A stretch of DNA of 64,000 nt from an uncultured Gemmatimonadaceae bacterium (GTDB lineage Bacteria; Gemmatimonadota; Gemmatimonadetes; Gemmatimonadales; Gemmatimonadaceae), in contig CAWHHI010000008.1 of NCBI GenBank assembly GCA_963829055.1, positions 224,001 to 288,000 of the forward strand, written 5' to 3'. The notes under the pieces were generated by a model. That model did not search any database and was not told the origin of the DNA. It saw only the letters and a list, made by a program, of their open reading frames with translations. Positions within the stretch are counted from its first letter, which is position 1. The number at the start of each line of letters is the position of its first letter. Positions 1 through 64,000 of this stretch are shown piece after piece. The position numbers were made by a program, and so were the translations under genes.

Positions 1-502
1 CTGCAGTGCGTCGTGCAGCGGCGCGAGCCCTCGGCCGCCGTCCTTCGTACTCGTTAGGTGCAGCGGGTAGCCGGCGCGCACGTGGTCGGCGAACATTGCC
101 TGCGCTTCCGACTCGCTCGCGAGGTCGACCTTGTTGACGACGATGCGCGCCGCCAGCGAGTTCGCCTCGGCGATCACGAGAAAGCGATCGAGCATCGCCG
201 GGTGGGGCGTCGGCTTCACGAGCGCGAACACGACGACCACCTGATCGACGTTCGCGGCGATGATCCGCTCACCGCGACCCGAACCAGGCTCCCGTCGCGC
301 CAGCTTCGAGCGCCGCGGGTGGATCTCCGCGATGACGAACCCGTCGCCGCGCGTCCTTCGGCTCGAGCTCGACCTCATCGCCGACAGCGAGCTTGAGCCC
401 ACCAAGCTTGACCCGGCCGCGGACGGAGCAGTCATACGTTAGGCCGTCGGCGCCAAGCACGCGCCAGATACCGCCAGTTCCCGATAGCGCTGTTCCGCGC
501 AT
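1..502 (-). CDS. rsgA: Ribosome small subunit-dependent GTPase A, 5' part (runs off left edge; apparent frameshift near 350)
   Basis: N-terminus CSVRGRVK..LAVGDEV continues in another frame as IAEIHPRRSKLAR...IIAANVDQVVVVFA...LDRFLVIAEA...IVVNKVDL (NKxD motif). Confidence 0.9.
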
Positions 503-521
503 CAGCGTGTGATCCAGTAGA

Positions 522-911
522 TCATTCGTCCCTCATGGCATCCCACCATCGCCGTGACGGACGGTTCGCCGATTGCTCGTTAATGAGCTCGTCCAGAATG
601 CGCCGGACCGCGTCGAGCTTCATCTCGCCAAGGGCCGCGCGCGCTGCGTCTTCCGTTGCGCCGTAGGCGAGAAAGTCAGTCTCCAGATGCCCCTCGATAC
701 CCTGCGAACCAACGCGTCGCCACCGCAGGAACAGGAAGTAGGCGCCGTACGGTCGCCCGGCGATCTCCGTCCTATCGACGACGATCTCCACGCTGTACGA
801 CATCCCGTCCGACCCCTCGAACGCCGCGGGTCTTGCATGCACGGCGCTGTACCCACCGATCGTGTTCGCGTCACCACGCGAATGATCGGGAGGCTGAAAG
901 CGGCCGGGCAC
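522..911 (-). CDS. Hypothetical protein (about 129 aa)
   Basis: GTG at 911, 2 nt after the proline dehydrogenase stop, in frame with ORF 522..1010; protein-like composition; sits between two same-strand housekeeping genes. Confidence 0.65.
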   Translation of the reverse strand: MPGRFQPPDHSRGDANTIGGYSAVHARPAAFEGSDGMSYSVEIVVDRTEIAGRPYGAYFLFLRWRRVGSQGIEGHLETDFLAYGATEDAARAALGEMKLDAVRRILDELINEQSANRPSRRWWDAMRDE

Positions 912-913
912 CG

Positions 914-1847
914 TCAGCGACCGCGCAGCATTTCTTTCACGACGTTGCCCGTCATGAACGCGACGTTCGCGGGACGTTCCGCCAGGCGGCGCATGAGATA
1001 CGGATACCACTGCGTGCCGAACGGCACGTACACGCGCATGCGGTACCCTTCGCGCACGAGCTGTTCCTGCAGGTCGCGGCGGACGCCATAGAGCATCTGG
1101 AACTCGTATCGGTCCGTCGCGATCTTCCGCTCGGCCGCGAATCGCTTCGCGTCAGCGATGATGCGCTCGTCGTGCGTGGCGATGCCCGGGTAGTTGCCGT
1201 CGCTCATGAGCGACGTGCATGCAGCGGATGTACTGCTCGTCCACGTCGCGCTTGTCCGGGAATGCGACCGACGCCGGCTCCTGATACGCGCCCTTGCAGA
1301 TGCGAACGCGAGCGTGCAGGCGGTTCGCCATCTCGACGTCGGCGTACGTGCGACGCAGGTAGCTCTGGAGCACGATCCCGACGTGCTTCGGGTACGACGG
1401 GTACAGGCGATGCTCGAACATATGGAGCGTGCGCTCCGTGTACGCGCTGCTCTCCATGTCGATGCGCACGAACGATCCGTAGTCGCGGGCACGGTCGAGC
1501 ACCATCTGCATGTTCGCGACGCAGAGGTCTTCGGAGACGTCGAGGCCCATCGCCGTCAGCTTGAGCGACACGTTCGCATCGAGCTTCTGCGACTGGATGC
1601 GATCGAGCAGGTCGAGATAGGACTTCGCCGTCGCCCGCGCCTCTTCCTCGCGGTGCACGCTCTCGCCCAGCAGATCGAGCGACGCCGTAATGCCGCGCGC
1701 GTTGAGCGCTCGGACCGCGGTCATTGCCTCTTCGATCGTCTCGCCCGCCACGAAACGCGACGCCATGCGTCTCGCGAGCCCGTTACGGCGCACGAACGTG
1801 AAGACTTTTTGCTGATTCGAGAGGTAGAGCAGCGTCTTCCTCAGCAT
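914..1847 (-). CDS. Monofunctional proline dehydrogenase (apparent frameshift near 1220)
   Basis: SRFVAGETIEEA, SLKLTAMGL, VRIDMESS, VRICKGAY in ORF 1152..1847; IATHD, EFQMLYGVR, RVYVPFG..WYPYLMRRLAERPAN in ORF 914..1492. Confidence 0.93.
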
Positions 1848-1990
1848 GAGGCCTCGTGATCGGCGCGAGAGCGAGCTAGGCGAGTGAGAGAACGTCGTGT
1901 GTTAGCGGCACCGGCGCGACAGACGCCACTATCGGCGCGTAAATATACCCAGCCCTCTGGACCGCTGGTGCAAGATGGCGGGGCCCGGTT

Positions 1991-3709
1991 TCATGCAGGA
2001 CCCAAGCCGCACTGTCCGGGTAACGCCGTCGTCAGGCGGATTGGGCTGAGGCGTAGGGCTGTGCCAGCGGCACGCTCACCGACGTTCCAGGCCACGAGTC
2101 CGTCATCGCTTCGAGGATCGATCATGTAGGTGGCAAGCACGCCGAGCGGTTGCGTGAGACGCACGACGTAGCTTCCGGGCTCGATGCGCGTGTTGGCCTG
2201 CTGCCAGCGGCCCTCCACCCGAACACTCCGGCGATTCTGGAACGCCGTGGGTGACACGATCACCGAGTCGGAGGTGAACGACTGTGCGGTCGCCGAGCAC
2301 TCGCTGCGCGTGCGCTCGACCGTGATGCCGTGAAGCGCGAGCAGTTGCGCCGCGGTCGAATCCGCGGCGGGCAGCGCGAACCCCCACGCAGTCGGCGTCG
2401 ACATCGTCGGAACGAAGCGATCGTAGACGGGCATCTGCACGCGCCGATAGCTGCCCGTCCGTCGCATGCCGCGGCGCACGCCTGGTTCGGTGCGGAGCGT
2501 GTCGCCGGTGCGTTCGAGCGTTTCGACGATCACCTCACCGGTATAGGGCTTCGTGGTCAGATCTCCGCGAATCGGGATCTGCGCCGACGATGTGCCCGTT
2601 CCCCACGACGCCACCGCCGAATCCGCTCGCGCCGAGAGCGCGCGAATGCGCGCTCCACGCTCGGCCACGAGCGTGAGCAGCTCACTCACGAATGCGTACG
2701 TCGACGCCACGCGGCGAGGAAACGGATCGTGAGAATACGCTTCGCTCAACACGGACATGCGACCGCGTAGCGCGTAGTAGTTCGTCCCGTAGCGCGGGCG
2801 ATGATCGTAGGTGAACCATCCGCGGTCCGCGGAGTCCTGCGAGACGAAGTTGCCGTAGTCGAACGTCTCGTAGCCTCGTCGGGTTCGGACGCGGCGGCGA
2901 AGCTCCGGCAGCAGTGAGTCGCGCACGAACGCGCCACCGGAGAAGGCCGGCCCAATGTCGCCAGCTGGGTTGAGCGACGGGGCATACGTCAGCGCGTACC
3001 CGTGATAGCTGCCGTCGGTCGTGTGCAGATCGACGAAGAAGTCGGGATTCCAACGATTGAACGCACTGAGCGACGCGCGAGTTTCCGGCGCGTCGGCCTT
3101 CATGTAGTCGCGATTCAGATCGAAGCTCTGCGCATTCGGCCGCTGACCGACGAGCTCCGGCCCGTTCTGTGCTCCGCGATTCTGCGCCTGGGGCGCGAAA
3201 CGCTCGTTGCCGTCGGCATTGTAGATCGGCACGGCGATGAGCACGATGGAATCGAGCACGTTGCGCTTCTTGTCGAAGACGAGATCGCGCAGCAGTGCCT
3301 GCAACGCTTCTTTGCCCTCCACTTCGCCGGCGTGAATGTTCCCCTGCACGTACACCATCGGACGACCGAGAGCGCGCGCGGCGTCCGGCGTCGAGACCGG
3401 CGGCCGAGACGCGATCACGTACGGAATCTCCCGGCCCTCACTGGTCTTTCCGATGCTGCCTACGGCAATCGGTGCCCCGAGGCGTTTCAGAGAATCGATG
3501 AATGCCACGACGTCGGCATAGTGCGACGTCTCGGTGTAGTTCGTCAGCTCGGCGCGCGTGCGAGGAAGCCGGGCATCGGTCACCGGCGGCGGCACGGCGC
3601 CGGAAACGTTAGGCGCTGCTGCCGCGCTCGGGGTGGTTCGGGAGCAGGCGACGGCTCCGCCGAGTAATGGCACGACGAGAGCGGCCGCGACGACACGCGA
3701 TCGGAACAT
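1991..3709 (-). CDS. M14 family zinc carboxypeptidase, probable lipoprotein
   Basis: Zinc motif IHAGE, DLNRD, VDLHTTDG; signal peptide ending GGAVAC; start at 3709 (alternative 3742). Confidence 0.88.
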   Translation of the reverse strand: MFRSRVVAAALVVPLLGGAVACSRTTPSAAAAPNVSGAVPPPVTDARLPRTRAELTNYTETSHYADVVAFIDSLKRLGAPIAVGSIGKTSEGREIPYVIASRPPVSTPDAARALGRPMVYVQGNIHAGEVEGKEALQALLRDLVFDKKRNVLDSIVLIAVPIYNADGNERFAPQAQNRGAQNGPELVGQRPNAQSFDLNRDYMKADAPETRASLSAFNRWNPDFFVDLHTTDGSYHGYALTYAPSLNPAGDIGPAFSGGAFVRDSLLPELRRRVRTRRGYETFDYGNFVSQDSADRGWFTYDHRPRYGTNYYALRGRMSVLSEAYSHDPFPRRVASTYAFVSELLTLVAERGARIRALSARADSAVASWGTGTSSAQIPIRGDLTTKPYTGEVIVETLERTGDTLRTEPGVRRGMRRTGSYRRVQMPVYDRFVPTMSTPTAWGFALPAADSTAAQLLALHGITVERTRSECSATAQSFTSDSVIVSPTAFQNRRSVRVEGRWQQANTRIEPGSYVVRLTQPLGVLATYMIDPRSDDGLVAWNVGERAAGTALRLSPIRLTTALPGQCGLGPA

Positions 3710-3771
3710 GACGGGTGATTGAGAGAAGAGCGAACGTGGCATCAGTGTGCTTCCGGCGTCACCCGGCTGAG

Positions 3772-5934
3772 TCAGCCGCCTAGCGGATGGCCACGCTCCG
3801 GGTAGAAGCGACGGCCTTCACGAGCCATCTCAATGAGAAGCTGCGCCGGCGCGAACCTCGGCGCGCGGTCAGCGTTCAGGCCCTCGAGCGCGCGAACGAT
3901 TCGCTCGGTACCGAGGGAATCCACGTAGCGGAATGGGCCGCCGCGGAATGGCGGGAACCCGATGCCGAACACGGCGCCAACGTCACCGTCTCTCGGCGCG
4001 CGAAGCACGCCTTCCTGGAGACAGCGCGCCGCTTCGTTCACCATCGCGAGCACGCACCGGCGCTGAATCTCGTCCCCTGGCAACTCGGCTCGCCGTTGAC
4101 CCGTCGGCAGCAAGTCGTAGACAGACGGGTCGACGCCGCTCTTCTTGCCGGCGTCGTCGTACTTGTAGAAGCCGCTCTTCCCTTTTCGTCCGGTGCGCCC
4201 CGCCGACACTACACGCTGCAACGATTGCGACGGCGCGAGCCGAGCGCCGAAGGCATCGACCATGATCGCGCCGGACTTGCCGGCGATGTCGAGCCCGACC
4301 TCGTCGATCAGCGTGATGGGACCGACCGGGAATCCGAAGTCCACGAGCGCGCGATCCACGGCGTCGATCGCCACGCCCTCGTCCAGCAGGATGCCAGCCT
4401 CGTTGATGTAGGGCGCCAGGATGCGGTTCACGAAGAATCCAGGCGCGTCGTTCACCACGATGACCGTCTTGCCTAACGACTTGCCGTAGCTCACGACCGT
4501 CGCCGTCACTTCCGGCGCCGTCGTCGGCGTGGTGATGACCTCGAGCAACGGCATCTTCGTCACCGGCGAGAAGAAGTGCATCCCGATGACCCGCTCCGGC
4601 CGCTTCGACGCTTCGGCAATTCGTGCGATCGGGATGGTGCTCGTGTTCGACGCGAAGATGGACGTGGGCCTGGTGGCGGCTTCCGTCTCGCGGAGCACGG
4701 TCTGCTTCACGGCCAGGTCCTCGAACACGGCCTCGATGACCAGGTCGACGTTCTGAAAGCCCGCGTATTCGATCGTGCCGCCAACGAGCGACATGTAGTC
4801 GTCGAGCTGCTGACGGGTGATCTGCTTCTTCGTCAGGCGCTCGCGCAGGGTCTCGCGCACCGTGGCCAACCCCTTCCCCACCCGGGCGTGGTCGGCATCC
4901 TTGAGCCGGACGATCGTTCCCTGCGGCGCTGCGATGGACGCGATACCGGATCCCATGAAACCGGCGCCGAGGATGGCGAGCTTGCGAATCGGGAGCGGTG
5001 GAGGCGCCGGCTCGGCAACGCCCGGATCCTTCTTCAACGCCGTCGTCGCGAAGAAGAGGAACACGAGCTGCCGCGAGACCTCACTGACCGCGAGCTCGCC
5101 GAAGAGCCGAGCCTCCTCCCGATATCCGCGTTCACTGCCATGGGCAAAGCCGTTGGCGACAGCATCGAGCGCGGCGAGCGGCGCGGGGAAATGGCCACGC
5201 GTGCGCGCCAATACTTTCTCGCGCGCTTGCCGAATTACCAACGCGCGTCCAACGCGATTCTCATCGAGCAGCAGGTGACGAGCACCGTGCGGACCACTCG
5301 GCGCACCACGACGAAGCGCGCCGTCGGCCAGGGCGCGGGCGCGCGCAATCGCGATCTCGTCGAGGATGGCGGGGTGCACCAGCTCGTGCACGAGACCAAT
5401 CTGCAACGCCTTCCGGCCGCGCACGTTCTTCCCCGTGAGAATCATGTCGAGCGCAGCCTCGAGTCCGACGAGGCGCGGCAGACGCTGCGTTCCGCCACCT
5501 CCAGGGATCAGGCCGAGCTGCACTTCAGGGAGCGCGAATACCGTTTTCGGGGCATCGCTCGCGACGCGATAGGCGCAGGCGAGAGCAGCTTCGAGACCAC
5601 CGCCGAGGCAGGCGCCATTGATCGCCGCGACGACAGGTGTTCGAAGATTCTCCAACCGGTCGAGGAGCGCGTGCCCGTCGCGGCTCATCGCCTCTGCCTG
5701 CGATGACGTCTCGATCTGCAGGAACTCCTCGATGTCCGCTCCCGCCACCCAGACGTCCGGCTTGCCGCTGCGAATGACCGCTGCCTGGATCGCCGGGTCC
5801 CGCTCCAGCTGATCGAGCACGCGGGCAAATTCCTCACGCACGAGTCGCGTGAACGTGTTCACGGCCGCGTTAGGCACGTCGAGTGTCACGACAGCCACGC
5901 CGTCGCGCACGTCGAGCGAGAGCGTTGAGCTCAT
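3772..5934 (-). CDS. fadJ: Fatty acid oxidation complex alpha subunit (enoyl-CoA hydratase / 3-hydroxyacyl-CoA dehydrogenase)
   Basis: [58 protein letters not shown]; 720 aa. Confidence 0.93.
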
Positions 5935-5947
5935 TCCGCTTTCCGTA

Positions 5948-7243
5948 TCATTGACGTTCGACGACCATCGCGAAGCCCATTCCCCCTGCCGCGCACACGG
6001 TCATGAGGCCGAACTGCCCGCCACGGCGCCCGAGCTCGTTGAGCAGCGTGGTCGTGATCCGCGCGCCAGTCGCGCCGAACGGGTGGCCGATCGCGATCGA
6101 CCCGCCCATGACGTTGAGTCGCGCCCGATCGACTTCACCAACGGGCTCGGAGAAGCCGGCTCGCTCGGCCCACGCCTGCGACTCGAAGCCACGGAGGTTC
6201 GAGAGCACCTGCGCGGCGAACGCCTCGTGCATCTCGACGAGATCGATGTCGCGGAGCGAGAGCCCCGCGCGCCGCAGCGCCACCGGTGCGGCCAGAACCG
6301 GCGCCTGCAGCAGTTGCTCTCCCGGGTCGAGCGCGGCATACGCATACGACCGAATGAAGCCGAGCGGCTCGTAGCCGAGCGCGCGTGCGCGGTCCTCGCT
6401 CATGAGCAGCACCGCGGCGCCGCCGTCGGTGAGCGGCGATGAGTTACCGGCGGTAACCGACCCGTACTTGCGATCGAACACCGGCTTCAGCGCCGCGAGC
6501 GCCTCGATGCTCGTATCCTCGCGAATGCCGTTGTCGCTCGTGAGTACCGTGTCGTACCTGGGCGGCACATACGTAGGCGCGATCTCGGCCGTGAGTCGCG
6601 AGTCCTTCGTACCTGCCGACGCGAGCCGGTGGGATCGCAAGGCGAACTGATCCTGCTCATCGCGAAGAACGTGATTGATCTTCGCCATCTTCTCGGCCGA
6701 CTGCCCCATGGTCTCACCGGTGGACGGCTCGGCGATGGCGGGCGTGATGGGCACGAGGTCTTTCGGACGAATGCGCGACAGTGCCTTGACGCGGCCACCG
6801 AGCGACTTCGCGCGCGACGCGGCCACGAGCGCGTCGGCGAACCCGCGCGAGTGAAGTACGGGCACGTTCGAGAGCGATTCCGCGCCGCCGGCAATGACGA
6901 CGGACGCGTGACCGAGTGCGATCTGGTCAGCGGCGTCGGTGATGGCTTGATTCGCGGAGGCGCACGCCCGGCTCACGGTGACGGCCTGCACGCCTTTCGG
7001 CAGCATCGGCAGGAGCGAGACCTCGCGCGCGATGTTAGGCGCGATCACAGACGGAACGACCGTGCCGAAGACGAGCGCCTCGACCTCTCGGCCGTCGAGT
7101 CCCGTGCGTTGAATCAGCTCGGTGACGCACGCCTTCCCGAGGTCGATGGCCGAGATGTTCCTGAGCGCGGTGCCGGCCCGGGCGAACGGCGTCCGCACGC
7201 CCGCCACGATCGCGACTCGACGGCCATTCCCATACGTCTCCAT
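5948..7243 (-). CDS. fadI: 3-ketoacyl-CoA thiolase (fatty acid oxidation beta subunit)
   Basis: GVRTPF, VSRACAS, EMHEAFA, GSIAIGHPFGATG, VCAAGGMG; directly upstream of fadJ. Confidence 0.93.
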   Translation of the reverse strand: METYGNGRRVAIVAGVRTPFARAGTALRNISAIDLGKACVTELIQRTGLDGREVEALVFGTVVPSVIAPNIAREVSLLPMLPKGVQAVTVSRACASANQAITDAADQIALGHASVVIAGGAESLSNVPVLHSRGFADALVAASRAKSLGGRVKALSRIRPKDLVPITPAIAEPSTGETMGQSAEKMAKINHVLRDEQDQFALRSHRLASAGTKDSRLTAEIAPTYVPPRYDTVLTSDNGIREDTSIEALAALKPVFDRKYGSVTAGNSSPLTDGGAAVLLMSEDRARALGYEPLGFIRSYAYAALDPGEQLLQAPVLAAPVALRRAGLSLRDIDLVEMHEAFAAQVLSNLRGFESQAWAERAGFSEPVGEVDRARLNVMGGSIAIGHPFGATGARITTTLLNELGRRGGQFGLMTVCAAGGMGFAMVVERQ

Positions 7244-7371
7244 GCGGGAAACCTACTTACCGCCGCAAGTCGTTGGACTCACAATATTTGCCGGAAGCGC
7301 CCGCGGCATCCACGTTGGGACTCGCCCGGTTCGCACCGAGGAGCTTGCCGTCGCGGATACCATCGTTAGGG

Positions 7372-7969
7372 TTACCGTTTGGTTGCGACAGCACGGGCAA
7401 CGTGCCTTTCCCCAGCACTATCGCTGAGCAGTCGTTCCTCGTACTCGGAGACGTCCAGTGGCGCGACGAGCGTCCGCAGTTCGCCCGGCTCGAGCAGGTA
7501 TTCAGGGTTTCGCGGTCCGCGCGCGCGCCCGCGGGCGACGACGTCGAGGTGTGCACGCGTGAACGTCTCGTACACGAGCGTGCCGCCGGCGGTAAGCAGC
7601 GTCGCCAGTGTTGGGAAGACCGACCGATCGAGAAAGCTCACGCACACGATCGCGTCCACCGAATTGGGTCGCAGTGGACACGCCCGCGCGTCAGCGACCA
7701 AGCCGACGATGCGGTCGTCACGTCCGGTGGCTCCCTCGACGGCGGCGAACACGAAGTCCATGACGATCACGCGTCGCCCGGTGCGCGCGATCGCGGCGGC
7801 GTTGCGTCCCGAGCCTCCAGCAAGGTCGAGCACCAGCGCATGCGGCGGCAGCGCACGACATCGATCGACGACCCAGTCGGATGGGTTCCGATCGAGCTCG
7901 CAACCTCGCTCACTGTACCTCTCCCGCCAATGCGCGCGGTCATCGCGTCCGGATCCGTCGCCCTGTCAT
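7372..7969 (-). CDS. Class I SAM-dependent methyltransferase (TehB-like); start needs a 1-nt correction near 7962
   Basis: Frame reads DDRAHWRERY...PSDWVV...VLDLAGGSGRNA...FLDR...GGTLVYETF...NPEYLLEPGEL; nearest ATG at 7969 is one base out of frame across a GGG run. Confidence 0.75.
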
Positions 7970-7971
7970 CG

Positions 7972-9696
7972 ATGACTGACGAGACTCGGGACGACGTCTC
8001 CTTGCCCACGGTCCGGCGAAAGCTCGACGCGGCGGACAATCCGGCAACGCATCGTGCGGCGCGGCTGGCGCGCCTCACCGCCGAACCGTTCGATGTGCTC
8101 ATCGTCGGCGGAGGCATCACGGGCGCGGGGATCGCGCGCGACGCGGCTATGCGCGGGTTGCGCACCGCGCTCGTCGAGCGTGACGACTTCGGAAGCGGCA
8201 CATCGAGTCGCTCGTCTCGGCTGGTACACGGCGGCGTGCGCTATCTCGAGCATGGGCATCTGCATCTGGTGTTCGAGTCCAGCCGTGAGCGGCGGACGCT
8301 GATGCGCATCGCACCTCACCTCGTGCGTCCGCTGCGATTCACCTGGCCCGTCTATCGTGGCAGCCGCATCCCGCTCTGGAAGTTGAGCGCCGGCCTGTTC
8401 ATGTACGATGCGCTCGCCGCGTTTCGCAATGTAGAAAGTCATCGTTCGCTCGAGGCGCGTGAGGTGCTCGCGCATGAACCGGCTCTGCGGCGCGATGGTC
8501 TCGTCGGCGGCGCCGAGTACTATGACGCGTCCACGGATGACGCGCGACTGACGCTGGCGAACGTCATTGATGCCGAGCACCATGGCGGCGTCGCGGTGAA
8601 TCACGTGTCGGTGGTGCGGCTGCTGCGTGAGGGCGGTCGCGTGGTCGGCGCGGCGATTCGCGAAGCGCCGGATGGACCGGAGGCAGAAATTCGCGCGCGC
8701 GTCGTCGTGAATGCGACGGGGGCCTGGACCGACGCGCTTCGGGGCATGGACACGGGCGACACCGGCGACATCGGCGCGAGCGGCAACGGTGCGGTGCGCG
8801 GGACCAAGGGCGTACACATCGCGGTGTCGCGGGAGCGACTGGCAACTCAGGCTGCCCTGACGCTGCTCTCTCCCATCGATGGACGCGTCATGTTCGCGCT
8901 GCCGTCGACGGCGACGACGATCATCGGCACGACGGACACGCCAACCGATGAGCGACCAGAAGAGGTGCGTGCGTCGCCGGCGGACATCGAGTACCTGCTC
9001 GCGGCGGCGAACTCGTTCTTCCCGGCAGCGCATCTCACGCCCGACGACGTGATCGCGGCGTGGGCAGGGATTCGTCCGCTCGTCGCGTCGGGGTTCACGC
9101 GCGACCCGGCGAGTGCCTCACGCGAGCACCGCATCGACCGCAGCGCATCGGGGCTCATCTCCGTGTCCGGCGGCAAGCTCACCACGTTTCGATCGATGGC
9201 GGCGGAGGTCGTGGACGTGGTAGAGCAGTCGTTGGGGAAGCGCCCGTCGCGATCACGGACGGATCGCGTGCCGCTGCCCGGTGGTGACATGCGGGCGCTC
9301 GACGAGCTCCGTCGCGCGGCGGAGCTGGAAGTGGGCGACGCCGCCGTCGCGCGCCGGCTCGTGGAGGCGCACGGCACGCGGTGGCGCGACGTCTCCGCGC
9401 TGACGGCGGAGGAGCCGGCGTTGGCGCGCCGCATCGTGCGCGACCTGCCGTACCTGCTGGCGGAAGTCGTCTACGCGGCGGAGCGCGAGATGGCGGTGAC
9501 GCTCGCCGACGTGCTCGTTAGGCGTCTCCGTATCGCGTACGAGATGGCGGACCACGGCCGCTCCGCCTCGCGCGTCGCGACCGCGGTACTTGCCGGCCGG
9601 CTCGGCTGGGACAACGCGCGTGCTCGCGTCGAGATCATGCGCTACGACGACGAGGTCACGCGGATCTTTGGCGCACCCGCGACAACGCTCGCGTGA
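7972..9696 (+). CDS. glpD: FAD-dependent glycerol-3-phosphate dehydrogenase
   Basis: DVLIVGGGITGAGIARDAAMRG, GTSSRSSRLVHGGVRYLE, KGVH, WAGIRPL, GGKLTTFR; start uncertain; the 7273 ORF start is spurious. Confidence 0.9.
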   Translation: MTDETRDDVSLPTVRRKLDAADNPATHRAARLARLTAEPFDVLIVGGGITGAGIARDAAMRGLRTALVERDDFGSGTSSRSSRLVHGGVRYLEHGHLHLVFESSRERRTLMRIAPHLVRPLRFTWPVYRGSRIPLWKLSAGLFMYDALAAFRNVESHRSLEAREVLAHEPALRRDGLVGGAEYYDASTDDARLTLANVIDAEHHGGVAVNHVSVVRLLREGGRVVGAAIREAPDGPEAEIRARVVVNATGAWTDALRGMDTGDTGDIGASGNGAVRGTKGVHIAVSRERLATQAALTLLSPIDGRVMFALPSTATTIIGTTDTPTDERPEEVRASPADIEYLLAAANSFFPAAHLTPDDVIAAWAGIRPLVASGFTRDPASASREHRIDRSASGLISVSGGKLTTFRSMAAEVVDVVEQSLGKRPSRSRTDRVPLPGGDMRALDELRRAAELEVGDAAVARRLVEAHGTRWRDVSALTAEEPALARRIVRDLPYLLAEVVYAAEREMAVTLADVLVRRLRIAYEMADHGRSASRVATAVLAGRLGWDNARARVEIMRYDDEVTRIFGAPATTLA

Positions 9697-9723
9697 GAGC
9701 TGCGGCGTGCCGCGCGTGGCGCG

Positions 9724-10200
9724 CTACTCGACGACGCCCTGGTGGATGGTCGTCAGCTCGACGATGCGCAGTCGACGCGTCGCGGCCGGCAGCTTCAGCA
9801 GGATGTCGTCCCCAACAGCTTTGCCCACGAGCGCGCGACCGATGAGCGAGCCCATGCTCACGTGCCCTTCCTCGAACTCGACCGAGTCACCGAACACGAG
9901 GCTGAACGTCTCGTGGGCTTTGGTCTGCTGATCCTCACAGACGACACGCGACCCGAGCCCGACCTTGTCGGTCGGGATCTGTGCCAGATCGATCTGCGAA
10001 AGCTTACTGAGACGCTGCCGGAGTTGACCGAGCCGCGCCTGGACGAACTGCTGGCGCTCGAGGGCAGCCTTGTACTCGCTATTCTCGCGCAGGTCGCCGA
10101 GCTCCACCGCCTTCCGAATCTCGTTCGGGAGGACGACGTTCAGCTCGTGTTGGAGGCGTTGTACCTCGTCGCCCAGCTTTTGCTTCAGCTCTTCGATCAT
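9724..10200 (-). CDS. greA: Transcription elongation factor GreA/GreB family
   Basis: AVELGDLRENSEYKAALERQ, VGLGSRV, SLIGRALVGKAVGD; 158 aa from ATG 10200. Confidence 0.92.
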   Translation of the reverse strand: MIEELKQKLGDEVQRLQHELNVVLPNEIRKAVELGDLRENSEYKAALERQQFVQARLGQLRQRLSKLSQIDLAQIPTDKVGLGSRVVCEDQQTKAHETFSLVFGDSVEFEEGHVSMGSLIGRALVGKAVGDDILLKLPAATRRLRIVELTTIHQGVVE

Positions 10201-10233
10201 CGGGCCCCGCAGAGACAGATCCAACGGCGATAT

Positions 10234-10270
10234 AAAAAAGTGGAGCGCCCGGCCTTTCGAGCCGGGCGCT
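10234..10270 (-). terminator. Intrinsic terminator in the greA 5' leader
   Basis: Perfect 10-bp stem AGCGCCCGGC/GCCGGGCGCT with 7-nt loop, followed on the minus strand by CCAC-TTTTTT. Confidence 0.75.
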
Positions 10271-10282
10271 ACGCCCTTGTTC

Positions 10283-10311
10283 AAGGTAAGCCGCGTGCAT
10301 GAGCGAGGCAA
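10283..10311 (-). promoter_or_regulatory. Sigma70-like promoter for greA
   Basis: Minus strand TTGCCT-17 nt-TACCTT, about 12 nt upstream of the leader hairpin. Confidence 0.6.
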
Positions 10312-10332
10312 ACCCGGCGGACAACGGATGGG

Positions 10333-11135
10333 ATGATACGCATCGAGCAACACGGCGACGTCACGCGGCTCGAAATGTCGAGCCTGTGGAGTCGCGCGAT
10401 CGGCTATACGGCGAGCGCGTATCTCGTGCGTGGGGTGCTCATTGATTGCGGGTTTCATGGCGTTGGTCGCGAGGTGCACGCGATGCTCGCGGAAACGCGT
10501 CCGCGCGGCCTGCTCATCACGCACTACCACGAGGACCACGCGGGGAACGTGGAGCGCGTGGCTCGACTTGGCATTCCCATCGCGGCATCGACCGACACGC
10601 TTCGCCCGGCTGCGGTCGCCGGCTCCGATTCGGTTGTACCGCCGGGTCACGTGGGGAGCCGCTCCTGCGTTGCGCTCCAACGTGACTCCGTTTCTGAGAC
10701 GATGCGCTCACGCTGATTGCCGCGCCGGGGCACTCGGTGGACCATCACGTGGTGTGGGACGCGACCGACGGGACGCTGTTCGGCGGCGACCTGTACCTCG
10801 GCGTCAAGGTGCGCGTGGCGCACCCGGGCGAGGACCCGCGGGTGCTGGCGGCGACGCTTCGCCGCATCGCCGCGTTAGGCCCGACGCGACTGTTCGATGC
10901 GCACCGTGGGTACGTGGCGAACCCTGCTCCGCTGCTGCTTGCGAAAGCGGACTGGATCGATGAGACGATTGCTTCTATCGAACGGCGGATTGCCGACGGC
11001 GCATCGGATTCCGCGATCGTGCGAGAGTTGTTTGGCGGGGAGTCTATGCCGGGACGCTTCTCTGGTGGCGACTACTCGCGCACGAACTTTGTTCGGGCGG
11101 TCAGGACGGGGACTGGGGACGGGTACGGGGACTGA
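10333..11135 (+). CDS. Metallo-beta-lactamase fold hydrolase (frameshifted between about 10600 and 10740)
   Basis: LIDCG, THYHEDHAG, GHSVDH, LFGGDL, LFDAHRG spread over three frames. Confidence 0.85.
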
Positions 11136-11295
11136 GACTAGCTACACGCTGGGAACATCTGCCGACGGCTGCATGCTGCGGCCGCACGCTGCCCGCTGCT
11201 GCTATTACTGCCGGCGATCACCCAGCGCGCTGCTCGCTGGTCGCCCGAACAACCCAGTCCCGATTCCCAGTCCCCAGTCCCCAGTCCCCAGTCCC
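11106..11295. repeat. Heptamer tandem repeats: (GGGGACT)-like at 11106-11134 and (CCCAGTC)n at 11253-11295, in inverted arrangement
   Basis: Direct reading; about 6 units on the right, about 4 degenerate units on the left, between convergent genes. Confidence 0.75.
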
Positions 11296-12699
11296 TACCT
11301 GTGCATTGGCAGCTTCGCGTCGGCCGTCTCGGCAGACGCCGGCTCGCCGCCGGCGCGTTCGTACTCGCTGCGTAGCGTGTCCATCAGCTCGCGGCGACGA
11401 TCGTAGAGACGGCGCAGCGGACGCTTGCCGCGCACGGCGAGCGCGTACGACGTCAGCAGCGGCAGCGCCACCGTCGAGTCGAGGTAGCACACCACCGCGT
11501 CAGGCAGGCGATCCGGATCGATCTTTCCCCAGCTCACCGCCTCCGCCGGCGTCGCGCCCGAAAGGCCACCCGTGTCGGGGCGCGCGTCCGTGATCTGCAG
11601 GAAGAAGTCGTGCCCCTTCTCATCGATGCCGAGCACTTCCTGAATCTGCGGCTCCGTCTGCAGCATGAAGTTTTTCGGGCTGCCACCGCCCGCGATCAGC
11701 ACGCCGCTCCGGCCGCCGCCGCGCTTGGCGCCGAGCACGATCGACGCCGTCTCGTTCACGTCCGCATTCGGATCGATCACGCATTGATTTCCGTCGAGCG
11801 CGAGCGCCGCGACGTTCATGCCGATGGACGAATCGCCCGGGCGACGACGTGTAGATCGGCACACCCGCGACGAACGCGGCGGACAGGAGTGACTTCTGCC
11901 CGATGCCTAACGCCTTCTCGCGCTCGCGGACGTACTTGCCGCACAGCCAGTGGAACTCCGCGCTCGACATCGGGCGCTGGAACTCCGGGCCCTGGATGAT
12001 CTTCCGGAAGAATGCGTCCGTCGACAGCAGCACGTCGTAGTCGAAGAAGATGTCGTAGATGCGGACGATCCCCTCCTCACGGAGCACGACGTCCGACTCC
12101 TGCGCGTTGCCACGATGCATCGCGAGCCCGAGCCCGAAGTGCGTGTCGTGGTAGAGATTCGCGCCGGTCGAGATGATCCAGTCGACGAAGCCCGCCTCGA
12201 TGAGCGGGATGAGCACCGCCATTCCCAGACCCGCGGGCGTGAGCGCACCCGTGAGCGTCATGCCCACCGTGACATCCGGGTCGAGCATCTTCTGCGTGAA
12301 GAGCTGACACGCCTCGCGGAGCCGCGCGGCGTTATACGCGAGAAAGGTCCCGTCGATCAGCTCGGTGACCGTCTCGGTGCCATCGATGCGGCGCGGATCG
12401 ATCCGCTGGCCGCGAAGAAACCGGCTGGTCTCGTGCGACGTGTGCTTCACGCCCGCCTGCTCACGCTCCTCGGCCGCACGCTTCTGGTCGGCTTTTGGTC
12501 CGGCCGGCGTCGAGCGCTTGATGGTCTTCCCCGGCCGAGAGCTCTTGAGCCCGCGCGGCCGCGACTGCGACGGTCGCGATTCCGGCGCCGGCTTGGCGGG
12601 CGCCGCCTTGCGCGCGTTAGGCACCGCTACTTTTCGGGCGTTCGGTCGCGGCTTCTTTCCGTTCCCGGTTCCCCCACTCCGGTTCCCTTTCTTTTTCAT
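11295..12699 (-). CDS. Deoxyhypusine synthase-like protein (probable homospermidine synthase); apparent frameshift near 11840
   Basis: [63 protein letters not shown]. Confidence 0.9.
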
Positions 12700-13727
12700 T
12701 CCCCTTCCCCCTCCATTCGCCCGCGCGAGGTATCGAGCTGTGCCCGGTAAGCCGATACGACAGCGGCGGCGGCTTCTGCCGGGTCGTCGGTGAGCAGCAT
12801 GAGATCCATGTCCCCTGGCGAGATCTTTCGCTCAGTGAGCACGCGCGTCTGCAACCAGCGCACGAGGCCCGCCCAGTAGTGCCGGCCGAAGAGGACAACC
12901 GGGAACTGATAGATCTTGCCGGTCTGGATCAGCGTGAGCGCCTCGAACAGTTCATCGAGCGTGCCGAATCCGCCGGGGAAAATGATGAACGCCACCGAGT
13001 ACTTGATGAACATCGTCTTCCGGACGAAGAAGTAGCGGAAGTTCACCAGCGTATCGACGTACGGGTTCGCGCCCTGCTCGAACGGCAGCTCGATGTTGCA
13101 GCCGATGGAACGGCCGTTCCCCATGCGCGCGCCCTTGTTCGCCGCCTCCATGATGCCCGGCCCCGCGCCTGTGATGATCGCGAAGCCCGCCTCGGCCAGC
13201 AGCCGCGCGACTTCCACGGCGCTCTGATACTGCGGGTCATCGGGTCCGGTGCGGGCCGAGCCGAACACCGTCACGCCCTTCTGCACCGACGCGAGCGTGT
13301 CGAATCCCTCGATGAACTCACTCGTTATGCGCAGCACGCGCCACGTATCCGTGCGCGTGAAGTCATCGTAGCGGCCGGGCTGCTGCAGCAGCTTTTCGTC
13401 CTCGGTCACCACCGCGTACGGGTTGCTGCGAATGGCGTCGTCGATCGCGCGCGTCGCGCCCGAGCTGCGAAGCGCTGGGGTCTGCGACGGCGGCGTGCGG
13501 CCAGCCATGAGGTGCCCCTGTTCCGTGCGTTCCCGGAGCCCCTCGAGCGCGTTCTGCGCCGCGTCCGCCAGCGTGCCGGCGTTTACCTTTTTACCGGACG
13601 CCGTTCTGGGACCTTTGGCGCTCTTGCTGGCAGCGCGTGGGGGGCTAGTCTCAGAGAGTCGTCTCGGCGCCTTCTTCGACGCCGCAGCAGGTCGCGGGGT
13701 GTCCGGTCGTTGTTTTCGTTTCGCCAT
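12696..13727 (-). CDS. LOG family (TIGR00730-type) nucleotide phosphoribohydrolase with basic N-terminal extension
   Basis: [55 protein letters not shown]; stop overlaps the next start. Confidence 0.9.
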
Positions 13728-13874
13728 TACACTCGGGTCGGCAGGAACGCTCGCGCGCGTCGCGCGGCAAGCGAATGAGTTTATCGACCCCACGACTCGG
13801 CGCGCCACTCGTAACGGCTCGCTGATTCGCCGGCCGGCGCCATCACGCTCATCGTACTTCGCTCAGGCACAGAC

Positions 13875-15365
13875 TTGTCGGTCATCATTCTTCTCGCGGA
13901 TGGGGCGCGTCCCGACGTCTTTCGTCGCGCGATGGACGACGGATCCCTCCCCGCGCTGGCCCGCCTGAGAGATGAGGGTGCGCTGCACACGGTGGCGACG
14001 GCGTTCCCGTCGGTCACCGGCCCGGCATATGCGCCGTTCCTCATGGGCCGGTATCCCGGGACCCATCGGGCTGCCGGGGCTGCGCTGGTTCGATCGCAGT
14101 CGCGAAACGGCTCGGGGCTTCGGCAACTGCCGCAGCTACGTCGGCTCGGAGATGCGGCACGTCGATGCCGACCTCGCCGCTGACGCCCCGACCATCTTCG
14201 AGCTCGCCGGCCCGTCCGTCGGGGCGCTGAGCGTGATCTGGCGCGGACTGCGGCGGACCGAGCAGGTTGGCCGCAATCTCGCGTTCGTGGCGCGCGCGGC
14301 ACGTACCCACTTCGCCGGCAACGTCGCAGGCTGGCTTCGAGATCGACCGTGAGGTCGGCGCTGAGGTAGCGCGACGCGTCCGTGAGCACGAGCCGCGCGT
14401 CACGTTCGCCGCGCTGCACGGGCATCGACAAAGCGTCGCACTCCGCCGGGCATGATTCGCCCGCCGTGCACGAGGCGATGCGCATCGTCGACGACATCGC
14501 GGCCGAGATTCGCCAGGACGCCGAGCGTGCGGGACGGTGGGACGCGATGCACCTCTGGGTCACGAGCGATCATGGCCACTCGCCGGTCACGGGCCACGAC
14601 GACCTCGCAATGCTGCTGCGGTCGTGGGGGCATCGGACCGTCGCGCATCCGTGGACGTTCGCCGGAGGCCGTGACGCCGCCGTGATGGTCAGCGGCAACG
14701 CCATGGCGCACATCTATCTCGAGCTCGATCGCCGGGAGCGTCCGTGGTGGCCCGAGCTCGCAACGCGGTGGTCTCCCCTCGTGGCATCGCTGCTCGAGCG
14801 ACCGTCGGTAGACCTTCTCATTCTGTCACACAGTACCACGTTGTTCGAAGTGCACAGTCCCGCGCGCGGCGCCGCAATGCTTGCCGTGCACGGCAATACA
14901 TTCAGCTATCGACCGACGAGTGGCGATCCATTGTCGATCGGGCCACACGAGGGACTGAGCGACACCGAGGCGTTCGACGTCACCGCCGAGTCGGACTACC
15001 CCGACGCGATCGTACAGATCGCGCGGCTCGCCGGCTCGTCGCGTTCGGGCGAGGTCATTCTGTCAGCGGCTCGCGACTGGGATTTTCGCGAACGGCACGA
15101 GCCCATTCCGCACGTGTCTTCGCACGGCGCGCTGCACCGTGAGCACATGCTCGTTCCACTGCTCACGAACCGCCCGCTTGCGCGCACGCCTCGGCGAACG
15201 GTCGATGTCATGCCGAGCGCACTGGCAGCGCTCGGACTGGAAATTCCGCCCGGGCTCGATGGTACGAGCTTCCTCGGCAGCGCGCCGGGCGGGAGCGGGA
15301 GTGACGGGCATCTTGCGCGTGAGCGCTCCGATAACGACCGTGGTGCCGAGTCCGCCGTGGCGTGA
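13875..15365 (+). CDS. Alkaline phosphatase superfamily / nucleotide pyrophosphatase-phosphodiesterase (several apparent frameshifts, 14060-14420)
   Basis: ILLADGAR, TAFPSVTGPAY, IDKASH, VTSDHGH, SSHGALHREHMLVP, RTVDVMP. Confidence 0.82.
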
Positions 15366-15404
15366 TGCCGCGGCGTCATACAACCCGGCACACCTGGGGG
15401 GGTC

Positions 15405-15815
15405 ATGCGTGCTCGCGTCATACTGACTGCGCTCGCGGTCGCTGTCTGCAGTGCGTGTGCATCGAGTGGAGGCGCGTCGAAGGCCAAGTCCGGAGGCTCG
15501 CGGAGTCAGGACTTCATCGGCGAAGCTGAGATCGCGCAGCGCGCGCGCGACGCCACGAATGCGCTGGCGGTCATCGAGAGGCTGCGGCCGCAAATGCTTA
15601 CCAGCCGCGGCGCTACTTCACCAAATAACACGGGCGCCGAGGACGTATTGCCGCGGGTGTACGTCGATGACGTTTCGTACGGTTCCATCAACTCACTGAC
15701 CAACGTGACCACGGGCCAGATCAAGGAGATTCACTTCATCAAAGGTCCGGACGCGACGACTCGATGGGGAACCGGGCACGTATCGGGGGTAATTTTGGTG
15801 CTGACCAAGAAGTAG
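15405..15815 (+). CDS. Small lipoprotein resembling a stand-alone TonB-dependent receptor plug domain
   Basis: Lipobox-like VCSAC; PRVYVDD, IKEIHFIKGPDATTRWGTGHVSGVILVLTK. Confidence 0.7.
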   Translation: MRARVILTALAVAVCSACASSGGASKAKSGGSRSQDFIGEAEIAQRARDATNALAVIERLRPQMLTSRGATSPNNTGAEDVLPRVYVDDVSYGSINSLTNVTTGQIKEIHFIKGPDATTRWGTGHVSGVILVLTKK

Positions 15816-15858
15816 GAAGTGCGACGCGAAACTCAGAAGCACCTGATGCGAGCCCCGA

Positions 15859-16137
15859 ATGCCACTCCCGAGAGAAATCCAGGAAGAGCTCGAGCGGAAA
15901 CGCCGAGCCGAGCATGTCCAGGCAGAGCGCGATGCGTTCTGGGCGAACGTGCGAGCGGCCCTCATGTGCGTGGCGTGGTCCGCGGCAGGACTCGCGTGCA
16001 TGGGTTGGGGTCTTCACACCAACGATGCAGAGCTCGGGGGGATCGCCTGGAAGGGCGGCATGATCATCGGCTACGTGGGAATCCTGGTGACGGTGGTGCG
16101 CTGGTACACGAAGGCGAAGGACCGTGGCGACGCGTGA
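15859..16137 (+). CDS. Hypothetical two-helix membrane protein
   Basis: 92 aa, two hydrophobic segments, same-strand run leading to queG. Confidence 0.65.
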   Translation: MPLPREIQEELERKRRAEHVQAERDAFWANVRAALMCVAWSAAGLACMGWGLHTNDAELGGIAWKGGMIIGYVGILVTVVRWYTKAKDRGDA

Positions 16138-16150
16138 CAACGTGGGTGTC

Positions 16151-16396
16151 ATGACCTGGCTACGCCTCACGCTCCAACTCGCGACTCGAGCCGCGTTCAA
16201 CCCAGCGCTCGCGGCCGACCTGCTCCGTGTCGCGTGGCGATTCCGGACCCGCGCCTGGTACCGGCGCTTCCCCTTCCTTCCGATCCCATCGCGTAAGTAC
16301 GTGCGCTGGCGGATGCACACGGCGTATGGTCAGTACGATGTAGTTCCGCCCGTCGAAGACGTTGTGCGCTACGCGCGCTGGGTCGGGCGCGGATGA
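16151..16396 (+). CDS. Hypothetical basic, aromatic-rich small protein
   Basis: WYRRFPFLPIPSRKYVRWRMHTAYG; stop overlaps queG start (ATGA). Confidence 0.7.
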   Translation: MTWLRLTLQLATRAAFNPALAADLLRVAWRFRTRAWYRRFPFLPIPSRKYVRWRMHTAYGQYDVVPPVEDVVRYARWVGRG

Positions 16397-17483
16397 GCGC
16401 ACTGCCGCGGCCGTCGCTTTCAGACGCCGCTGTCGAGACCACCGCGCATTCGCTCGAACAACGGATCAAGGCGCAGGCGTACGGACTCGGCTTCGATCTC
16501 GTTGGCATCACGCGCACGGGACCGGCACCGACGTCCGGCCGGTTCGAGCAATGGCTTCGCGCGGGCCGCGCCGGCGACATGCACTATCTCGAGCGCGGCG
16601 CGGAGAAGCGTCGCGACTCGCGACGTCCGGTGGACGGTGCACGCAGCGCGGTGGTCGTCGGTCTCGACTACGGCGGCCGCGAGCCCGCGGGACCAGTCGC
16701 TCGTTATGCACGCGGCGCGGACTATCACGACGTCATGGAAGCGCGCCTGCGGGAGCTTCACCGTCGCCTGAATGAATGGGTCGGCGCGCCGGTGCGCGGA
16801 AAGGCGTACGTCGATACCGGGCCGATTCTGGAGCGCGACCTCGCGCGCCGTGCCGGGCTCGGATGGTTCGGCAAGAACACGATGCTCATCAACCCACGCA
16901 GCGGATCGTTCTTCTTTCTCGGTGCGCTGCTGCTCGACGTCGAACTCGCGCCGGACACGCCGTTCGAGAGCGAGCATTGCGGGCACTGCACGCGGTGTCT
17001 CGATGCGTGTCCGACCGACGCGCTGCTGGAGCCGGGCGTGCTCGATGCGCGGCGCTGCATCTCGTACCTGACGATCGAGCTCAAGGGCGAGATCCCGGTG
17101 GAGTTGCGCGAGGCGATCGGCGGTCTCGTCTACGGATGCGACATCTGTCAGGACGTGTGCCCGTGGAACATCAAGTTCGCGAAGCTCCTGCCCGACGAGT
17201 CTCCGTTCGCGCCGCGTGAGGCGTTAGGCGGCAAGGACGCGCGGTCGCTCGCCCGCGACGTGTTAGGCATGACTCAGGAGGAGTTCAGCCGCGCCTTCAA
17301 GGGCTCGCCGATGAAGCGCGCGAAGTTGCGCGGGCTGAAGCGCAACGCGACCGTGGTGCTCGGCAACGTCGGAACGCGCGGACGACACCGACGTGCTCAC
17401 GCGTTCGCTCGACGACCGAGGAGCCGCTCGTACGCGAACATGCGGCGTGGGCACTGAGGCGGCTCAGCGCGCGACACAGCTAA
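16393..17483 (+). CDS. queG: tRNA epoxyqueuosine(34) reductase (C-terminal HEAT repeat frameshifted near 17376 and 17418)
   Basis: VARYARGADYH, YVDTGPILER, GWFGKN, CGHCTRCLDACPT, YGCDICQDVCPWN; tail EPLVREHAAWAL ends at TAA 17481-17483. Confidence 0.93.
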
Positions 17484-17626
17484 CCCGCCTCACGGCTAGG
17501 AAGGCGATCGGCAGAGTGCCGTGCGATCACTGAGGCCGACACCCCCGCCCTGGCCATCGCGGGGAGTCAGGCGTCGACGCTGACTCCCCGTTCGTCGGAG
17601 CTCTCGACCTCCTGGCCTGACCATCC

Positions 17627-19815
<2,189 letters not shown>

Positions 19816-19867
19816 CTATTCCTCCACGCGGCTGGAAACACGGCGGCGATCGATCTATCCTGCGGTC

Positions 19868-20866
19868 ATGTCGAATGGACCAACTCATCGCGGACGGAAC
19901 GCTCCGGTGACATCACCTTCGGTAGAGTCGGACGCCGCGATGCGAGGGGCTCAGGACGCAGCGCGCGTCGCGGCGCTGTGTGCCGAGCTCGCGGCACTTC
20001 TCGAGCAGCGGACTGGCGTTGATGGCGGGCACGAGACGCCGATTCCGCAGCTGACCCTGTGGCGGTTCTCCAACCCGACCGAACCGGCGCATGTGCTCCA
20101 GCAACCGGCGGTGTACGTCGTGGTACAGGGCCGCAAGCAGGTGACGGTCGGCGACGAGACGTACGTCTACGACCCATCGCAGTACCTCGCGGTGTCACTC
20201 GAGCTGCCGACCGTAACGCACGTCGTGGAGGCGAGCCCTGACGCGCCTTACCTCTGCATGACGCTGCGCGTGGATGCGCGCGAGCTCGCGGCGTTGATCG
20301 TCGAGACGGAACGGCCAGCCCCCCGCGACGATCACGATGGACGGGCGCTCTTCGTGAGCTCACTGCAGGCGCCGCTCCTCGACGGGTTTCTGCGGCTGGT
20401 GCGGCTGCTCGATGCGCCGCACGACATCCCAGTGCTCGCGCCTCTCATTCTGCGGGAGCTGCACTTCCGGTTGCTGCAAGGAGAGCAGCACGGCCGTCTA
20501 GCCGAGATGGCGATTGGCGACGGACGGGTGCGCCGCGTGGCCGGGGCGATCAGCTGGATCAAGGAGCACTACACGGAGCCGCTGCAAATCGACGCGCTCG
20601 CGAAGCGCGTGAACATGAGCGCCTCGGCGCTGCACGGTCACTTCAAGGCGGTCGCGGGGGTGAGCCCGATCCAGTATCAGAAGCACCTGCGACTGCAGGA
20701 GGCTCGTCGCCTGCTGCTGTCGGGAGCGACGAGCGCGGAAGCGGTCGCCTACGAGGTGGGCTACGCGAGCGCTTCGCAGTTCAGCCGGGAGTACGGGCGG
20801 CTGTTCGGACAGCCGCCGCGTCGCGACGCCGAGCGGATGCGCGAGCTAACTCCTGTGCGATCTTAG
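19868..20866 (+). CDS. AraC family transcriptional regulator (YqhC-like), divergent from the SDR
   Basis: VVVQGRKQV, LAPLILRELHFRLL, SPIQYQKHLRLQEARRLL, VGYASASQFSREYGRLFG. Confidence 0.92.
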   Translation: MSNGPTHRGRNAPVTSPSVESDAAMRGAQDAARVAALCAELAALLEQRTGVDGGHETPIPQLTLWRFSNPTEPAHVLQQPAVYVVVQGRKQVTVGDETYVYDPSQYLAVSLELPTVTHVVEASPDAPYLCMTLRVDARELAALIVETERPAPRDDHDGRALFVSSLQAPLLDGFLRLVRLLDAPHDIPVLAPLILRELHFRLLQGEQHGRLAEMAIGDGRVRRVAGAISWIKEHYTEPLQIDALAKRVNMSASALHGHFKAVAGVSPIQYQKHLRLQEARRLLLSGATSAEAVAYEVGYASASQFSREYGRLFGQPPRRDAERMRELTPVRS

Positions 20867-20893
20867 AGTTCGCGCGCCGGTGCCGAGCGCGAT

Positions 20894-21132
20894 CTCATAA
20901 CGGTTTGCCGATACATCTCCCAGGACGTGTGTCCGTCAAACGTCGCGGCGCGCGCCGTCGCCGTTCTCGACGCGTGACGCGTTCGGCGCGAAGAACGGAC
21001 GCGCGCGCGCGCGAGTTGTTAGGCATGCGCCAGGAGGAGTTCAGCCACGCCGTCACGGGCTCGCCGATGAAGCGGGCGAAGGTGCGAGGCCTCAAGCGCA
21101 ACGCGGCTGTGGCGCTCGGGAACGTCGGCACG
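20894..21132 (+). pseudogene. queG: Degenerate duplicate of the 3' part of queG
   Basis: Matches 17125-17376: caggacgtgtg, and LGMRQEEFSHAVTGSPMKRAKVRGLKRNAAVALGNVGT vs LGMTQEEFSRAFKGSPMKRAKLRGLKRNATVVLGNVGT. Confidence 0.9.
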
Positions 21133-21287
21133 ACCATCACGCGCTCCACGGTCGGAGGTCGATGATCGTGGTCGTCGCGTGAGTGAGGCCCCGATGATGC
21201 AGCGAGGTTCTGCCTATCTCGTCTACGCCGGCGCACTCAACCGTCGTGGCGCTCGGGATCCACGTTTCCCCATGCGGAGGTGCTGAC

Positions 21288-21425
21288 GTGTCGGACTCCA
21301 CTCCCCGGCAGCCCGCGGGCCTCATCACGATCGCGGCCTACTGGCTGGTCGCGGCACTGATGGCGCTCGCAATCATCTACTCGCTCGTGATCGTGATGCG
21401 GAACTGGTCCCACATCAGAGTCTGA
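21288..21425 (+). CDS. 45-aa single-pass membrane protein at the head of the nor operon (below ORF-track cutoff)
   Basis: GGAGG 7 nt before GTG; MSDSTPRQPAGLITIAAYWLVAALMALAIIYSLVIVMRNWSHIRV; stop 9 nt before norC ATG. Confidence 0.7.
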   Translation: MSDSTPRQPAGLITIAAYWLVAALMALAIIYSLVIVMRNWSHIRV

Positions 21426-21434
21426 GAGAGAGCG

Positions 21435-22256
21435 ATGCTGACCAAACGACAGACGCGCGCCTTCTTCTACGGCAGCAGCGGCATCTTCGCGCTCATCTTC
21501 CTCGGCCTCACCGTCGACACGCATCGCCAGGTTCCGAGGCTCACCAACGAGGCGAACAACACGCCCGAGGTCATCGCCGGCAAGCACGTGTGGCACCGGA
21601 AGGACTGCATCAACTGCCACACCCTGCTGGGCGAGGGCGCCTACTACGCTCCCGATCTCACGAAGATCACACAGCAGCGAGGCAGTGCGTATCTCGCCGC
21701 GTTCCTCAAGGATCCGACGAAGTTCTATTCGGAGGAGCGCGATCGCAGGATCATGCCCAACATGAACCTGAGCGACCAAGAGATTCAGCAAGTCATCGCG
21801 TTTCTCGATTGGGTCTCGAAGATCAATACCCAGGGTTGGCCACCGCGCCCGATCATGGTCTCCGGAAGCGTGACTCCGGGGACGGAGGAGCTCGGGGGCG
21901 CACCACCGTCGTCCGCGTCGAACGATCCGGTCGCGCTGGGACAGGCGCTCTTCCGCACGACGCCACCCGGCTGCTTCACCTGCCACTCGACGGCGGCTGG
22001 CGTCACGCTCGTCGGTCCTTCGCTCGCCAACTTCGCCACGATCGCCGCGCAGCGCGTCAAGGACCCGAACTATCACGGCAAGGCAACCGACGCTGCATCG
22101 TACATGCGCGAGTCCATCATCGAACCGAGTGCGTACATCGTCCCCGGCGCTACTTACTCCGCCGGCGGAGTCTCGTTCATGCCACCGGGCTTCAACGTGT
22201 CGCTCACCGCGCGGCAGGTTGACGATCTCGTCGCATATCTCACAACGCTCAAGTAG
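21435..22256 (+). CDS. norC: Nitric oxide reductase cytochrome c subunit with a second cytochrome c domain
   Basis: N-terminal TM helix, CINCHTLLGEGAYYAPDLTK, MPN; second heme site CFTCH with YMRESIIEP and MPP. Confidence 0.9.
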   Translation: MLTKRQTRAFFYGSSGIFALIFLGLTVDTHRQVPRLTNEANNTPEVIAGKHVWHRKDCINCHTLLGEGAYYAPDLTKITQQRGSAYLAAFLKDPTKFYSEERDRRIMPNMNLSDQEIQQVIAFLDWVSKINTQGWPPRPIMVSGSVTPGTEELGGAPPSSASNDPVALGQALFRTTPPGCFTCHSTAAGVTLVGPSLANFATIAAQRVKDPNYHGKATDAASYMRESIIEPSAYIVPGATYSAGGVSFMPPGFNVSLTARQVDDLVAYLTTLK

Positions 22257-22270
22257 GAGCTCGCCCAGCA

Positions 22271-23646
22271 ATGCGCCACCGGACTCAGGGCGTCGCGTAC
22301 GCGTACTTCGTGGTCGCGCTCCTTCTCTACGGGCTCCAAATGGTCTTTGGACTGCTGGCCATCTCCGAAGTACCTCGGGCCCGATCCGATCCGCGACTGG
22401 CTCCCGTTCGACCGCGTCAAGGAGATCCATACCAATCTCCTCATCGTGTGGGTGCTCACCGGCTTCATGGGAGCCACGTACTGGGTCGTCCCCGAGGAAT
22501 CGCGCGCGGAACTGTACTCGCCCAAACTGGCCTACTGGTCGCTCGGCCTCTGGACGCTGGCCGGCGTCACGGCCGTGGTCGGCTACATCTTCGGCTGGAC
22601 CGAGGGGAACAAGCTCCTCGAACAACCCTACCCGGTGAAGCTTGCGATCGTCGTGGTCATGCTCCTCTTCCTGTACAACATCGGGATGACCATCAGAGAA
22701 TTCCGGACGATTCACGACCACCGAAGGCGTGCTCGTTGCCGGACTCGCGCTCGCCGCGCTGCTCTACCTGCCGGCACTGCTGACGTACGACAACTATACG
22801 CTGAGCATCTACTATCGCTGGTGGACGGTGCATCTCTGGGTGGAAGGCGTGTGGGAGATGATCCAGGCATCACTGCTCGCCTATCTGCTGATCCGTCTCT
22901 CCGGCGCCGACCGAGAGGTCATGGAGAAGTGGCTCTACGTCATCGTCGGCCTGACGTTCATCGCCGGCATCCTGGGGACCGCGCACCACTATTTCTGGAT
23001 CGGCGTGCCGCAATACTGGCTTCCGATCGGCGGCATATTCAGCGCTCTCGAGCCGTTGGCCTTCCTGGGCATGGCGATCTACGCGTACAACGCGATCCGC
23101 CGCTCCGGTATCGCGCACCCGAATCGACTCGCGCTCCACTGGTCGCTTGGGAGCGCGGTCTTCTCCGCGCTCGGGGCCGGGATCCTCGGTTTCGCGCACA
23201 CGTGGCCCTCGGTCAATCAGTGGACGCACGGCACGATGATCACCGCGATGCACGGTCACATGGCCTTTTTCGGGGCGTATGTGATGATCGTGCTCGCGAT
23301 CATCGCCTATGCGCTGCCGCAGTACTTCAACTATCCCGAGGAGCAGCGTGAGAGCGCCGCCGGGTTGTGGGCCTTCTGGCTCCAGATCAGCGGGATGTTC
23401 GGAATGACGATGGCCTTCGCAGCGGCCGGAATCGTCCAGACTTATCTCGAGCGCATCCTTGGAATCGGCTACCTCGAGACGCAGCGCAAGATGCAGGTAC
23501 ACTACCTGATGTTGGTGGGGGCCGGCATTCTATTCGTCCTCGGTGTGGCGCTCTATCTCTACGACTTCTTCATCGTTGCGCCACGGCACGAGCATGCTGA
23601 CGTTCGTCAGCACGGCACCGTCGACGTTCGTGCCGCGGAGGCGTGA
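22271..23646 (+). CDS. norB: Nitric oxide reductase large subunit, cNOR type (apparent frameshifts near 22366 and 22700)
   Basis: HTNLLIVW, GNKLLEQP, WWTVHLWVEGVWE, GTAHHYFWIG, FSALEP, HGHMAFFGAY; about 458 codons, no qNOR N-terminal domain. Confidence 0.92.
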
Positions 23647-24497
23647 TGCAGACGACAGCGCCATTCTCCCCCCATGACGCGTCGTCGAACGCACCGGCGG
23701 CCGGGAGCCTCCGTCTCCCTCCGGCAGAGCCTCCGTATTATGTCGCTGGCGGCGAGGAAATAGCGCTATTCGAAGCGGCTCATGCCGACGGCACCGCCGT
23801 GATGCTCAAGGGCCCGACCGGCTGCGGGAAGACGCGTTTCGTCGAATTCATGTCGTGGCGCCTCGCGCGACCGCTCGTCACCCTGGCCTGTCATGACGAC
23901 CTATCGGCAACCGACCTCACCGGACGCTGGCTCGTTCGGGGCGGCGACACCGTGTGGCAGGACGGCGCACTCACCCTCGCTGCGCGACATGGAGCGATCT
24001 GTTATCTGGACGAGGTCGTCGAGTCGCGGCAGGACGTGGTCGTTGTCATTCACCCGCTCAGCGATCACCGTCGTCTCCTGCCGATCGAGAAACACGGCGA
24101 GATCGTCGATGCCGCGCCAGGCTTCCAACTCGTTATCTCGTACAATCCCGGCTACCAACACTCGCTCAAGGAGCTCAAGCCGAGCACGCGACAGCGCTTC
24201 ATCACCGTTAGCTTCGATTTCCCGCCGCCGGATGTCGAGCGCGAGATCGTGGTGCACGAAGGACGCGTGGACGAGGCGACGGCGCGACAGCTCGTTGAAC
24301 TGGCGATTCGCGTCCGCCGACTCCGCGATCGGGGGCTTCCCGAGGTGCCCAGCACGCGCGTGCTCGTTGCTACCGCAAGGCTGATTGCTCGAGGAATAAG
24401 CCCAACAGTGGCCTGTCAGTCGGCGATTGCCGGCCCCCTGACCGACGACCCCGACGTCCTCACGGCCATCGACGATCTGATACGGGGAATGTTCTGA
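23646..24497 (+). CDS. norQ: CbbQ/NirQ/NorQ AAA+ ATPase
   Basis: LKGPTGCGKTRFVE, CYLDEVVE, ISYNPGYQ, LKPSTRQRF, STRVLV. Confidence 0.93.
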   Translation: MQTTAPFSPHDASSNAPAAGSLRLPPAEPPYYVAGGEEIALFEAAHADGTAVMLKGPTGCGKTRFVEFMSWRLARPLVTLACHDDLSATDLTGRWLVRGGDTVWQDGALTLAARHGAICYLDEVVESRQDVVVVIHPLSDHRRLLPIEKHGEIVDAAPGFQLVISYNPGYQHSLKELKPSTRQRFITVSFDFPPPDVEREIVVHEGRVDEATARQLVELAIRVRRLRDRGLPEVPSTRVLVATARLIARGISPTVACQSAIAGPLTDDPDVLTAIDDLIRGMF

Positions 24498-24512
24498 CGG
24501 TGGGCTGACGAC

Positions 24513-26501
24513 GTGTCGGAGCCGGAAGAGGTCATCACCGACGCAGCACTCATCGCGACGTCGGCGGCCCGCACGCTCTGGGCGAGTCGGCGCACGCCCG
24601 ATGCGCGGGCAGCGCTCGGCGATGTTCGGCGCCGTGTCGAGCTGTTCATCGCAACGCTGTTCCCCGGTGCGCCGATGATCGGCGCGGCGGAACCGCCGGC
24701 CCCGCTGTCACTCCTGGCCAGGCTGGCCGGATACGCCGACCGCGCCGCGCCTCCGATCCCGTTGGCCTCTGTCGATGGAACGCGACTCCGTCTTCCACCG
24801 CGAGTCGATGCAACTGGAGAGCGGGCAGTCGCTCTCTATCGTCTGCTGGCGCTGGAGCAGGCGGCGCGTGCCGAGCGAGGGACGACTTCGTCCGTCCCTT
24901 CGGATGATCGGCTCGTTCGCGACCTGTACCTGCTGTCGGAGGCGGCGATGGTGGATATGCAACTGGCGACGTTACTGCCACGCCTCGGCCACGACATCGC
25001 TGACGCGCGGGCGACGGCACTCGCGGAGCGGCGACGGGGGAAGTCGACGCCGAAGGAAACGGCAGTGGAGCAGCTCGTTTCGGCACTCCTCGCTGCACCG
25101 CCCCTCGAGCCGCCAGCGCCGTTCGCGCACTGTGACACACCGCTCGAATCTCTCACCTGGGCGCGCTCGACTGGATCAGCCATGGCATTGCTGCGGGGCC
25201 GATACCGCGGAGCCACACCAGTCGCGTTGTGGGGGACGATCGCTCCTCCTCGCGACGCGATCCCCCCCGCACCTGAGAGTGATGAGTCGAGGCGCCCGAC
25301 GAATTCGCCGCGCTCGCACACGATGCGACGTCGCCCGCGCGTGCGCGAAGCCTCCGCCGACGAGAGCGACCCACAACCTGGTATCTGGATCGTCCGTGCT
25401 GACGATCCGCAGGAGAGCGTCGAGGACCCAGTGGGCCTTCAGCGCCCCGTTGACCAGGAGAAAGCCCCGAACGCCGCTGAGCTAGGCGACGCACTCTCAG
25501 ACCTGCGCGAGGCAAGGCTCGTTCGCACTCCCGACAGTCCGCACGACGTGCTCGCAAGTGAGGAACCGGTCCCCCGCGCACCAGCGGAACGTTCGAGCGG
25601 CGAGCCGCAGCGATTCGCGATCGTCTACCCCGAGTGGGACTACCGCATTTCGAGCTACAATCTGGATGGCGCTGTCGTGCGCGAGTTGGAGAGTGGGCGT
25701 TCCGATTCAGCATGGGCGAATCGAATGCTCGCCGAGCGTGCGTCGCTGGTGCGGCAGGTGCGGCGTGACTTCGAGAGACTTCGTCCCCGGCGAGAAATCG
25801 TCAGACGCCAGCACGACGGTTTTGACATCGACATCGACGCCTGGGTCACGACCGCAGCCGACGTGGCTGCCGCAGGCGCTCCCGACGAACGGCTCTACCT
25901 GTCCGATCGGCGACTGCGGCGCGACGCGGCGATCGTCCTGCTCGTGGACGTCAGCGCCTCCACCGATTCGTGGATTGCCGGCGTGCGTCGCGTGATCGAC
26001 GTCGAGCGGGAGGCGCTCCTCATTGTGAGTGAGGCGCTCGCGGCGCTAGGCGATCCACATGGGATCTACGCCTTCCGCGCACAGGGATCGCGCCATGTGG
26101 ACCTGCTTCGGATCAAGGGCTTCGCCGACCCCACCGGCGGCACGGTGACCGCGCGCATTGCGGGACTCGAGCCCGACGGGTACACGCGAATGGGCGCTGC
26201 GGTTCGCCACGCCACCGCACTCCTCGGGCGCGAGCGCGCGCGCCACCGTCTGTTGCTGCTCCTGTCCGACGGTCGGCCCAATGACGTGGACCTGTACGAG
26301 GGAAAATACGGTCTCGAGGATACCCGACAGGCGTTCGCGGAGGCCCGCGCGCAGGACGTACATCCCTTCTGCGTCACCGTCGACCGCGATGCGCCGGCGT
26401 ATGCGTCGCACGTCTTTGGGCGGGGGCACGCGGTGCTGCGGGATCCGGCGCTGCTGCCACAGGTGCTGATCGGTGTTCTCCGAAGATTGCTTCCGCGCTG
26501 A
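24513..26501 (+). CDS. norD: Nitric oxide reductase activation protein (VWA domain)
   Basis: YPEWDYR, LLVDVSAST (MIDAS), YTRMGAAVRHA, LLLSDGRPND..YEG..G.EDTR. Confidence 0.9.
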   Translation: MSEPEEVITDAALIATSAARTLWASRRTPDARAALGDVRRRVELFIATLFPGAPMIGAAEPPAPLSLLARLAGYADRAAPPIPLASVDGTRLRLPPRVDATGERAVALYRLLALEQAARAERGTTSSVPSDDRLVRDLYLLSEAAMVDMQLATLLPRLGHDIADARATALAERRRGKSTPKETAVEQLVSALLAAPPLEPPAPFAHCDTPLESLTWARSTGSAMALLRGRYRGATPVALWGTIAPPRDAIPPAPESDESRRPTNSPRSHTMRRRPRVREASADESDPQPGIWIVRADDPQESVEDPVGLQRPVDQEKAPNAAELGDALSDLREARLVRTPDSPHDVLASEEPVPRAPAERSSGEPQRFAIVYPEWDYRISSYNLDGAVVRELESGRSDSAWANRMLAERASLVRQVRRDFERLRPRREIVRRQHDGFDIDIDAWVTTAADVAAAGAPDERLYLSDRRLRRDAAIVLLVDVSASTDSWIAGVRRVIDVEREALLIVSEALAALGDPHGIYAFRAQGSRHVDLLRIKGFADPTGGTVTARIAGLEPDGYTRMGAAVRHATALLGRERARHRLLLLLSDGRPNDVDLYEGKYGLEDTRQAFAEARAQDVHPFCVTVDRDAPAYASHVFGRGHAVLRDPALLPQVLIGVLRRLLPR

Positions 26502-26649
26502 AGCGTTCAACGGCGGATCGAGCTCGCCGCGCACCGACACTTCGGAGGCGGCCTAACGCCGGCCTCGCCGGAACTACGGGCGTTTCTGGACAGGAATGTC
26601 CGCATCGACATTGACGCGCGGCGAGAGCGGCGTGGTCGCTAGTGGCTCG

Positions 26650-27159
26650 TCAGGACGCGTCGCCGTCCAGCTCGCGCGTCATCTCGATCATCGTCCGCCG
26701 GAACCCGGCTCGAGCGAACAGGCGCTGCGCCGGCTCGTTCTGCTCCGCCGTCGAGAGGACGACGCGCGGCGCGCCCCGCGCCTCGAGCGCCGCTAGCGTC
26801 GCGTCGAGCAGCATGCGACCGACGCCGCGCCCGCGATGGGCGGGATCGACGACGATGTCGTACAACGCGCCCGCCGGCCCGCGAAGCGCCATGTAGTCGT
26901 ACCCTTCGACGCCCGCGTACGTGTAGCCGAGCACCTCACCGTCCTGTTCGGCGACAAGGATGACGATGTCCTGGTCCCGGAGCAGCGAACCCAGATACGA
27001 GCCGTAGCCGTGCTCGGTCCGCGGCGTGGCCGCGATGAAGCGCTGGGGGTCGAAGTCGTGGTGAGTCTTTACGAGGAGCGCGCCGAGTCGGCCGATGGCC
27101 GGGACGTCCGCGGGAGAGGCGGGACGGATGGTGACGGCTGAAGGTTCTACTGGCGGCAT
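26650..27159 (-). CDS. GNAT family N-acetyltransferase
   Basis: IVVDPAHRGRGVG, NEPAQRLFARAGF. Confidence 0.9.
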   Translation of the reverse strand: MPPVEPSAVTIRPASPADVPAIGRLGALLVKTHHDFDPQRFIAATPRTEHGYGSYLGSLLRDQDIVILVAEQDGEVLGYTYAGVEGYDYMALRGPAGALYDIVVDPAHRGRGVGRMLLDATLAALEARGAPRVVLSTAEQNEPAQRLFARAGFRRTMIEMTRELDGDAS

Positions 27160-27200
27160 CGGTTGACGTTAGGCAGTGAGCGCGCCCGCCGCCAGGGCGC

Positions 27201-27920
27201 TCAGGCGTCCCTTCCCGCGACGCGGTAGCGGAGCCAGATCACGTCGTCGGCGCGCCGCTCGACCGATTCCAGCGCGAGCCGGTGCGGAGCTACGCCGTCG
27301 CCGTGGACGTCGAAGAGCGCCGGCGTCCCGATGCGGCCGTCAGCCACGGGTGCCAGGAGCAGGCTCACCTCGTCGATCAGCCCCGCGCGCAGCAGCCCGC
27401 CGTTGATCGCTCCGCCGCCTTCCAGCATCAGTGTGCGCACGGCGAAGCGCTCACCGATCTTCTCGAGTGCCGCGGCCAGATCGACGTCGCGTGCCCCGGC
27501 GATGAGATACGACACGCCGCGTTCACGCAGGAAAGCGAGATACTCGTCCGACACACGCTCCGACAGGATCGCGACGACGTGGTCGCCGTCGATGTCGTTC
27601 GACTCCCAGGCCAGCCGCCCACCCGCGTCGACCGCGAACGCGAACGACTCGTACGCGCCCGGCGCGATGAAGTCCTCGCGCGGCATACCTCCCGCCCGCT
27701 CGCGCGCGACCTCCGCTTCGGAACGCGTTCGCTTCGCGAACGGCTCCATCGTCACACGGCCGCAGATCCAGCCGTCGGCATCGTAGCCCGCGTGCACGAT
27801 CTCGTATTGCGCGGCGCGCTTCCGCCGAGATGGGCCAACCATCGACGACAATGCGCCCGTCCACGGACGCCATCATGTGGCAGATCACGCGCGGGCGCCG
27901 CGATGTCGGTGCGGTGGAGC

Positions 27921-27924
<4 letters not shown>
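27201..27924 (-). CDS. RibD C-terminal domain / dihydrofolate reductase family protein (apparent frameshift near 27820)
   Basis: RPRVICHMMASVDGRI, then CGRVTME, LMLEGGGAINGGLLRAGLIDEVSLLLAP. Confidence 0.87.
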
Positions 27925-28931
<1,007 letters not shown>

Positions 28932-28966
28932 CGAGTTCTATCCGGATCTGGCGTAAAGGTGATTGC

Positions 28967-30001
28967 TCAAAGCTCGATCATGACCTTGATGGACTCGCGC
29001 TCATTCATCGCCCGGTAGCCATCAGGCACGCCTTCGAGATCAATCACGCGATCGAACACTCGGCCCGGTTCGATTCTGCCTTCGAGGACATCCGGCAGCA
29101 GCTCCTCAATGTAGGCGCGCACCGGAGCCGGGCCACCGGCGATGGTGACGTTGTTGAAGAACGTCTCTCGCGCCAGCGGAATCGAGTCGTCTTGCGGCAC
29201 GCCGACACGGCCAACGGCGCCGCCAGGGCGGGCGATGCTCAAGGCGGTGCGCATCGACTCCTCGTAGCCAACGCACTCGAGCACGGAGTGAGCGCCGAGC
29301 CCGCCGGTGAGCTCGCGCACGCGCTCGATCGCTTCGTCTCCGCGCTCGCTGACGACGTCCGTCGCGCCGAACTCCCGTGCGAGCGCGATCCGGTCGCGAT
29401 GACGACCCAGCATGATGATCTGCTCGGCGCCAAGTCGGCGGGCGGCGATCACGCCGCAGAGGCCGACGGCGCCATCGCCGACGACCGCCACCGTCTTCCC
29501 CCGGCGGACCTTCGCGGCGAGGGCCGCGTGGTGGCCGGTGCCCATCACGTCAGAGAGCGTGAGGAGCGAGGGCATCAATGCGTCGTCGCGGCCCACCGGA
29601 AGAGCGACGAGTGTTCCGTCCGCTTGTGGGACGCGCACCGCCTCGCCCTGACCGCCGTCCACGTCGGGACTGCCCCACCCGCCACCGTTGAGACACGAGG
29701 TCTGCAACCCATCCCGGCAGAACACGCACGTGCCGTCCGACCAGACGAACGGAGCGACGACGAGGTCGCCTGCCTTGATCGTGCGAACATCCGGGCCCAC
29801 GGCAACCACGGTGCCGATGAACTCGTGCCCCATGCGTCGCCCGGTCTCGTTAGGCTGCATCTTCTTGTACGGCCAGAGGTCGCTGCCGCAGATGCAGGCG
29901 TGGGTGATGTCGACCAAGGCATCGGTCGGTTTCATCAGCCGCGCGTCAGGAACGGTTTCGACACGGACGTCGCCCGCGCCGTACATCAGAGTTGCTCGCA
30001 T
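28967..30001 (-). CDS. Zinc-dependent alcohol dehydrogenase family protein
   Basis: CICGSDL, GHEFIG, LSDVMGTGHHA, GDGAVGLC. Confidence 0.92.
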   Translation of the reverse strand: MRATLMYGAGDVRVETVPDARLMKPTDALVDITHACICGSDLWPYKKMQPNETGRRMGHEFIGTVVAVGPDVRTIKAGDLVVAPFVWSDGTCVFCRDGLQTSCLNGGGWGSPDVDGGQGEAVRVPQADGTLVALPVGRDDALMPSLLTLSDVMGTGHHAALAAKVRRGKTVAVVGDGAVGLCGVIAARRLGAEQIIMLGRHRDRIALAREFGATDVVSERGDEAIERVRELTGGLGAHSVLECVGYEESMRTALSIARPGGAVGRVGVPQDDSIPLARETFFNNVTIAGGPAPVRAYIEELLPDVLEGRIEPGRVFDRVIDLEGVPDGYRAMNERESIKVMIEL

Positions 30002-30174
30002 TGATGGCCTTTCGTGTCAGTTGACAGTTGCCGGTGCTTCGTCGACAACGAGAGACGAGTCGTCCGGGTAGGTGTGCCGCGTGGAGCGATAGCGTTTGCG
30101 AATCCGAGGCCGATGCGACTTCCGGAGCACTGGTTCCGACAGCGACATGCCGGGCACGACACTCTGCGCCATTC

Positions 30175-30305
30175 CAACGGATGTTCTCGAGCAGCGGCTG
30201 CGCCCAGTAGAGGTTGCCGACAGCCGTGCCTCCGGCGACCGCGAACAGCAGCGTCAATCCGCGGGACATCCCTGGGGGTCCGCGGTGTCCAGTGGGGCTG
30301 GTCAC
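30175..30305 (-). pseudogene. Stub of an MFS transporter (first helix only)
   Basis: [27 protein letters not shown], then homology lost; start overlaps the cupin stop (GTGA). Confidence 0.7.
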
Positions 30306-30706
30306 GTGTTCGGGCGCTGGTACTGCTCATCGCTGACGTGCTCCATCCAGTCGACGGCCTTGCCGTCGAGCGCCTCCTGGATGGCGATGTGTTGCATGGC
30401 CGTGGTCGCCGCTGCGCCGTGCCAGTGCTTCTCGTTAGGCTCGAACCACACCACGTCGCCCGGACGCACTTCCTCGACCGGTCCGCCCTCGCGCTGTACC
30501 CAGCCGCAGCCGAAGGTGACGATCAGCGTCTGACCCAGCGGATGCGTGTGCCACGCGGTGCGCGCGCCAGGCTCGAACGTGACGGCATTGCCTGCCGCTC
30601 GCGCCGGAGCGCTGGCTCCGTACAACGGATCGATCCGGACGGTGCCGGTGAACCAGTCAGCCGGGCCCTTCCCCGACGGCTGTGAGCCGCTTCGCGTGAT
30701 TTTCAC
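30302..30706 (-). CDS. Cupin domain protein
   Basis: [52 protein letters not shown] start with GGAG upstream. Confidence 0.9.
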
Positions 30707-30985
30707 CTGTCGTTCTCCCTGGTTGTCGTTCGTGCGCACACGACGTGGTGCAGCGGGCTCTCTCCGGAACAGCTCGGTCGCCACTCGTGCGATGCTGCAG
30801 TTGGCAAGAATCAGGACGTTGTTCACGTTCGATTGCAATCAAGCGTGACTCGACACGCCGATCTACTTGACCGAGGTTGTCGCCCCGGTAAGCTCTCCTT
30901 CACAATGGCCGACGAACGACCATCTGCGTGCCAACAGACCAACAAACACGCGAGCGCAACGTCAATGGTGCCGCGAGGAGCGTCG

Positions 30986-31735
30986 ATGCCACATACACAC
31001 GTAGAGATCGCAACCGGCGATGGCCGGTGCCCGACGCACATTTATCACCCGGACGGAGCCGGGCCCTGGCCCGCGGTGATCGTGTACATGGACGCCGGCG
31101 GCATAAGGCCGGCGATGATGGAAATCGCCGAGCGGATCGCGAACGACGGGTATTACGTGCTGCTGCCGGACCTGTTCTACCGCGTGGAATTCGACGCCAG
31201 CCAGGCGATGCGAATCTTCACCGACCCTGCCTACTTTCAGGAGATCAAGACGCGCGTGATGCCTTCGGCGAGCCCGACCAACGTTATGCGCGACACCGAA
31301 ACACTGTTGGCGCATCTCGCCTCGGACCCGCGTGTACGCAGTGACCGCGTCGGGATCACCGGCTACTGCATGGGCGGTCGTCTGGCGCTGTATGCGGCGG
31401 GTCATTTCGGCGATTCGATCACCGCGTCGGCGTCGTATCACCCGGGCGGGGTTGCGACCGACTCGCCGGAGAGTCCGCACCGACTCGCCCCGCGAATGAA
31501 AGCGCGGATCTATGTCGGCGGCGCGAGAGACGATCCCGGTTTCGACGACGCACAGAAGGCGCGGCTGGAGCGAGCGCTGACCGACGCCGGCGTCGATCAC
31601 ACTGTCGAGACGTACAACGCGCTGCACGGCTGGGTACCGTCTGACACGCCGGTGCACGACGAGGCTGCGACGGCGAGGCACTGGGACACGCTGCTCGCGC
31701 TCTACCGGGATACGCTGAAAGCGGCGCAGGCGTGA
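30986..31735 (+). CDS. Dienelactone hydrolase family protein
   Basis: MDAGGIRP, PDLFYR, GYCMGG, ALHGW; GAGGAG RBS. Confidence 0.92.
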   Translation: MPHTHVEIATGDGRCPTHIYHPDGAGPWPAVIVYMDAGGIRPAMMEIAERIANDGYYVLLPDLFYRVEFDASQAMRIFTDPAYFQEIKTRVMPSASPTNVMRDTETLLAHLASDPRVRSDRVGITGYCMGGRLALYAAGHFGDSITASASYHPGGVATDSPESPHRLAPRMKARIYVGGARDDPGFDDAQKARLERALTDAGVDHTVETYNALHGWVPSDTPVHDEAATARHWDTLLALYRDTLKAAQA

Positions 31736-31736
31736 C

Positions 31737-33359
31737 ATGGACGTATTCGAAGTTGTCATCGCATTACTCGTAGGCGGCGCCGCTCTGGCCGCCGTAGCCA
31801 GGCGCATCGGGGCACCATACCCGGCGCTCGTCGCGCTCGCCGGAGCCGGACTCGCGCTCGTGCCCGGCGCGCCGACGCTCGTCCTCGATCCCGAGCTCGC
31901 GCTCGCGCTGTTCGTCGCTCCCGTGCTGCTGGACGCCGCGTTCGACTCGTCGCCGCGCGACCTGCGCGCCAACTGGCGGGCCGTCGCGAGCCTCGCCCTC
32001 GGCGCGGTCGCGCTCACGATCGTCGTCGTTGCGCTCGTCGCGCATGCCCTCGTGCCGGGCATGTCGTGGGCGGCCGCGATCGCGTTAGGCGCCATCGTCG
32101 CTCCGCCGGACGCGGCGGCCGCCACCACGGTGCTCAAGCAGCTCCGCCCGCCGCATCGGCTGCTCGTGATTCTCGAGGGGGAGAGCCTGTTCAACGACGC
32201 GAGCGCGCTGCTCGTCTACCGCCTCGCGGTCGGCGCGACGGTCACCGGCTTTCTGTCGGGGTGGAGCGTGATACCGACGCTGCTCGTGGTCACCCTCGGC
32301 AGCGTCGTGCTCGCGCTCGTGCTCGCGCGGGTCACGATCATGATCAACTCGCGCATCCATGACGTCGCGACGGCGGTCGTGTTCCAGTTCTGCGGGACGT
32401 TCCTGGTGTGGATTCTCGCCGAACGGCTGCACCTCTCGGGCATCATCACGATGGTGGTCTACGCGATGCTGGCGGCGCGCCTCGCGTCGGAGGCGATCCC
32501 TGCGCGCATCCGCATCCCATCATACGCCGTGTGGGAAGTCGCGGTGTTCGTGCTGAACGTGCTCGCGTTCATCCTCGTGGGCTTCCAGCTCAAGTCGATC
32601 TCCGAGCGAGTGACCGGTTCCACCGGGGCGCGTTATGCAGCCGTAGCGGCGGCAGTGTGCGTCGCGGTCATTCTCGCGCGCATCGCGTGGGTGAGCGGCG
32701 CGGCGGCGTTCAGTCGATGGCGCTGCCGTCCGCGTACCGACGGTGCGCCCGGCCCGCGCGACGCCGTCGCGCTGACGGGCCCGGGCGCTGCCGTGGTCGG
32801 GTGGTGCGGCATGCGCGGCACCGTCACGCTAGCCGCGGCGCTCGCGCTCCCAACCAATTTCCCGTTCCGCGACCTGATCCTCACGACGGCATTCGGCGTC
32901 ACGCTCGGAACGCTCGTCCTTCAAGGACTGACACTTCGGCCGCTTCTGCTCCGCCTGCGGCTCGAGGACGATGGATCGGTCGAGCGCGAGGTGAGCGTCG
33001 CTCGGGTCGAGTCGCTGCGAGCGGCGCTGGCGGCCGCTGCCACGTGCCCTGGTGCTGAAACCGCGGAGCTCGTGCGACATCGGTACGAGCTCGAGCTTCG
33101 CCGCGCCGAAGAAGATCTCGCCGATTTCAACGCGGACGCAGATGGCGATGCGGCTGCCGAGACAGCAGGAGTGTCGGTGTCGGCCCGCTCCAACGGTCGG
33201 GATGGCGACGCCGCGGTCGTTCAGGCTGCGACCGAGGCGCAGCGCCGGCGGCTCGTGGCGCTACGCGCCGACGGCACAATCGGCGACGCCGCGTTTCAAC
33301 GCGTCGAGGAGGAGCTCGACCGGGCAGAGCTCGATTGGGCGCAGTTCGTCCGCTCGTGA
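31737..33359 (+). CDS. Na+/H+ antiporter, CPA1 family
   Basis: LGAIVAPPDA, ILEGESLFNDA, GMRGTVTLAAAL, TLVLQGLTL. Confidence 0.92.
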   Translation: MDVFEVVIALLVGGAALAAVARRIGAPYPALVALAGAGLALVPGAPTLVLDPELALALFVAPVLLDAAFDSSPRDLRANWRAVASLALGAVALTIVVVALVAHALVPGMSWAAAIALGAIVAPPDAAAATTVLKQLRPPHRLLVILEGESLFNDASALLVYRLAVGATVTGFLSGWSVIPTLLVVTLGSVVLALVLARVTIMINSRIHDVATAVVFQFCGTFLVWILAERLHLSGIITMVVYAMLAARLASEAIPARIRIPSYAVWEVAVFVLNVLAFILVGFQLKSISERVTGSTGARYAAVAAAVCVAVILARIAWVSGAAAFSRWRCRPRTDGAPGPRDAVALTGPGAAVVGWCGMRGTVTLAAALALPTNFPFRDLILTTAFGVTLGTLVLQGLTLRPLLLRLRLEDDGSVEREVSVARVESLRAALAAAATCPGAETAELVRHRYELELRRAEEDLADFNADADGDAAAETAGVSVSARSNGRDGDAAVVQAATEAQRRRLVALRADGTIGDAAFQRVEEELDRAELDWAQFVRS

Positions 33360-33386
33360 GCGCGAGAGCGAGAACCGTGTGTCGCG

Positions 33387-33435
33387 GTGCTGCTGTTCGA
33401 GTCACCCGCGTATCGGGTGACTCGAACAGCAGCAC
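33387..33435. terminator. Perfect 22-bp hairpin between convergent genes, possible bidirectional terminator
   Basis: GTGCTGCTGTTCGAGTCACCCG-cgtat-CGGGTGACTCGAACAGCAGCAC; no U-tract. Confidence 0.6.
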
Positions 33436-33442
33436 AACGATT

Positions 33443-36104
33443 TCAGCGAAGCACGGTGATCGGATCGACTCGCGTCGCACGGCGTACCGGCACGAGCAAC
33501 GCCACCCCCGCGCAAATGAGCAGGGTCAGCACCGCGACGCCGATGGCGATCGGGTCGAACTGCGGCACACCGTAGAGTTGCGTGCGGAGCAGTTTGGACG
33601 CGAACACCACGCCGAACGTGCCAACGCCAAGACCGATCGCCATCCAGACCCCGCCCTGCCGCAGCACGAGGCCGGCGATCGCGCCGCGAGTCGAGCCCAG
33701 CGCGATGCGAACGCCGAACTCGCGCTCGCGCGCCGACGCCATGCTGGCGAACATCGCGTAGACGCCCACCGACGCGAGCAGTAGCGCGAGTGCGCCGAAC
33801 GACGTCATCAACACCACCGGCAGTCGTCGCGACGCGAACCCCTCGTCCATCACGGCGCGCATCGTGGCCACGCGGTGCATCGGAAGCGCAGGGTCGATCG
33901 CGCCGAGCGCACGTCGCACGGTGTTGACCAGCGCGAGCGGATCCCCGGCGGTGCGAACCATGAACGTGTCACCGAACGGCTGCTGCCGGAGCGCCATGAA
34001 CATCATCGGCTCCGGGAGAAGGTGGGTGGGGTCGTTGCGCACGTTACCGACGACGCCAACCACGGTGATCCACGGCGCGCTCGGGTCGGGTGGCCCGATA
34101 TGAATACGCGCGCCGACAGCGTTCCCCTTCGGCCAGTAGCGCTGCGCCATGGCTTCGTTGATGACAATCACCGGTCCGACATCCGCTCGATCCGCGGTCG
34201 TGAACACGCGGCCCTGCTCGAGCGGAATTCCCAGGGTCTGGAAGTAGCCGTCCGACACGCGTTGGGTGAGGATGAACGGCACCGGCTCATCGGCCGCCCA
34301 GGGAGAATCCTGAATGAAGAGGCCATTGCTGTTTCCCACGGTGGTCGGAAGCTCGGTCGTGATCGCAACGCCGGTGACGCCGGGAAGCGCGCGGAGGCGC
34401 TCCTCGAACTGATCGTGAAAGCGCACCTGCGACTCGGCGGTGCCGTATTTTGCGTTAGGCAGCTGCACGGTGAACGTGAGGAGCCTGTCGGCGTTGAAGC
34501 CCACTGGGGCGGTCGTCATCGCCCACAGACTGCGGACGAGCAGGCCGGCGCCGGCCAGCAGACTGACGCAGAGCGCGATCTGCCCGGCGACGAGCAGACC
34601 TCGCGTCCGCCGAGTGTGGGTGCTCTCGCTGGAACCGCGCGTCTGCTCGCGGAGCGTGCTCTGTGGATCGGATCGTCCGACGGAGAGCGCCGGCCCGACG
34701 CCGAACGCGAGACCCGTCGCGAGGGCGAGCGCGAACGTGACGAGCACCGCACCGACGTCGAGCGAGAGGTCGGCATAGGTGGGAAGCGCGGTGAGAGCGA
34801 GGCCGCGGAGGAGACTCAATCCACCCATGGCCAAGCCCAAGCCAGCGGCGCCGCCAGCGAGAGCGAGGAGCACGCTCTCGGTCAGTAGTTGTCGAACGAG
34901 CCGCCCGCGCCCGGCGCCGAGTGCGACGCGGACCGCGAACTCCTTTCGTCGCGAGAATGGTCCGTGACAAGAGCGCACCGGCGAGGTTCGCGCAGGTGAT
35001 GAGAAGCACCAGGCCGGCGCTGGCGAGCAGGATCAGCAGCGGCGTGCGTGTGTCGCCGACCATCGCGTCGCGCAGCGGTACGCCGGATAGCCCGATACCA
35101 AGGTTGTCCTTGGCGTACAGCCGCTCGAGCTCCGCGCCGATGCCGACGAGCTCGCGGTGCGCAGCCTCCGCCGTGACCCCCGGCTTGAGGCGGCCGACGA
35201 ATCCGAAGTTGTGCGAGCCGCGCACACTGATCGGGTCGCGCATGAAACGCGGGATGCCTAACGGGAAATAGAAGTCCGCCTCGCCTTCGGGCGGGACGAA
35301 CGATCGCGGCAGCACACCGACGACCGTGCGCGGGATGCCGTTGATGCGAATGCTGCGGCCGATGACGGCCGGGTCGCCGCTGAACATCCGCTGCCACGTG
35401 GCGTGCGGAAGCATCACGACGAACGCCGTGTCGCGAAGTCCGTCCTCATCCCGAAAGCCTGGGCCACGGACCGGCGATACGCCTAACGTGCGGAAGAACC
35501 CCGGCTCGGCCCACACGGCCTTCACGACTTGCGGAGCATCGGCCATGTACACGACGTCGCGCGGAGGCACGAACGCACCGGTCGTCGAGAACGATCGTTG
35601 CCGCTCGCGGATGTCGCTCACGGTTCCGGCGCTCAACGAACCGTTCTCGATGCTGCCGTCGCGGAAGGGCGAATAGATGCGCACCAGGCGCCCCGGATCC
35701 GAATACGGCAGCGCGTTGAGCAGCACCGATTTCACCACGCCGAACACGGCCGCATTGGCGCCGATGCCGAGAGCCAAGGTCACGATGGCCAGCAGCGAGA
35801 AGATGGGAGCCCGAAAAGCTGCACGAACGGCGAACCGGAGGTCTTGCCGCAGATCGTCGAGCCAGTCGCGACGCGCCTCGGCTTTGCGGTCCGCGGTGAG
35901 CAGCTGCGCGCACTCCTCACGGACGCCGTCGACGTCGCCGAAGCGCTCGAGCGCGGCGCGACGGGCCGCCTCCGGGCTCATACCGCGATTGATATTCTCC
36001 TGGATGCGACGCTCCAGATGGAAGCCGAGCTCGTCGTCCACTTCCGCCTGGGGTTTTGGGGGCACGAACGGGATACCGCGCCCGCGTTCGAATCGATCGC
36101 TCAT
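33443..36104 (-). CDS. Duplicated MacB/FtsX-type ABC permease (ADOP-like); apparent frameshift near 34955
   Basis: EVDDELGFHLE..ARRAALERFG prefix, TLALGIGANAAVF, LITCANLA, RRKEFAVRVALGAGR, REFGVRIALG, RRATRVDP. Confidence 0.9.
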
Positions 36105-36106
36105 CG

Positions 36107-36460
36107 TTACCTCGCCCAGCTGGGGGCCACAGTGCTCGTGACCGCCTGGTTCACGGCGGCAGCGAAGCGCTGCCACCCCAATGTTTGCTCGCGAAATTGC
36201 CGCCGCCCTTCGGCGGTCAGGTGGTAGAACTTGGCTCGACGGTTGTTCTCCGAGACGCCCCACTCGGGCTTGATCCACCCTTTGCGCGCCATGCGGTACA
36301 GCGCGGGATAGAGTGATCCTTCCTCGACGCGGAGCACGTCGCTGGTGGCGCTCTCGATCCAGCTCGCGATTCCGTAGCCGTGCATGGGTCCCCAGGACAG
36401 GGTCTTGAGGACGAGCAGCTCAACCGTGCCTTGCAGCAGTCCGGATTCCTTATCGAACAC
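36107..36460 (-). CDS. PadR family transcriptional regulator
   Basis: LLQGTVELLVLKTL..GPMHGYGI, VEEGSLYPALYRM, WGVSENNRRAKFY. Confidence 0.93.
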   Translation of the reverse strand: MFDKESGLLQGTVELLVLKTLSWGPMHGYGIASWIESATSDVLRVEEGSLYPALYRMARKGWIKPEWGVSENNRRAKFYHLTAEGRRQFREQTLGWQRFAAAVNQAVTSTVAPSWAR

Positions 36461-36511
36461 ACCGCCCCCGTGTTTGAATGGCTGTGCCGGGAACGGCTGC
36501 GTCAGTCAGCC

Positions 36512-36565
36512 GTTCCTATACCAGTCTAAGGGAATCTGACATCTGACCCTTAGACGCGCCGAGGG
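36512..36565. promoter_or_regulatory. Candidate PadR operator pair
   Basis: Imperfect palindromes CCTATAC-ca-GTCTAAGG and CCCTTAGAC-gc-GCCGAGGG; GTCTAAGGG (36524-36532) and CCCTTAGAC (36547-36555) are exact reverse complements. Confidence 0.5.
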
Positions 36566-36590
36566 TGCAAAAGGTTGGTAGCAGCCGCGA

Positions 36591-37730
36591 CTAGCGCGAG
36601 ATCGAGCGCTGGAGCAACTCGAGGATGTCCGATTGTTCACCCGCGGGGAGCACGCAGTCAGCGGGACGCATGCGCCAGAGTGTCTCCGCGAGGCTGAGCT
36701 TCCGTTCCGTGACCGCAGTGAGGTCGCCTCGCGGCTTCGGCGCGGCGCGCTCCGCACGCGCCGAGTCCAGAACCGCTACGTCCGCGGCCACGGTGTCAGC
36801 CGCCGCACACGCGCCGAGCGCGACGAGCGTGCGTTCGAGCAGCGCCTGGCTCCGCGTTAGGCGTGCCGCATCACTCAGCCCGCGGCCGGTCGGGTCGAGT
36901 GCGAGCACGGAGTCGATCACCCGCAGCCTCCGGACGATCGTACTGTCCGACGGCCGCGCGCGCACCGCACTTCGAAACGCCGCGCGCCCTGCCTGAAATT
37001 GGCCGAGCGCGAGGTCAGCCTCACCCAATCCCGCGTAGGCATCCGCGTTGGACGGCGAGCGACGGAGCAGCGCGCGGTAGGCTTCCGCCGCCCTCGATGG
37101 CGAGTCGGCGCGCAGGTACAGCGGCCCGAGCCGCGCGAGCAACGCCGCGCTATCGGCGGGAGCGCTCTGTAATGGAAGCAGTTCCGCGAGCAGCTCCTCG
37201 TGCGCCTGTTGCCGCGCCAGGAGATCGATCAGCTCGAAGCGCGCCGCCGTTCGCTGAGCGATGCTGTCGCTTCCCCATCTGCCGTAGATGGCCCAATGAT
37301 AGAACGCCTTCGCGTCGCTCGTCCGCGCAGTGCTCGCGAGCAGACGAGCCATCGTTAGGTTCACCGCGCCATCGTTCCGGGCCCGATCGAGGAGCCGGTT
37401 GAGGATCTCTTCCGCATCGGCCGCCTTTCCATTCGCGAGGAGTGCCTGGGCGAGCGCGAGCCCGTAGCCGACGTTGTCGCGCTCGAGCGTGGTCGCGGTC
37501 GCGAGACGGTCCGCTGCATCGCCGGGCCGGCCGGCCGCGAGCAGCGCTCGGCCCTCGGCGAACGCGTTCGCCGCCTGCCGCCGCCTCTCCTCGCGATCGA
37601 TGCGCGCCAGGGCGAGGTCGAGGACGAGCAGCCCGACAATGAGGCCGAGTATCGCGGCGAATGTGCCGAGAAAGACGCCGGTGCTCGCCAGCGGCCTTCC
37701 GACCGGCGGCGCGGGCGCAGCGTCAGTCAT
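36591..37730 (-). CDS. Membrane-anchored tetratricopeptide repeat protein
   Basis: N-terminal TM helix, TPR-like AAEAYRALLRRSPSNADAYAGLGE; overlaps the ClC stop. Confidence 0.75.
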   Translation of the reverse strand: MTDAAPAPPVGRPLASTGVFLGTFAAILGLIVGLLVLDLALARIDREERRRQAANAFAEGRALLAAGRPGDAADRLATATTLERDNVGYGLALAQALLANGKAADAEEILNRLLDRARNDGAVNLTMARLLASTARTSDAKAFYHWAIYGRWGSDSIAQRTAARFELIDLLARQQAHEELLAELLPLQSAPADSAALLARLGPLYLRADSPSRAAEAYRALLRRSPSNADAYAGLGEADLALGQFQAGRAAFRSAVRARPSDSTIVRRLRVIDSVLALDPTGRGLSDAARLTRSQALLERTLVALGACAAADTVAADVAVLDSARAERAAPKPRGDLTAVTERKLSLAETLWRMRPADCVLPAGEQSDILELLQRSISR

Positions 37731-39536
37731 CGGACGCCTCTACAGCCGCGATCTCGTCCGCGCGCTCCACGCCGTATGCGGTGAGGACGTCGTCGAGCGT
37801 CACGACGCCGAGCAGCAGACGTACGTTGGCGCGACTGACGACAGGCAGCACGCTGTGATGAGTCTCGCCCATCCGCGCGAGCGCGTGCCCGAGCGGCTGA
37901 TCACCATGCACGTGCGCGAAACGCAGCGGCTCGCGTCGTGACCGGCCCTCTCGCTCGGCCACTGCCGCGAGTAGCGCACCGATGGTCTCGTCGGCTGCGC
38001 CGGATGCTGCACGCTTCTCCATATCGGAGACTCGCACCATCCCGAGAAAGCCGTCGCCGTCAGCGACGGGCCACGACCGGAGTGCGCTGCCCGCCACGCG
38101 GTCCAGCGCATGGCGAAGCTGCAGATCGGGCGTCAGGGGCTCTGGCGATTCGCGAATGGCCTCGTTCACGCGCAACCGGCCTGCATGCTGGCGCGACTCC
38201 CCGGTCGGCAGATGCAGCCCGTCCTGTCGCGCGAGCGCCTCGTAGAGCGGCTCGCGCTGCAGACGCTGCGAGATGTAGAACGCGATCAGGTTCGAGATCA
38301 TGAGCGGAACGATGATCGTGTAGTCCCGCGTCACCTCGAAGATCATGATGACCGACGTGAGCGGCGTGCGGATGATTCCCGCGAAGGCGGTCCCCATGCC
38401 GACGAGCGCGTAGGCACCGGGACCCGCAGTGCTCGCGGGGAGGAGGCCGTGCGCGACCGCTCCGACCGCCGCACCCATCATCGCGCCCATGAACATGCTC
38501 GGCCCGAAGACGCCACCGGCATTCCCGGACGCGTAGCACACGGCCGTCGCGATGATCTTGAGCACGGCGAGCAGCACGACGGTGCGCAACACGAGGTCGC
38601 CGCCTAGCACGCGATCGACCTGGTCGTAGCCGACGCCGAGTACCGCAGGCACGAAGTAGCCGAGGAGGCCAACCAGTAGACCGCCGACGGTCGGATACCA
38701 CCACACACCCGTGCGTGGAAGGAGGGCGAACCGTCGGCGGAGAAAGAGCAGGAGCTTGACGAAGCCGACCGACCCAAGCCCTCCGACGATCCCGAGCGCG
38801 CCGTACACGATGAGCTCCGTGGCGCTCACCAGCCGATACGGCGTCACGTGGAACAGCGGCTCGTCGCCGAGCACGAGATGGAGAACCATCCATGCCGTCG
38901 TCGAGCTGAGCACGATCGAGCCGAGGATGGGCGCATGCAGGTCGCCCATGATCTCCTCGAGCGAGAACAACACGGCCGCGATCGGCGTGTTGAACGCCGC
39001 CGCGAGCGCCGCGGCTCCGCCCACCGGGACGAGCCATCGCACCTGCGCCTGACTCATGCCGAGTCGTCGTCGCGATGACCGACGCGATGCCCGAGCCGAT
39101 GTGCACCGACGGGCCTTCGCGGCCGAGCGCGATACCGCTCGCGAGCGAGGTCGCGCAGCACACGAACTTGCCGACGACCGTGTGCAGCGTGATGCGTCCG
39201 TCGTGGATGAAGATTGCGGCGCGCGTCTGAGGAATCCCGCTCCCGCGCGCCTCAGGAAAGAAGCGATACAGGAGGATCCCACTCACCAGCGCCCCGAGCA
39301 CCGGAACGACGACGCGGCGCCAGCCTGCGGCGCCCGCCGGGTACATGTGCGCGGCGAGGCGTCCCGTGAGCAAAACGAACGCGACGACGACGAGGCCGAC
39401 GAGCGCGCCGATCACGAGGCTCAGTAACGAGCGCCAGCCGATCCTCGCGTCGCCGCAGGTCCTCGACGAGCGAGGCGAGGCGTTCGAGTGCCGCGGCGAT
39501 CGCGCTGCGTGTTTCCGGTAGCGTGGGTGCGGTCAC
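37723..39536 (-). CDS. ClC chloride channel / H+/Cl- exchanger with CBS domains (apparent frameshifts near 39425 and 39070)
   Basis: GSGIP, GREGPSVHIG, AAAFNTPIA, GGVFGPS, FEVTRDY, C-terminal CBS pair. Confidence 0.92.
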
Positions 39537-39727
39537 CGCGAATTCAGTGCGTCAACGAGCGGCAATCGTCGCGCGGCACCTGACGCGATGGCGTCACGCG
39601 ACAGCACGTATCGCATAATGGCCGCCAGACAGACGCTCGAGCCCGCAGAATCGACCGCGGCGCCGACTTTGCGCTTCTGCGGCGGAGTGACCCTCGACAC
39701 CCCGCCCCCTGCCTCGACTCTTCCCGT

Positions 39728-41599
39728 ATGCCATCACCGATAGAGCATTACGCGCTCATTGGCGATTGTGAGACCGCTGCCCTCGTCTCTCGCAACGGCT
39801 CCATCGACTGGCTCTGCTGGCCGAGGCTGGACTCTGGGGCCTGCTTCGCCGCGCTCCTTGGCGCTCCCGAGCACGGCCGCTGGCTCGTTGCGCCGGCAGA
39901 CCCGGAGCCACGCGTGCAACGCCGCTACCGAGGTGACACACTCATCCTCGAAACGTTCTTCGAGACCGACGATGGCGCAGTGACGCTCGTGGATTTCATG
40001 CCGGTCCGCGGAAGCCAGTCCGACCTCGTACGCATGATCGTCGGGCGCCGGGGACGGGTGGCAATGAGGACGGAGCTCGTGCTCCGCTTCGATTACGGAT
40101 CGACCGTGCCGTGGGTGACCACGGTCGACGACGGCTCGCCTCACGGAATGCTGCGCGCGATCGCCGGACCCGACATGGTGCTGCTGCGCTCCGACGTGCC
40201 GCTCCGCGGCGAGGGGCTCAGCACGGTCGGCGAGTTCACGGTGAGTGCCGGGGAGACGGCTACGTTCGTACTCACGTACTCGCCCTCGCACCTGCCGCCG
40301 CCCACGCCGGTGGAGCCGTTCAGTGCGCTCGCGGCCACCGAAGAGCTCTGGAACGACTGGGCCGCACGATGCACGTACCGCGGCGAGTGGCGCGACGCCG
40401 TCCTCCGGTCGCTGCTCACGCTCAAGGCGCTCACCTATCGACCCACCGGCGGAATCGCGGCTGCGCCAACGACGTCTCTCCCCGAGCAGCTCGGAGGCAC
40501 GCGCAACTGGGACTACCGCTTCTGCTGGTTGCGTGACGCGACGCTCACCCTGCTCACGCTGATGGACGCCGGCTACTACGACGAGGCGGCCGCGTGGCGC
40601 GACTGGCTGCTGCGCGCGGCGGCGGGGAGTCCCAATCAGCTGCAGATCATGTACGGACTGTCCGGCGAGCGCCACCTGCGCGAGTGGACGGTTCCATGGC
40701 TTCCGGGTTACGAGAACTCAGGACCGGTGCGCGTCGGCAACGCCGCGCACGGCCAGATGCAGATCGATGTCTACGGCGAGGTTCTCGATGCGTTGTTCCA
40801 GGCGCAACGCGGCGGGCTCCCCGGCAGCGAAGAGGCCTGGCGGCTGACGAGCGCGCTGGTCTGCCACCTGGAAACGATCTGGCAGTGTCATGACAGTGGG
40901 CTATGGGAAGTCCGCGGGGAACCGCGTGACTTCACCCATTCGAAGGTCATGGCGTGGGTCGCGCTCGACCGCGCCATCCGGACGGCGACGGAGTTCGGAC
41001 ATCCCGCCCCGATCGACGCATGGCGCGTGACACGGCAGCGCATCCATGACGAAGTCTGTGCCCGCGGATTCGACCCTCGACTCGACAGCTTCGTTCAGTC
41101 GTACGGCTCGACGCAGCTCGACGCGAGTCTGCTGCTGATCCCACTCGTCGGATTTCTCCCCGCGGACGACCCGCGTGTGTGCGGCACCGTCGCTGCCGTG
41201 GAGCGACGGCTCATGGCCGATGGGCTGGTCCAGCGCTACGACACGAGCGCCACCGATGACGGGCTGCCACCGGGCGAAGGGGCTTTTCTCGCTTGCAGCT
41301 TCTGGCTCGCGGATAACTACGCGCTGACCGGGCGGGCCAACGACGCCCGCACGCTGTTCGAGCGTCTGCTCGCGCTGCGAAACGATGTCGGTCTGCTCGC
41401 AGAGGAGTACGACCCGCGCACCAAGCGGCTGGTCGGCAACTTCCCGCAGGCGTTCTCGCACGTGGGGCTCGTCGACACGGCGTTCAACCTGTCCCGCGGC
41501 GTGCCGGTCAGGCAACGGCCGGCAGCGCAACGCGCCGACGGAAGTGACGGCGAGAGGAGTGTGCAAGAGCGGGAGCGGAGCACCTCTCCCAAGCGCTGA
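39728..41599 (+). CDS. Glycoside hydrolase family 15 (trehalase/glucoamylase-like)
   Basis: YALIGDCETAAL, PTTSLPE, RNWDYRFCWLRDA, GLWEVR, LLAEE, GNFPQAFSH. Confidence 0.93.
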   Translation: MPSPIEHYALIGDCETAALVSRNGSIDWLCWPRLDSGACFAALLGAPEHGRWLVAPADPEPRVQRRYRGDTLILETFFETDDGAVTLVDFMPVRGSQSDLVRMIVGRRGRVAMRTELVLRFDYGSTVPWVTTVDDGSPHGMLRAIAGPDMVLLRSDVPLRGEGLSTVGEFTVSAGETATFVLTYSPSHLPPPTPVEPFSALAATEELWNDWAARCTYRGEWRDAVLRSLLTLKALTYRPTGGIAAAPTTSLPEQLGGTRNWDYRFCWLRDATLTLLTLMDAGYYDEAAAWRDWLLRAAAGSPNQLQIMYGLSGERHLREWTVPWLPGYENSGPVRVGNAAHGQMQIDVYGEVLDALFQAQRGGLPGSEEAWRLTSALVCHLETIWQCHDSGLWEVRGEPRDFTHSKVMAWVALDRAIRTATEFGHPAPIDAWRVTRQRIHDEVCARGFDPRLDSFVQSYGSTQLDASLLLIPLVGFLPADDPRVCGTVAAVERRLMADGLVQRYDTSATDDGLPPGEGAFLACSFWLADNYALTGRANDARTLFERLLALRNDVGLLAEEYDPRTKRLVGNFPQAFSHVGLVDTAFNLSRGVPVRQRPAAQRADGSDGERSVQERERSTSPKR

Positions 41600-41729
41600 C
41601 GGCGTCGGTCGCGTCGGGACGTCGCCGTATGATTTCGCGTGATGACCCATTGACTGAGCTCGCCGCGCGCGCACAGTTGTCCTCGCACGCGCTCGCAGGT
41701 GCCTCGCCTCCGTCTCCGTCCACACACCA

Positions 41730-43314
41730 ATGTCCCCGACCCGCCGCGAAGCACTCGCACAGCTCGCCGCTCTCGTCGCGCTCCCGCTCCCGGCGTGGAG
41801 CGCTGGCGCCACCGACCCACTCGACGGCACCGTCGCCGACTACCAGGCGGGGCGACGTCGGAAGAAGTGGACCGCGGCCGAGGTGACTGCCCGCGCGCTC
41901 GAACGCTGCCGCGCCGACGGTATGAAGTGGCACGCGATCGACGCGCTTTCCAACACGGCGATCGCCGATGCGCGCGCCGCCGATGACCGGCTGCGCGCCG
42001 GTCGCGTGCGCGGGCCTCTCGACGGCGTCCCCGTGTTCGCGAAGGCGATCTACGACATGAACGGGCTCCCGACCACGGGGTCGAGCGCGGAGTGGGCGCG
42101 TCTCTTCCCCGAGGCCGTGCGGCGTGACGCGCTCGAGGTGACGCGCATGCGCGCGGCAGGCGCGATCGTCCTTGGGAAAACCGCGGCCGATGACTTCGCG
42201 TATCGTGGCAATGGTACGAGCAGCCACACCGGGCAGGTGCTCAATCCGTACGATCGCACGGGCACGCGCACGCCCGGCGGCTCGAGCGCGGGCTCGGCCG
42301 TCGCCGTGGCGAGCGGGATGGCGTTCGCGGCGTTAGGCACCGACGACGGCGGGTCGAATCGCATCCCGGCGCAGTTCACCGGCGTGGTCGGAATGAAGCC
42401 GACGTTCGGGCTCGTGCCACGCACCGGCGTCATCCCGACGTGGCCGTACCTCGACACACACGGTCCGCTCGCTCGCACGGTCGCCGACGCGGCGCTGCTC
42501 CTCGCCGCCATCGCGGGGGCTGACGCATCCGACCCACTCGCGCTCACTGGCGCGTGGGACGGCGCGCCGTTGGCCAGACTGAGCGATGACGCACTCGCCG
42601 GCGTGCGCCTCGGGCTCGTCGAGGCGCACGTGCCGCGCGCGCAGATGACGCCGGAGGCGCTCGCGATGTGGGACCGCGCGTTAGGTGACCTGCGCGCCGC
42701 CGGCGCGATGGTCGAGCCCTTCGCCGCCGCGGTGACGCGCGTGAACTACCGCGACGCGTTTGCCGCCTCGGCCCGCGGCCGCAACGACGTGGCGGTGGAT
42801 GCGAACTCGCCGGCCCCCACCGCGAACGCCCTGCTCCGCTACTTCGAAGGCCGCGCCGACGACCCGCGCGCGGCAGTACGGCGCGGGTACGCCGGCGTAC
42901 CGCGCATTCTACGACGTGCTGCCCGCCACGTACGAGGAGTGCGAGCCGCTGCTCGACCGCCCGATGGCGGAAGACCCGGCAGGACGCTCGTTCGCGCGCT
43001 CGCGCGCCGAGGTGGTGGCCACACTCGCAGCGTCGATGCGCGCGGCGGGTGTCGCGGCCATGGTCTACCCGACGATGCCGTTCAACGCCCCGCGCGCCGT
43101 CGACAAGTGGCCGGACATCCGCACCGCGTTAGGCTACGGCAACTGGCTCGGCCTGCCGGAAGTGTCGGTCCCGGGCGGACTCGGCGCGGACGGAATGCCC
43201 GCGCTCAACGTGTCGATCGTCGGCCTTCCCGGTGAGGACGCCCGCGTACTCGCGTTGGCGCACGCCTACGAGCGGCACTCACGCCGTTTCGTGGCGCCGC
43301 CGCGCGCGGGGTAG
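41730..43314 (+). CDS. Amidase signature family protein with Tat-like signal (apparent frameshift near 42890)
   Basis: TRREAL leader, GPLDGVP..K, PGGSSAGSA, GTDDGGSNRIP; C-terminus GLPEVSVP..LAHAYE in the 42760 frame. Confidence 0.88.
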
Positions 43315-43345
43315 TGCACGCGGCGGCGCTCGATCGGAGGACGCA

Positions 43346-44002
43346 TCACGCCGCGCAGCCGCTTTTCGGGACCTGATAGTCGCAGCGGCAACGTCCAGGC
43401 GCACAGCTCATCCCCGGGCGACCAGCCCGCACGCAGCGCCAGCACTGCGCGAGCGGCTCGCTCGCCTCGGGCAACCCGAGCACGCGCCCAGCGACCGCGG
43501 CACCACCGGGAAGTACGGCGCGTAACGCCGGACGTCCTGCCGCATCGAACGACAGCTCGGCGAGGGCGACGAAGCCTGCCTTCCTGATACCGGAACCCGA
43601 CGCGTGGTTCTCGGGCGCGTACGCGATCCAGAACCGTTCAGCCTCGCGCGACTCAGCGCGCACGATCGCGTCGAGCAGCCGCGGATATACGCCCAGGCCG
43701 CGGTGGGATTTCAGCGTCACGAAGTTCCAGAGATACCGCTCGCCTTCCGGGATGGGGAACGTCGTGCGCAGCTCGCCGATCTCCGCGGACCGGGTGGCGA
43801 CCCAGCCCCACGCGGCCGGCTGCCCGTTCATCTCGGCGACGTACGCACGGTGTCCGGCCTCGAAGCGCCGGGTCATCTCATCGGCGGTGCGCTCCTGCAG
43901 GGCAGCCATCACGGAGGCGCTCTCCTCCCGGCGCACCGAGAACCCGGGAAGCGACATCAACGAAGGCGTTGGATCATCACGGCGACGAGCGGCGAATGGC
44001 AT
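43346..44002 (-). CDS. GNAT-fold acetyltransferase with six-cysteine C-terminal tail
   Basis: YLWNFVTLKSHRGLGVY, ENHASGSGIRKAGF; tail CWRC-x9-C-x4-CRC-x8-C. Confidence 0.8.
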   Translation of the reverse strand: MPFAARRRDDPTPSLMSLPGFSVRREESASVMAALQERTADEMTRRFEAGHRAYVAEMNGQPAAWGWVATRSAEIGELRTTFPIPEGERYLWNFVTLKSHRGLGVYPRLLDAIVRAESREAERFWIAYAPENHASGSGIRKAGFVALAELSFDAAGRPALRAVLPGGAAVAGRVLGLPEASEPLAQCWRCVRAGRPGMSCAPGRCRCDYQVPKSGCAA

Positions 44003-44070
44003 GACAGGATCCTCGGGTCGTTTCGTTAGGCAGTGAATGGCGTCGGACTGACGTGCAGCACGCTACGAAC

Positions 44071-44115
44071 AGACTACACATCTCTGAGACTGTGCTCTTG
44101 AACGAACGGGCTGAC
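44071..44115 (-). promoter_or_regulatory. Candidate AraC-activated promoter of the GNAT gene
   Basis: Minus strand GTCAGCC-cgtt-CGTTCAAGAG, 18 nt, TAGTCT. Confidence 0.7.
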
Positions 44116-44135
44116 CTTTCGGCCGCGTGCGTCGC

Positions 44136-45470
44136 TCAGCGACGAGCTGGCGGATCGAGGAATCCGGGCGGCGCCGTGAGCGGCCCGCTCAACGTTCGCA
44201 GAAAGGCCACCAGCTGATCCATCTCGCGTTGCGAGAGCCGAAGCGTCTTGAGCTCACTGTGGCCGAACGGCGCACGCGGGGCATTGCTGTAGTGCGCGAC
44301 GACCTGCTCCAGCGTGGCGATCTGTCCGGCGTGCATGTAGGGCGCGCGAGCCGCGACGTTTCTGAGCGATGGCGTCTTGTAGGCGCGCAGAAGCTCCTCG
44401 CCCTCCGTCACGGCGAACCGCAGTTCCTCGCAGTCCTCTGCCTTGGCGTCGCTGTAGCGGCTCGTGCAGTTGAATTCGCCCGCCACTGCCTGCCGGACTC
44501 CTAACGCGCGTCCGCTGTCGGGACTCGCGACGGCCGACGATGCGGGCACGCCGGTGTTGTGGAAATGGTTGTCGGTGAGCAGCGGCCCGTTGTGGCACGT
44601 GACGCAATTCGCCTTGCCAATGAACAGGCGCAGTCCGGCTTCCTCGTCCTTCGAGAATGCGTTGTCCTGGGTTTTCGGCTTTCCGTTCAGCTCTGCGTCC
44701 ACGTAGCGGTCGAAGCGTGAAGGCGCGTACTCGATGCGCCGCTCGTAGGCGGCGATCGCCTTACCGATGTTCGCGTAGACCTGGGTGATTTCCTCACGAC
44801 GCACGGCTGGAATCCGCTGCCATGCGCCGCGCCATGCGGTGTCGGCGACCGGGCCGGCGCGCTGCGGCAGTCCCGCGAGATCCGGCAGCTTTCCGAACAC
44901 GGCCTCGTACTCGCCACGATAGTGCGCGCCAACGACGTGCGCGTACTGGGTGCGGCTGCCGCCGTGTTCGACCGCACTCTCGAGCGGGCCTAACGCCTGC
45001 GCCCACTGGCTGTCCGCTCGGCCATCCCAGAACAGCCACGGGCTGTGCGCCGTACCCGCGACCGGCATCGTGCGCCGAGTCGTCGTGCCGACGCCGTCGG
45101 CCAGCGGCTTTCCGTCCTGGAAATCCGTCGACGCGATGTGGCACGTCGCGCACGACACCTTCCCGTTGCCACTGAGCCGCGTCTCGAAGAACAGTTCTCG
45201 GCCGAGCGCCGCCGCGCGGGCGTCGTCCGCATAGCGGTTGGACGGGTCCGCCGGCACAGGGCCAAGACTCGTTAGCGACAGAGACCGCAGCATCGTGCGG
45301 TCCTGGGCGGACCAGCGCGGGGAGCCGTTGCCAGCGCCTCGGGCGGCGGCGGTGGAGACGACCGTCGTGCCAAGCGCGCTGGCCAACACGCTCACCAACA
45401 CGGCGAACAACAAGCTGTCGGTCATTCTCGAGTTGGCCCGGCCGGTGGGCCCAACGCGGTTGCGTGACAT
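44136..45470 (-). CDS. Di-heme cytochrome c peroxidase / MauG superfamily protein, exported
   Basis: LGRELFFETRLS, CATCH, LFWDGRADS, CVTCHNGPLLTD, KTPSLRNV..RAPYMHAG; signal peptide. Confidence 0.9.
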   Translation of the reverse strand: MSRNRVGPTGRANSRMTDSLLFAVLVSVLASALGTTVVSTAAARGAGNGSPRWSAQDRTMLRSLSLTSLGPVPADPSNRYADDARAAALGRELFFETRLSGNGKVSCATCHIASTDFQDGKPLADGVGTTTRRTMPVAGTAHSPWLFWDGRADSQWAQALGPLESAVEHGGSRTQYAHVVGAHYRGEYEAVFGKLPDLAGLPQRAGPVADTAWRGAWQRIPAVRREEITQVYANIGKAIAAYERRIEYAPSRFDRYVDAELNGKPKTQDNAFSKDEEAGLRLFIGKANCVTCHNGPLLTDNHFHNTGVPASSAVASPDSGRALGVRQAVAGEFNCTSRYSDAKAEDCEELRFAVTEGEELLRAYKTPSLRNVAARAPYMHAGQIATLEQVVAHYSNAPRAPFGHSELKTLRLSQREMDQLVAFLRTLSGPLTAPPGFLDPPARR

Positions 45471-45530
45471 GGCAGGCTCTAGTGGAGGTCAGTGGACGGC
45501 GTGTGCGTGCAGTTCCGATCAGAGCTCGCG

Positions 45531-45953
45531 TCAGAGCTTGAGATTGAACACGAGTGAGTCACTGCCCGCGGTCGCGTTCACGCGGAACTTCACGACCCAC
45601 CAGCCGCCCATGTTGAACTTCATGCCTTCGACGAGGTGGTCGCCGTTGCCCAGCTCTCGCGTGACGCGGGGCTTCGTTGGCAGACCGTGTCCGTGCTGCG
45701 GCATGCCGCCGTCGACCACCATGGTGGCGGAGTCGACCGGCGCGCCGCTCGCGGTTTCGAGGTGAACCGTCCAGCGGTGCAATCGACCCTGGGGGATCGA
45801 GTCACCCTGCGGGTGGATCGTCGCGCGGTAGAGCCCGCCCTCGCTGGTGCGCGTCCGCGAGTAGTCCAGATCCTTGGGGGCCTTGGCGAACATCATGCAG
45901 CCGCTGAACAGGAATGCGGCGACAGCGGTAGCGAGCCTGGATGTAGAGCGCAT
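45531..45953 (-). CDS. YtkA/FixH-like lipoprotein with MPxHxHG motif
   Basis: Lipobox FSGC, VDGGMPQHGHGLPTKP, GMKFNMGGWW; GGAG RBS. Confidence 0.8.
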   Translation of the reverse strand: MRSTSRLATAVAAFLFSGCMMFAKAPKDLDYSRTRTSEGGLYRATIHPQGDSIPQGRLHRWTVHLETASGAPVDSATMVVDGGMPQHGHGLPTKPRVTRELGNGDHLVEGMKFNMGGWWVVKFRVNATAGSDSLVFNLKL

Positions 45954-46014
45954 GTGAATGCTCCGAGCGGGAGGTTGCGAGTCGAAAACGCCCACGTCGC
46001 GTGGACGTGGGCCT

Positions 46015-46080
46015 AGGTTACTCGCGCTCCGCACTGCGCTCTTGAACGACGAGGCTGCGTCGTTGAACGTAGGGGCTGAC
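46015..46080 (-). promoter_or_regulatory. Tandem candidate AraC boxes and -10 element for the YtkA-like/peroxidase operon
   Basis: Minus strand GTCAGCC-ccta-CGTTCAACGA then CGCAGCC-tcgt-CGTTCAAGAG (21-bp period), 18 nt, TAACCT. Confidence 0.72.
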
Positions 46081-46129
46081 TTGAATGAGCCGAGGTCGGG
46101 CCCTGGGCTATCGGAGCTCCAGCGGTGCG

Positions 46130-46632
46130 CTACCGGGTAGCGGCGCTATCCCTGAGCGGGCCGGCCAGGTGCATCGCCGACGGGGGGAAGCCGAACATCC
46201 GACGCGACGTCCGCGTTAGGTGTGCGGCGTCGGCGAATCCGGCCCGATGCGCGGCCGACGACAGCGACTCGCCAGCGGTCATGAGCTCCCACACCCTGAG
46301 GAACCGACGCCAGAGGATGTACGGCCGGAGCGCCATGCCCGTCTCCTCGACGAAGAGGTGGCGAAAACGACTCGGCGAGAGATAGGCCGCGGCCGCTATG
46401 TCCGCACCACCGACGCATCCATCGTATGCGGCTGCCTCGAGGGGATGAGCACGCCGTCGTACTCGGTCCAGTCATCACGATCGGACGCCCGAAAGCGAAT
46501 ACCATGTTGCGACCCGAACGCGATCTGAATGGCGTAGTGCGCATGCATCGGGGTCACCGCGGTCGCCCGACTCAGGAACGCGCACCCACCGTCCCAGGAC
46601 ACAAAGTGCCCAGTTCCTACTACAGTGCTCAC
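46130..46632 (-). pseudogene. AraC family regulator with an out-of-frame internal deletion
   Basis: Cupin-like N-domain (MHAHYAIQI, IPSRQPHTMD) joined at about 46400 directly to HTH DIAAAAYLSPSRFRHLF...AGFADAAHLTRTSRRMFG; only about 167 codons. Confidence 0.82.
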
Positions 46633-46762
46633 GAGACCCTCCCCTTCCTGTCGTGCCAATCGTACGCGCCGAGCAGCGGATGGCAATTGTTGTTTGCACA
46701 GCCCGCCGTGCGGATCGTGCCTCCACGTTAGGTCCGCGATCGGGAACGGTAGAAGAACAAAC

Positions 46763-46807
46763 GTCAGCCTCTCCGTTCAAGAGTCCGGCGGCCGACGGCG
46801 TCATCTT
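46763..46807 (+). promoter_or_regulatory. Candidate AraC-activated promoter of the second YtkA-like gene
   Basis: GTCAGCC-tctc-CGTTCAAGAG, 18 nt, CATCTT. Confidence 0.7.
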
Positions 46808-46861
46808 CCTGTCGCCTGCCAACGTTTGTTCGTTCTGATGCCCGTACGGGCGAGAGGAATC

Positions 46862-47419
46862 ATGCACACGCAGACTGGGGAACTTCCGATTTTCGGTGCG
46901 CCGGCGGATGCCGAGCAGCAGGGGACTCGACTGACCGTCACCATGGCCGGCGCGTTTCTGCTCATCGCCGCGCTGTCGTGGGCGACGTGGGCAAGACCCG
47001 CCGAGATGACCAACCTGTCGGCGAGTGCCGGAGTGCCGTCCGCGGCCGGCATCGTCACGAGCCTCGGCCTGCGCCCCTCGCACAACGCGCGCTACCAGGC
47101 CGAAGTCACGTCGGTCACGCCTTTCGCGCTCCGCGAGCCACAGCGTTGGGCGATACGCCTAACGCAACACGGCGAAGGGCAAGTCGCGAATGCGCGGATC
47201 AGAGTGAAGTCGTGGGCGCCCGAAACCGGCGAGGTGTCGCGCATCACGCCAAGCGCTCATTACGTCGGAGGCGGTCGATACGTGGTGGACGACATCATTT
47301 TCAACCGCCCGGGACTGTGGAACGTCGCACTGGTCATTGACGGCCCCGCCGGAGTCGACAGCGTCGCCTTCAACGTCATCATGCCAACGTCATCGCTGGA
47401 GGCGCGCCTGCAGCGGTGA
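46862..47419 (+). CDS. Second YtkA/FixH-like membrane-anchored protein lacking the His motif
   Basis: GAGGA RBS; TM helix; GGGRYVVDDIIFNRPGLWNV...GVDSVAFN aligns with GNGDHLVEGMKFNMGGWWVV...GSDSLVFN of 45531..45953. Confidence 0.72.
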   Translation: MHTQTGELPIFGAPADAEQQGTRLTVTMAGAFLLIAALSWATWARPAEMTNLSASAGVPSAAGIVTSLGLRPSHNARYQAEVTSVTPFALREPQRWAIRLTQHGEGQVANARIRVKSWAPETGEVSRITPSAHYVGGGRYVVDDIIFNRPGLWNVALVIDGPAGVDSVAFNVIMPTSSLEARLQR

Positions 47420-47548
47420 CCGGGCGGAATGTGTATTGCCCTTCAGCGCTCCGATGGACGCTCGACGGGCATTCGGTCCGGCAGCGTCTGTCTCGGGGGG
47501 CCATGCACACTACCGCGACACCCGCCGGGACCATGTTGGCCCAGCGAG

Positions 47549-47781
47549 CCGACGTCTCCGGGTCATATCCACGAGGACGTTAGGCGGACCCAACGTCTGG
47601 CACCTCGCGCCGGCGCTGGTCGCGGAGGTGCGCACCGGCTCGCTGGTCGACGTCGGGTGCAGAAGCGCAGAGGTCGTGCAGTCTCGAGGAGGCCGACGCG
47701 GTCGCGCACGTAATCGACGTGATGCGTCCGGGCGACATCGTCGTCATCATCGCCGACGCGGCGTCAGTGCTGCAGGATCAG
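47549..47781 (+). pseudogene. Probable cyanophycin synthetase remnant (extreme N- and C-terminal pieces only)
   Basis: LRVISTRTLGGPNVW resembles the CphA N-terminus; EEADAVAHVIDVMRPGDIVVIIAD resembles the Mur-ligase-like C-terminus. Confidence 0.5.
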
Positions 47782-47919
47782 CCCCTGGGGTACTGGGGCT
47801 GCACAGACGACTCGACCACCCGGCGCCTAACGCGTCGGGCGGGTCCCGGCGCGCCATCATCAGCGCGCCGCCGCCAGCACGCCCGCGGCGACGTGCGCGG
47901 CGCGCTGACGCCACCGAGA

Positions 47920-48555
47920 TCACCCGTCAGCGACGTCCATCCAGAACTCCGGGAGCCCACGCACTTGCTGCAAGGCTGCCGCAGCGCGCGGGTCTCGCAG
48001 CGCACGTGTCATCGTGCGCAGTGTCACACCATGGCTCGGCCGAGAGATGACCTCCGCGGCATCGCCCGCTCCGACGTCGCCCTCTTCGATGACGCGGAAG
48101 TACGCGCCCGAGCGTTCGGCGGCGAGGAATTTCTTCGGGAAGAGTCGATCGCCCATGCGAATGCCGAGCTTGTAGCACGGCAGACGTGGCTGTGCGACCT
48201 CGAGCAGCGCCGACCCGATCCGCCATCGCTCGCCAACGACCGTCGCGGAAAGATCGACGCCCTCGAGCGTTAGGTTCTCTCCGAACAGGCCCACCGGCGT
48301 CTCGATGCCCTCGTGCGAGCGCCAGAACTCGTAGTCCTCGCTCGCATAGGCGTACACCGCCTTGTCCGGGCCGCCGTGCACGGTCCTGTCAGCCTGATCG
48401 TCTCCGACGAAGTTCACGCCTCGGAGCGCGACGCGCCCGGTGACGGGCGACTTCCAGATCCCGGTGGTGACGAGCGTTCCGCGCCACTCGACTTCACGGA
48501 TGGCGCCGACGTTGACGGACAACACGCGTGGCGTCGTCGCCGTCGGGCTACTCAC
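47920..48555 (-). CDS. MOSC domain protein (YiiM-like)
   Basis: TGIWKSPV, GDDQADRTVHGGPDKAVY, FGENLT, QPRLPCYKL. Confidence 0.92.
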   Translation of the reverse strand: MSSPTATTPRVLSVNVGAIREVEWRGTLVTTGIWKSPVTGRVALRGVNFVGDDQADRTVHGGPDKAVYAYASEDYEFWRSHEGIETPVGLFGENLTLEGVDLSATVVGERWRIGSALLEVAQPRLPCYKLGIRMGDRLFPKKFLAAERSGAYFRVIEEGDVGAGDAAEVISRPSHGVTLRTMTRALRDPRAAAALQQVRGLPEFWMDVADG

Positions 48556-48910
48556 CGCCGCACGTCCGCGCCCACGGGATCAGATCGAGTCGCTCGAACG
48601 GGATGTCGCGGCCGGTGTTCTCACAGACACCGAACTCGTTAGGCCGCTGATACAGTCGCTCGAGGGCCGCGTCGATCTCGGCGAGCTCACGCGAGATGCG
48701 CGTCTCGTTCGACGCCTGGAGCTCGTCGTTCATGGTGTCGGTCCCGAGGTCGGCGGGGTGGAACGGCATTTGGGACAGGTCTCCCGCCTCATCTCGCTGG
48801 GTGCCGTCCGCCTGGTCAGTCACTTCTCGATTCAGCAGACTGAGCGCTCGCGCGCGCTCATCCAGCAGACGCCGTCCGAGGTGCGCGCGTTGCGCGGTGG
48901 TGAGGGACAT
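48548..48910 (-). CDS. TraR/DksA family protein (YteA-like), two-cysteine variant
   Basis: HPADLGTD, EIDAALERL...FGVCENTGRDIPFERLDLIPWARTC; AGGAG RBS. Confidence 0.88.
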   Translation of the reverse strand: MSLTTAQRAHLGRRLLDERARALSLLNREVTDQADGTQRDEAGDLSQMPFHPADLGTDTMNDELQASNETRISRELAEIDAALERLYQRPNEFGVCENTGRDIPFERLDLIPWARTCGGE

Positions 48911-48989
48911 GAGTTTGCTCCTGGTTGAGGGCCGTCAGGCGAGACTCTCGACTGAAGCATACCGGCGCGGCGCCGTCCTCAGAATGCTG

Positions 48990-49255
48990 CGCCGGTCCTA
49001 TCCTCAACGCGCCGACCAATCATCGTCTCGCGAAACGCAGGGTTCGAGGGTGGGTCCTTGGCTCTAGAGACTGGCAGGGTCCCACGCAGCAACCCGAGGG
49101 CGCCCTACATCGGGAACGGCCGCTATCAGGTGGACAGCATCTACTTCACTCGTCCGGAGTTGTGGAGCGTCGGACTCGTCATTCGCGCTGATGCGGGCGT
49201 GGACAGCCTTGCCTCCACCGCCAACATGCCAGACACATCACGACGACAGCGTTAG
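48990..49255 (+). pseudogene. Decayed third copy of the YtkA-like gene (3' half)
   Basis: YIGNGRYQVDSIYFTRPELWSVGLVIRADAGVDSLA vs YVGGGRYVVDDIIFNRPGLWNVALVIDGPAGVDSVA. Confidence 0.75.
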
Positions 49256-49300
49256 GCGCATCGATAACGGCACACGCAGGTGACTGGGGGCGTTAGGCAG

Positions 49301-51961
49301 TCACTGCGGGTGCTCCCGCAGGAACCGCTCGAACGCGGGCGTGCCGCGGAGCACGAATAGCGAAGGTTCCATGGCATATCGGCGTGATGTGTATCCCCCG
49401 CTGGGGCTCGCGAGTCCGGCGGCCAGCCAGCGCACGGCCGTCTCGGGTTCGCCCAGGCGCGCGTAGACCGCCGCTGCGGAGCGTGGGAAGAAGACATCGG
49501 TGAGGTCGGGCCGCGACGCTGTGCGGCGCGCCGTCGCGAGCGCTGTTACAAGCGTGCGACGTGCCACAGCGGTATCTCCGACACCTGCCTCGGCGAGAGC
49601 GCGCTGAAGCAGCAGCGTTGGCGCGTACGGTCCGGTCAGCGGCCGCGACATCAGCAGGGTACGAATCGAGTCGTAATACACGCGCGCGCCGGCCGGCTCC
49701 CCGCGGTGGTGGAAGACGTCCGCTTTGATGCTGTAGTAGAACAACACGCTATCGTAAAGCGCGGTAATACCCAGCTCGCGCGCCGACAGCGCGACATACC
49801 GTGAACCGTACGCTCCGCCGATGTATGGCATGTACCCGAGCACGGTATTGTCGGGCCGGGAGACATGGGCGAGTGCACGGTCCAAAGTGCGCCGTTGGGT
49901 AGTCGTATCTTCAAGATTGAATGTCAGTTCCAGTAGTACCGCCCACCCTCGCGAGTCAGTCGAGTCGAGTGCGACGCTGGCGTCCGAGTAGCGGCGCGCG
50001 TCGTCCCATCGACGCATCATGACCGCCTCGTTCGCCACGAGCACAAGCGATCGCATGGAGCGTGGGTCGAGGACCGCAGCGCGTTTGGCAAGCGCATAAC
50101 CACTGTCGGCGTGCTGGCGCAGCAACAAAAGGATGCTTGCGCCGCGGAGAACGGCTGGATCATTGGGTGCTGCCGAGAGTGCCCGCGCGACCAGCGTATC
50201 GGCACTCGTGGTGTCGTGGTCGTAGTCAAATCGAAGACCGGCGAGTGCGAGAAGGACGCGCGGCTGACCGGGGGCGTGCACGAGCGCGCGATCGATGGTC
50301 GCGCGCGTGCGCGCCTCCGAGTCACGGTCAACGGTCGTGAAGATGGCCAGTGCGTAGTACACTGCTGCGAGCTCGCCCCACGCCTCGGCGAACATGGAGT
50401 CGAGTGCGACCGCGGTCTCGAACTCGGCTGCCGCTCGCTTCATCCCCTCTGTCGACGCTCCGTACGCGACCGCGTCCCACGCGGCGACGCCGCGCACCCA
50501 CGCCGCGAACGCTTCCGGACTATTCGTCATCCGCCGGGCGAGCGCAGCGCGGTCGTTAGGCCGGAGCTCGACGGCCAGCGCGTCGGCCACCTTCGTGGCG
50601 ATGTCACCCTGCGCGGTGAACGGGTCGCCCGGCGTGATCACCACCGGCGTTCCGGTCCAGCGGGTGGTGCCGGCCCGGGCGTCGACGAGCGTCGGCGTCA
50701 CCTGCGCGCGCCACACCCCACCGGCGTCCTTCGCCCAGCGCACCACGCCTTCGAGCAGCCACAGCACGCCGAGCTCGGCGCCGATCTGCTTCGCCGATTT
50801 CGTCGTCTGCCGGTACTGTGCGGCACTCTGCCGGTCGATGACGGCGAGCCCGGGGAGCGCGACCAGCTTCGCGGTCACCGCGTCGGTCAGCCCGTCGGTG
50901 AACACCGTCTGCTCGCTCGGACCGGCGTTCTCGAACGGCAGGACGGCTAGCATCACGGGGCCTGTCGGGTCGGCGACAACGGCCAAGCTCCGCCTCGTTC
51001 CCCACGCGTATGCCCCGGCCGCGACTGCGACGGTGAGAATGGCCGCAGCAATGCCGACCCACGGCCGCCGCGCCGGCCGCGGGCGGTGCTCGCCCGACCA
51101 GGCAGTCCCGTCGAGCACCGTCGAGCAGCTCGGCGGCTGACGCGGGGCGCTCGCGCCGGATCTTTCGCGAGGCATCCGCATCACGAGCGCGCCGAGCACC
51201 GACGGGACGCCGCTGCCTAACGGGCCGGTCGACGCGAGCGCCGGCGGCACTTCCGACATGTGCGCCGCGATCAGCTGCGGGGCCGTCGTCCTGCCGGCGA
51301 ACGGATGGCGGCCCGCGAGCAGCTCGTACGCGATCACACCCCACGCGTAGAGATCAGCGCGTGCGTCGACGTCGCCGCCCGCCGCCTGCTCCGGCGCCAT
51401 GTACGCCGGCGTCCCGAGCGACGTGCCCCGCTGCGTCAGCGTCGCGTCCGCCGGCGCCGTCCGCGCCGCCGAGAGCGCCTTCGCGATGCCAAAGTCGGTA
51501 ACGACCGCGGTGCCTGACGAGAGCAGCACGTTCGCCGGCTTGATGTCGCGGTGCACGATGCCGTGGGCGTGTGCATACCCGAGCGCACGCGCCACGTCAC
51601 GCAGAATACTCACCGCTTCGGACAGCGGCACAGGGCCGCGCGCGATGCGCGCCCGTAGGTCGTCGCCATCGACGAGCGGCATCGTATACCACGGCAACCC
51701 GTCGGCCGTCGCGCCGGCCGCGTGCACCGGCACGATGTGCGGCTCCTGCAGCGCGGCCGCGAGCCTGATCTCACGCGTGAAGCGCTCGGCACTCAAGCCT
51801 GCAGCGAGCTCGGGTGCTAGGACCTTCACAACGACGTCGCGGCCGAGCGCCTGGTCGCGCGCCACGAACACGCGGGACGTCCCCCCGCCCCCGAGCTCGC
51901 GCTCGAGCGTGAAGCCGGGGCCGAGCGACGTCTGGAGGTGCTGGCGGAGCGGATCGCTCAA
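49301..51961 (-). CDS. Ser/Thr protein kinase with TM helix, TolB-like domain and TPR repeats
   Basis: ELGGGG, VVVK, HRDIKPAN, DFG, GTPAYMAPE, LAVLPFEN, FTDGLTD; compensating indels at 51120-51180; TTG start at 51961 (alternative 52009). Confidence 0.92.
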   Translation of the reverse strand: MSDPLRQHLQTSLGPGFTLERELGGGGTSRVFVARDQALGRDVVVKVLAPELAAGLSAERFTREIRLAAALQEPHIVPVHAAGATADGLPWYTMPLVDGDDLRARIARGPVPLSEAVSILRDVARALGYAHAHGIVHRDIKPANVLLSSGTAVVTDFGIAKALSAARTAPADATLTQRGTSLGTPAYMAPEQAAGGDVDARADLYAWGVIAYELLAGRHPFAGRTTAPQLIAAHMSEVPPALASTGPLGSGVPSVLGALVMRMPRERSGASAPRQPPSCSTVLDGTAWSGEHRPRPARRPWVGIAAAILTVAVAAGAYAWGTRRSLAVVADPTGPVMLAVLPFENAGPSEQTVFTDGLTDAVTAKLVALPGLAVIDRQSAAQYRQTTKSAKQIGAELGVLWLLEGVVRWAKDAGGVWRAQVTPTLVDARAGTTRWTGTPVVITPGDPFTAQGDIATKVADALAVELRPNDRAALARRMTNSPEAFAAWVRGVAAWDAVAYGASTEGMKRAAAEFETAVALDSMFAEAWGELAAVYYALAIFTTVDRDSEARTRATIDRALVHAPGQPRVLLALAGLRFDYDHDTTSADTLVARALSAAPNDPAVLRGASILLLLRQHADSGYALAKRAAVLDPRSMRSLVLVANEAVMMRRWDDARRYSDASVALDSTDSRGWAVLLELTFNLEDTTTQRRTLDRALAHVSRPDNTVLGYMPYIGGAYGSRYVALSARELGITALYDSVLFYYSIKADVFHHRGEPAGARVYYDSIRTLLMSRPLTGPYAPTLLLQRALAEAGVGDTAVARRTLVTALATARRTASRPDLTDVFFPRSAAAVYARLGEPETAVRWLAAGLASPSGGYTSRRYAMEPSLFVLRGTPAFERFLREHPQ

Positions 51962-52095
51962 GGTGGGACCGGCGAGGGACTGCGAGCGCGCAGACGCGCC
52001 AGTGAACATACGCCGAGGTTCACGACGTGTCCACTCGGGCCGGCGGCGCTTAGTGGTCCTGCCTAACTACCGCACGAACGTTCGGCGTCACCATT

Positions 52096-52117
52096 GGCGA
52101 CGCGATATCGCGTCGCC
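52096..52117. other. Perfect 22-bp palindrome between the MFS gene and the kinase
   Basis: GGCGACGCGATATCGCGTCGCC. Confidence 0.5.
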
Positions 52118-52215
52118 TGGACAGTGCTTGTGAAAATCGCGTTCAGCGGAGCGCGCAGGCGCGCCGCGACCGTGGGAATCCAAACGCGCCGCGTTTCTCG
52201 TTAGGCCCGCGACGT

Positions 52216-53868
52216 CTACTCCATGATCGCGTGAGATCCGCCAGCACCGCGCGTCTGCCGCACGAGCAGGAGCATGGGGATGATCGCCAGAATGATGATC
52301 GCGCTGAGCACGTAGACGCGGGAATACGCGATCACACTCGCCTGCCCCATGAGCTGTCCCTCGATCAGCCGATACGCTCGCGCGCGCGCCGTCACTGCGT
52401 CCACACCTCGGCCCATCATGCCGCGCGTGAGCATCTCGACCCGATTCAGACTCGTCGCATCGATCGACGTGACGTGCTCGGCCAGCACGGCGCGATACTG
52501 CGCCGTGTATCGCGAGAGCAGCGTCGCGATACCCGCGATGCCGAACGAGCCACCGAGCTGGCGGAAGAAGTTGTAGAGCCCGGTTCCCTGCGGCAGCTCC
52601 GCGGTCGAGAGCTCGGCAAGCGTGATCGTGGTGAGCGGCACGAACATCAAGCCGAGGCCCGACGCCGCGGAGAATGAGCGGCCAGAAGAAATCGCCGGCG
52701 CCGCTCTCGCCGGTGATGCGCGATAGCTCCCACGCCGCGGTCGCGAAGATCAGCGCGCCCGCCGTGATGAGCAGTCGAGGATCCACGCGACTCGTCAGGC
52801 GGCCGACGACCAGCATCGAGAGCGCGGTCGCGACGGCACCCGGCAGCAGCACGATGCCCGTCTGCTCCGCCGTCATGTGCAGGTTGCTCTGCAGGAAGAC
52901 CGGGAGCGTGAACGACATGGCGTAGAGCCCGATGCCCATCACGACGCCGAGCAGCGTACCCACCCACATCTGGCGATGACGGAGGACGCGGAAGTCGATG
53001 ACCGGCTCGCGCGTCGTGAGCTCTCGCCACACGCAGCGCGACGCCGCCGACGACGCCGATCGACCGCGAGACTCGTGATGAAACGGGATTCGAACCAGTC
53101 GTCGCGCTGTCCGTGCTCGAGCAGGTACTGCAGCGCCCCGACGCTCACGGCCAGCAGCCCGATGCCAACATAGTCGATCGCGCCCGGCTTCTTCTGGTCG
53201 GCGCGGTCGTGGACGTACGCCGCGATCATGACCGACGCGAGGATACCGACCGGGATGTTGATGTAGAAGATCCACGGCCACCCGTAGTTGTCCGTCAGCC
53301 ACCCGCCTAACGTTGGACCGATCGTCGGGCCGACCATCACGCCGACGCCGAACAGCGCCATGGCGGTGCCGGCCTCCTCGGGCGGGAAGGACTCGAGCAG
53401 CACGGCCTGGGACACGGTCATGAGCGCGCCACCACCGATGCCCTGGACGATGCGCCAGAAGATCAGCGCGCCGAGCGAGTGTGACGCGCCGCAGAAGAAC
53501 GACGACACGGTGAACAGCGCGATCGAGCCGACGAAGTAGCGCTTCCGTCCGAACAGCTGACCGAGCCAGCCCGTGAGCGGGATGACGATCACGCTCGCGA
53601 GGATGTAGCCGGTCGTGACCCACGCGATCTCGTCGAGCGATGCGCCGAGGTTGCCCATCATGTCGGGCAGCGCGACGTTCACGATGGAGCTGTCGATGAC
53701 CTGCATGAGCGCGGCGAGCACGACAGCGAACGCGATGAGGTAGCGATGCTCCTCACCGCGACGGCGCTCGGGGACGGCAACGCCGGCGGGCGCCTCTGGC
53801 GTTAGGTCTTCTTCGATCGGGGTGGTACCCGCGCCGGCGTGGTCGTCGTCGACCTGAATCGTGGTCAT
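52216..53868 (-). CDS. DHA2 (EmrB/QacA) MFS efflux permease (apparent frameshifts near 53050 and 52660)
   Basis: MQVIDSSIVNVALP, WVTTGYILA, FGRKRY, GPTLGGWLTD..WPWIFYINIPVG, NFFRQLGGSFGIA. Confidence 0.92.
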
Positions 53869-53886
53869 CGCAAGCGGCGAGTTCTG

Positions 53887-53903
53887 TACTCGCCAGTAGA
53901 ATA
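53887..53903. promoter_or_regulatory. Candidate TetR operator upstream of the MFS gene
   Basis: TACTCGCCAGTAGAATA, similar to 54657-54673. Confidence 0.5.
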
Positions 53904-53941
53904 GTGAGCCCGTCCGCGGGACGGTCGCAGCTGAAGCCGCA

Positions 53942-54607
53942 TCATCGTTTGATACGGAGTCGGCGTGACGGAGGCGTCAGCGGACGCAGGCCGTGCAGGA
54001 ACAGCTCGACCGCCGAGTCGGCGAGACGGTCCTGGGAGACCGTGAGGCCAGGAACCTGCTTGGCGTATTGCTGCCACACCGTCTGCTGCAGCAAGCCGGA
54101 CACCAGCAGCCGCGCAGCAACATCGCCGTCGGCATCGGAACGAAAGTCGCCGCTTGCCTGCCCCTCGCGGACGAGCGTCGCGATGACTCGAGCGGCGGCG
54201 GTCGGCCCACCGGCTAGCCATCGTCGATACGCCTCGGGTGCCTCGTGGGCGATCCCCTGGAGCAGCAGCGTGACGACTGCCAGGCGTTCCTTGGTGAGCG
54301 ACCCGAACCACGCGCGGATGATGAGACGAACGCGCGTGGAGACGGGCGCGGTCTTGTCGCGAAGGATCTCGTCGATCCGCCCGAGCGCGGCCTCGCGTCG
54401 ATGATCGATCGCGCGGAGCAACAGCTCTTCCTTGTTCGCGAAGTAGTGGTAGATGGTGCCCTTCGTGACGCCGGCCGCTTCTCCGACGTGCTCGAGACGC
54501 GTGTTCCGATACCCTCGCTCCGCGAACACGGCGAGCGCGGCGTCGAGGATCTCGTTAGGCCGGTCGTCGGGGCGACGCTCCCAGCGAAGTGCTTTGGCGG
54601 GCGGCAT
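53942..54607 (-). CDS. TetR/AcrR family transcriptional regulator
   Basis: EILDAALAVFAERGY..TRLEHVGEAAGVTKGTIYHYFANKEELL. Confidence 0.93.
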   Translation of the reverse strand: MPPAKALRWERRPDDRPNEILDAALAVFAERGYRNTRLEHVGEAAGVTKGTIYHYFANKEELLLRAIDHRREAALGRIDEILRDKTAPVSTRVRLIIRAWFGSLTKERLAVVTLLLQGIAHEAPEAYRRWLAGGPTAAARVIATLVREGQASGDFRSDADGDVAARLLVSGLLQQTVWQQYAKQVPGLTVSQDRLADSAVELFLHGLRPLTPPSRRLRIKR

Positions 54608-54656
54608 GGACGGGTGTATGCGGTTCGGATCGGGAACGACGGACGTACGAGTTATC

Positions 54657-54673
54657 TACTCTGGAGTATAATA
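54657..54673. promoter_or_regulatory. Candidate TetR operator overlapping the tetR -10 region
   Basis: Palindrome TACTC-tg-GAGTA followed by TAATA in an AT-rich patch. Confidence 0.55.
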
Positions 54674-54684
54674 TAAACGGCGCA

Positions 54685-54923
54685 GGCTCTAACGGCGCGA
54701 AATGCCAGACGGCGCGAAATCCCGAACGGCGCGGAATCCCGAACAGCGCCAGATGCCAAAGGGCGCGGAATCCCAGAAGGCGCCAAACGGCGGTGCCGTC
54801 CGCTTTTGTCGCCGTTCGTCTTTGTCGCCGTTCGGGATTTCGCGCTGTCTGGGATTTCGCGCCGTCTGGGATTTCGCGCCGTCTGGGATTTCGCGCCGTT
54901 CGGCATTCCGCGCCGTTAGAGCC
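54685..54923. repeat. Long inverted repeat built from about 17-bp tandem units
   Basis: Left arm of 5-6 units of ACGGCGCGAAATCCCAG-like; right arm of 5 units of CTGGGATTTCGCGCCGT; termini GGCTCTAACGGCGCG / CGCGCCGTTAGAGCC. Confidence 0.9.
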
Positions 54924-54952
54924 CTTGCGCCGTTTCGCTCTTTAAGTGCTCC

Positions 54953-55987
54953 TCAGCCGTAAACCGTAACCGGTGGCGTATTCAGCCGCGGATTCAGCCG
55001 CTGATGCCAGTACGGGTAGATCGGTCGTCGCTGGCTCACACGGTCCAGCTTCTCCATGTGGGCGGCATTCAGCGTCCACCCAACCGCGCCGAGATTCTCG
55101 CGCAACTGCGCCTCGGTCCGCGCGCCGATCACAACGCTCGCCACCGTGGGCCGCGTGAGCACCCAGTTGAGCGCGACCTGCGACACGCTGCGCCCGACAT
55201 CACGGGCGACGTCCTCCAGCACGTCCACGATGTCGTACAGCTTCTCGAGGTCCCCCGCGCGCTCGAGCCCGAGCTGACTCACGCGCGTGCCGTCCATCAC
55301 CGGCGCGCCTCGGCGCACCTTCCCGGACAGCGCACCGCCAGCCAGCGGACTCCAGACCACCGTCCCCACACGCTGGTCGAGCGCCAGCGGCATGAGCTCC
55401 CACTCGTACTCGCGCGACACGAGCGAGTAGTACGCCTGATGCGCGACGTACGATGTCCAGCCGTAGCGCTCGGACGTCGCGAGCGACTTCATGAGATGCC
55501 AGCCCGAGAAGTTCGAGCACCCGATGTATCGAACCTTGCCGCTCCGGACGAGGTCATCCAGCGCGCGAAGCGTTTCGTCCACCGGCGTGTTCTCGTCGAA
55601 CCCGTGCATGTAGTAGACGTCGACGTGATCGGTCCCGAGTCGCCGCAGGCTGTCCTCGCAGGCGCGCATGAGGAAGTGGCGCGACGACCCGACCTCGTTA
55701 GGCCCGCTGCCCATGGGGAACGTGGCTTTCGTCGCGAGGAGAATATCCTCACGGCGCCCCGCGATGGCGGCACCGAGAATCTCTTCGGCGCGACCGGTAG
55801 AGTACGAATTGGCGGTGTCGAAGAACGTCGCGCCGGCGTCCACGCACATATCGACCATCCGCTTCGCCTCGGCCACGTCGGTGCTGCCCCACGCGCGGTA
55901 GAAGTCGTTACCGCCGCCGAACGTGGCGGTGCCGAAGCTCAGTACGGGCACGCGCAACCCGGCACGGCCCAGCTGCCGAAATTCCAT
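54953..55987 (-). CDS. Aldo/keto reductase
   Basis: MEFRQLG..GL.VPVLSFGT, FFDTANSYS, LATK, GKVRYIGCSN, VWSPLAGG; GGAG RBS. Confidence 0.93.
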   Translation of the reverse strand: MEFRQLGRAGLRVPVLSFGTATFGGGNDFYRAWGSTDVAEAKRMVDMCVDAGATFFDTANSYSTGRAEEILGAAIAGRREDILLATKATFPMGSGPNEVGSSRHFLMRACEDSLRRLGTDHVDVYYMHGFDENTPVDETLRALDDLVRSGKVRYIGCSNFSGWHLMKSLATSERYGWTSYVAHQAYYSLVSREYEWELMPLALDQRVGTVVWSPLAGGALSGKVRRGAPVMDGTRVSQLGLERAGDLEKLYDIVDVLEDVARDVGRSVSQVALNWVLTRPTVASVVIGARTEAQLRENLGAVGWTLNAAHMEKLDRVSQRRPIYPYWHQRLNPRLNTPPVTVYG

Positions 55988-56013
55988 CGGTCGTCTCCGT
56001 AGTGGAAGAGCCA

Positions 56014-56166
56014 TGTCATTCCGAGCGGAGCCGCGAAGCGGCGCGGAGTGCCCTCTGGGCGCATCGAGGAATCGCGATCGTCCCGGTAGAGGGCTCTCTA
56101 CCTACACGGTCTCGATTCCTCGACTCGCTCCGCTCGCTCGGAATGACAACTCCGCTCGGAATGACA
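56014..56166. repeat. Palindromic REP/MITE-like element, copy 1, with a duplicated right arm
   Basis: TGTCATTCCGAGCG...CGAGGAATC..GGTAGAGGGCTCTCTACC..GATTCCTCG...CGCTCGGAATGACA. Confidence 0.88.
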
Positions 56167-56173
56167 ACGCTAG

Positions 56174-58090
56174 TTAGGCACCACGACCCGGGCGTCCACC
56201 GCGGGTCGGTCCACGCGTGATGAACGTGAGCACGAGCCGGCCGTTCACGAGCGCGTCGCGGTCCAGCGGCGTCAGAACCGTCGATCCTGACGCCGCCGTG
56301 GACACCGGACCGATCAGCTGCTGCACGACGCGCGCACGGCCGCCCGCATCGCGGCGACGCAACACGACCGCCTGCACCCTCGTCGCCGGGACGCCGCTCA
56401 CCGTGACGGCGTGTCGAAGCGTGCTCGTCACGGGGTCGAACGTGAACGCTGCACGCGCCATTGCCGCGGTCGGACCACCCTGCGCCGCACGCGCCGTCGT
56501 GGAAAACGCCACTGCCGTCGGCGCATGGCCGTTCACGAGCGGCGGGGTCGAGAACGGAGGCCGACGCCGCGGCCCGAGCTGCTCGAACGCGTAGCCTAAC
56601 GACACGAGTCTGACATCACTGAACGCGCGGCCGAGCAGCTCGATGCCGACCGGGAGGCCATCACTCGTGAAGCCCGCGGGAACGCTCAGCGCCGGAAGAC
56701 CCGTCTGTGCACTCAGCCCGCAGGTACTGCCCAGCTGAACGTCGCCGGGAAATACCGGCCTGCGCCGCATCGTCGGATAGACGAGCGCGTCGAGTCCCAG
56801 GCTGTCCATGATGGCGACGACGCGCGCGCGCAGCACCGCCTGACGCGCGAGCGCTCGTCGATACGGCGCGTTGTCACGCGTCCCCAGACTGTCGGCGAGC
56901 TTGAAGCGCGCCTCGAGTGCACTGCTCTCGAGTCCACTGGCGAGAATGTCGCCGATGGACTTGACCGACTCACCCGGCGTCTTCGCCAGGTAATCGATCA
57001 TGTCGTACTTGTGCTCGAAGTTGATGACGCTCGTTCCTGCGACGAGACTGTCGAAGTTCGCGATGTCGATGCGCACGGTGTCGGCGCCCGCAGCCTTCAT
57101 CGCGCGAACCGCGGCCCGCACCGTGTCGATGATGTCGCCGTCGGCATCGGTCATGTAGTTCGCGAGAATTCCGATCCGTGCGCCGCGTAAGGCATCTGCC
57201 CGCAAGGAATCGGTGAAGCGTGGAATCGGGCGTCCGACCAGCACCCGCGTCGAAGAGTCCGCGGAGTCCGCGCCGACGGAGACGTCGAGCGCGATCGCGA
57301 GATCGGTGATCGTCCGCGCGAGCGGGCCGGGAATGTCCTGCGTGTGCGAGAGCGGCATGACGCCGCTGCGGCTCACGAGTCCTTGCGTGGGCCGCAGTCC
57401 GGCGAGACTCCCGAACGCCGACGGAATGCGAATCGATCCACACGTGTCGGATCCCCAACCGACCGCAGCGAAGCTCGCGGCGATCGCCGCGCCGGTGCCA
57501 CCGCTCGAGCCACCGGGACAGCGTCGCGGATCGTACGGATTCCGCGTTTGCCCGCCGAGGGAGCTGATCGTCGTGATGCCTGCGGCCAACTCGTGCATGT
57601 TCGACTTGCCGAGGATGATCGCGCCGGCGTCGCGCAGCCTGCGGACGACGAATGCATCGTCACGCGTCTGATGATTCGCGAGCGCGAGCGAGCCGCCGCT
57701 GGTTGGCAGATCGGCGGTGTCGAAGTTGTCCTTGATGATGACGGGAATCCCGTGCAGCGGGCCCCTCACCTTGCCACTGCGTCGCTCGGCGTCGAGCCGT
57801 CGCGCGTCCGCGCGCGCGTTCGGGTTGAGCCGGATCATGGAGTTGAGCTGCGGCCCGCGGTGATCATACTCCGCGATCCGGGCGAGATACGCATCCACGA
57901 GCGCGACGGCCGTGGTGCGGCCGTCGGTCATGTCGCGCTGCAGATCGGTTATCGTCGCCTCGTGTACCTCGACACCTCGCGGCTGTTGCGCTGCCTGGGC
58001 CGGCAGGATACCGACAGCCGAGCCTATCGCGATGACGAGCGTGACCGCCGCTCGGCGGGGATGCGTTCGGCGAACGAGATCTGATGACAC
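56174..58090 (-). CDS. Secreted amidase with C-terminal CHRD-like domain
   Basis: Signal peptide AQA, GPLHGIPVIIKDN, PGGSSGGT, GSDTCGSIRIP, GLPALSVP; about 115-aa beta-rich tail. Confidence 0.9.
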   Translation of the reverse strand: MSSDLVRRTHPRRAAVTLVIAIGSAVGILPAQAAQQPRGVEVHEATITDLQRDMTDGRTTAVALVDAYLARIAEYDHRGPQLNSMIRLNPNARADARRLDAERRSGKVRGPLHGIPVIIKDNFDTADLPTSGGSLALANHQTRDDAFVVRRLRDAGAIILGKSNMHELAAGITTISSLGGQTRNPYDPRRCPGGSSGGTGAAIAASFAAVGWGSDTCGSIRIPSAFGSLAGLRPTQGLVSRSGVMPLSHTQDIPGPLARTITDLAIALDVSVGADSADSSTRVLVGRPIPRFTDSLRADALRGARIGILANYMTDADGDIIDTVRAAVRAMKAAGADTVRIDIANFDSLVAGTSVINFEHKYDMIDYLAKTPGESVKSIGDILASGLESSALEARFKLADSLGTRDNAPYRRALARQAVLRARVVAIMDSLGLDALVYPTMRRRPVFPGDVQLGSTCGLSAQTGLPALSVPAGFTSDGLPVGIELLGRAFSDVRLVSLGYAFEQLGPRRRPPFSTPPLVNGHAPTAVAFSTTARAAQGGPTAAMARAAFTFDPVTSTLRHAVTVSGVPATRVQAVVLRRRDAGGRARVVQQLIGPVSTAASGSTVLTPLDRDALVNGRLVLTFITRGPTRGGRPGRGA

Positions 58091-58132
58091 GCGCGCTCCT
58101 CGAGTCGTGGGTCGGCGCGCCTCACCAGAACC

Positions 58133-59800
58133 TCACCGAGGCGCCGGGAACGAGGATGCAGCCGGCGAAATGCGCCCGCCAGTGACTGACGAGACATCCA
58201 CGGAATCATGTGCGTCGTCGCCGCTCAGTCGCGCCGATTCGCGGTGCAGCATCTCGACTACTGCCTGGAACAGCTCTCTCGCGTGTGCAGGCGTCCGACC
58301 GATACACACTGCGCCGACCTTTCCGAACTCCGGCAGAGCGCCCAGCAGGTGGAACACGGCACCGCATTCGACGGCAGGGTCGTACGCCAGCCCGCATCGC
58401 TGCGCCGCGGAGAGCACGTCTTCCGGAGCCAGTGCGGCGAACGACGGATCACACAGGTTGTCGGATGCCACGTAGTAGCACGGCCGGCCCGACGCAGTCC
58501 GATACAGCCCGGTTGCTGCGTCGTATGCGCCGTCGGTGAGCATCTGCAGCGCGAGATACGGGTGGGTCGTCCCGCCCTTCCGGAGGTTGATCTCGATCGC
58601 ATGATGGACCCACTGATCCGGGGCGTCATGCAACCGCGTCGACACGAAGTCGATCCCGAATCTCGCGACGACGCCATCCTCGGCGAGCACCGCCGTCACG
58701 CGCTGCGCGGCGTCGTGGAGCCCGGGGCAGCAGGACGCTTCCGCGGGAAAGGTGCACCCGAGGTAGATCTGTCCCGTGGCGCCGCCGAGCACCTGATCGT
58801 GCGTCGAGATGATCTGCGTCTCGCCGATCGGGCTGATGCGACATTGCACGGACGGTGAGCGCTTCTCGACGCCGTCGACATACGCTTCGACGATTCCGCC
58901 GAGGCGCGCGAACTCGTCGCTGTACGCGTCCCATGTCTGGTCGGCCGCAACGCAGCGAGCACGCACCGGGAGCTCGCGCCGGACCCACGATTCGAGCTCC
59001 GCGCCCGCGGGGGCACCGTCATACGAGAAGATCGCGTTCCCCTCCCCGGAGAATCCCTCCTCGAGCTTGATCACCGCCTTCCGCAGCCTCGGATGCTCGC
59101 GCTTGAGCGCGACGAGCGCGCGGCGCAGATCATCGTCGCCGCGCAGGTGCTCGTACCCCGGCGGCATCCCGACGCCGGCTCGGCGAAAGACCTCGCGGCT
59201 GCCGCTCTTCGTACCAAGGTGGGCGAGGGTGGGATCGCAGCCGTAGAGCGGCAGGCCGAGGCGCACCGCAAGCGTCCGCTCCAACGTGGTCGCATTGAAG
59301 CACGTGAGATGCGCTGCCGCGGGGTCGCTCACCAGCTCCCGAATTCGCGCTAGCAAATCCGGCCGCGCGAGCATCTTCTCGGTCAGCGGGGCGGGAGACG
59401 CGTCATTGCAGGTGAGCATCGTTAGGCGGGATCGCGCATCCGCCAGCGCGACGCCGCGAAGGAGTCGCAGATAGTAGTCGACGATCGCGGGCGCGATCGG
59501 CTCGCTGGTGACGTACACGACGTGCGTCGCTGGCAACTGCAGCAGCAGGAGAAGACAGAGAAACCGCTCCTCGTAGTGCGACGCCCCGACCAGCTTCGTC
59601 AGCTCCTCGCGGTCGAGCGACATGCTGGGAATGACGATGACGGTTCGCGGCGCCCGCCGATCAGAGAACACCCGGCGGTACATCGGCGCGAGCGCGCCCT
59701 GCAGTTCGGCAAACGCGCGAAGCTCATCAGCAGAGCCGGGCGATGGCCCAAGCGGCGAAGCCGGAATGGCGGGGCTGGCGGGAACGTCGACTACAGTCAT
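58133..59800 (-). CDS. ATP-grasp protein, peptide ligase PGM1-related
   Basis: VIPSMSLD, HYEERFL, GTKSGSR, KLEEGFSGEGNA, SPSVQ, STHDQVLGG, FGIDF, IEINLRKGGTTHP. Confidence 0.85.
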   Translation of the reverse strand: MTVVDVPASPAIPASPLGPSPGSADELRAFAELQGALAPMYRRVFSDRRAPRTVIVIPSMSLDREELTKLVGASHYEERFLCLLLLLQLPATHVVYVTSEPIAPAIVDYYLRLLRGVALADARSRLTMLTCNDASPAPLTEKMLARPDLLARIRELVSDPAAAHLTCFNATTLERTLAVRLGLPLYGCDPTLAHLGTKSGSREVFRRAGVGMPPGYEHLRGDDDLRRALVALKREHPRLRKAVIKLEEGFSGEGNAIFSYDGAPAGAELESWVRRELPVRARCVAADQTWDAYSDEFARLGGIVEAYVDGVEKRSPSVQCRISPIGETQIISTHDQVLGGATGQIYLGCTFPAEASCCPGLHDAAQRVTAVLAEDGVVARFGIDFVSTRLHDAPDQWVHHAIEINLRKGGTTHPYLALQMLTDGAYDAATGLYRTASGRPCYYVASDNLCDPSFAALAPEDVLSAAQRCGLAYDPAVECGAVFHLLGALPEFGKVGAVCIGRTPAHARELFQAVVEMLHRESARLSGDDAHDSVDVSSVTGGRISPAASSFPAPR

Positions 59801-60081
59801 GATTCCACTCCGTCGCGCGATCGAGGTGATCAGGATGAATGCACCCGTGCGACCGCCAGGTCAGTCGGGCAACGGCGCGCCATACGTGGTGGATCCCCGC
59901 ACGCGAGCTCGACAGCAGCGTTGCGCGGCCGAGCGTCCCCGGGGCGACCGACGACGGGGTTTCCCCTATGGCCACTGCGGGGTTTTGCCGACTGCCTCCG
60001 CCCGAGAGGCGTGGTACTAGTTCAGAGCGCGGCTGGGTGTCGTCTGCCGGATGGACCGCGCGAAGACGATGGGGAGGTCTG

Positions 60082-60432
60082 ATGCGAGCGAACGAGTTGA
60101 ACCGAACGATCCTGGTACCGATTCTCGATGGCGATATCACCGAGGAGACGCTCGGGATCGCGATGCCGTTGGTGGCCAGGGAGCGAACGCGCCTGGTGTT
60201 GGTGCACGTCACGCCGACCGCGGAAGCGGAATCGGCCGAGCGTCACCCGTGCGGCCGTCACGCTCCGATCAACCCGCCAGTCAACCGCCGTTGGCAGCGT
60301 CTCGCATCGGCCGCGCCGCAACGCACCTTCGTCGAGGCTGTTGCGGGCGACCCCGCAATGGTGGTGCGCGAGGAGGCCGAGCGATTCGGCAGCGACACGA
60401 TCGTGGTGAGCCCGCCTGCGTTCGAACCGTGA
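60082..60432 (+). CDS. Universal stress protein-like
   Basis: TILVPI, LVLVHV, GDPAMVVREEAERFGSDTIVV; GGGAGG RBS. Confidence 0.7.
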   Translation: MRANELNRTILVPILDGDITEETLGIAMPLVARERTRLVLVHVTPTAEAESAERHPCGRHAPINPPVNRRWQRLASAAPQRTFVEAVAGDPAMVVREEAERFGSDTIVVSPPAFEP

Positions 60433-60448
60433 CCAATCCGGAGGCAAC

Positions 60449-60910
60449 ATGCTGACCGATCCGCACTTCTCTCTGCCGCGCCTAACGCGCTTCGATACGC
60501 GGGACGACGACCTGAGCACGACGCCGCTTTCACGCATCGCCCGCGAGCATGGCGTCGAGGCCGAGGCCGTTGACACGATGCTCGAGATGCTGCCGGTCGC
60601 CGTGTTCATGGTGGACCGAGACGGCCATGTGGTCTACGCGAACGCCCAGGCTCGTACGTTGCGCGCGGATCGGCTGGATCGCATCCAGTGGGCGGTCACA
60701 CGCGCATTGCTCACGGAGGACGCGGTGCGCGAAGACGACATCGAGCTTCTCGCAGACGGAAATCCGCGGCGCTGGTTGAGCGTCCTCGTGACCCCGCTTC
60801 GAACGCCAGGCGTCGGAATCACCGCCGCGTTCGTGGTGATTTCCGACGTGACGGCCCGCAAGCGGCTGGATGGCTGGACGCCCGTGATCGAGTCGCTCGT
60901 GAATCTCTGA
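60449..60910 (+). CDS. Stand-alone PAS domain protein
   Basis: LEMLPVAVFMVDRDGHVVYANAQA, ISDVTARK; GGAGG RBS. Confidence 0.8.
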   Translation: MLTDPHFSLPRLTRFDTRDDDLSTTPLSRIAREHGVEAEAVDTMLEMLPVAVFMVDRDGHVVYANAQARTLRADRLDRIQWAVTRALLTEDAVREDDIELLADGNPRRWLSVLVTPLRTPGVGITAAFVVISDVTARKRLDGWTPVIESLVNL

Positions 60911-60917
60911 GCACGGC

Positions 60918-61086
60918 TGTCATTCCGAGCGGAGCGTCGAAGCGCGAGTCGAGGAGGGTTGTCATTCCGAGCGGAGCCGCGAAGCGGCGGAGTCGAGGAA
61001 TCGAGACCATCCTGGTAGAGGGCTCTCTACCCATCACAGTCGCGATTCCTCGACTCCGCGCCTTCGGCGCTCCGCTCGGAATGACA
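60918..61086. repeat. Palindromic REP/MITE-like element, copy 2, with a duplicated left arm
   Basis: Same termini and the same GGTAGAGGGCTCTCTACC core as 56014-56166; between convergent genes. Confidence 0.88.
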
Positions 61087-61093
61087 ACCGCTC

Positions 61094-62986
61094 CTATGAC
61101 TCGGCGGCCATCGTCTCGAGCGCCTCCCAGCGCGCCATCGATTCCGCAATCTCGGCATCGAGCGTCTCGAGCCGTTGCTTCGCGCTGACCACCGCTGCGC
61201 CATCTCGCAGGAACGCCGGGTCTCCGAGAGACGCGTAGAGCGCCTCCCGCTCTCGCTCCAACGCATCGATACGATCCGGCAGCGCCGTCAGCTCCGCCTT
61301 GTCACTGAAGGAGAGACGTCGCCGCTTCTCCGTCCGCCGCGGTGCGCGCGGTGTCGGTGGCGGCGCCGCCGGAGCAACCTTCGCGCGACGCGGCGGGCGC
61401 TGGCGAATCCAGTCGCTGTACCCGCCCACGTACTCACCGACGCGTCCGTCTTCCTCCATCACCAGCGTGCTCGTGACGACGTTGTCGAGAAACGCGCGAT
61501 CGTGGCTGACGAGCAGGAGCGTCCCCGAGAACTCGAGCAGCAGATCCTCCAGCAGATCGAGCGTCTCGATGTCGAGGTCGTTCGTCGGCTCATCGAGGAC
61601 GAGCACGTTGAACGCTCGCGTGAACAGCCGCGCGAGCAGCAGTCGATTGCGCTCACCGCCCGAGAGCGCACGAACGGGTGTGCGAGCGCGATCCGGCGGG
61701 AACAGGAAATCCTGCAGATATCCGTTGACGTGCTTGCGCCCACCGCCGACGTCCACGAAATCCGCGCCGTCCGCGATGCTCTCGAACACGGTGCGCTCGG
61801 GATCGAGCTGCTCGCGCAGCTGATCGAAGTACGCGATCTCCAACCCGGTGCCGGTGCGCACCGTGCCCGCGTTAGGCTCGAGCTCGCCGAGCAGCAGGCG
61901 GAGCAGCGTGGTCTTGCCGGACCCGTTTCGACCGATGATGCCGACGCGATCACCGCGCGTGATCGTCGTGCTGAAATCGCGCACGATGGTGCGCTCGCCG
62001 TGCGCGAACGTCACGTCCCGCGCCTCGAATACGAGACGCCCCGACCGCTCGGCCTCCGCCGCCTGTAACTTCACGGTCCCAGTCCTGTCGCGTCGCGCAC
62101 CTCGTTCCCGTCGCAACGCCTCGAGCGCGCGGACGCGTCCTTCGTTTCGAGTTCGCCGAGCCTGAATCCCCGTGCGGATCCAGACCTCCTCCTTCGCGAG
62201 CTTCTTGTCGAACTCCGCCCACTCGCGCCCCTCGGCCGCGAGCGCGGCTTCCTTCCGCTCGAGGTACGACGCGTAGTCGGTGCCCCAGTCGACGAGCTGC
62301 CCGCGGTCGAGCTCCACGATTCGCGTCGCGACGCGGCGCAGGAACGCGCGATCGTGCGTCACGAACAGCAGTGTCGTTCCGTCGTCGATGAGGAACTCCT
62401 CCAGCCACTCGATCGCCTCGATGTCGAGATGGTTCGTGGGCTCGTCGAGCAGCAGGACGTCGGGGTGACCAACGAGGGCGCGCGCCAGCAGCGTCTGACG
62501 CTTCCGTCCGCCTGACGCGCGCGCGAACGGCGCATCGGCGTCGAGCCCGAGGCGCAGCAACACCGTGTCGACGCGCGACTGAATCTCCCAGGCACGCGCG
62601 GCGTCGAGTGCGTGATGGAGCCGGTCCAATTCGCGAACGGCGGCATCGTTGCCGCCGACGGCAACGTCGTGACTCGCCTGGTGATACCGCGCGATGAGTC
62701 GTCCGGTCTCGCCCAGCCCGGCGGCGACGACGTCGAACGTCGTACCCTCGATGTCCCCGGGAACTTCCTGCTCGAGCCGGGCGACGGTGATGCCAGTTTG
62801 CCGGACAACCGCCCCGGAATCGGGAAGGGTGCTACCATCCAGGAGCCGCATGAGCGTGCTTTTCCCGGCACCATTGCGACCGAGGACGCACACGCGCTCT
62901 CCACGCTCGATCGCGAGGTCGGCGTGGTCGAGCACCGGCGGTCCTCCGAACGCAATGCTGACTTCGCGGATACTTATTACAGCCAT
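61094..62986 (-). CDS. uup: ABC-F family ATPase Uup
   Basis: Two ABC domains (GRNGAGKST, GRNGSGKTT), LDEPTNHLD, LDEPTNDLD, linker EEVWIRTGIQARRTRNEGRVRALE, C-terminal coiled coil. Confidence 0.92.
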   Translation of the reverse strand: MAVISIREVSIAFGGPPVLDHADLAIERGERVCVLGRNGAGKSTLMRLLDGSTLPDSGAVVRQTGITVARLEQEVPGDIEGTTFDVVAAGLGETGRLIARYHQASHDVAVGGNDAAVRELDRLHHALDAARAWEIQSRVDTVLLRLGLDADAPFARASGGRKRQTLLARALVGHPDVLLLDEPTNHLDIEAIEWLEEFLIDDGTTLLFVTHDRAFLRRVATRIVELDRGQLVDWGTDYASYLERKEAALAAEGREWAEFDKKLAKEEVWIRTGIQARRTRNEGRVRALEALRRERGARRDRTGTVKLQAAEAERSGRLVFEARDVTFAHGERTIVRDFSTTITRGDRVGIIGRNGSGKTTLLRLLLGELEPNAGTVRTGTGLEIAYFDQLREQLDPERTVFESIADGADFVDVGGGRKHVNGYLQDFLFPPDRARTPVRALSGGERNRLLLARLFTRAFNVLVLDEPTNDLDIETLDLLEDLLLEFSGTLLLVSHDRAFLDNVVTSTLVMEEDGRVGEYVGGYSDWIRQRPPRRAKVAPAAPPPTPRAPRRTEKRRRLSFSDKAELTALPDRIDALEREREALYASLGDPAFLRDGAAVVSAKQRLETLDAEIAESMARWEALETMAAES

Positions 62987-63022
62987 TCACTCACCCCCAC
63001 CCCGGTCCCGTTCTCGTAGCAC

Positions 63023-64000
63023 ATGCACATTCTGTTCGGCTATCTCAAACAATACTGGAAGCTGGTGCTGGTGGCTCTGCTATTGGCCACGATCAACCAG
63101 GTCTTCTCGCTGCTCGACCCGCTCATCTTCCGCCACATCATCGACAGCTACGCGACGCGCTACGCCGACTACACGACGAGCCAGTTCTTCCGCGGCGTGT
63201 CGCTGCTGCTGCTCGCGGCGGTCGGCGTGGCGTTCGTCTCGCGCGTCGCCAAGAACTTTCAGGACTACTGCGTCAACCTCGTCACGCAGCGCCTTGGCGC
63301 CCAGCTCTACTCCGACGGCATCCGCCACTCGCTCGCGCTGCCGTACTCCGTGTTCGAGGATCAGCGGAGCGGTGAGACGTTAGGCAAGCTGCAGAAGGCG
63401 CGCTCGGACTCCGAGCGGTTCGTCGCGGCGGCGGTCAACGTCGTGTTCACGACGATCGTCGGCGTGGTGTTCGTCATGATCTACGCGTGGAAAGTACACT
63501 GGTCGATAGCGCCCGCGTTCCTGCTGACGGTCCCCTTGCTCGGCGTCCTCAGCTCCGTGTTGAGCAAGCGCATCAAGGAGATTCAGAAGGTCATCGTCGC
63601 CGAGACGACCGCGCTCGCCGGCAGCACGACCGAGTCGCTTCGAAATATCGAGCTCGTGAAGAGCCTCGGGTTGGCCGAGCAGGAGGTGCAGCGGCTGAAC
63701 GGGACGACGCAGAAGATCCTGAAGCTCGAGCTCAAGAAGGTGCGCTACCTGCGGAGCCTCAGCTTCATCCAGGGCACCGCGGTCAACTTCCTGAGGACGT
63801 GCATCCTGTTTCTGATGCTCTACCTCATCTTCGACCGACAGATCACCGTCGGGCAGTTCTTCTCGCTGCTCATCTACTCGTTCTTCATCTTCGGTCCGCT
63901 CCAGGAGCTGGGGAACGTCATCAACATCTATCGCGAGACCGAAGCGTCGATGGCGAACTTCGAGGCCGTGCTCGCGATGCCGCTCGATCCCAAGCCCACG
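63023..64000 (+). CDS. ABC exporter, fused permease/ATPase, 5' part (runs off right edge)
   Basis: Open frame from ATG 63023: MHILFGYLKQYWKLVLVALLLATINQVFSLLDP..., TTESLRNIELVKSLG, ITVGQ. Confidence 0.88.
   Translation, partial: MHILFGYLKQYWKLVLVALLLATINQVFSLLDPLIFRHIIDSYATRYADYTTSQFFRGVSLLLLAAVGVAFVSRVAKNFQDYCVNLVTQRLGAQLYSDGIRHSLALPYSVFEDQRSGETLGKLQKARSDSERFVAAAVNVVFTTIVGVVFVMIYAWKVHWSIAPAFLLTVPLLGVLSSVLSKRIKEIQKVIVAETTALAGSTTESLRNIELVKSLGLAEQEVQRLNGTTQKILKLELKKVRYLRSLSFIQGTAVNFLRTCILFLMLYLIFDRQITVGQFFSLLIYSFFIFGPLQELGNVINIYRETEASMANFEAVLAMPLDPKPT

What the first reader, a model, noticed from the sequence alone, without database searches (positions are those of the whole stretch)
438..63386. 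Heptamer GTTAGGC/GCCTAAC (mostly CGTTAGGC) is strongly over-represented
Seen: a hand count gives about 49 exact copies, about 33 on + (e.g. 438, 3608, 5869, 9517, 17223, 28011, 42332, 54554, 61871) and about 16 on - (e.g. 4471, 11905, 28262, 35481), plus about 9 CGTTAGG[T/G/A] variants. Base composition alone predicts about 6-7. Copies lie mostly inside genes, in several frames, and often force a rare TTA Leu codon (GCG TTA GGC) or CCT AAC. Inference: a DNA-level signal kept at the expense of codon usage, comparable to Chi, a DNA uptake sequence, HIP1 or a nucleoid/modification site. I know of no description for this lineage.
Basis: partly seen in the sequence, partly recalled or inferred. Interest (0 to 1): 0.75.

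Follow-up and report, generated by a model that had tools for sequence, protein, structure and literature searches.

The report
Self-spacing DNA word in two phyla
Soil bacteria from two unrelated phyla write the same short DNA word, identical to the core of integron gene-cassette recombination sites, thousands of times into their genes and keep the copies apart from each other, which points to an unknown protein that reads it, most likely as a tag for taking up DNA.

Summary
Confirmed: 49 GTTAGGC in the window against 2.3 in shuffles, and 5,004 CGTTAGGC in the 7.8-Mb genome (about 220-290x a motif-masked Markov null). Short-read contigs carry it too. It fills all four open frames and stop codons, arises by substitution, is kept at orthologous positions and shows no replication skew. 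Copies avoid each other in any orientation: a codon opportunity is used 4% of the time within 100 bp of another copy, 24-34% beyond 300 bp. Only tolerated variants share this avoidance, which defines a binding code, YGTTA(G/t)G(C/t/g). The word is patchy in the window's order (Gemmatimonadales, by inference). A scan of 185,579 species found it in only one other group, a Chthoniobacterales clade (Verrucomicrobiota), as the longer form TCGTTAGGC with the same core. It equals the commonest integron attC R' end in motif-poor relatives of both groups. Best reading (0.5): an uptake-sequence-like tag kept by biased DNA uptake and recombination, as DUS/USS are. My literature searches found no description.

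The parts
52..63385 (.). Dispersed word (C)GTTAGGC: 49 exact GTTAGGC (33 +, 16 -) and 9 CGTTAGG[T/G/A] variants, across ordinary metabolic and regulatory genes
   Evidence: gene families; frames
4471..4478 (-). Conserved copy in fadB (ORF 3772-5934 -), written TCG TTA GGC (Ser-Leu-Gly); motif-poor homologues use ordinary Leu/Ile-Gly codons here
   Evidence: kept in 13 aligned related loci plus one CGTTAGGT; one further aligned locus shows a gap
5868..5875 (+). Conserved copy antisense in fadB, GTG CCT AAC (Val-Pro-Asn)
   Evidence: (12 related loci exact, 1 variant)
3607..3614 (+). Conserved copy inside ORF 1991-3742 (M14 peptidase), upstream of my called start
   Evidence: 5 of 5 motif-rich aligned loci
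10873..10880 (+). Copy written GCG TTA GGC (Ala-Leu-Gly)
   Evidence: (2 of 2 aligned loci)
437..444 (+). Copy found only in this genome; one relative has a copy about 190 bp away instead
   Evidence: 0 of 11 aligned loci keep it
9516..9523 (+). Copy found only in this genome (CTC GTT AGG, Leu-Val-Arg); relatives have copies at window 8546, 9032 or 9230 instead (local turnover)
   Evidence: 0 of 12 aligned loci keep it
56173..56179 (+). Copy that holds the TAA stop of the amidase gene 56174-58090 (-)
   Evidence: genome-wide 325 of 897 TAA stops lie in CCTAAC
50554..50561 (+). Copy inside the kinase gene, matched without a difference by an independent short-read contig
   Evidence: run X1 record 3, 49756-50978, 0 other letters
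17222..17268 (+). One of the rare close pairs (CGTTAGGC and TGTTAGGC, 39 bp apart, in queG); others at 28262/28290 and 49251/49292

Best explanation
A sequence-specific protein binds double-stranded YGTTA(G/t)G(C/t/g) in either orientation. One site serves a neighbourhood of about 200-400 bp and a second site there adds almost nothing. Shown: the word, its binding-like variant code, the avoidance, the conservation and the two-phylum range. Inferred: that a reader exists. DNA carrying the word would be taken up or recombined more often, so alleles that create the word spread and alleles that break it are replaced, wherever the protein tolerates it. The avoidance length would be the distance a receptor scans, or the size of soil DNA fragments. 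The shared word in two phyla needs either a transferred reader or a common outside model; the commonest attC R' end is the obvious model.
For: Density 0.64-1.4 per kb, non-palindromic, both strands, no replication skew. Opportunity use 4/11/19/24-34% at <100, 100-200, 200-300 and >300 bp from another copy; pair counts 0.12-0.45 of a codon-opportunity simulation below 200 bp. Gap ratio 0.23 at 10-100 bp against 0.76-1.52 for 80 control 8-mers. Smooth ramp in all orientations, fitting better than a step. Two USS within 100 bp add no binding in H. influenzae (PMC7811141). Two forms with one invariant core, as for DUS/USS (PMC12616744). Form-specific tripeptide excess of 2.0-2.9x, like the roughly twofold effect of DUS/USS (PMC2817400). 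Sites conserved: 89 of 142 at 77% identity against 17% of all 8-mers; 32 of 48 against 17-21%. Low in atypical-GC3 genes and absent from foreign-looking stretches. ComEC in all 33 of the richest genomes tested; pilus, ComEA, DprA-like and ComM-like genes seen in G000. Two phage contigs carry about 1 per kb, and temperate phages of USS hosts also carry their word (17 each).
Against: No uptake was measured and no receptor was found. ComEC is also in 34 of 36 motif-poor genomes, and is missing from one genome with 1,100 copies, G181 (910 contigs), so competence genes do not discriminate. G219 pilins beyond the N-terminal helix have no hit in G000, and the ComEA architectures differ between the phyla while being alike in motif-rich G070 and motif-poor G128. 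Unlike DUS, the copies do not form terminator pairs (one case) and are not richer in cross-phylum conserved genes (0.47-0.60 vs 0.57 per kb; rho -0.33, n=66). The avoidance scale is far below the 1.1-1.7 kb conversion tracts of Neisseria (PMC2397512). The two phages are denser than G000 itself, although their hosts are unknown.
Confidence: 0.5

Rival explanations
1. Intracellular reader: a nucleoid, repair-loading or protective protein binds the word and covers a few hundred bases. This could be a non-polar self tag that stops a translocating nuclease, or a chromosome-organising site. Selection keeps one site per neighbourhood.
For: Explains orientation-free avoidance, conservation and full density in phage genes. 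A transferred cytoplasmic gene explains two phyla more simply than two unrelated pilus systems.
Against: No candidate among about 1,140 G219 genes with a G000 hit, read by eye from 68% of G219. No helical phasing. The smooth ramp fits worse to a fixed footprint. Density runs from about 100 to 7,800 copies among relatives, which is odd for an essential architectural site.
Confidence: 0.27
2. HIP1-like methylation site: a host methyltransferase marks the word, and methyl-directed repair or methyl-dependent transformation drives it. Existing sites would suppress new ones nearby.
For: Would give avoidance over a repair-tract length (inference). HIP1 raises transformation in a methylation-dependent way (PMC13756078).
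Against: No methyltransferase family is present in all five rich genomes tested: PF01555 3 of 5, PF02384 4 of 5 (none in G000), PF02086 3 of 5, PF00145 1 of 5. G000 has only a split D12-type match. Graded tolerance at the flanks is unlike a methyltransferase site (recalled). G000 is 86% complete, so absence is not proven.
Confidence: 0.08
3. The integron integrase makes or uses the sites: the word is a genome-wide attG/attC-core footprint or a stock of cassette landing sites.
For: The word is the commonest attC R' end: 36 of 41 sites in motif-poor Gemmatimonadales end CGTTAGGC, and 6 of 9 in motif-poor Chthoniobacterales end TCGTTAGGC, the local form. IntI occurs in G000 and in 4 of 5 rich Chthoniobacterales.
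Against: IntI is as common in motif-poor genomes (24 of 41 over cut-off) and was not found in the densest Chthoniobacterales, G223. GTTAGAC is 5 of 41 attC ends but is not enriched in G000 (O/E 1.1). The copies are not paired into attC and arise by substitution. The published attG consensus is only GWT, and insertions there disrupt genes (10.1101/2022.09.11.507474), which should deplete such sites.
Confidence: 0.07
4. Neutral context-dependent mutation or repair bias with no reader.
For: Some one-step neighbours are depleted (CGTTGGGC 0.7; TCGATAGGC 0.1).
Against: Gains often need two or three changes. It does not predict avoidance restricted to enriched variants (7-11% within 150 bp of a perfect site against 17% background and 18-20% for the abundant neighbours CGTCAGGC, CGTGAGGC, CGTTCGGC, CGTTGGGC), nor amino-acid shifts.
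Confidence: 0.04
5. Chi- or KOPS-like polar signal for recombination or segregation.
For: Non-palindromic 8-mer within genes.
Against: No skew with replication direction (1,614 vs 1,641; rho 0.01, n=145 windows). Opposite-orientation pairs avoid each other as much as same-orientation pairs, which a polar signal would not do. The GC skew of this draft genome is weak, so the skew test has limited power.
Confidence: 0.02

Closest known systems
DNA uptake sequences: DUS of Neisseriaceae (reader ComP) and USS of Pasteurellaceae (reader predicted ComN/PpdA)
   Same: Non-palindromic 8-10 bp word about once per kb, both strands, several frames, variant forms around a fixed core, tripeptide excess, site conservation, scarcity in foreign DNA, presence in temperate phages (PMC2817400, PMC2397512, PMC12616744).
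   Different: Other sequence and phyla; no terminator pairs; no AT-rich flanks; no core-gene excess; patchy within a family; one word shared across phyla; reader and uptake bias not shown.
HIP1 (GCGATCGC) of cyanobacteria
   Same: Highly iterated 8-mer in coding DNA, conserved, proposed as an uptake tag (PMC13756078).
   Different: Not palindromic; no shared methyltransferase found; no periodicity at 4-20 bp.
Integron attC R' box (GTTRRRY)
   Same: The exact 8-9 letters are the commonest R' end in motif-poor relatives of both groups (consensus from PMC7923331).
   Different: Genomic copies are single, lack the R''/L hairpin, sit in frame in genes, and exclude GTTAGAC.
Chi and KOPS
   Same: Over-represented non-palindromic octamer.
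   Different: No replication skew and no polarity in spacing; their skew is recalled, not looked up.

Membership tests
DUS/USS uptake sequences | Short non-palindromic word at about 1 per kb genome-wide on both strands | tested here: met
   5,004 in 7.78 Mb, 2,547/2,457
DUS/USS uptake sequences | Reshapes codons and tripeptides; conserved at orthologous sites | tested here: met
   (related loci are not independent)
DUS/USS uptake sequences | More even spacing than random; scarce in foreign DNA | tested here: met
DUS/USS uptake sequences | Competence machinery present | tested here: met
   ComEC in 77 of 80 genomes, rich and poor alike; necessary, not discriminating
DUS/USS uptake sequences | Frequent inverted pairs in terminators; excess in core genes (neisserial traits) | tested here: not met
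DUS/USS uptake sequences | Cognate minor-pilin receptor that tracks the word | tested here: inconclusive
   No pilin shared with the 68% of G219 read; a 55-residue piece of one stand-alone pilin hit 24 of 80 genomes without tracking the word
DUS/USS uptake sequences | Word-dependent DNA uptake | not testable with these tools
   needs an uptake assay
HIP1 | Palindrome | tested here: not met
   sequence itself
HIP1 | Cognate conserved methyltransferase | tested here: not met
   four Pfam families in five rich genomes, none shared; genomes incomplete
HIP1 | Site is methylated | not testable with these tools
   no methylome data
Chi/KOPS | Skew with replication direction | tested here: not met
   1,614 vs 1,641
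attC site | R' box GTTRRRY | tested here: met
attC site | Paired R'' 50-150 bp upstream with hairpin, in cassette arrays | tested here: not met
   inverted pairs at that distance are depleted; only about ten true-looking attC in G000, picked by eye

The most novel reading that the evidence does not exclude
These soil bacteria have a DNA reader tuned to the integron attC core. It preferentially captures gene cassettes, which carry one such end every 400-700 bp, from environmental DNA of any phylum. As a by-product the bias has written the attC core throughout their own chromosomes and phages, giving Gemmatimonadota and Verrucomicrobiota lineages a shared exchange tag rather than a self tag.
Probability: 0.2. 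Interest if true: 0.92.

Novelty: new variant of a known kind. Interest (0 to 1): 0.76.

Why it matters
Sequence-specific DNA uptake is stated to be known only in Neisseriaceae and Pasteurellaceae (PMC12616744). A third and fourth lineage among abundant soil bacteria would widen this, and one word shared across phyla contradicts the idea of a kin-only tag. The identity with the attC core would tie uptake specificity to integron cassette traffic. Close relatives with and without the word (G070, G170, G202 against G128) give a natural test of how such words arise.

Tried and rejected
Artefact: rejected; the word is in dozens of other assemblies and in short-read contigs. Amino-acid or codon bias alone: rejected. 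Repeat, REP or RNA element: no flank information within 40 bp, no Rfam hit. Xer/dif half-site: a recalled dif-like pattern found one site in G000 (C16, near 560,800) unrelated to the word. Reader hunt: I compared G000 with 2.67 of 3.94 Mb of G219 both ways and read the shared genes by eye, from N-terminal sequence only, with filters on identity, coverage, paralogues and membrane helices, and with part cut from view. Three candidates were profiled over 80 genomes and dropped. (1) A 61%-identical unknown protein (resemblance to YaaA recalled; no Pfam or Atlas family) is in 14 of 26 richest, 3 of 8 intermediate and 3 of 26 poor family members, and in 8 of 10 rich against 1 of 10 poor Chthoniobacterales, but was not found in near-complete rich G061, G094, G183, G209; habitat and kinship can explain this. 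(2) A conserved unknown, in 65 of 80. (3) A stand-alone pilin. Viral triple pattern: 0 hits; 9-mer pair: 1 hit with 3 copies in 17.6 kb. No RNA holder was listed. The careful FadB tree did not finish; the quick one is used. The last 1.26 Mb of G219 contig C2 was not read, apart from 1.3 kb at comEA, so a shared reader may lie there.
Full report
Observation. Dinucleotide shuffles give 2.28 on average and never more than 6 in 100. The window is G000:C8:224001-288000 and holds ordinary metabolic, transport and regulatory genes (32 of 38 window proteins... for the families) and no Rfam match. In the 7.78-Mb genome GTTAGGC occurs 5,630 times and CGTTAGGC 5,004 times, on all 20 contigs, and is the top word against order-2 and order-3 nulls. 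Unmasked order-5/6 nulls absorb it, because TTAGG is GTTAGG in 7,103 of 7,392 cases; with the motif masked 17-23 copies are expected. It is not a base-calling artefact: short-read contigs of independent runs span copies with 0-3 differences (e.g. X1 49756-50978 and X9 43961-44495).

Coding context. With my own gene calls (7,133 genes, 75% coding; the assembly has frameshifts) the 8-mer sits in all four frames that contain no stop (1,310, 450, 608 and 906 copies), 399 straddle gene ends and 1,331 lie between called genes. It takes 22, 11, 20 and 57% of the places where the protein allows it, 17-79 times codon-usage expectation. 1,915 of 2,808 TTA codons, 325 of 897 TAA stops and 248 of 1,840 TAG stops lie in it. 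No information lies in the 40 flanking bases beyond one or two positions.

The copies avoid each other. Gaps of 10-100 bp are 0.23 and of 100-200 bp 0.49 of random expectation, against minima of 0.76 and 0.67 among 80 of 88 frequency-matched control 8-mers. The pair correlation rises smoothly from about 0.2 to 1 at 350-400 bp (exponential scale 180-190 bp), equally for same, convergent and divergent pairs; a step fits worse. Protein constraints do not explain it: when used sites are redistributed over the real synonymous opportunities, observed pairs are 0.12-0.45 of simulated below 200 bp, and an opportunity is used in 46 of 1,190 cases within 100 bp of another site against 24-34% beyond 300 bp. 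The enriched one-letter variants TGTTAGGC, GGTTAGGC, CGTTAGGT, CGTTAGGG and CGTTATGC (14-74x) also avoid perfect sites (7-8% within 150 bp against 17% background); AGTTAGGC (11%) and CGTTAGGA (14%) do so less clearly. The abundant unenriched neighbours CGTCAGGC, CGTGAGGC, CGTTCGGC and CGTTGGGC do not (18-20%); some rare neighbours are also low (8-13%) on small counts. I infer a binding code with invariant G-T-T-A-x-G. There is no replication skew (1,614 vs 1,641) and no helical phasing.

Range. In 201 genomes of the window's family, 39 have 1,000 or more copies, 38 have 100-999 and 124 have fewer than 100, median 17. One genus has three rich members and one poor (G128, 66 copies). Elsewhere in the order genus g111 has 181-1,061 (5 of 5) and g26/g28 have 177-561, while 62 genomes outside the order have at most 70. 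A quick FadB tree of 55 loci (21 short or partial loci of 76 left out) needs at least two changes between rich and poor. A three-copy mixed-orientation pattern over 185,579 species genomes gave 34 loci: 16 titled Gemmatimonadaceae or Gemmatimonadota and 18 titled Chthoniobacterales, Spartobacteria or Verrucomicrobiae, and nothing else. This scan only sees dense genomes. That the window is Gemmatimonadaceae is my inference from these titles and alignments. Five such Verrucomicrobiota genomes hold 2,512-4,562 copies. In their order 3 of 121 have 2,000 or more and 8 have 189-948; 200 other Verrucomicrobiota have at most 104. One marker protein puts the rich ones at 72-91% identity to G219 against 45-58% for poor ones, suggesting one clade. 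Their form is TCGTTAGGC (1,547 in 2.67 Mb, about 6 expected), with the same invariant core, the same tolerated changes plus TCGTTAGTC, and weaker avoidance (about 0.5 below 100 bp). The proteome follows the local form: in G219 PND, PNE and SLG are 2.9, 2.7 and 2.0 times their reverses while PNA, PNG and PNV are not (0.7-1.2); in G000 all five PN[ADEGV] are 1.5-2.0 times.

History of sites. Among Chthoniobacterales loci at 77% identity 89 of 142 sites are at the same aligned position against 17% of all 8-mers; across Gemmatimonadaceae loci 11 of 22 against 10%. Around the window's fadB, 32 of 48 alignments of G000 sites with rich relatives at 75% identity or more keep the word against 17-21%; below 75% it is 5 of 29. 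These loci are related and partly the same places, so the figures are descriptive. Motif-poor homologues show ordinary codons at the same columns, so sites are made by substitution, often two or three changes. Two window sites (437, 9516) are private, and relatives have others 190-970 bp away. Density is low in genes of atypical GC3 (0.18-0.37 per kb) and zero in two 37-50 kb stretches whose genes look foreign, but is not higher in conserved genes.

Phages. Of 68 viral loci picked by two-copy patterns, 38 hold only the two selected copies. Two high-GC contigs hold 43 in 41 kb and 26 in 28.5 kb, inside terminase, portal, protease and capsid genes in the second; their hosts are unknown. As a control, temperate phages HP1 and Aaphi23 each hold 17 USS cores (0.53 and 0.40 per kb; reversed control 3 and 2), so this fits uptake as well as an intracellular reader.

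The integron link. In motif-poor relatives many of the few copies lie in same-strand runs about 550 bp apart, and those I fetched are attC sites of cassette arrays. 36 of 41 such R' ends in Gemmatimonadales are CGTTAGGC, and 6 of 9 in Chthoniobacterales are TCGTTAGGC; GTTRRRY is the R' consensus (PMC7923331, one passage). G000 has an IntI just over cut-off and about ten attC-like sites. But IntI does not track the word, GTTAGAC is tolerated in attC and not in the genome, and the published secondary-site consensus is only GWT (10.1101/2022.09.11.507474, passages). So IntI is an unlikely reader. My rough estimate is that a chance match to some known signal is a few percent for a single origin, and higher given how many such words this scan has met, so coincidence is not excluded.

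No methyltransferase family is shared by five rich genomes. ComEC is near-universal (77 of 80). ComEA differs in architecture between the phyla, and pilins show no similarity beyond the N-terminal helix. Comparing G000 with 68% of G219 gave no convincing candidate, and three profiled proteins failed.

Mechanism. Orientation-free, saturating benefit over a few hundred bases, a graded code, conservation and protein reshaping all point to a protein that reads double-stranded DNA. The closest precedent is DUS/USS: tripeptide doubling (PMC2817400, passages), no gain from a second USS within 100 bp and even spacing from molecular drive (PMC7811141, passages), conserved cores with dialects and only two families known (PMC12616744, passages). 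Differences are the lack of terminator pairs and of core-gene excess (PMC2397512, passages), the patchiness and the sharing across phyla. I give uptake-linked drive 0.5, an intracellular reader 0.27, methylation 0.08 (PMC13756078, abstract and Discussion), IntI 0.07, neutral bias 0.04 and Chi 0.02. It works like an uptake sequence; membership is not shown.

Novelty. No paper describing this word came up in searches for 'gttaggc' (2,205 papers, 20 listed, none relevant), 'gttaggc' with 'gemmatimonad' (0) or topic terms; the library lacks most subscription papers, and I read no supplements. Earlier unchecked notes of this scan saw the word in Gemmatimonadaceae, two with the attC match; none of the excerpts shown mentions the second phylum or the avoidance. 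Verdict: real, new variant of a known kind, interest 0.76.

Noticed in passing
G000 C6:~10,000-54,000 and C11:~7,000-41,000: The two largest stretches without the word hold housekeeping genes that read, by my eye, like other phyla (acidobacterial-like, rhizobial-like); probably chimeric or contaminant assembly pieces.
   Followed up: partly
L360:2465-8042 and L321:6195-8254 (viral contigs): Phage contigs with same-strand runs of the word about 300-450 bp apart that look like attC cassette arrays carried by a phage; only 3 sites passed my hairpin test.
   Followed up: partly
L311, L318, L323, L332 (46% GC phage, G346): A near-complete 32-kb phage with 8 copies of CGTTAGGC (control 0), two of them selected by the search; possibly a further host lineage with the word, or chance.
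   Followed up: no
G000 C5:243028-243639; L186:7015-7593: Protein of no Pfam or Atlas family, 61% identical between the two phyla, next to a DNA-ligase-like gene in G219, loosely associated with motif-rich genomes.
   Followed up: partly
G000 C20:119,000-209,000: A divergent IntI (265.7 bits) with attC-like sites scattered about 10 kb or more apart rather than in a tight array; their R'' box reads GCCTAACG, unlike GCCTAACA in motif-poor relatives.
   Followed up: partly
G000 C16:946,873-948,197 (L370): A stand-alone pilin, frameshifted in this assembly, and one other gene lie between two tRNA-Met genes.
   Followed up: partly
L297:59-1027 (G219): ComEA-like HhH domain fused behind a region that reads like a staphylococcal-nuclease domain (my reading, not scanned).
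   Followed up: no
G000 C16 near 560,800: One dif-like site.
   Followed up: no
window:51339-52005 and 56008-56170, 60677-62000: Very high summed contig depth in soil runs: a kinase domain shared with many organisms, and intergenic repeats near 56,030-56,150 and 61,060; TGTCATT/GGAATGAC words are also mildly enriched genome-wide.
   Followed up: no
window:21435-26501: Cytochrome c, COX1-family, NorQ-type AAA gene cluster, probably a nitric oxide reductase operon.
   Followed up: no

Follow-up and report, generated by a model that had tools for sequence, protein, structure and literature searches.

A conserved AraC-type promoter box and its predicted metal-defence regulon in Gemmatimonadota and other bacteria

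A short asymmetric box recurs in front of several genes in a 64,000-nucleotide stretch of a Gemmatimonadaceae genome, here called the window. With a probability of about 0.6, we consider this box to be a conserved promoter element that is bound by an activator of one AraC/XylS subfamily and drives a copper or soft-metal defence regulon. Our search of the literature returned no account of this regulon, and a soil metallothionein survey (Li 2020) may list some of its peptides.

The box and its promoters

The features of the locus are the following:
43346..44002, minus strand: GNAT acetyltransferase with a six-Cys C-terminal tail (Pfam Acetyltransf_1 above cut-off)
44071..44076, minus strand: predicted -10-like hexamer TAGTCT of the GNAT promoter, 18 nt past box 1, a spacing conserved across loci
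44095..44115, minus strand: box 1, predicted AraC-type site (PWM score 29.6, the best in the genome)
44136..45470, minus strand: di-heme enzyme of the bCcP/MauG family (PF03150); the start may be the ATG at 45425
45531..45953, minus strand: YtkA-like predicted lipoprotein with a CrdA-like fold (PF13115, 43.4 bits)
45990..46012, minus strand: covarying hairpin immediately past the -10, with T-rich sequence behind it; 34 of the 59 boxed ytkA promoters from Gemmatimonadota have it
46015..46020, minus strand: predicted -10-like hexamer TAACCT of the ytkA-peroxidase promoter, 18 nt past the proximal box
46039..46059, minus strand: box 2, proximal of the tandem pair (PWM score 18.9)
46060..46080, minus strand: box 3, distal of the tandem pair, with a 21-bp period (PWM score 25.3)
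46130..46632, minus strand: gene for an AraC-family regulator, broken as assembled (DNA alignment to three intact homologs; contigs of near-identical strains)
46763..46783, plus strand: box 4 (PWM score 29.4)
46802..46807, plus strand: predicted -10-like hexamer CATCTT, 18 nt past box 4
46862..47419, plus strand: second YtkA-like protein, membrane-anchored type (PF13115, 26.7 bits)

All four boxes lie where a sequence-only reading of this DNA had placed them. A search of the window recovered five matches with at most three mismatches, compared to 0.22 expected, and none of 100 shuffles gave five; the fifth match, with three mismatches, is located at 2235, away from the locus. The exact box pattern occurs twice in the 7.78-Mb genome, both times within the window. 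While the proposed 21-bp box is real, its conserved core covers only the 16 nt at positions 3-18 (CAGCC-NN-T-N-CGTTCAA), and in the alignment of sites positions 1-2 and the AG at the end are of low information content. The PWM identified 254 sites over 858 kb, compared to one in a Markov control, and a single one of the 244 unique proximal boxes is placed inside a recognised gene. Among the PWM hits in the genome, C20:460173 and everything below 17 bits were set aside; those inspected were without a fitting -10 or gene start, barring one marginal hit on contig C16. No Rfam match was obtained for positions 43000-48000 at E≤1.

The hexamers TAGTCT, TAACCT and CATCTT are each located exactly 18 nt past the three proximal boxes, as had been claimed, but this spacer applies to the window, and across loci it is 18 nt in 139 and 19 nt in 37 of 196. 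A sigma-70-type -10 is present 18-19 nt after the box at 175 of the 196 unique proximal sites. The boxes of close pairs (49 in total) are spaced by 21 bp in 39 cases and 22 bp in nine, which supports the earlier suggestion of an AraC-type, roughly 21-bp-periodic, asymmetric site that would overlap the -35 region. Such class II geometry in the AraC/XylS family is known from AraC I1-I2 and from the XylS, RhaS and MarA/SoxS boxes. Similar to these, the box studied here is asymmetric, its two sub-motifs lying about 10 bp from each other; it forms direct repeats with a period of 21-22 bp, keeps a fixed distance to the -10 and has its proximal copy over the -35 region, and the regulator combines a C-terminal HTH_18 domain with an N-terminal cupin. 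Unlike them, the system has its own sequence motif, an invariant His3-Gln site and metal-type targets that include a metallothionein-like peptide.

A generic promoter scan did not pick up the box promoters because they have no consensus -35; it reported two sigma-70-like sites, one of which is located at 46686-46659, upstream of araC. The hairpin shows two-sided changes in 8 of 10 pairs among the selected sequences. It overlaps the predicted start site of ytkA and probably serves to terminate the araC transcript that arrives from upstream. It was not detected by a generic terminator scan, and its tail is under the T threshold of that scan. Two metatranscriptome runs, apparently from one data set, contained just short scattered pieces over the locus.

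The AraC subfamily and its coupling to the box

The AraC in the middle of the locus had been proposed as the activator, which is not supported, as the window copy is broken and an intact paralog is located on contig C4. Compared to three intact homologs, about 292-298 nt are missing at 46403/46404 in addition to a frame change. The damage thus includes the frame change but is more than a frameshift, with about 295 nt lost internally, and as assembled the gene has lost the end of the sensor domain and the first DNA-binding helix. None of the contig pieces listed for six DNA runs bridges the junction, and the loss may represent a strain deletion or an assembly error. The paralog lies in a unit with two boxes, box>monooxygenase>araC>box>metallothionein, and because the araC of the window is internally deleted, this paralog is the likely activator in this genome, predicted to act in trans.

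The intact paralog has the architecture expected of such a regulator, with PF12833 (HTH_18) at 57.3 bits and an N-terminal cupin, and its model (pLDDT 92.6) has full-length structural matches to ToxT, Rns and CuxR. There was no close full-length relative among the solved structures compared, a PDB sequence search with the sensor domain gave weak cupin matches only, and no named NCBIfam AraC family reached its cut-off. The subfamily is large: at E≤1e-30, it takes in 3957 of the 7997 candidates scored. Its cupin site, His33-His35-Gln39-His72, is invariant, and it contains no invariant cysteine, with a single frequent one in 40 of 72 sequences. Against a copper signal, three-His/Gln cupin sites more typically hold Mn, Fe, Ni or Zn than cytoplasmic Cu(I), and the signals sensed by many AraC proteins are organic ligands.

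Co-occurrence of the box with this subfamily, one of the checks suggested by the sequence-only reading, is supported by comparisons over 400 genomes, over 80 ytkA loci and over an out-of-sample set. The exact core was identified in 19 of the 26 genomes with this AraC, compared to 26 of 374 without, and at least two exact cores in 13 of 26 compared to 2 of 374, counts that include kin, which are not independent, and that are partly circular because 26 training loci came from these genomes. A reversed-pattern control gave 10 hits in 401. The out-of-sample loci, which were fetched with the Cupriavidus AraC, contain 34 boxes in 216 kb, and a box is present in 33 of 36 loci. In the set of 80 ytkA loci, the box is located upstream of ytkA in each of the 55 that carry this AraC, and the nine unboxed loci are without it, three of them carrying another AraC subfamily. 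Rather than being scattered, the box heads orthologous units in Gemmatimonadota, Alpha- and Betaproteobacteria and on one Spirosoma plasmid, through many rearrangements.

It is extremely unlikely that the box instead serves an alternative sigma factor as its -35 element, or that it is a dispersed repeat. Although TTCAAG resembles a -35 hexamer and, among the 374 genomes in which no such AraC was detected, 26 contain one exact core, this hexamer is 20 nt away from the -10, tandem copies keep a period of 21-22 bp, no sigma gene is found among the recurring clusters annotated, and the box tracks the AraC subfamily rather than the target gene in the 80 ytkA loci.

The genes behind the boxes

The earlier proposal of a three-promoter regulon holds for the three box promoters in the window but is incomplete, as there are at least five promoters in this genome. 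The first gene after the 244 boxes most commonly encodes YtkA (87), a metallothionein-like peptide (40) or a flavin monooxygenase (35), and more rarely a multicopper oxidase (3), a cyclase (3), a DJ-1 protein (2) or a hydrolase (2). The simplest unit that recurs across taxa, araC>box>metallothionein-like peptide, is not present in the window. In Cupriavidus P-10, a CusA/CzcA efflux gene above cut-off is located right after the peptide gene, and copper ATPases and a multicopper oxidase surround the Spirosoma copy. Of the metal or redox response that had been suggested, the metal link is likely.

Also against the copper reading, organic compounds are the substrates of several enzymes encoded behind the boxes or linked to them (monooxygenase, GNAT, DJ-1, cyclase and hydrolases), and just 3 of 244 boxes are followed by a multicopper oxidase as first gene. 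It is conceivable, if rather doubtful, that the same AraC regulon responds to an organic metal-binding toxin, such as an isocyanide or a copper ionophore, on the cupin metal; equally doubtful is the corresponding division of labour, in which the enzymes would degrade or modify the toxin and the metallothionein and YtkA would take up the metal carried in. Consistently, the DJ-1 protein in these loci is isocyanide-hydratase-like and close to InhA (E 6e-62, 212 bits), an arylformamidase-like cyclase, hydrolases, the monooxygenase and the GNAT are boxed or linked, and the His3-Gln cupin site may have room for a ligand. However, DJ-1, cyclase and hydrolase are rare as first genes (2, 3 and 2 of 244), the simplest unit contains no further genes, and the InhA-like gene of this genome adjoins a member of that other AraC subfamily and has no box.

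The metallothionein-like peptides are encoded by real genes, with a Shine-Dalgarno sequence and an ATG, and contain 22.7% Cys and no Trp or Tyr. Cysteine is kept in 157 of 158 columns, compared to 297 of 511 for other residues, and there are 18 silent Cys-codon changes. A box is located within 250 nt of 42 of 45 peptide genes, and a metallothionein-like ORF directly behind the box in 18 of the 36 out-of-sample loci. The high Cys content, CxC motifs and few aromatics suggest a metallothionein-type small gene. Similar to SmtA, MymT and the Pseudomonas metallothioneins (PMC7387436), the peptides are small, about 23% Cys and CxC-rich, and as for smtA, their gene adjoins a regulator gene. They differ in that they match no prokaryotic metallothionein Pfam model, are His-poor (1.1%) and nearly without aromatics, and are neighboured by an AraC rather than the SmtB repressor; the metallothioneins discussed in PMC7387436 have SmtB or no metal regulator. 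A Pseudomonas metallothionein is there described as dispensable for metal resistance, and the presence of a metallothionein therefore does not prove a metal role.

Eight peptides did not match the SmtA/BmtA family profile at E≤1, and two of these had only weak below-cut-off matches to plant or eukaryote metallothioneins. A profile search with five peptides at E≤0.05 gave nothing, a homolog search started from one peptide gave zero candidates, and five peptides looked up in a collection of 15 billion proteins were all absent. The genes seem to be missed by gene callers. In the ESM atlas, unnamed clusters came out at 0.89-0.90 and metallothionein families at 0.82-0.85, recognition being low, which is a lead only. 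A RiPP precursor was rejected, since there is no recurring modifying enzyme and the araC>box>peptide unit is often found by itself. The six-Cys tail of the GNAT is found in 30 of 31 orthologs.

In the YtkA-like lipoprotein, M-P-x-H-x-H, a Met and Trp-Trp are invariant in 83 of 83 sequences. A structure search with its model gave two matches at E≤0.001, both to H. pylori CrdA, apo and Ag-bound (E 7e-6, TM 0.69/0.77); the predicted fold and PF13115 point to a YtkA/CrdA-like copper protein. It is not CrdA proper, as it is without the Met-rich MXXMPGM and carries M-P-Q-H-G-H. The protein is of the exported YtkA type, similar to CrdA and the B. subtilis CtaK/YcnJ YtkA domains (PMC9182242 and PMC13344008), and CrdA, with an equally placed M-P motif (E 0.18), is its best structural match. 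It differs from these proteins in having a His/Met motif in place of the Met-rich one, in its pairing with a di-heme enzyme and in the AraC-type box ahead of its gene, where the others are controlled by CrdRS or YcnK. The second YtkA-like protein does have the PF13115 domain, but its alignment contains no M-P-Q-H-G-H motif. A second ytkA-peroxidase-oxidase operon in this genome is box-free, and the ytkA-peroxidase module therefore does not need this regulator.

All 59 orthologs of the di-heme enzyme contain the two CxxCH motifs and the bridging Trp, and 58 of them have a Tyr at the heme-2 ligand position. This Tyr aligns with the Tyr of entry 6E1C, which we take to be MbnH, where 1IQC has its Met segment. 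The alignment suggests a MauG/MbnH/BthA-type enzyme, with two CxxCH, a Tyr-His heme and the bridging Trp. A canonical bacterial cytochrome c peroxidase was rejected, as Tyr replaces the Met-His ligation given as its hallmark in PMC6405878, and so were MbnH and MauG proper (127.6 vs 362.85 and 146.3 vs 443.85; no mau or mbn operon). The second-heme Tyr and bridging Trp are shared with MbnH/MbnP, MauG/preMADH and BthA (PMC11951088 and PMC6405878), and another similarity is that the enzyme gene of the present locus lies beside that of a small exported protein, its predicted docking partner. The partner here is a YtkA/CrdA-fold protein with Trp-Trp rather than MbnP with WxW, there are no mbn or mau genes, and the enzyme has an extra invariant Cys pair.

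YtkA is predicted to dock on this Tyr-ligated enzyme. The complex model has a score of 0.84, compared to 0.00 for the best of three controls, and passes a mark that 116 of 157 solved pairs attained, compared to 2 of 215 mismatched ones; with the alignments used here, these counts are only roughly valid. The runs share at least 91% of contacts, with a partner pLDDT of at least 88, and the modelled interface contains YtkA His67, His69 and Met95 and residues beside the heme-2 CxxCH. The pass could arise from likeness to solved di-heme complexes.

Two further readings draw on these proteins. We consider it unlikely that the same regulon serves Zn, Cd, Hg, As or an oxidant (H2O2, HOCl), in which case the peptide would be a thiol sink and the di-heme enzyme would simply scavenge peroxide. 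The monooxygenase scores 216.8 bits against ArsO, the CusA/CzcA-type pump carries no metal assignment, metallothioneins can scavenge reactive species and Tyr-ligated BthA still turns over H2O2 (PMC7387436 and PMC6405878, respectively). However, the monooxygenase was rejected as ArsO, being under the NF040505 cut-off of 425, ars genes do not recur among the gene clusters annotated, the AraC has no invariant Cys for oxidant sensing, and the YtkA fold indicates Cu/Ag. Highly improbable is a copper-acquisition regulon that would be induced when copper is scarce, in which YtkA and the di-heme enzyme would form an uptake pair like MbnP/MbnH and the peptide would store the metal. YtkA domains act in B. 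subtilis copper handling, where they aid CuA assembly under copper limitation and serve supply, not detoxification (PMC13344008 and PMC12362106), and MbnH/MbnP belong to copper-uptake operons (PMC11951088), but heavy-metal efflux and copper-export ATPases are co-located here, and importers of the TonB-dependent or CopD type do not recur among the clusters annotated.

Proposed mechanism and significance

For the preferred reading of copper or soft-metal defence, the invariant His33-His35-Gln39-His72 cupin would take a metal or a metal-bound ligand as signal, and the activator over the -35 region would recruit sigma-70 RNA polymerase, often raising its own synthesis via box>monooxygenase>araC. 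In the cytoplasm, the His-poor, CxC-rich peptide, and perhaps also the six-Cys tail of the GNAT, would sequester metal. In the periplasm, the CrdA-like YtkA lipoprotein would hold Cu(I)/Ag(I) via Met and His and dock beside heme 2, where the Tyr-ligated enzyme would spend H2O2 to oxidise a YtkA Trp, in the style of MbnH on MbnP, or the bound Cu(I). Some lineages may supplement this with a multicopper oxidase or CusA/CzcA efflux.

More tentative is the full picture of a cross-phylum copper defence that combines a metal-sensing His3-Gln AraC, unannotated metallothioneins and a new MauG-type pair with a CrdA-fold partner. If true, the H2O2-driven pair would yield a copper site derived from Trp, or would dispose of Cu(I) and peroxide together in a single step. 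The promoter logic, as predicted, is ordinary AraC activation. According to a 2025 paper (PMC12362106), YtkA domains outside B. subtilis are without experimental study. All parts are found in the cultured strains Gemmatirosa kalamazoonensis KBS708, Cupriavidus sp. P-10 and Sinorhizobium fredii CCBAU 25509, and the inducer and chemistry are therefore directly testable. From these results, a large and so far unstudied AraC subfamily gains a predicted binding motif and regulon, an uncatalogued family of bacterial metallothionein-like genes comes to light, and MauG-like enzymes of an orphan clade obtain a concrete candidate partner.

Box motif and promoter geometry

The 21-bp AraC-type box described in the sequence-only reading was found at all four of its reported positions in the window:

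44095-44115, minus strand, box
46039-46059, minus strand, box
46060-46080, minus strand, box
46763-46783, plus strand, box

There are five matches at up to three mismatches in the window, compared to 0.22 expected. Only two exact copies of the pattern are present in the 7.78-Mb genome, and both are inside the window. In a genome scan, the four boxes rank 1, 2, 4 and 8, while the two boxes at an AraC paralog on contig C4 of the same genome rank 3 and 5. The -10-like hexamer placed by that reading 18 nt past each proximal box is likewise present, with A as its second and T as its sixth base. A start codon lies 55-70 nt beyond each of these hexamers, and a Shine-Dalgarno-like word precedes the starts of the GNAT gene, ytkA and the second YtkA-like gene. 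Elsewhere in the genome, a box-like site at C6:288491 (+; 19.6 bits; TATAGT at spacer 18) stands before a small membrane protein gene, divergent from yet another regulator-like ORF, and is either a regulon member or a look-alike.

The expectation that the box would recur in relatives held. A PWM was iterated on 107 loci (858 kb, window locus excluded), of which 27 were fetched with an N-terminal piece of araC, one being a second locus of the source genome, and 80 with YtkA. Trained and counted on these same loci, it returned 254 sites of at least 14 bits versus one in a first-order Markov control. The information is concentrated in CAGCC-NN-T-N-CGTTCAA. Among 196 unique proximal sites, a NANNNT hexamer is located at spacer 18 in 139 and at spacer 19 in 37 (175 together); every other spacer between 10 and 27 accounts for at most 11. 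Close box pairs on the same strand are spaced by 21 nt (n=39), 22 nt (n=9) or 30 nt (n=1). If a 17-nt spacer is assumed, the -35 hexamer coincides with the final five box positions; class II AraC/XylS activators have the same geometry, with the site over the -35. Gene order around the regulator is extensively shuffled, and the units are still headed by the box wherever they have moved. Of the 244 unique proximal boxes in all 161 loci, one is located within a recognised gene. In more distant AraC relatives (L124:2149 and L125:2181, in two relatives' loci), the box is a variant that differs in its 5' half, and it stands before a gene resembling a fatty-acid hydroxylase or DUF3703.

Of 59 boxed Gemmatimonadota ytkA promoters, 34 have a stem of 9-13 bp that starts 0-2 nt past the -10; the 8 nt after the stem contain 4.3 T on average. 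Its mean energy is -20.1 kcal/mol when whole and -6.5 kcal/mol if the start is 7 nt in. Two-sided changes are seen in 8 of 10 pairs among sequences selected for the hairpin, which inflates the pairing figures, and the loop length varies. A generic promoter/terminator scan did not call the hairpin. It is likely a terminator of araC read-through that box-driven transcripts would evade.

Coupling to the AraC subfamily and the candidate activator

The proposed co-occurrence of box and AraC subfamily is seen across the phylum: the exact core is present in 19 of 26 genomes with the AraC and in 26 of 374 without it (same 400 genomes), where the search for the AraC used a 96-residue piece, the 26 AraC loci are part of the PWM training set and kin are not independent. 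At least two exact-core copies are found in 13 of 26 versus 2 of 374 genomes, and a reversed-pattern control gave 10 hits in 401 genomes. In the remaining seven AraC genomes, PWM-level boxes adjoin the gene. An out-of-sample set of 36 metagenome loci, fetched with a Cupriavidus AraC that is 39% identical to the C4 paralog, contains the box in 33 loci (34 boxes in 216 kb), three of the loci being near-duplicates with the same Cys-rich peptide. Among 401 sampled genomes of the Microvirga phylum, boxes are present at all five AraC matches with E<1e-25; of eight weaker matches, six have no box and two have variant boxes. The AraC is also flanked by boxes on plasmids of Polaromonas, Cupriavidus, Sinorhizobium fredii, Spirosoma and Gemmatirosa.

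Among the 80 ytkA loci, the box is located upstream of ytkA in all 55 that contain the AraC subfamily, and in another 16 with the subfamily absent from the fetched stretch. None of the nine unboxed loci contains it, and three of them have an AraC of another subfamily and another upstream word. The source genome also encodes an unboxed operon of ytkA, di-heme enzyme, multicopper oxidase and YtkA-like genes (C20:839534-844919), divergent from an araC of a different subfamily. Since all 55 AraC loci are boxed, the nine unboxed loci lack the AraC and the C20 operon is unboxed, the box tracks the regulator rather than the target. We consider it about 90% probable that this is the regulon of an AraC-subfamily activator.

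The upstream word of the C20 operon, ATT(C/G)T(A/T)CCAAAA, recurs in five relatives' loci (L033, L061, L069, L075 and L078). In two of these, L069 and L078, a decayed box of the first type comes after the word, as if the operon had switched regulators.

The activator had been taken to be the AraC in the middle of the module, which is not supported: measured against three intact homologs, this gene is broken as assembled, with 292-298 nt missing at 46403/46404. Lost with them are the last part of the cupin domain, the linker and helix 1 of the DNA-binding domain, and the frame is altered. No bridging of this junction was found among the contig pieces listed. Contigs of near-identical strains in three DNA runs (X1, X3 and X8) continue into other sequence at 46403/46404, which fits an intact araC allele. 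Two further runs (X4 and X2), from two studies, have a different, larger deletion (window 46403-46550) that keeps the neighbouring boxes. This second allele suggests that the species has lost its local regulator more than once. Frame changes in a chloride-channel-like gene (37723-39415), an amidase (41730-43314), a transporter-like gene (52088-53868) and the C20 peroxidase suggest that the assembly probably contains many indel errors.

The C4 paralog is intact (284 residues), in the order box, flavin monooxygenase, araC, box and Cys-rich peptide, and is the likely activator acting in trans. The box heads the monooxygenase-araC unit in 40 of 56 relatives' loci with both genes, which suggests positive autoregulation. 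At the C4:209667 and 211867 promoters, the word GCCTAACG, found genome-wide, shares bases with the peptide promoter's -10, and the reverse of the word stands just ahead of the -10 of the monooxygenase promoter. Directly adjoining this unit, a frameshifted AraC of the second subfamily (C4:211928-214084) is divergent from an isocyanide-hydratase-like gene and a small membrane protein gene.

Genes behind the box and their putative function

First gene after the box, of 244 boxes
YtkA (share inflated by the 80 loci fetched with YtkA), 87
Cys-rich peptide, 40
Flavin monooxygenase, 35
No family assigned, 28
GNAT, 13
Outer-membrane-barrel-like, 12
Small membrane protein, 8
DUF3703, 5
Multicopper oxidase, 3
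Cyclase, 3
Others, at most 2 each

DUF3703 is tied to the regulon by proteobacterial loci in which it is fused to YtkA (Polaromonas, L109:13976-14812) or stands alone as the first gene after the box (L115:1005-1364).

Six YtkA residues are invariant in 83 of 83 sequences (Met64, His67, His69, Met95, Trp98 and Trp99, numbered from residue 21), and 53 of 82 have a lipobox-like signal. The closest relatives of the window's ytkA are from Gemmatimonadaceae. The YtkA model (pLDDT 93.7) matches apo and silver-bound CrdA of H. pylori (E 7e-6; next hit 1.5e-3). According to excerpts of the respective papers, CrdA binds Cu(II) with micromolar affinity (PMC9182242), and YtkA domains in B. subtilis help CuA assembly (PMC13344008, PMC12362106). 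The alignment of the di-heme enzyme reveals both CxxCH motifs, a bridging Trp and a Tyr in place of the canonical peroxidase Met. With this Tyr at heme 2 and the bridging Trp, its sequence resembles MauG, BthA and MbnH, and it reaches neither the MauG nor the MbnH cut-off. As described in excerpts, Tyr-His ligation is a hallmark of MauG and BthA (PMC6405878), and MbnH is linked to conversion of Trp to kynurenine in its copper-binding partner MbnP (PMC11951088). The modelled complex of YtkA and the di-heme enzyme scored 0.84 versus 0.00 for the best control. Among solved pairs 116 of 157 reach the pass mark, compared to 2 of 215 mismatched ones, figures that are roughly valid here. Contact agreement is at least 91% and partner pLDDT at least 88, and the His/Met face of YtkA is turned to the heme-2 end of the enzyme. 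The model supports binding between the two, a prediction that may partly echo solved complexes.

The second YtkA-like protein of the window lacks the His motif in the alignment. A decayed extra copy of its gene (48940-49255, +; 54% over 69 residues) has stops and frame changes, and no box was found. A MOSC-domain protein and a DksA/TraR-type zinc finger (47920-48910, -) adjoin the module without a box, and neither is recurrent in relatives' gene clusters.

The Cys-rich peptides look like real genes, as judged from 21 peptides and 13 hand-picked pairs (about 45-95 residues). They have a Shine-Dalgarno sequence and an ATG, Cys is conserved in 157 of 158 columns versus 297 of 511 for the other residues, and 18 Cys-codon changes are silent. 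They contain 22.7% Cys, 1.1% His and no Trp or Tyr, and for 42 of 45 a box lies no more than 250 nt away. None of the four distinct peptides looked up (five look-ups) was present in a collection of 15 billion proteins, and none matched the prokaryotic metallothionein models. The order araC, box, peptide is the commonest out-of-sample unit (18 of 36 loci). Behind the peptide gene of Cupriavidus P-10 come genes for a TolC-like protein, an adaptor and a CusA/CzcA pump (759 bits, cut-off 701). The Spirosoma copy is surrounded by copper ATPases and a multicopper oxidase, and its own box precedes a fatty-acid-hydroxylase gene. A metallothionein does not by itself prove metal defence, since a Pseudomonas metallothionein proved unnecessary for metal resistance (PMC7387436).

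His33, His35 and His72 of the AraC are invariant in 72 of 72 sequences, and Gln39 in 71 of 72. The model (pLDDT 92.6) consists of a cupin and an AraC DNA-binding domain, and the four residues can be read, from the general cupin motif, as a putative metal site. The signal could be another metal or an oxidant, which we regard as improbable. An organic metal-binding toxin, a reading favoured by an InhA-like gene linked to regulon loci, is somewhat less improbable but still unlikely. The searched literature, with few subscription papers, yielded no description of the motif, no metallothionein under AraC control and no pairing of YtkA with a MauG-type enzyme, and excerpts of PMC8692599 and PMC11705764 contain no description of the regulon. 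We favour, with reservation, the reading that the regulon would protect the cell from an excess of copper or of similar soft metals.
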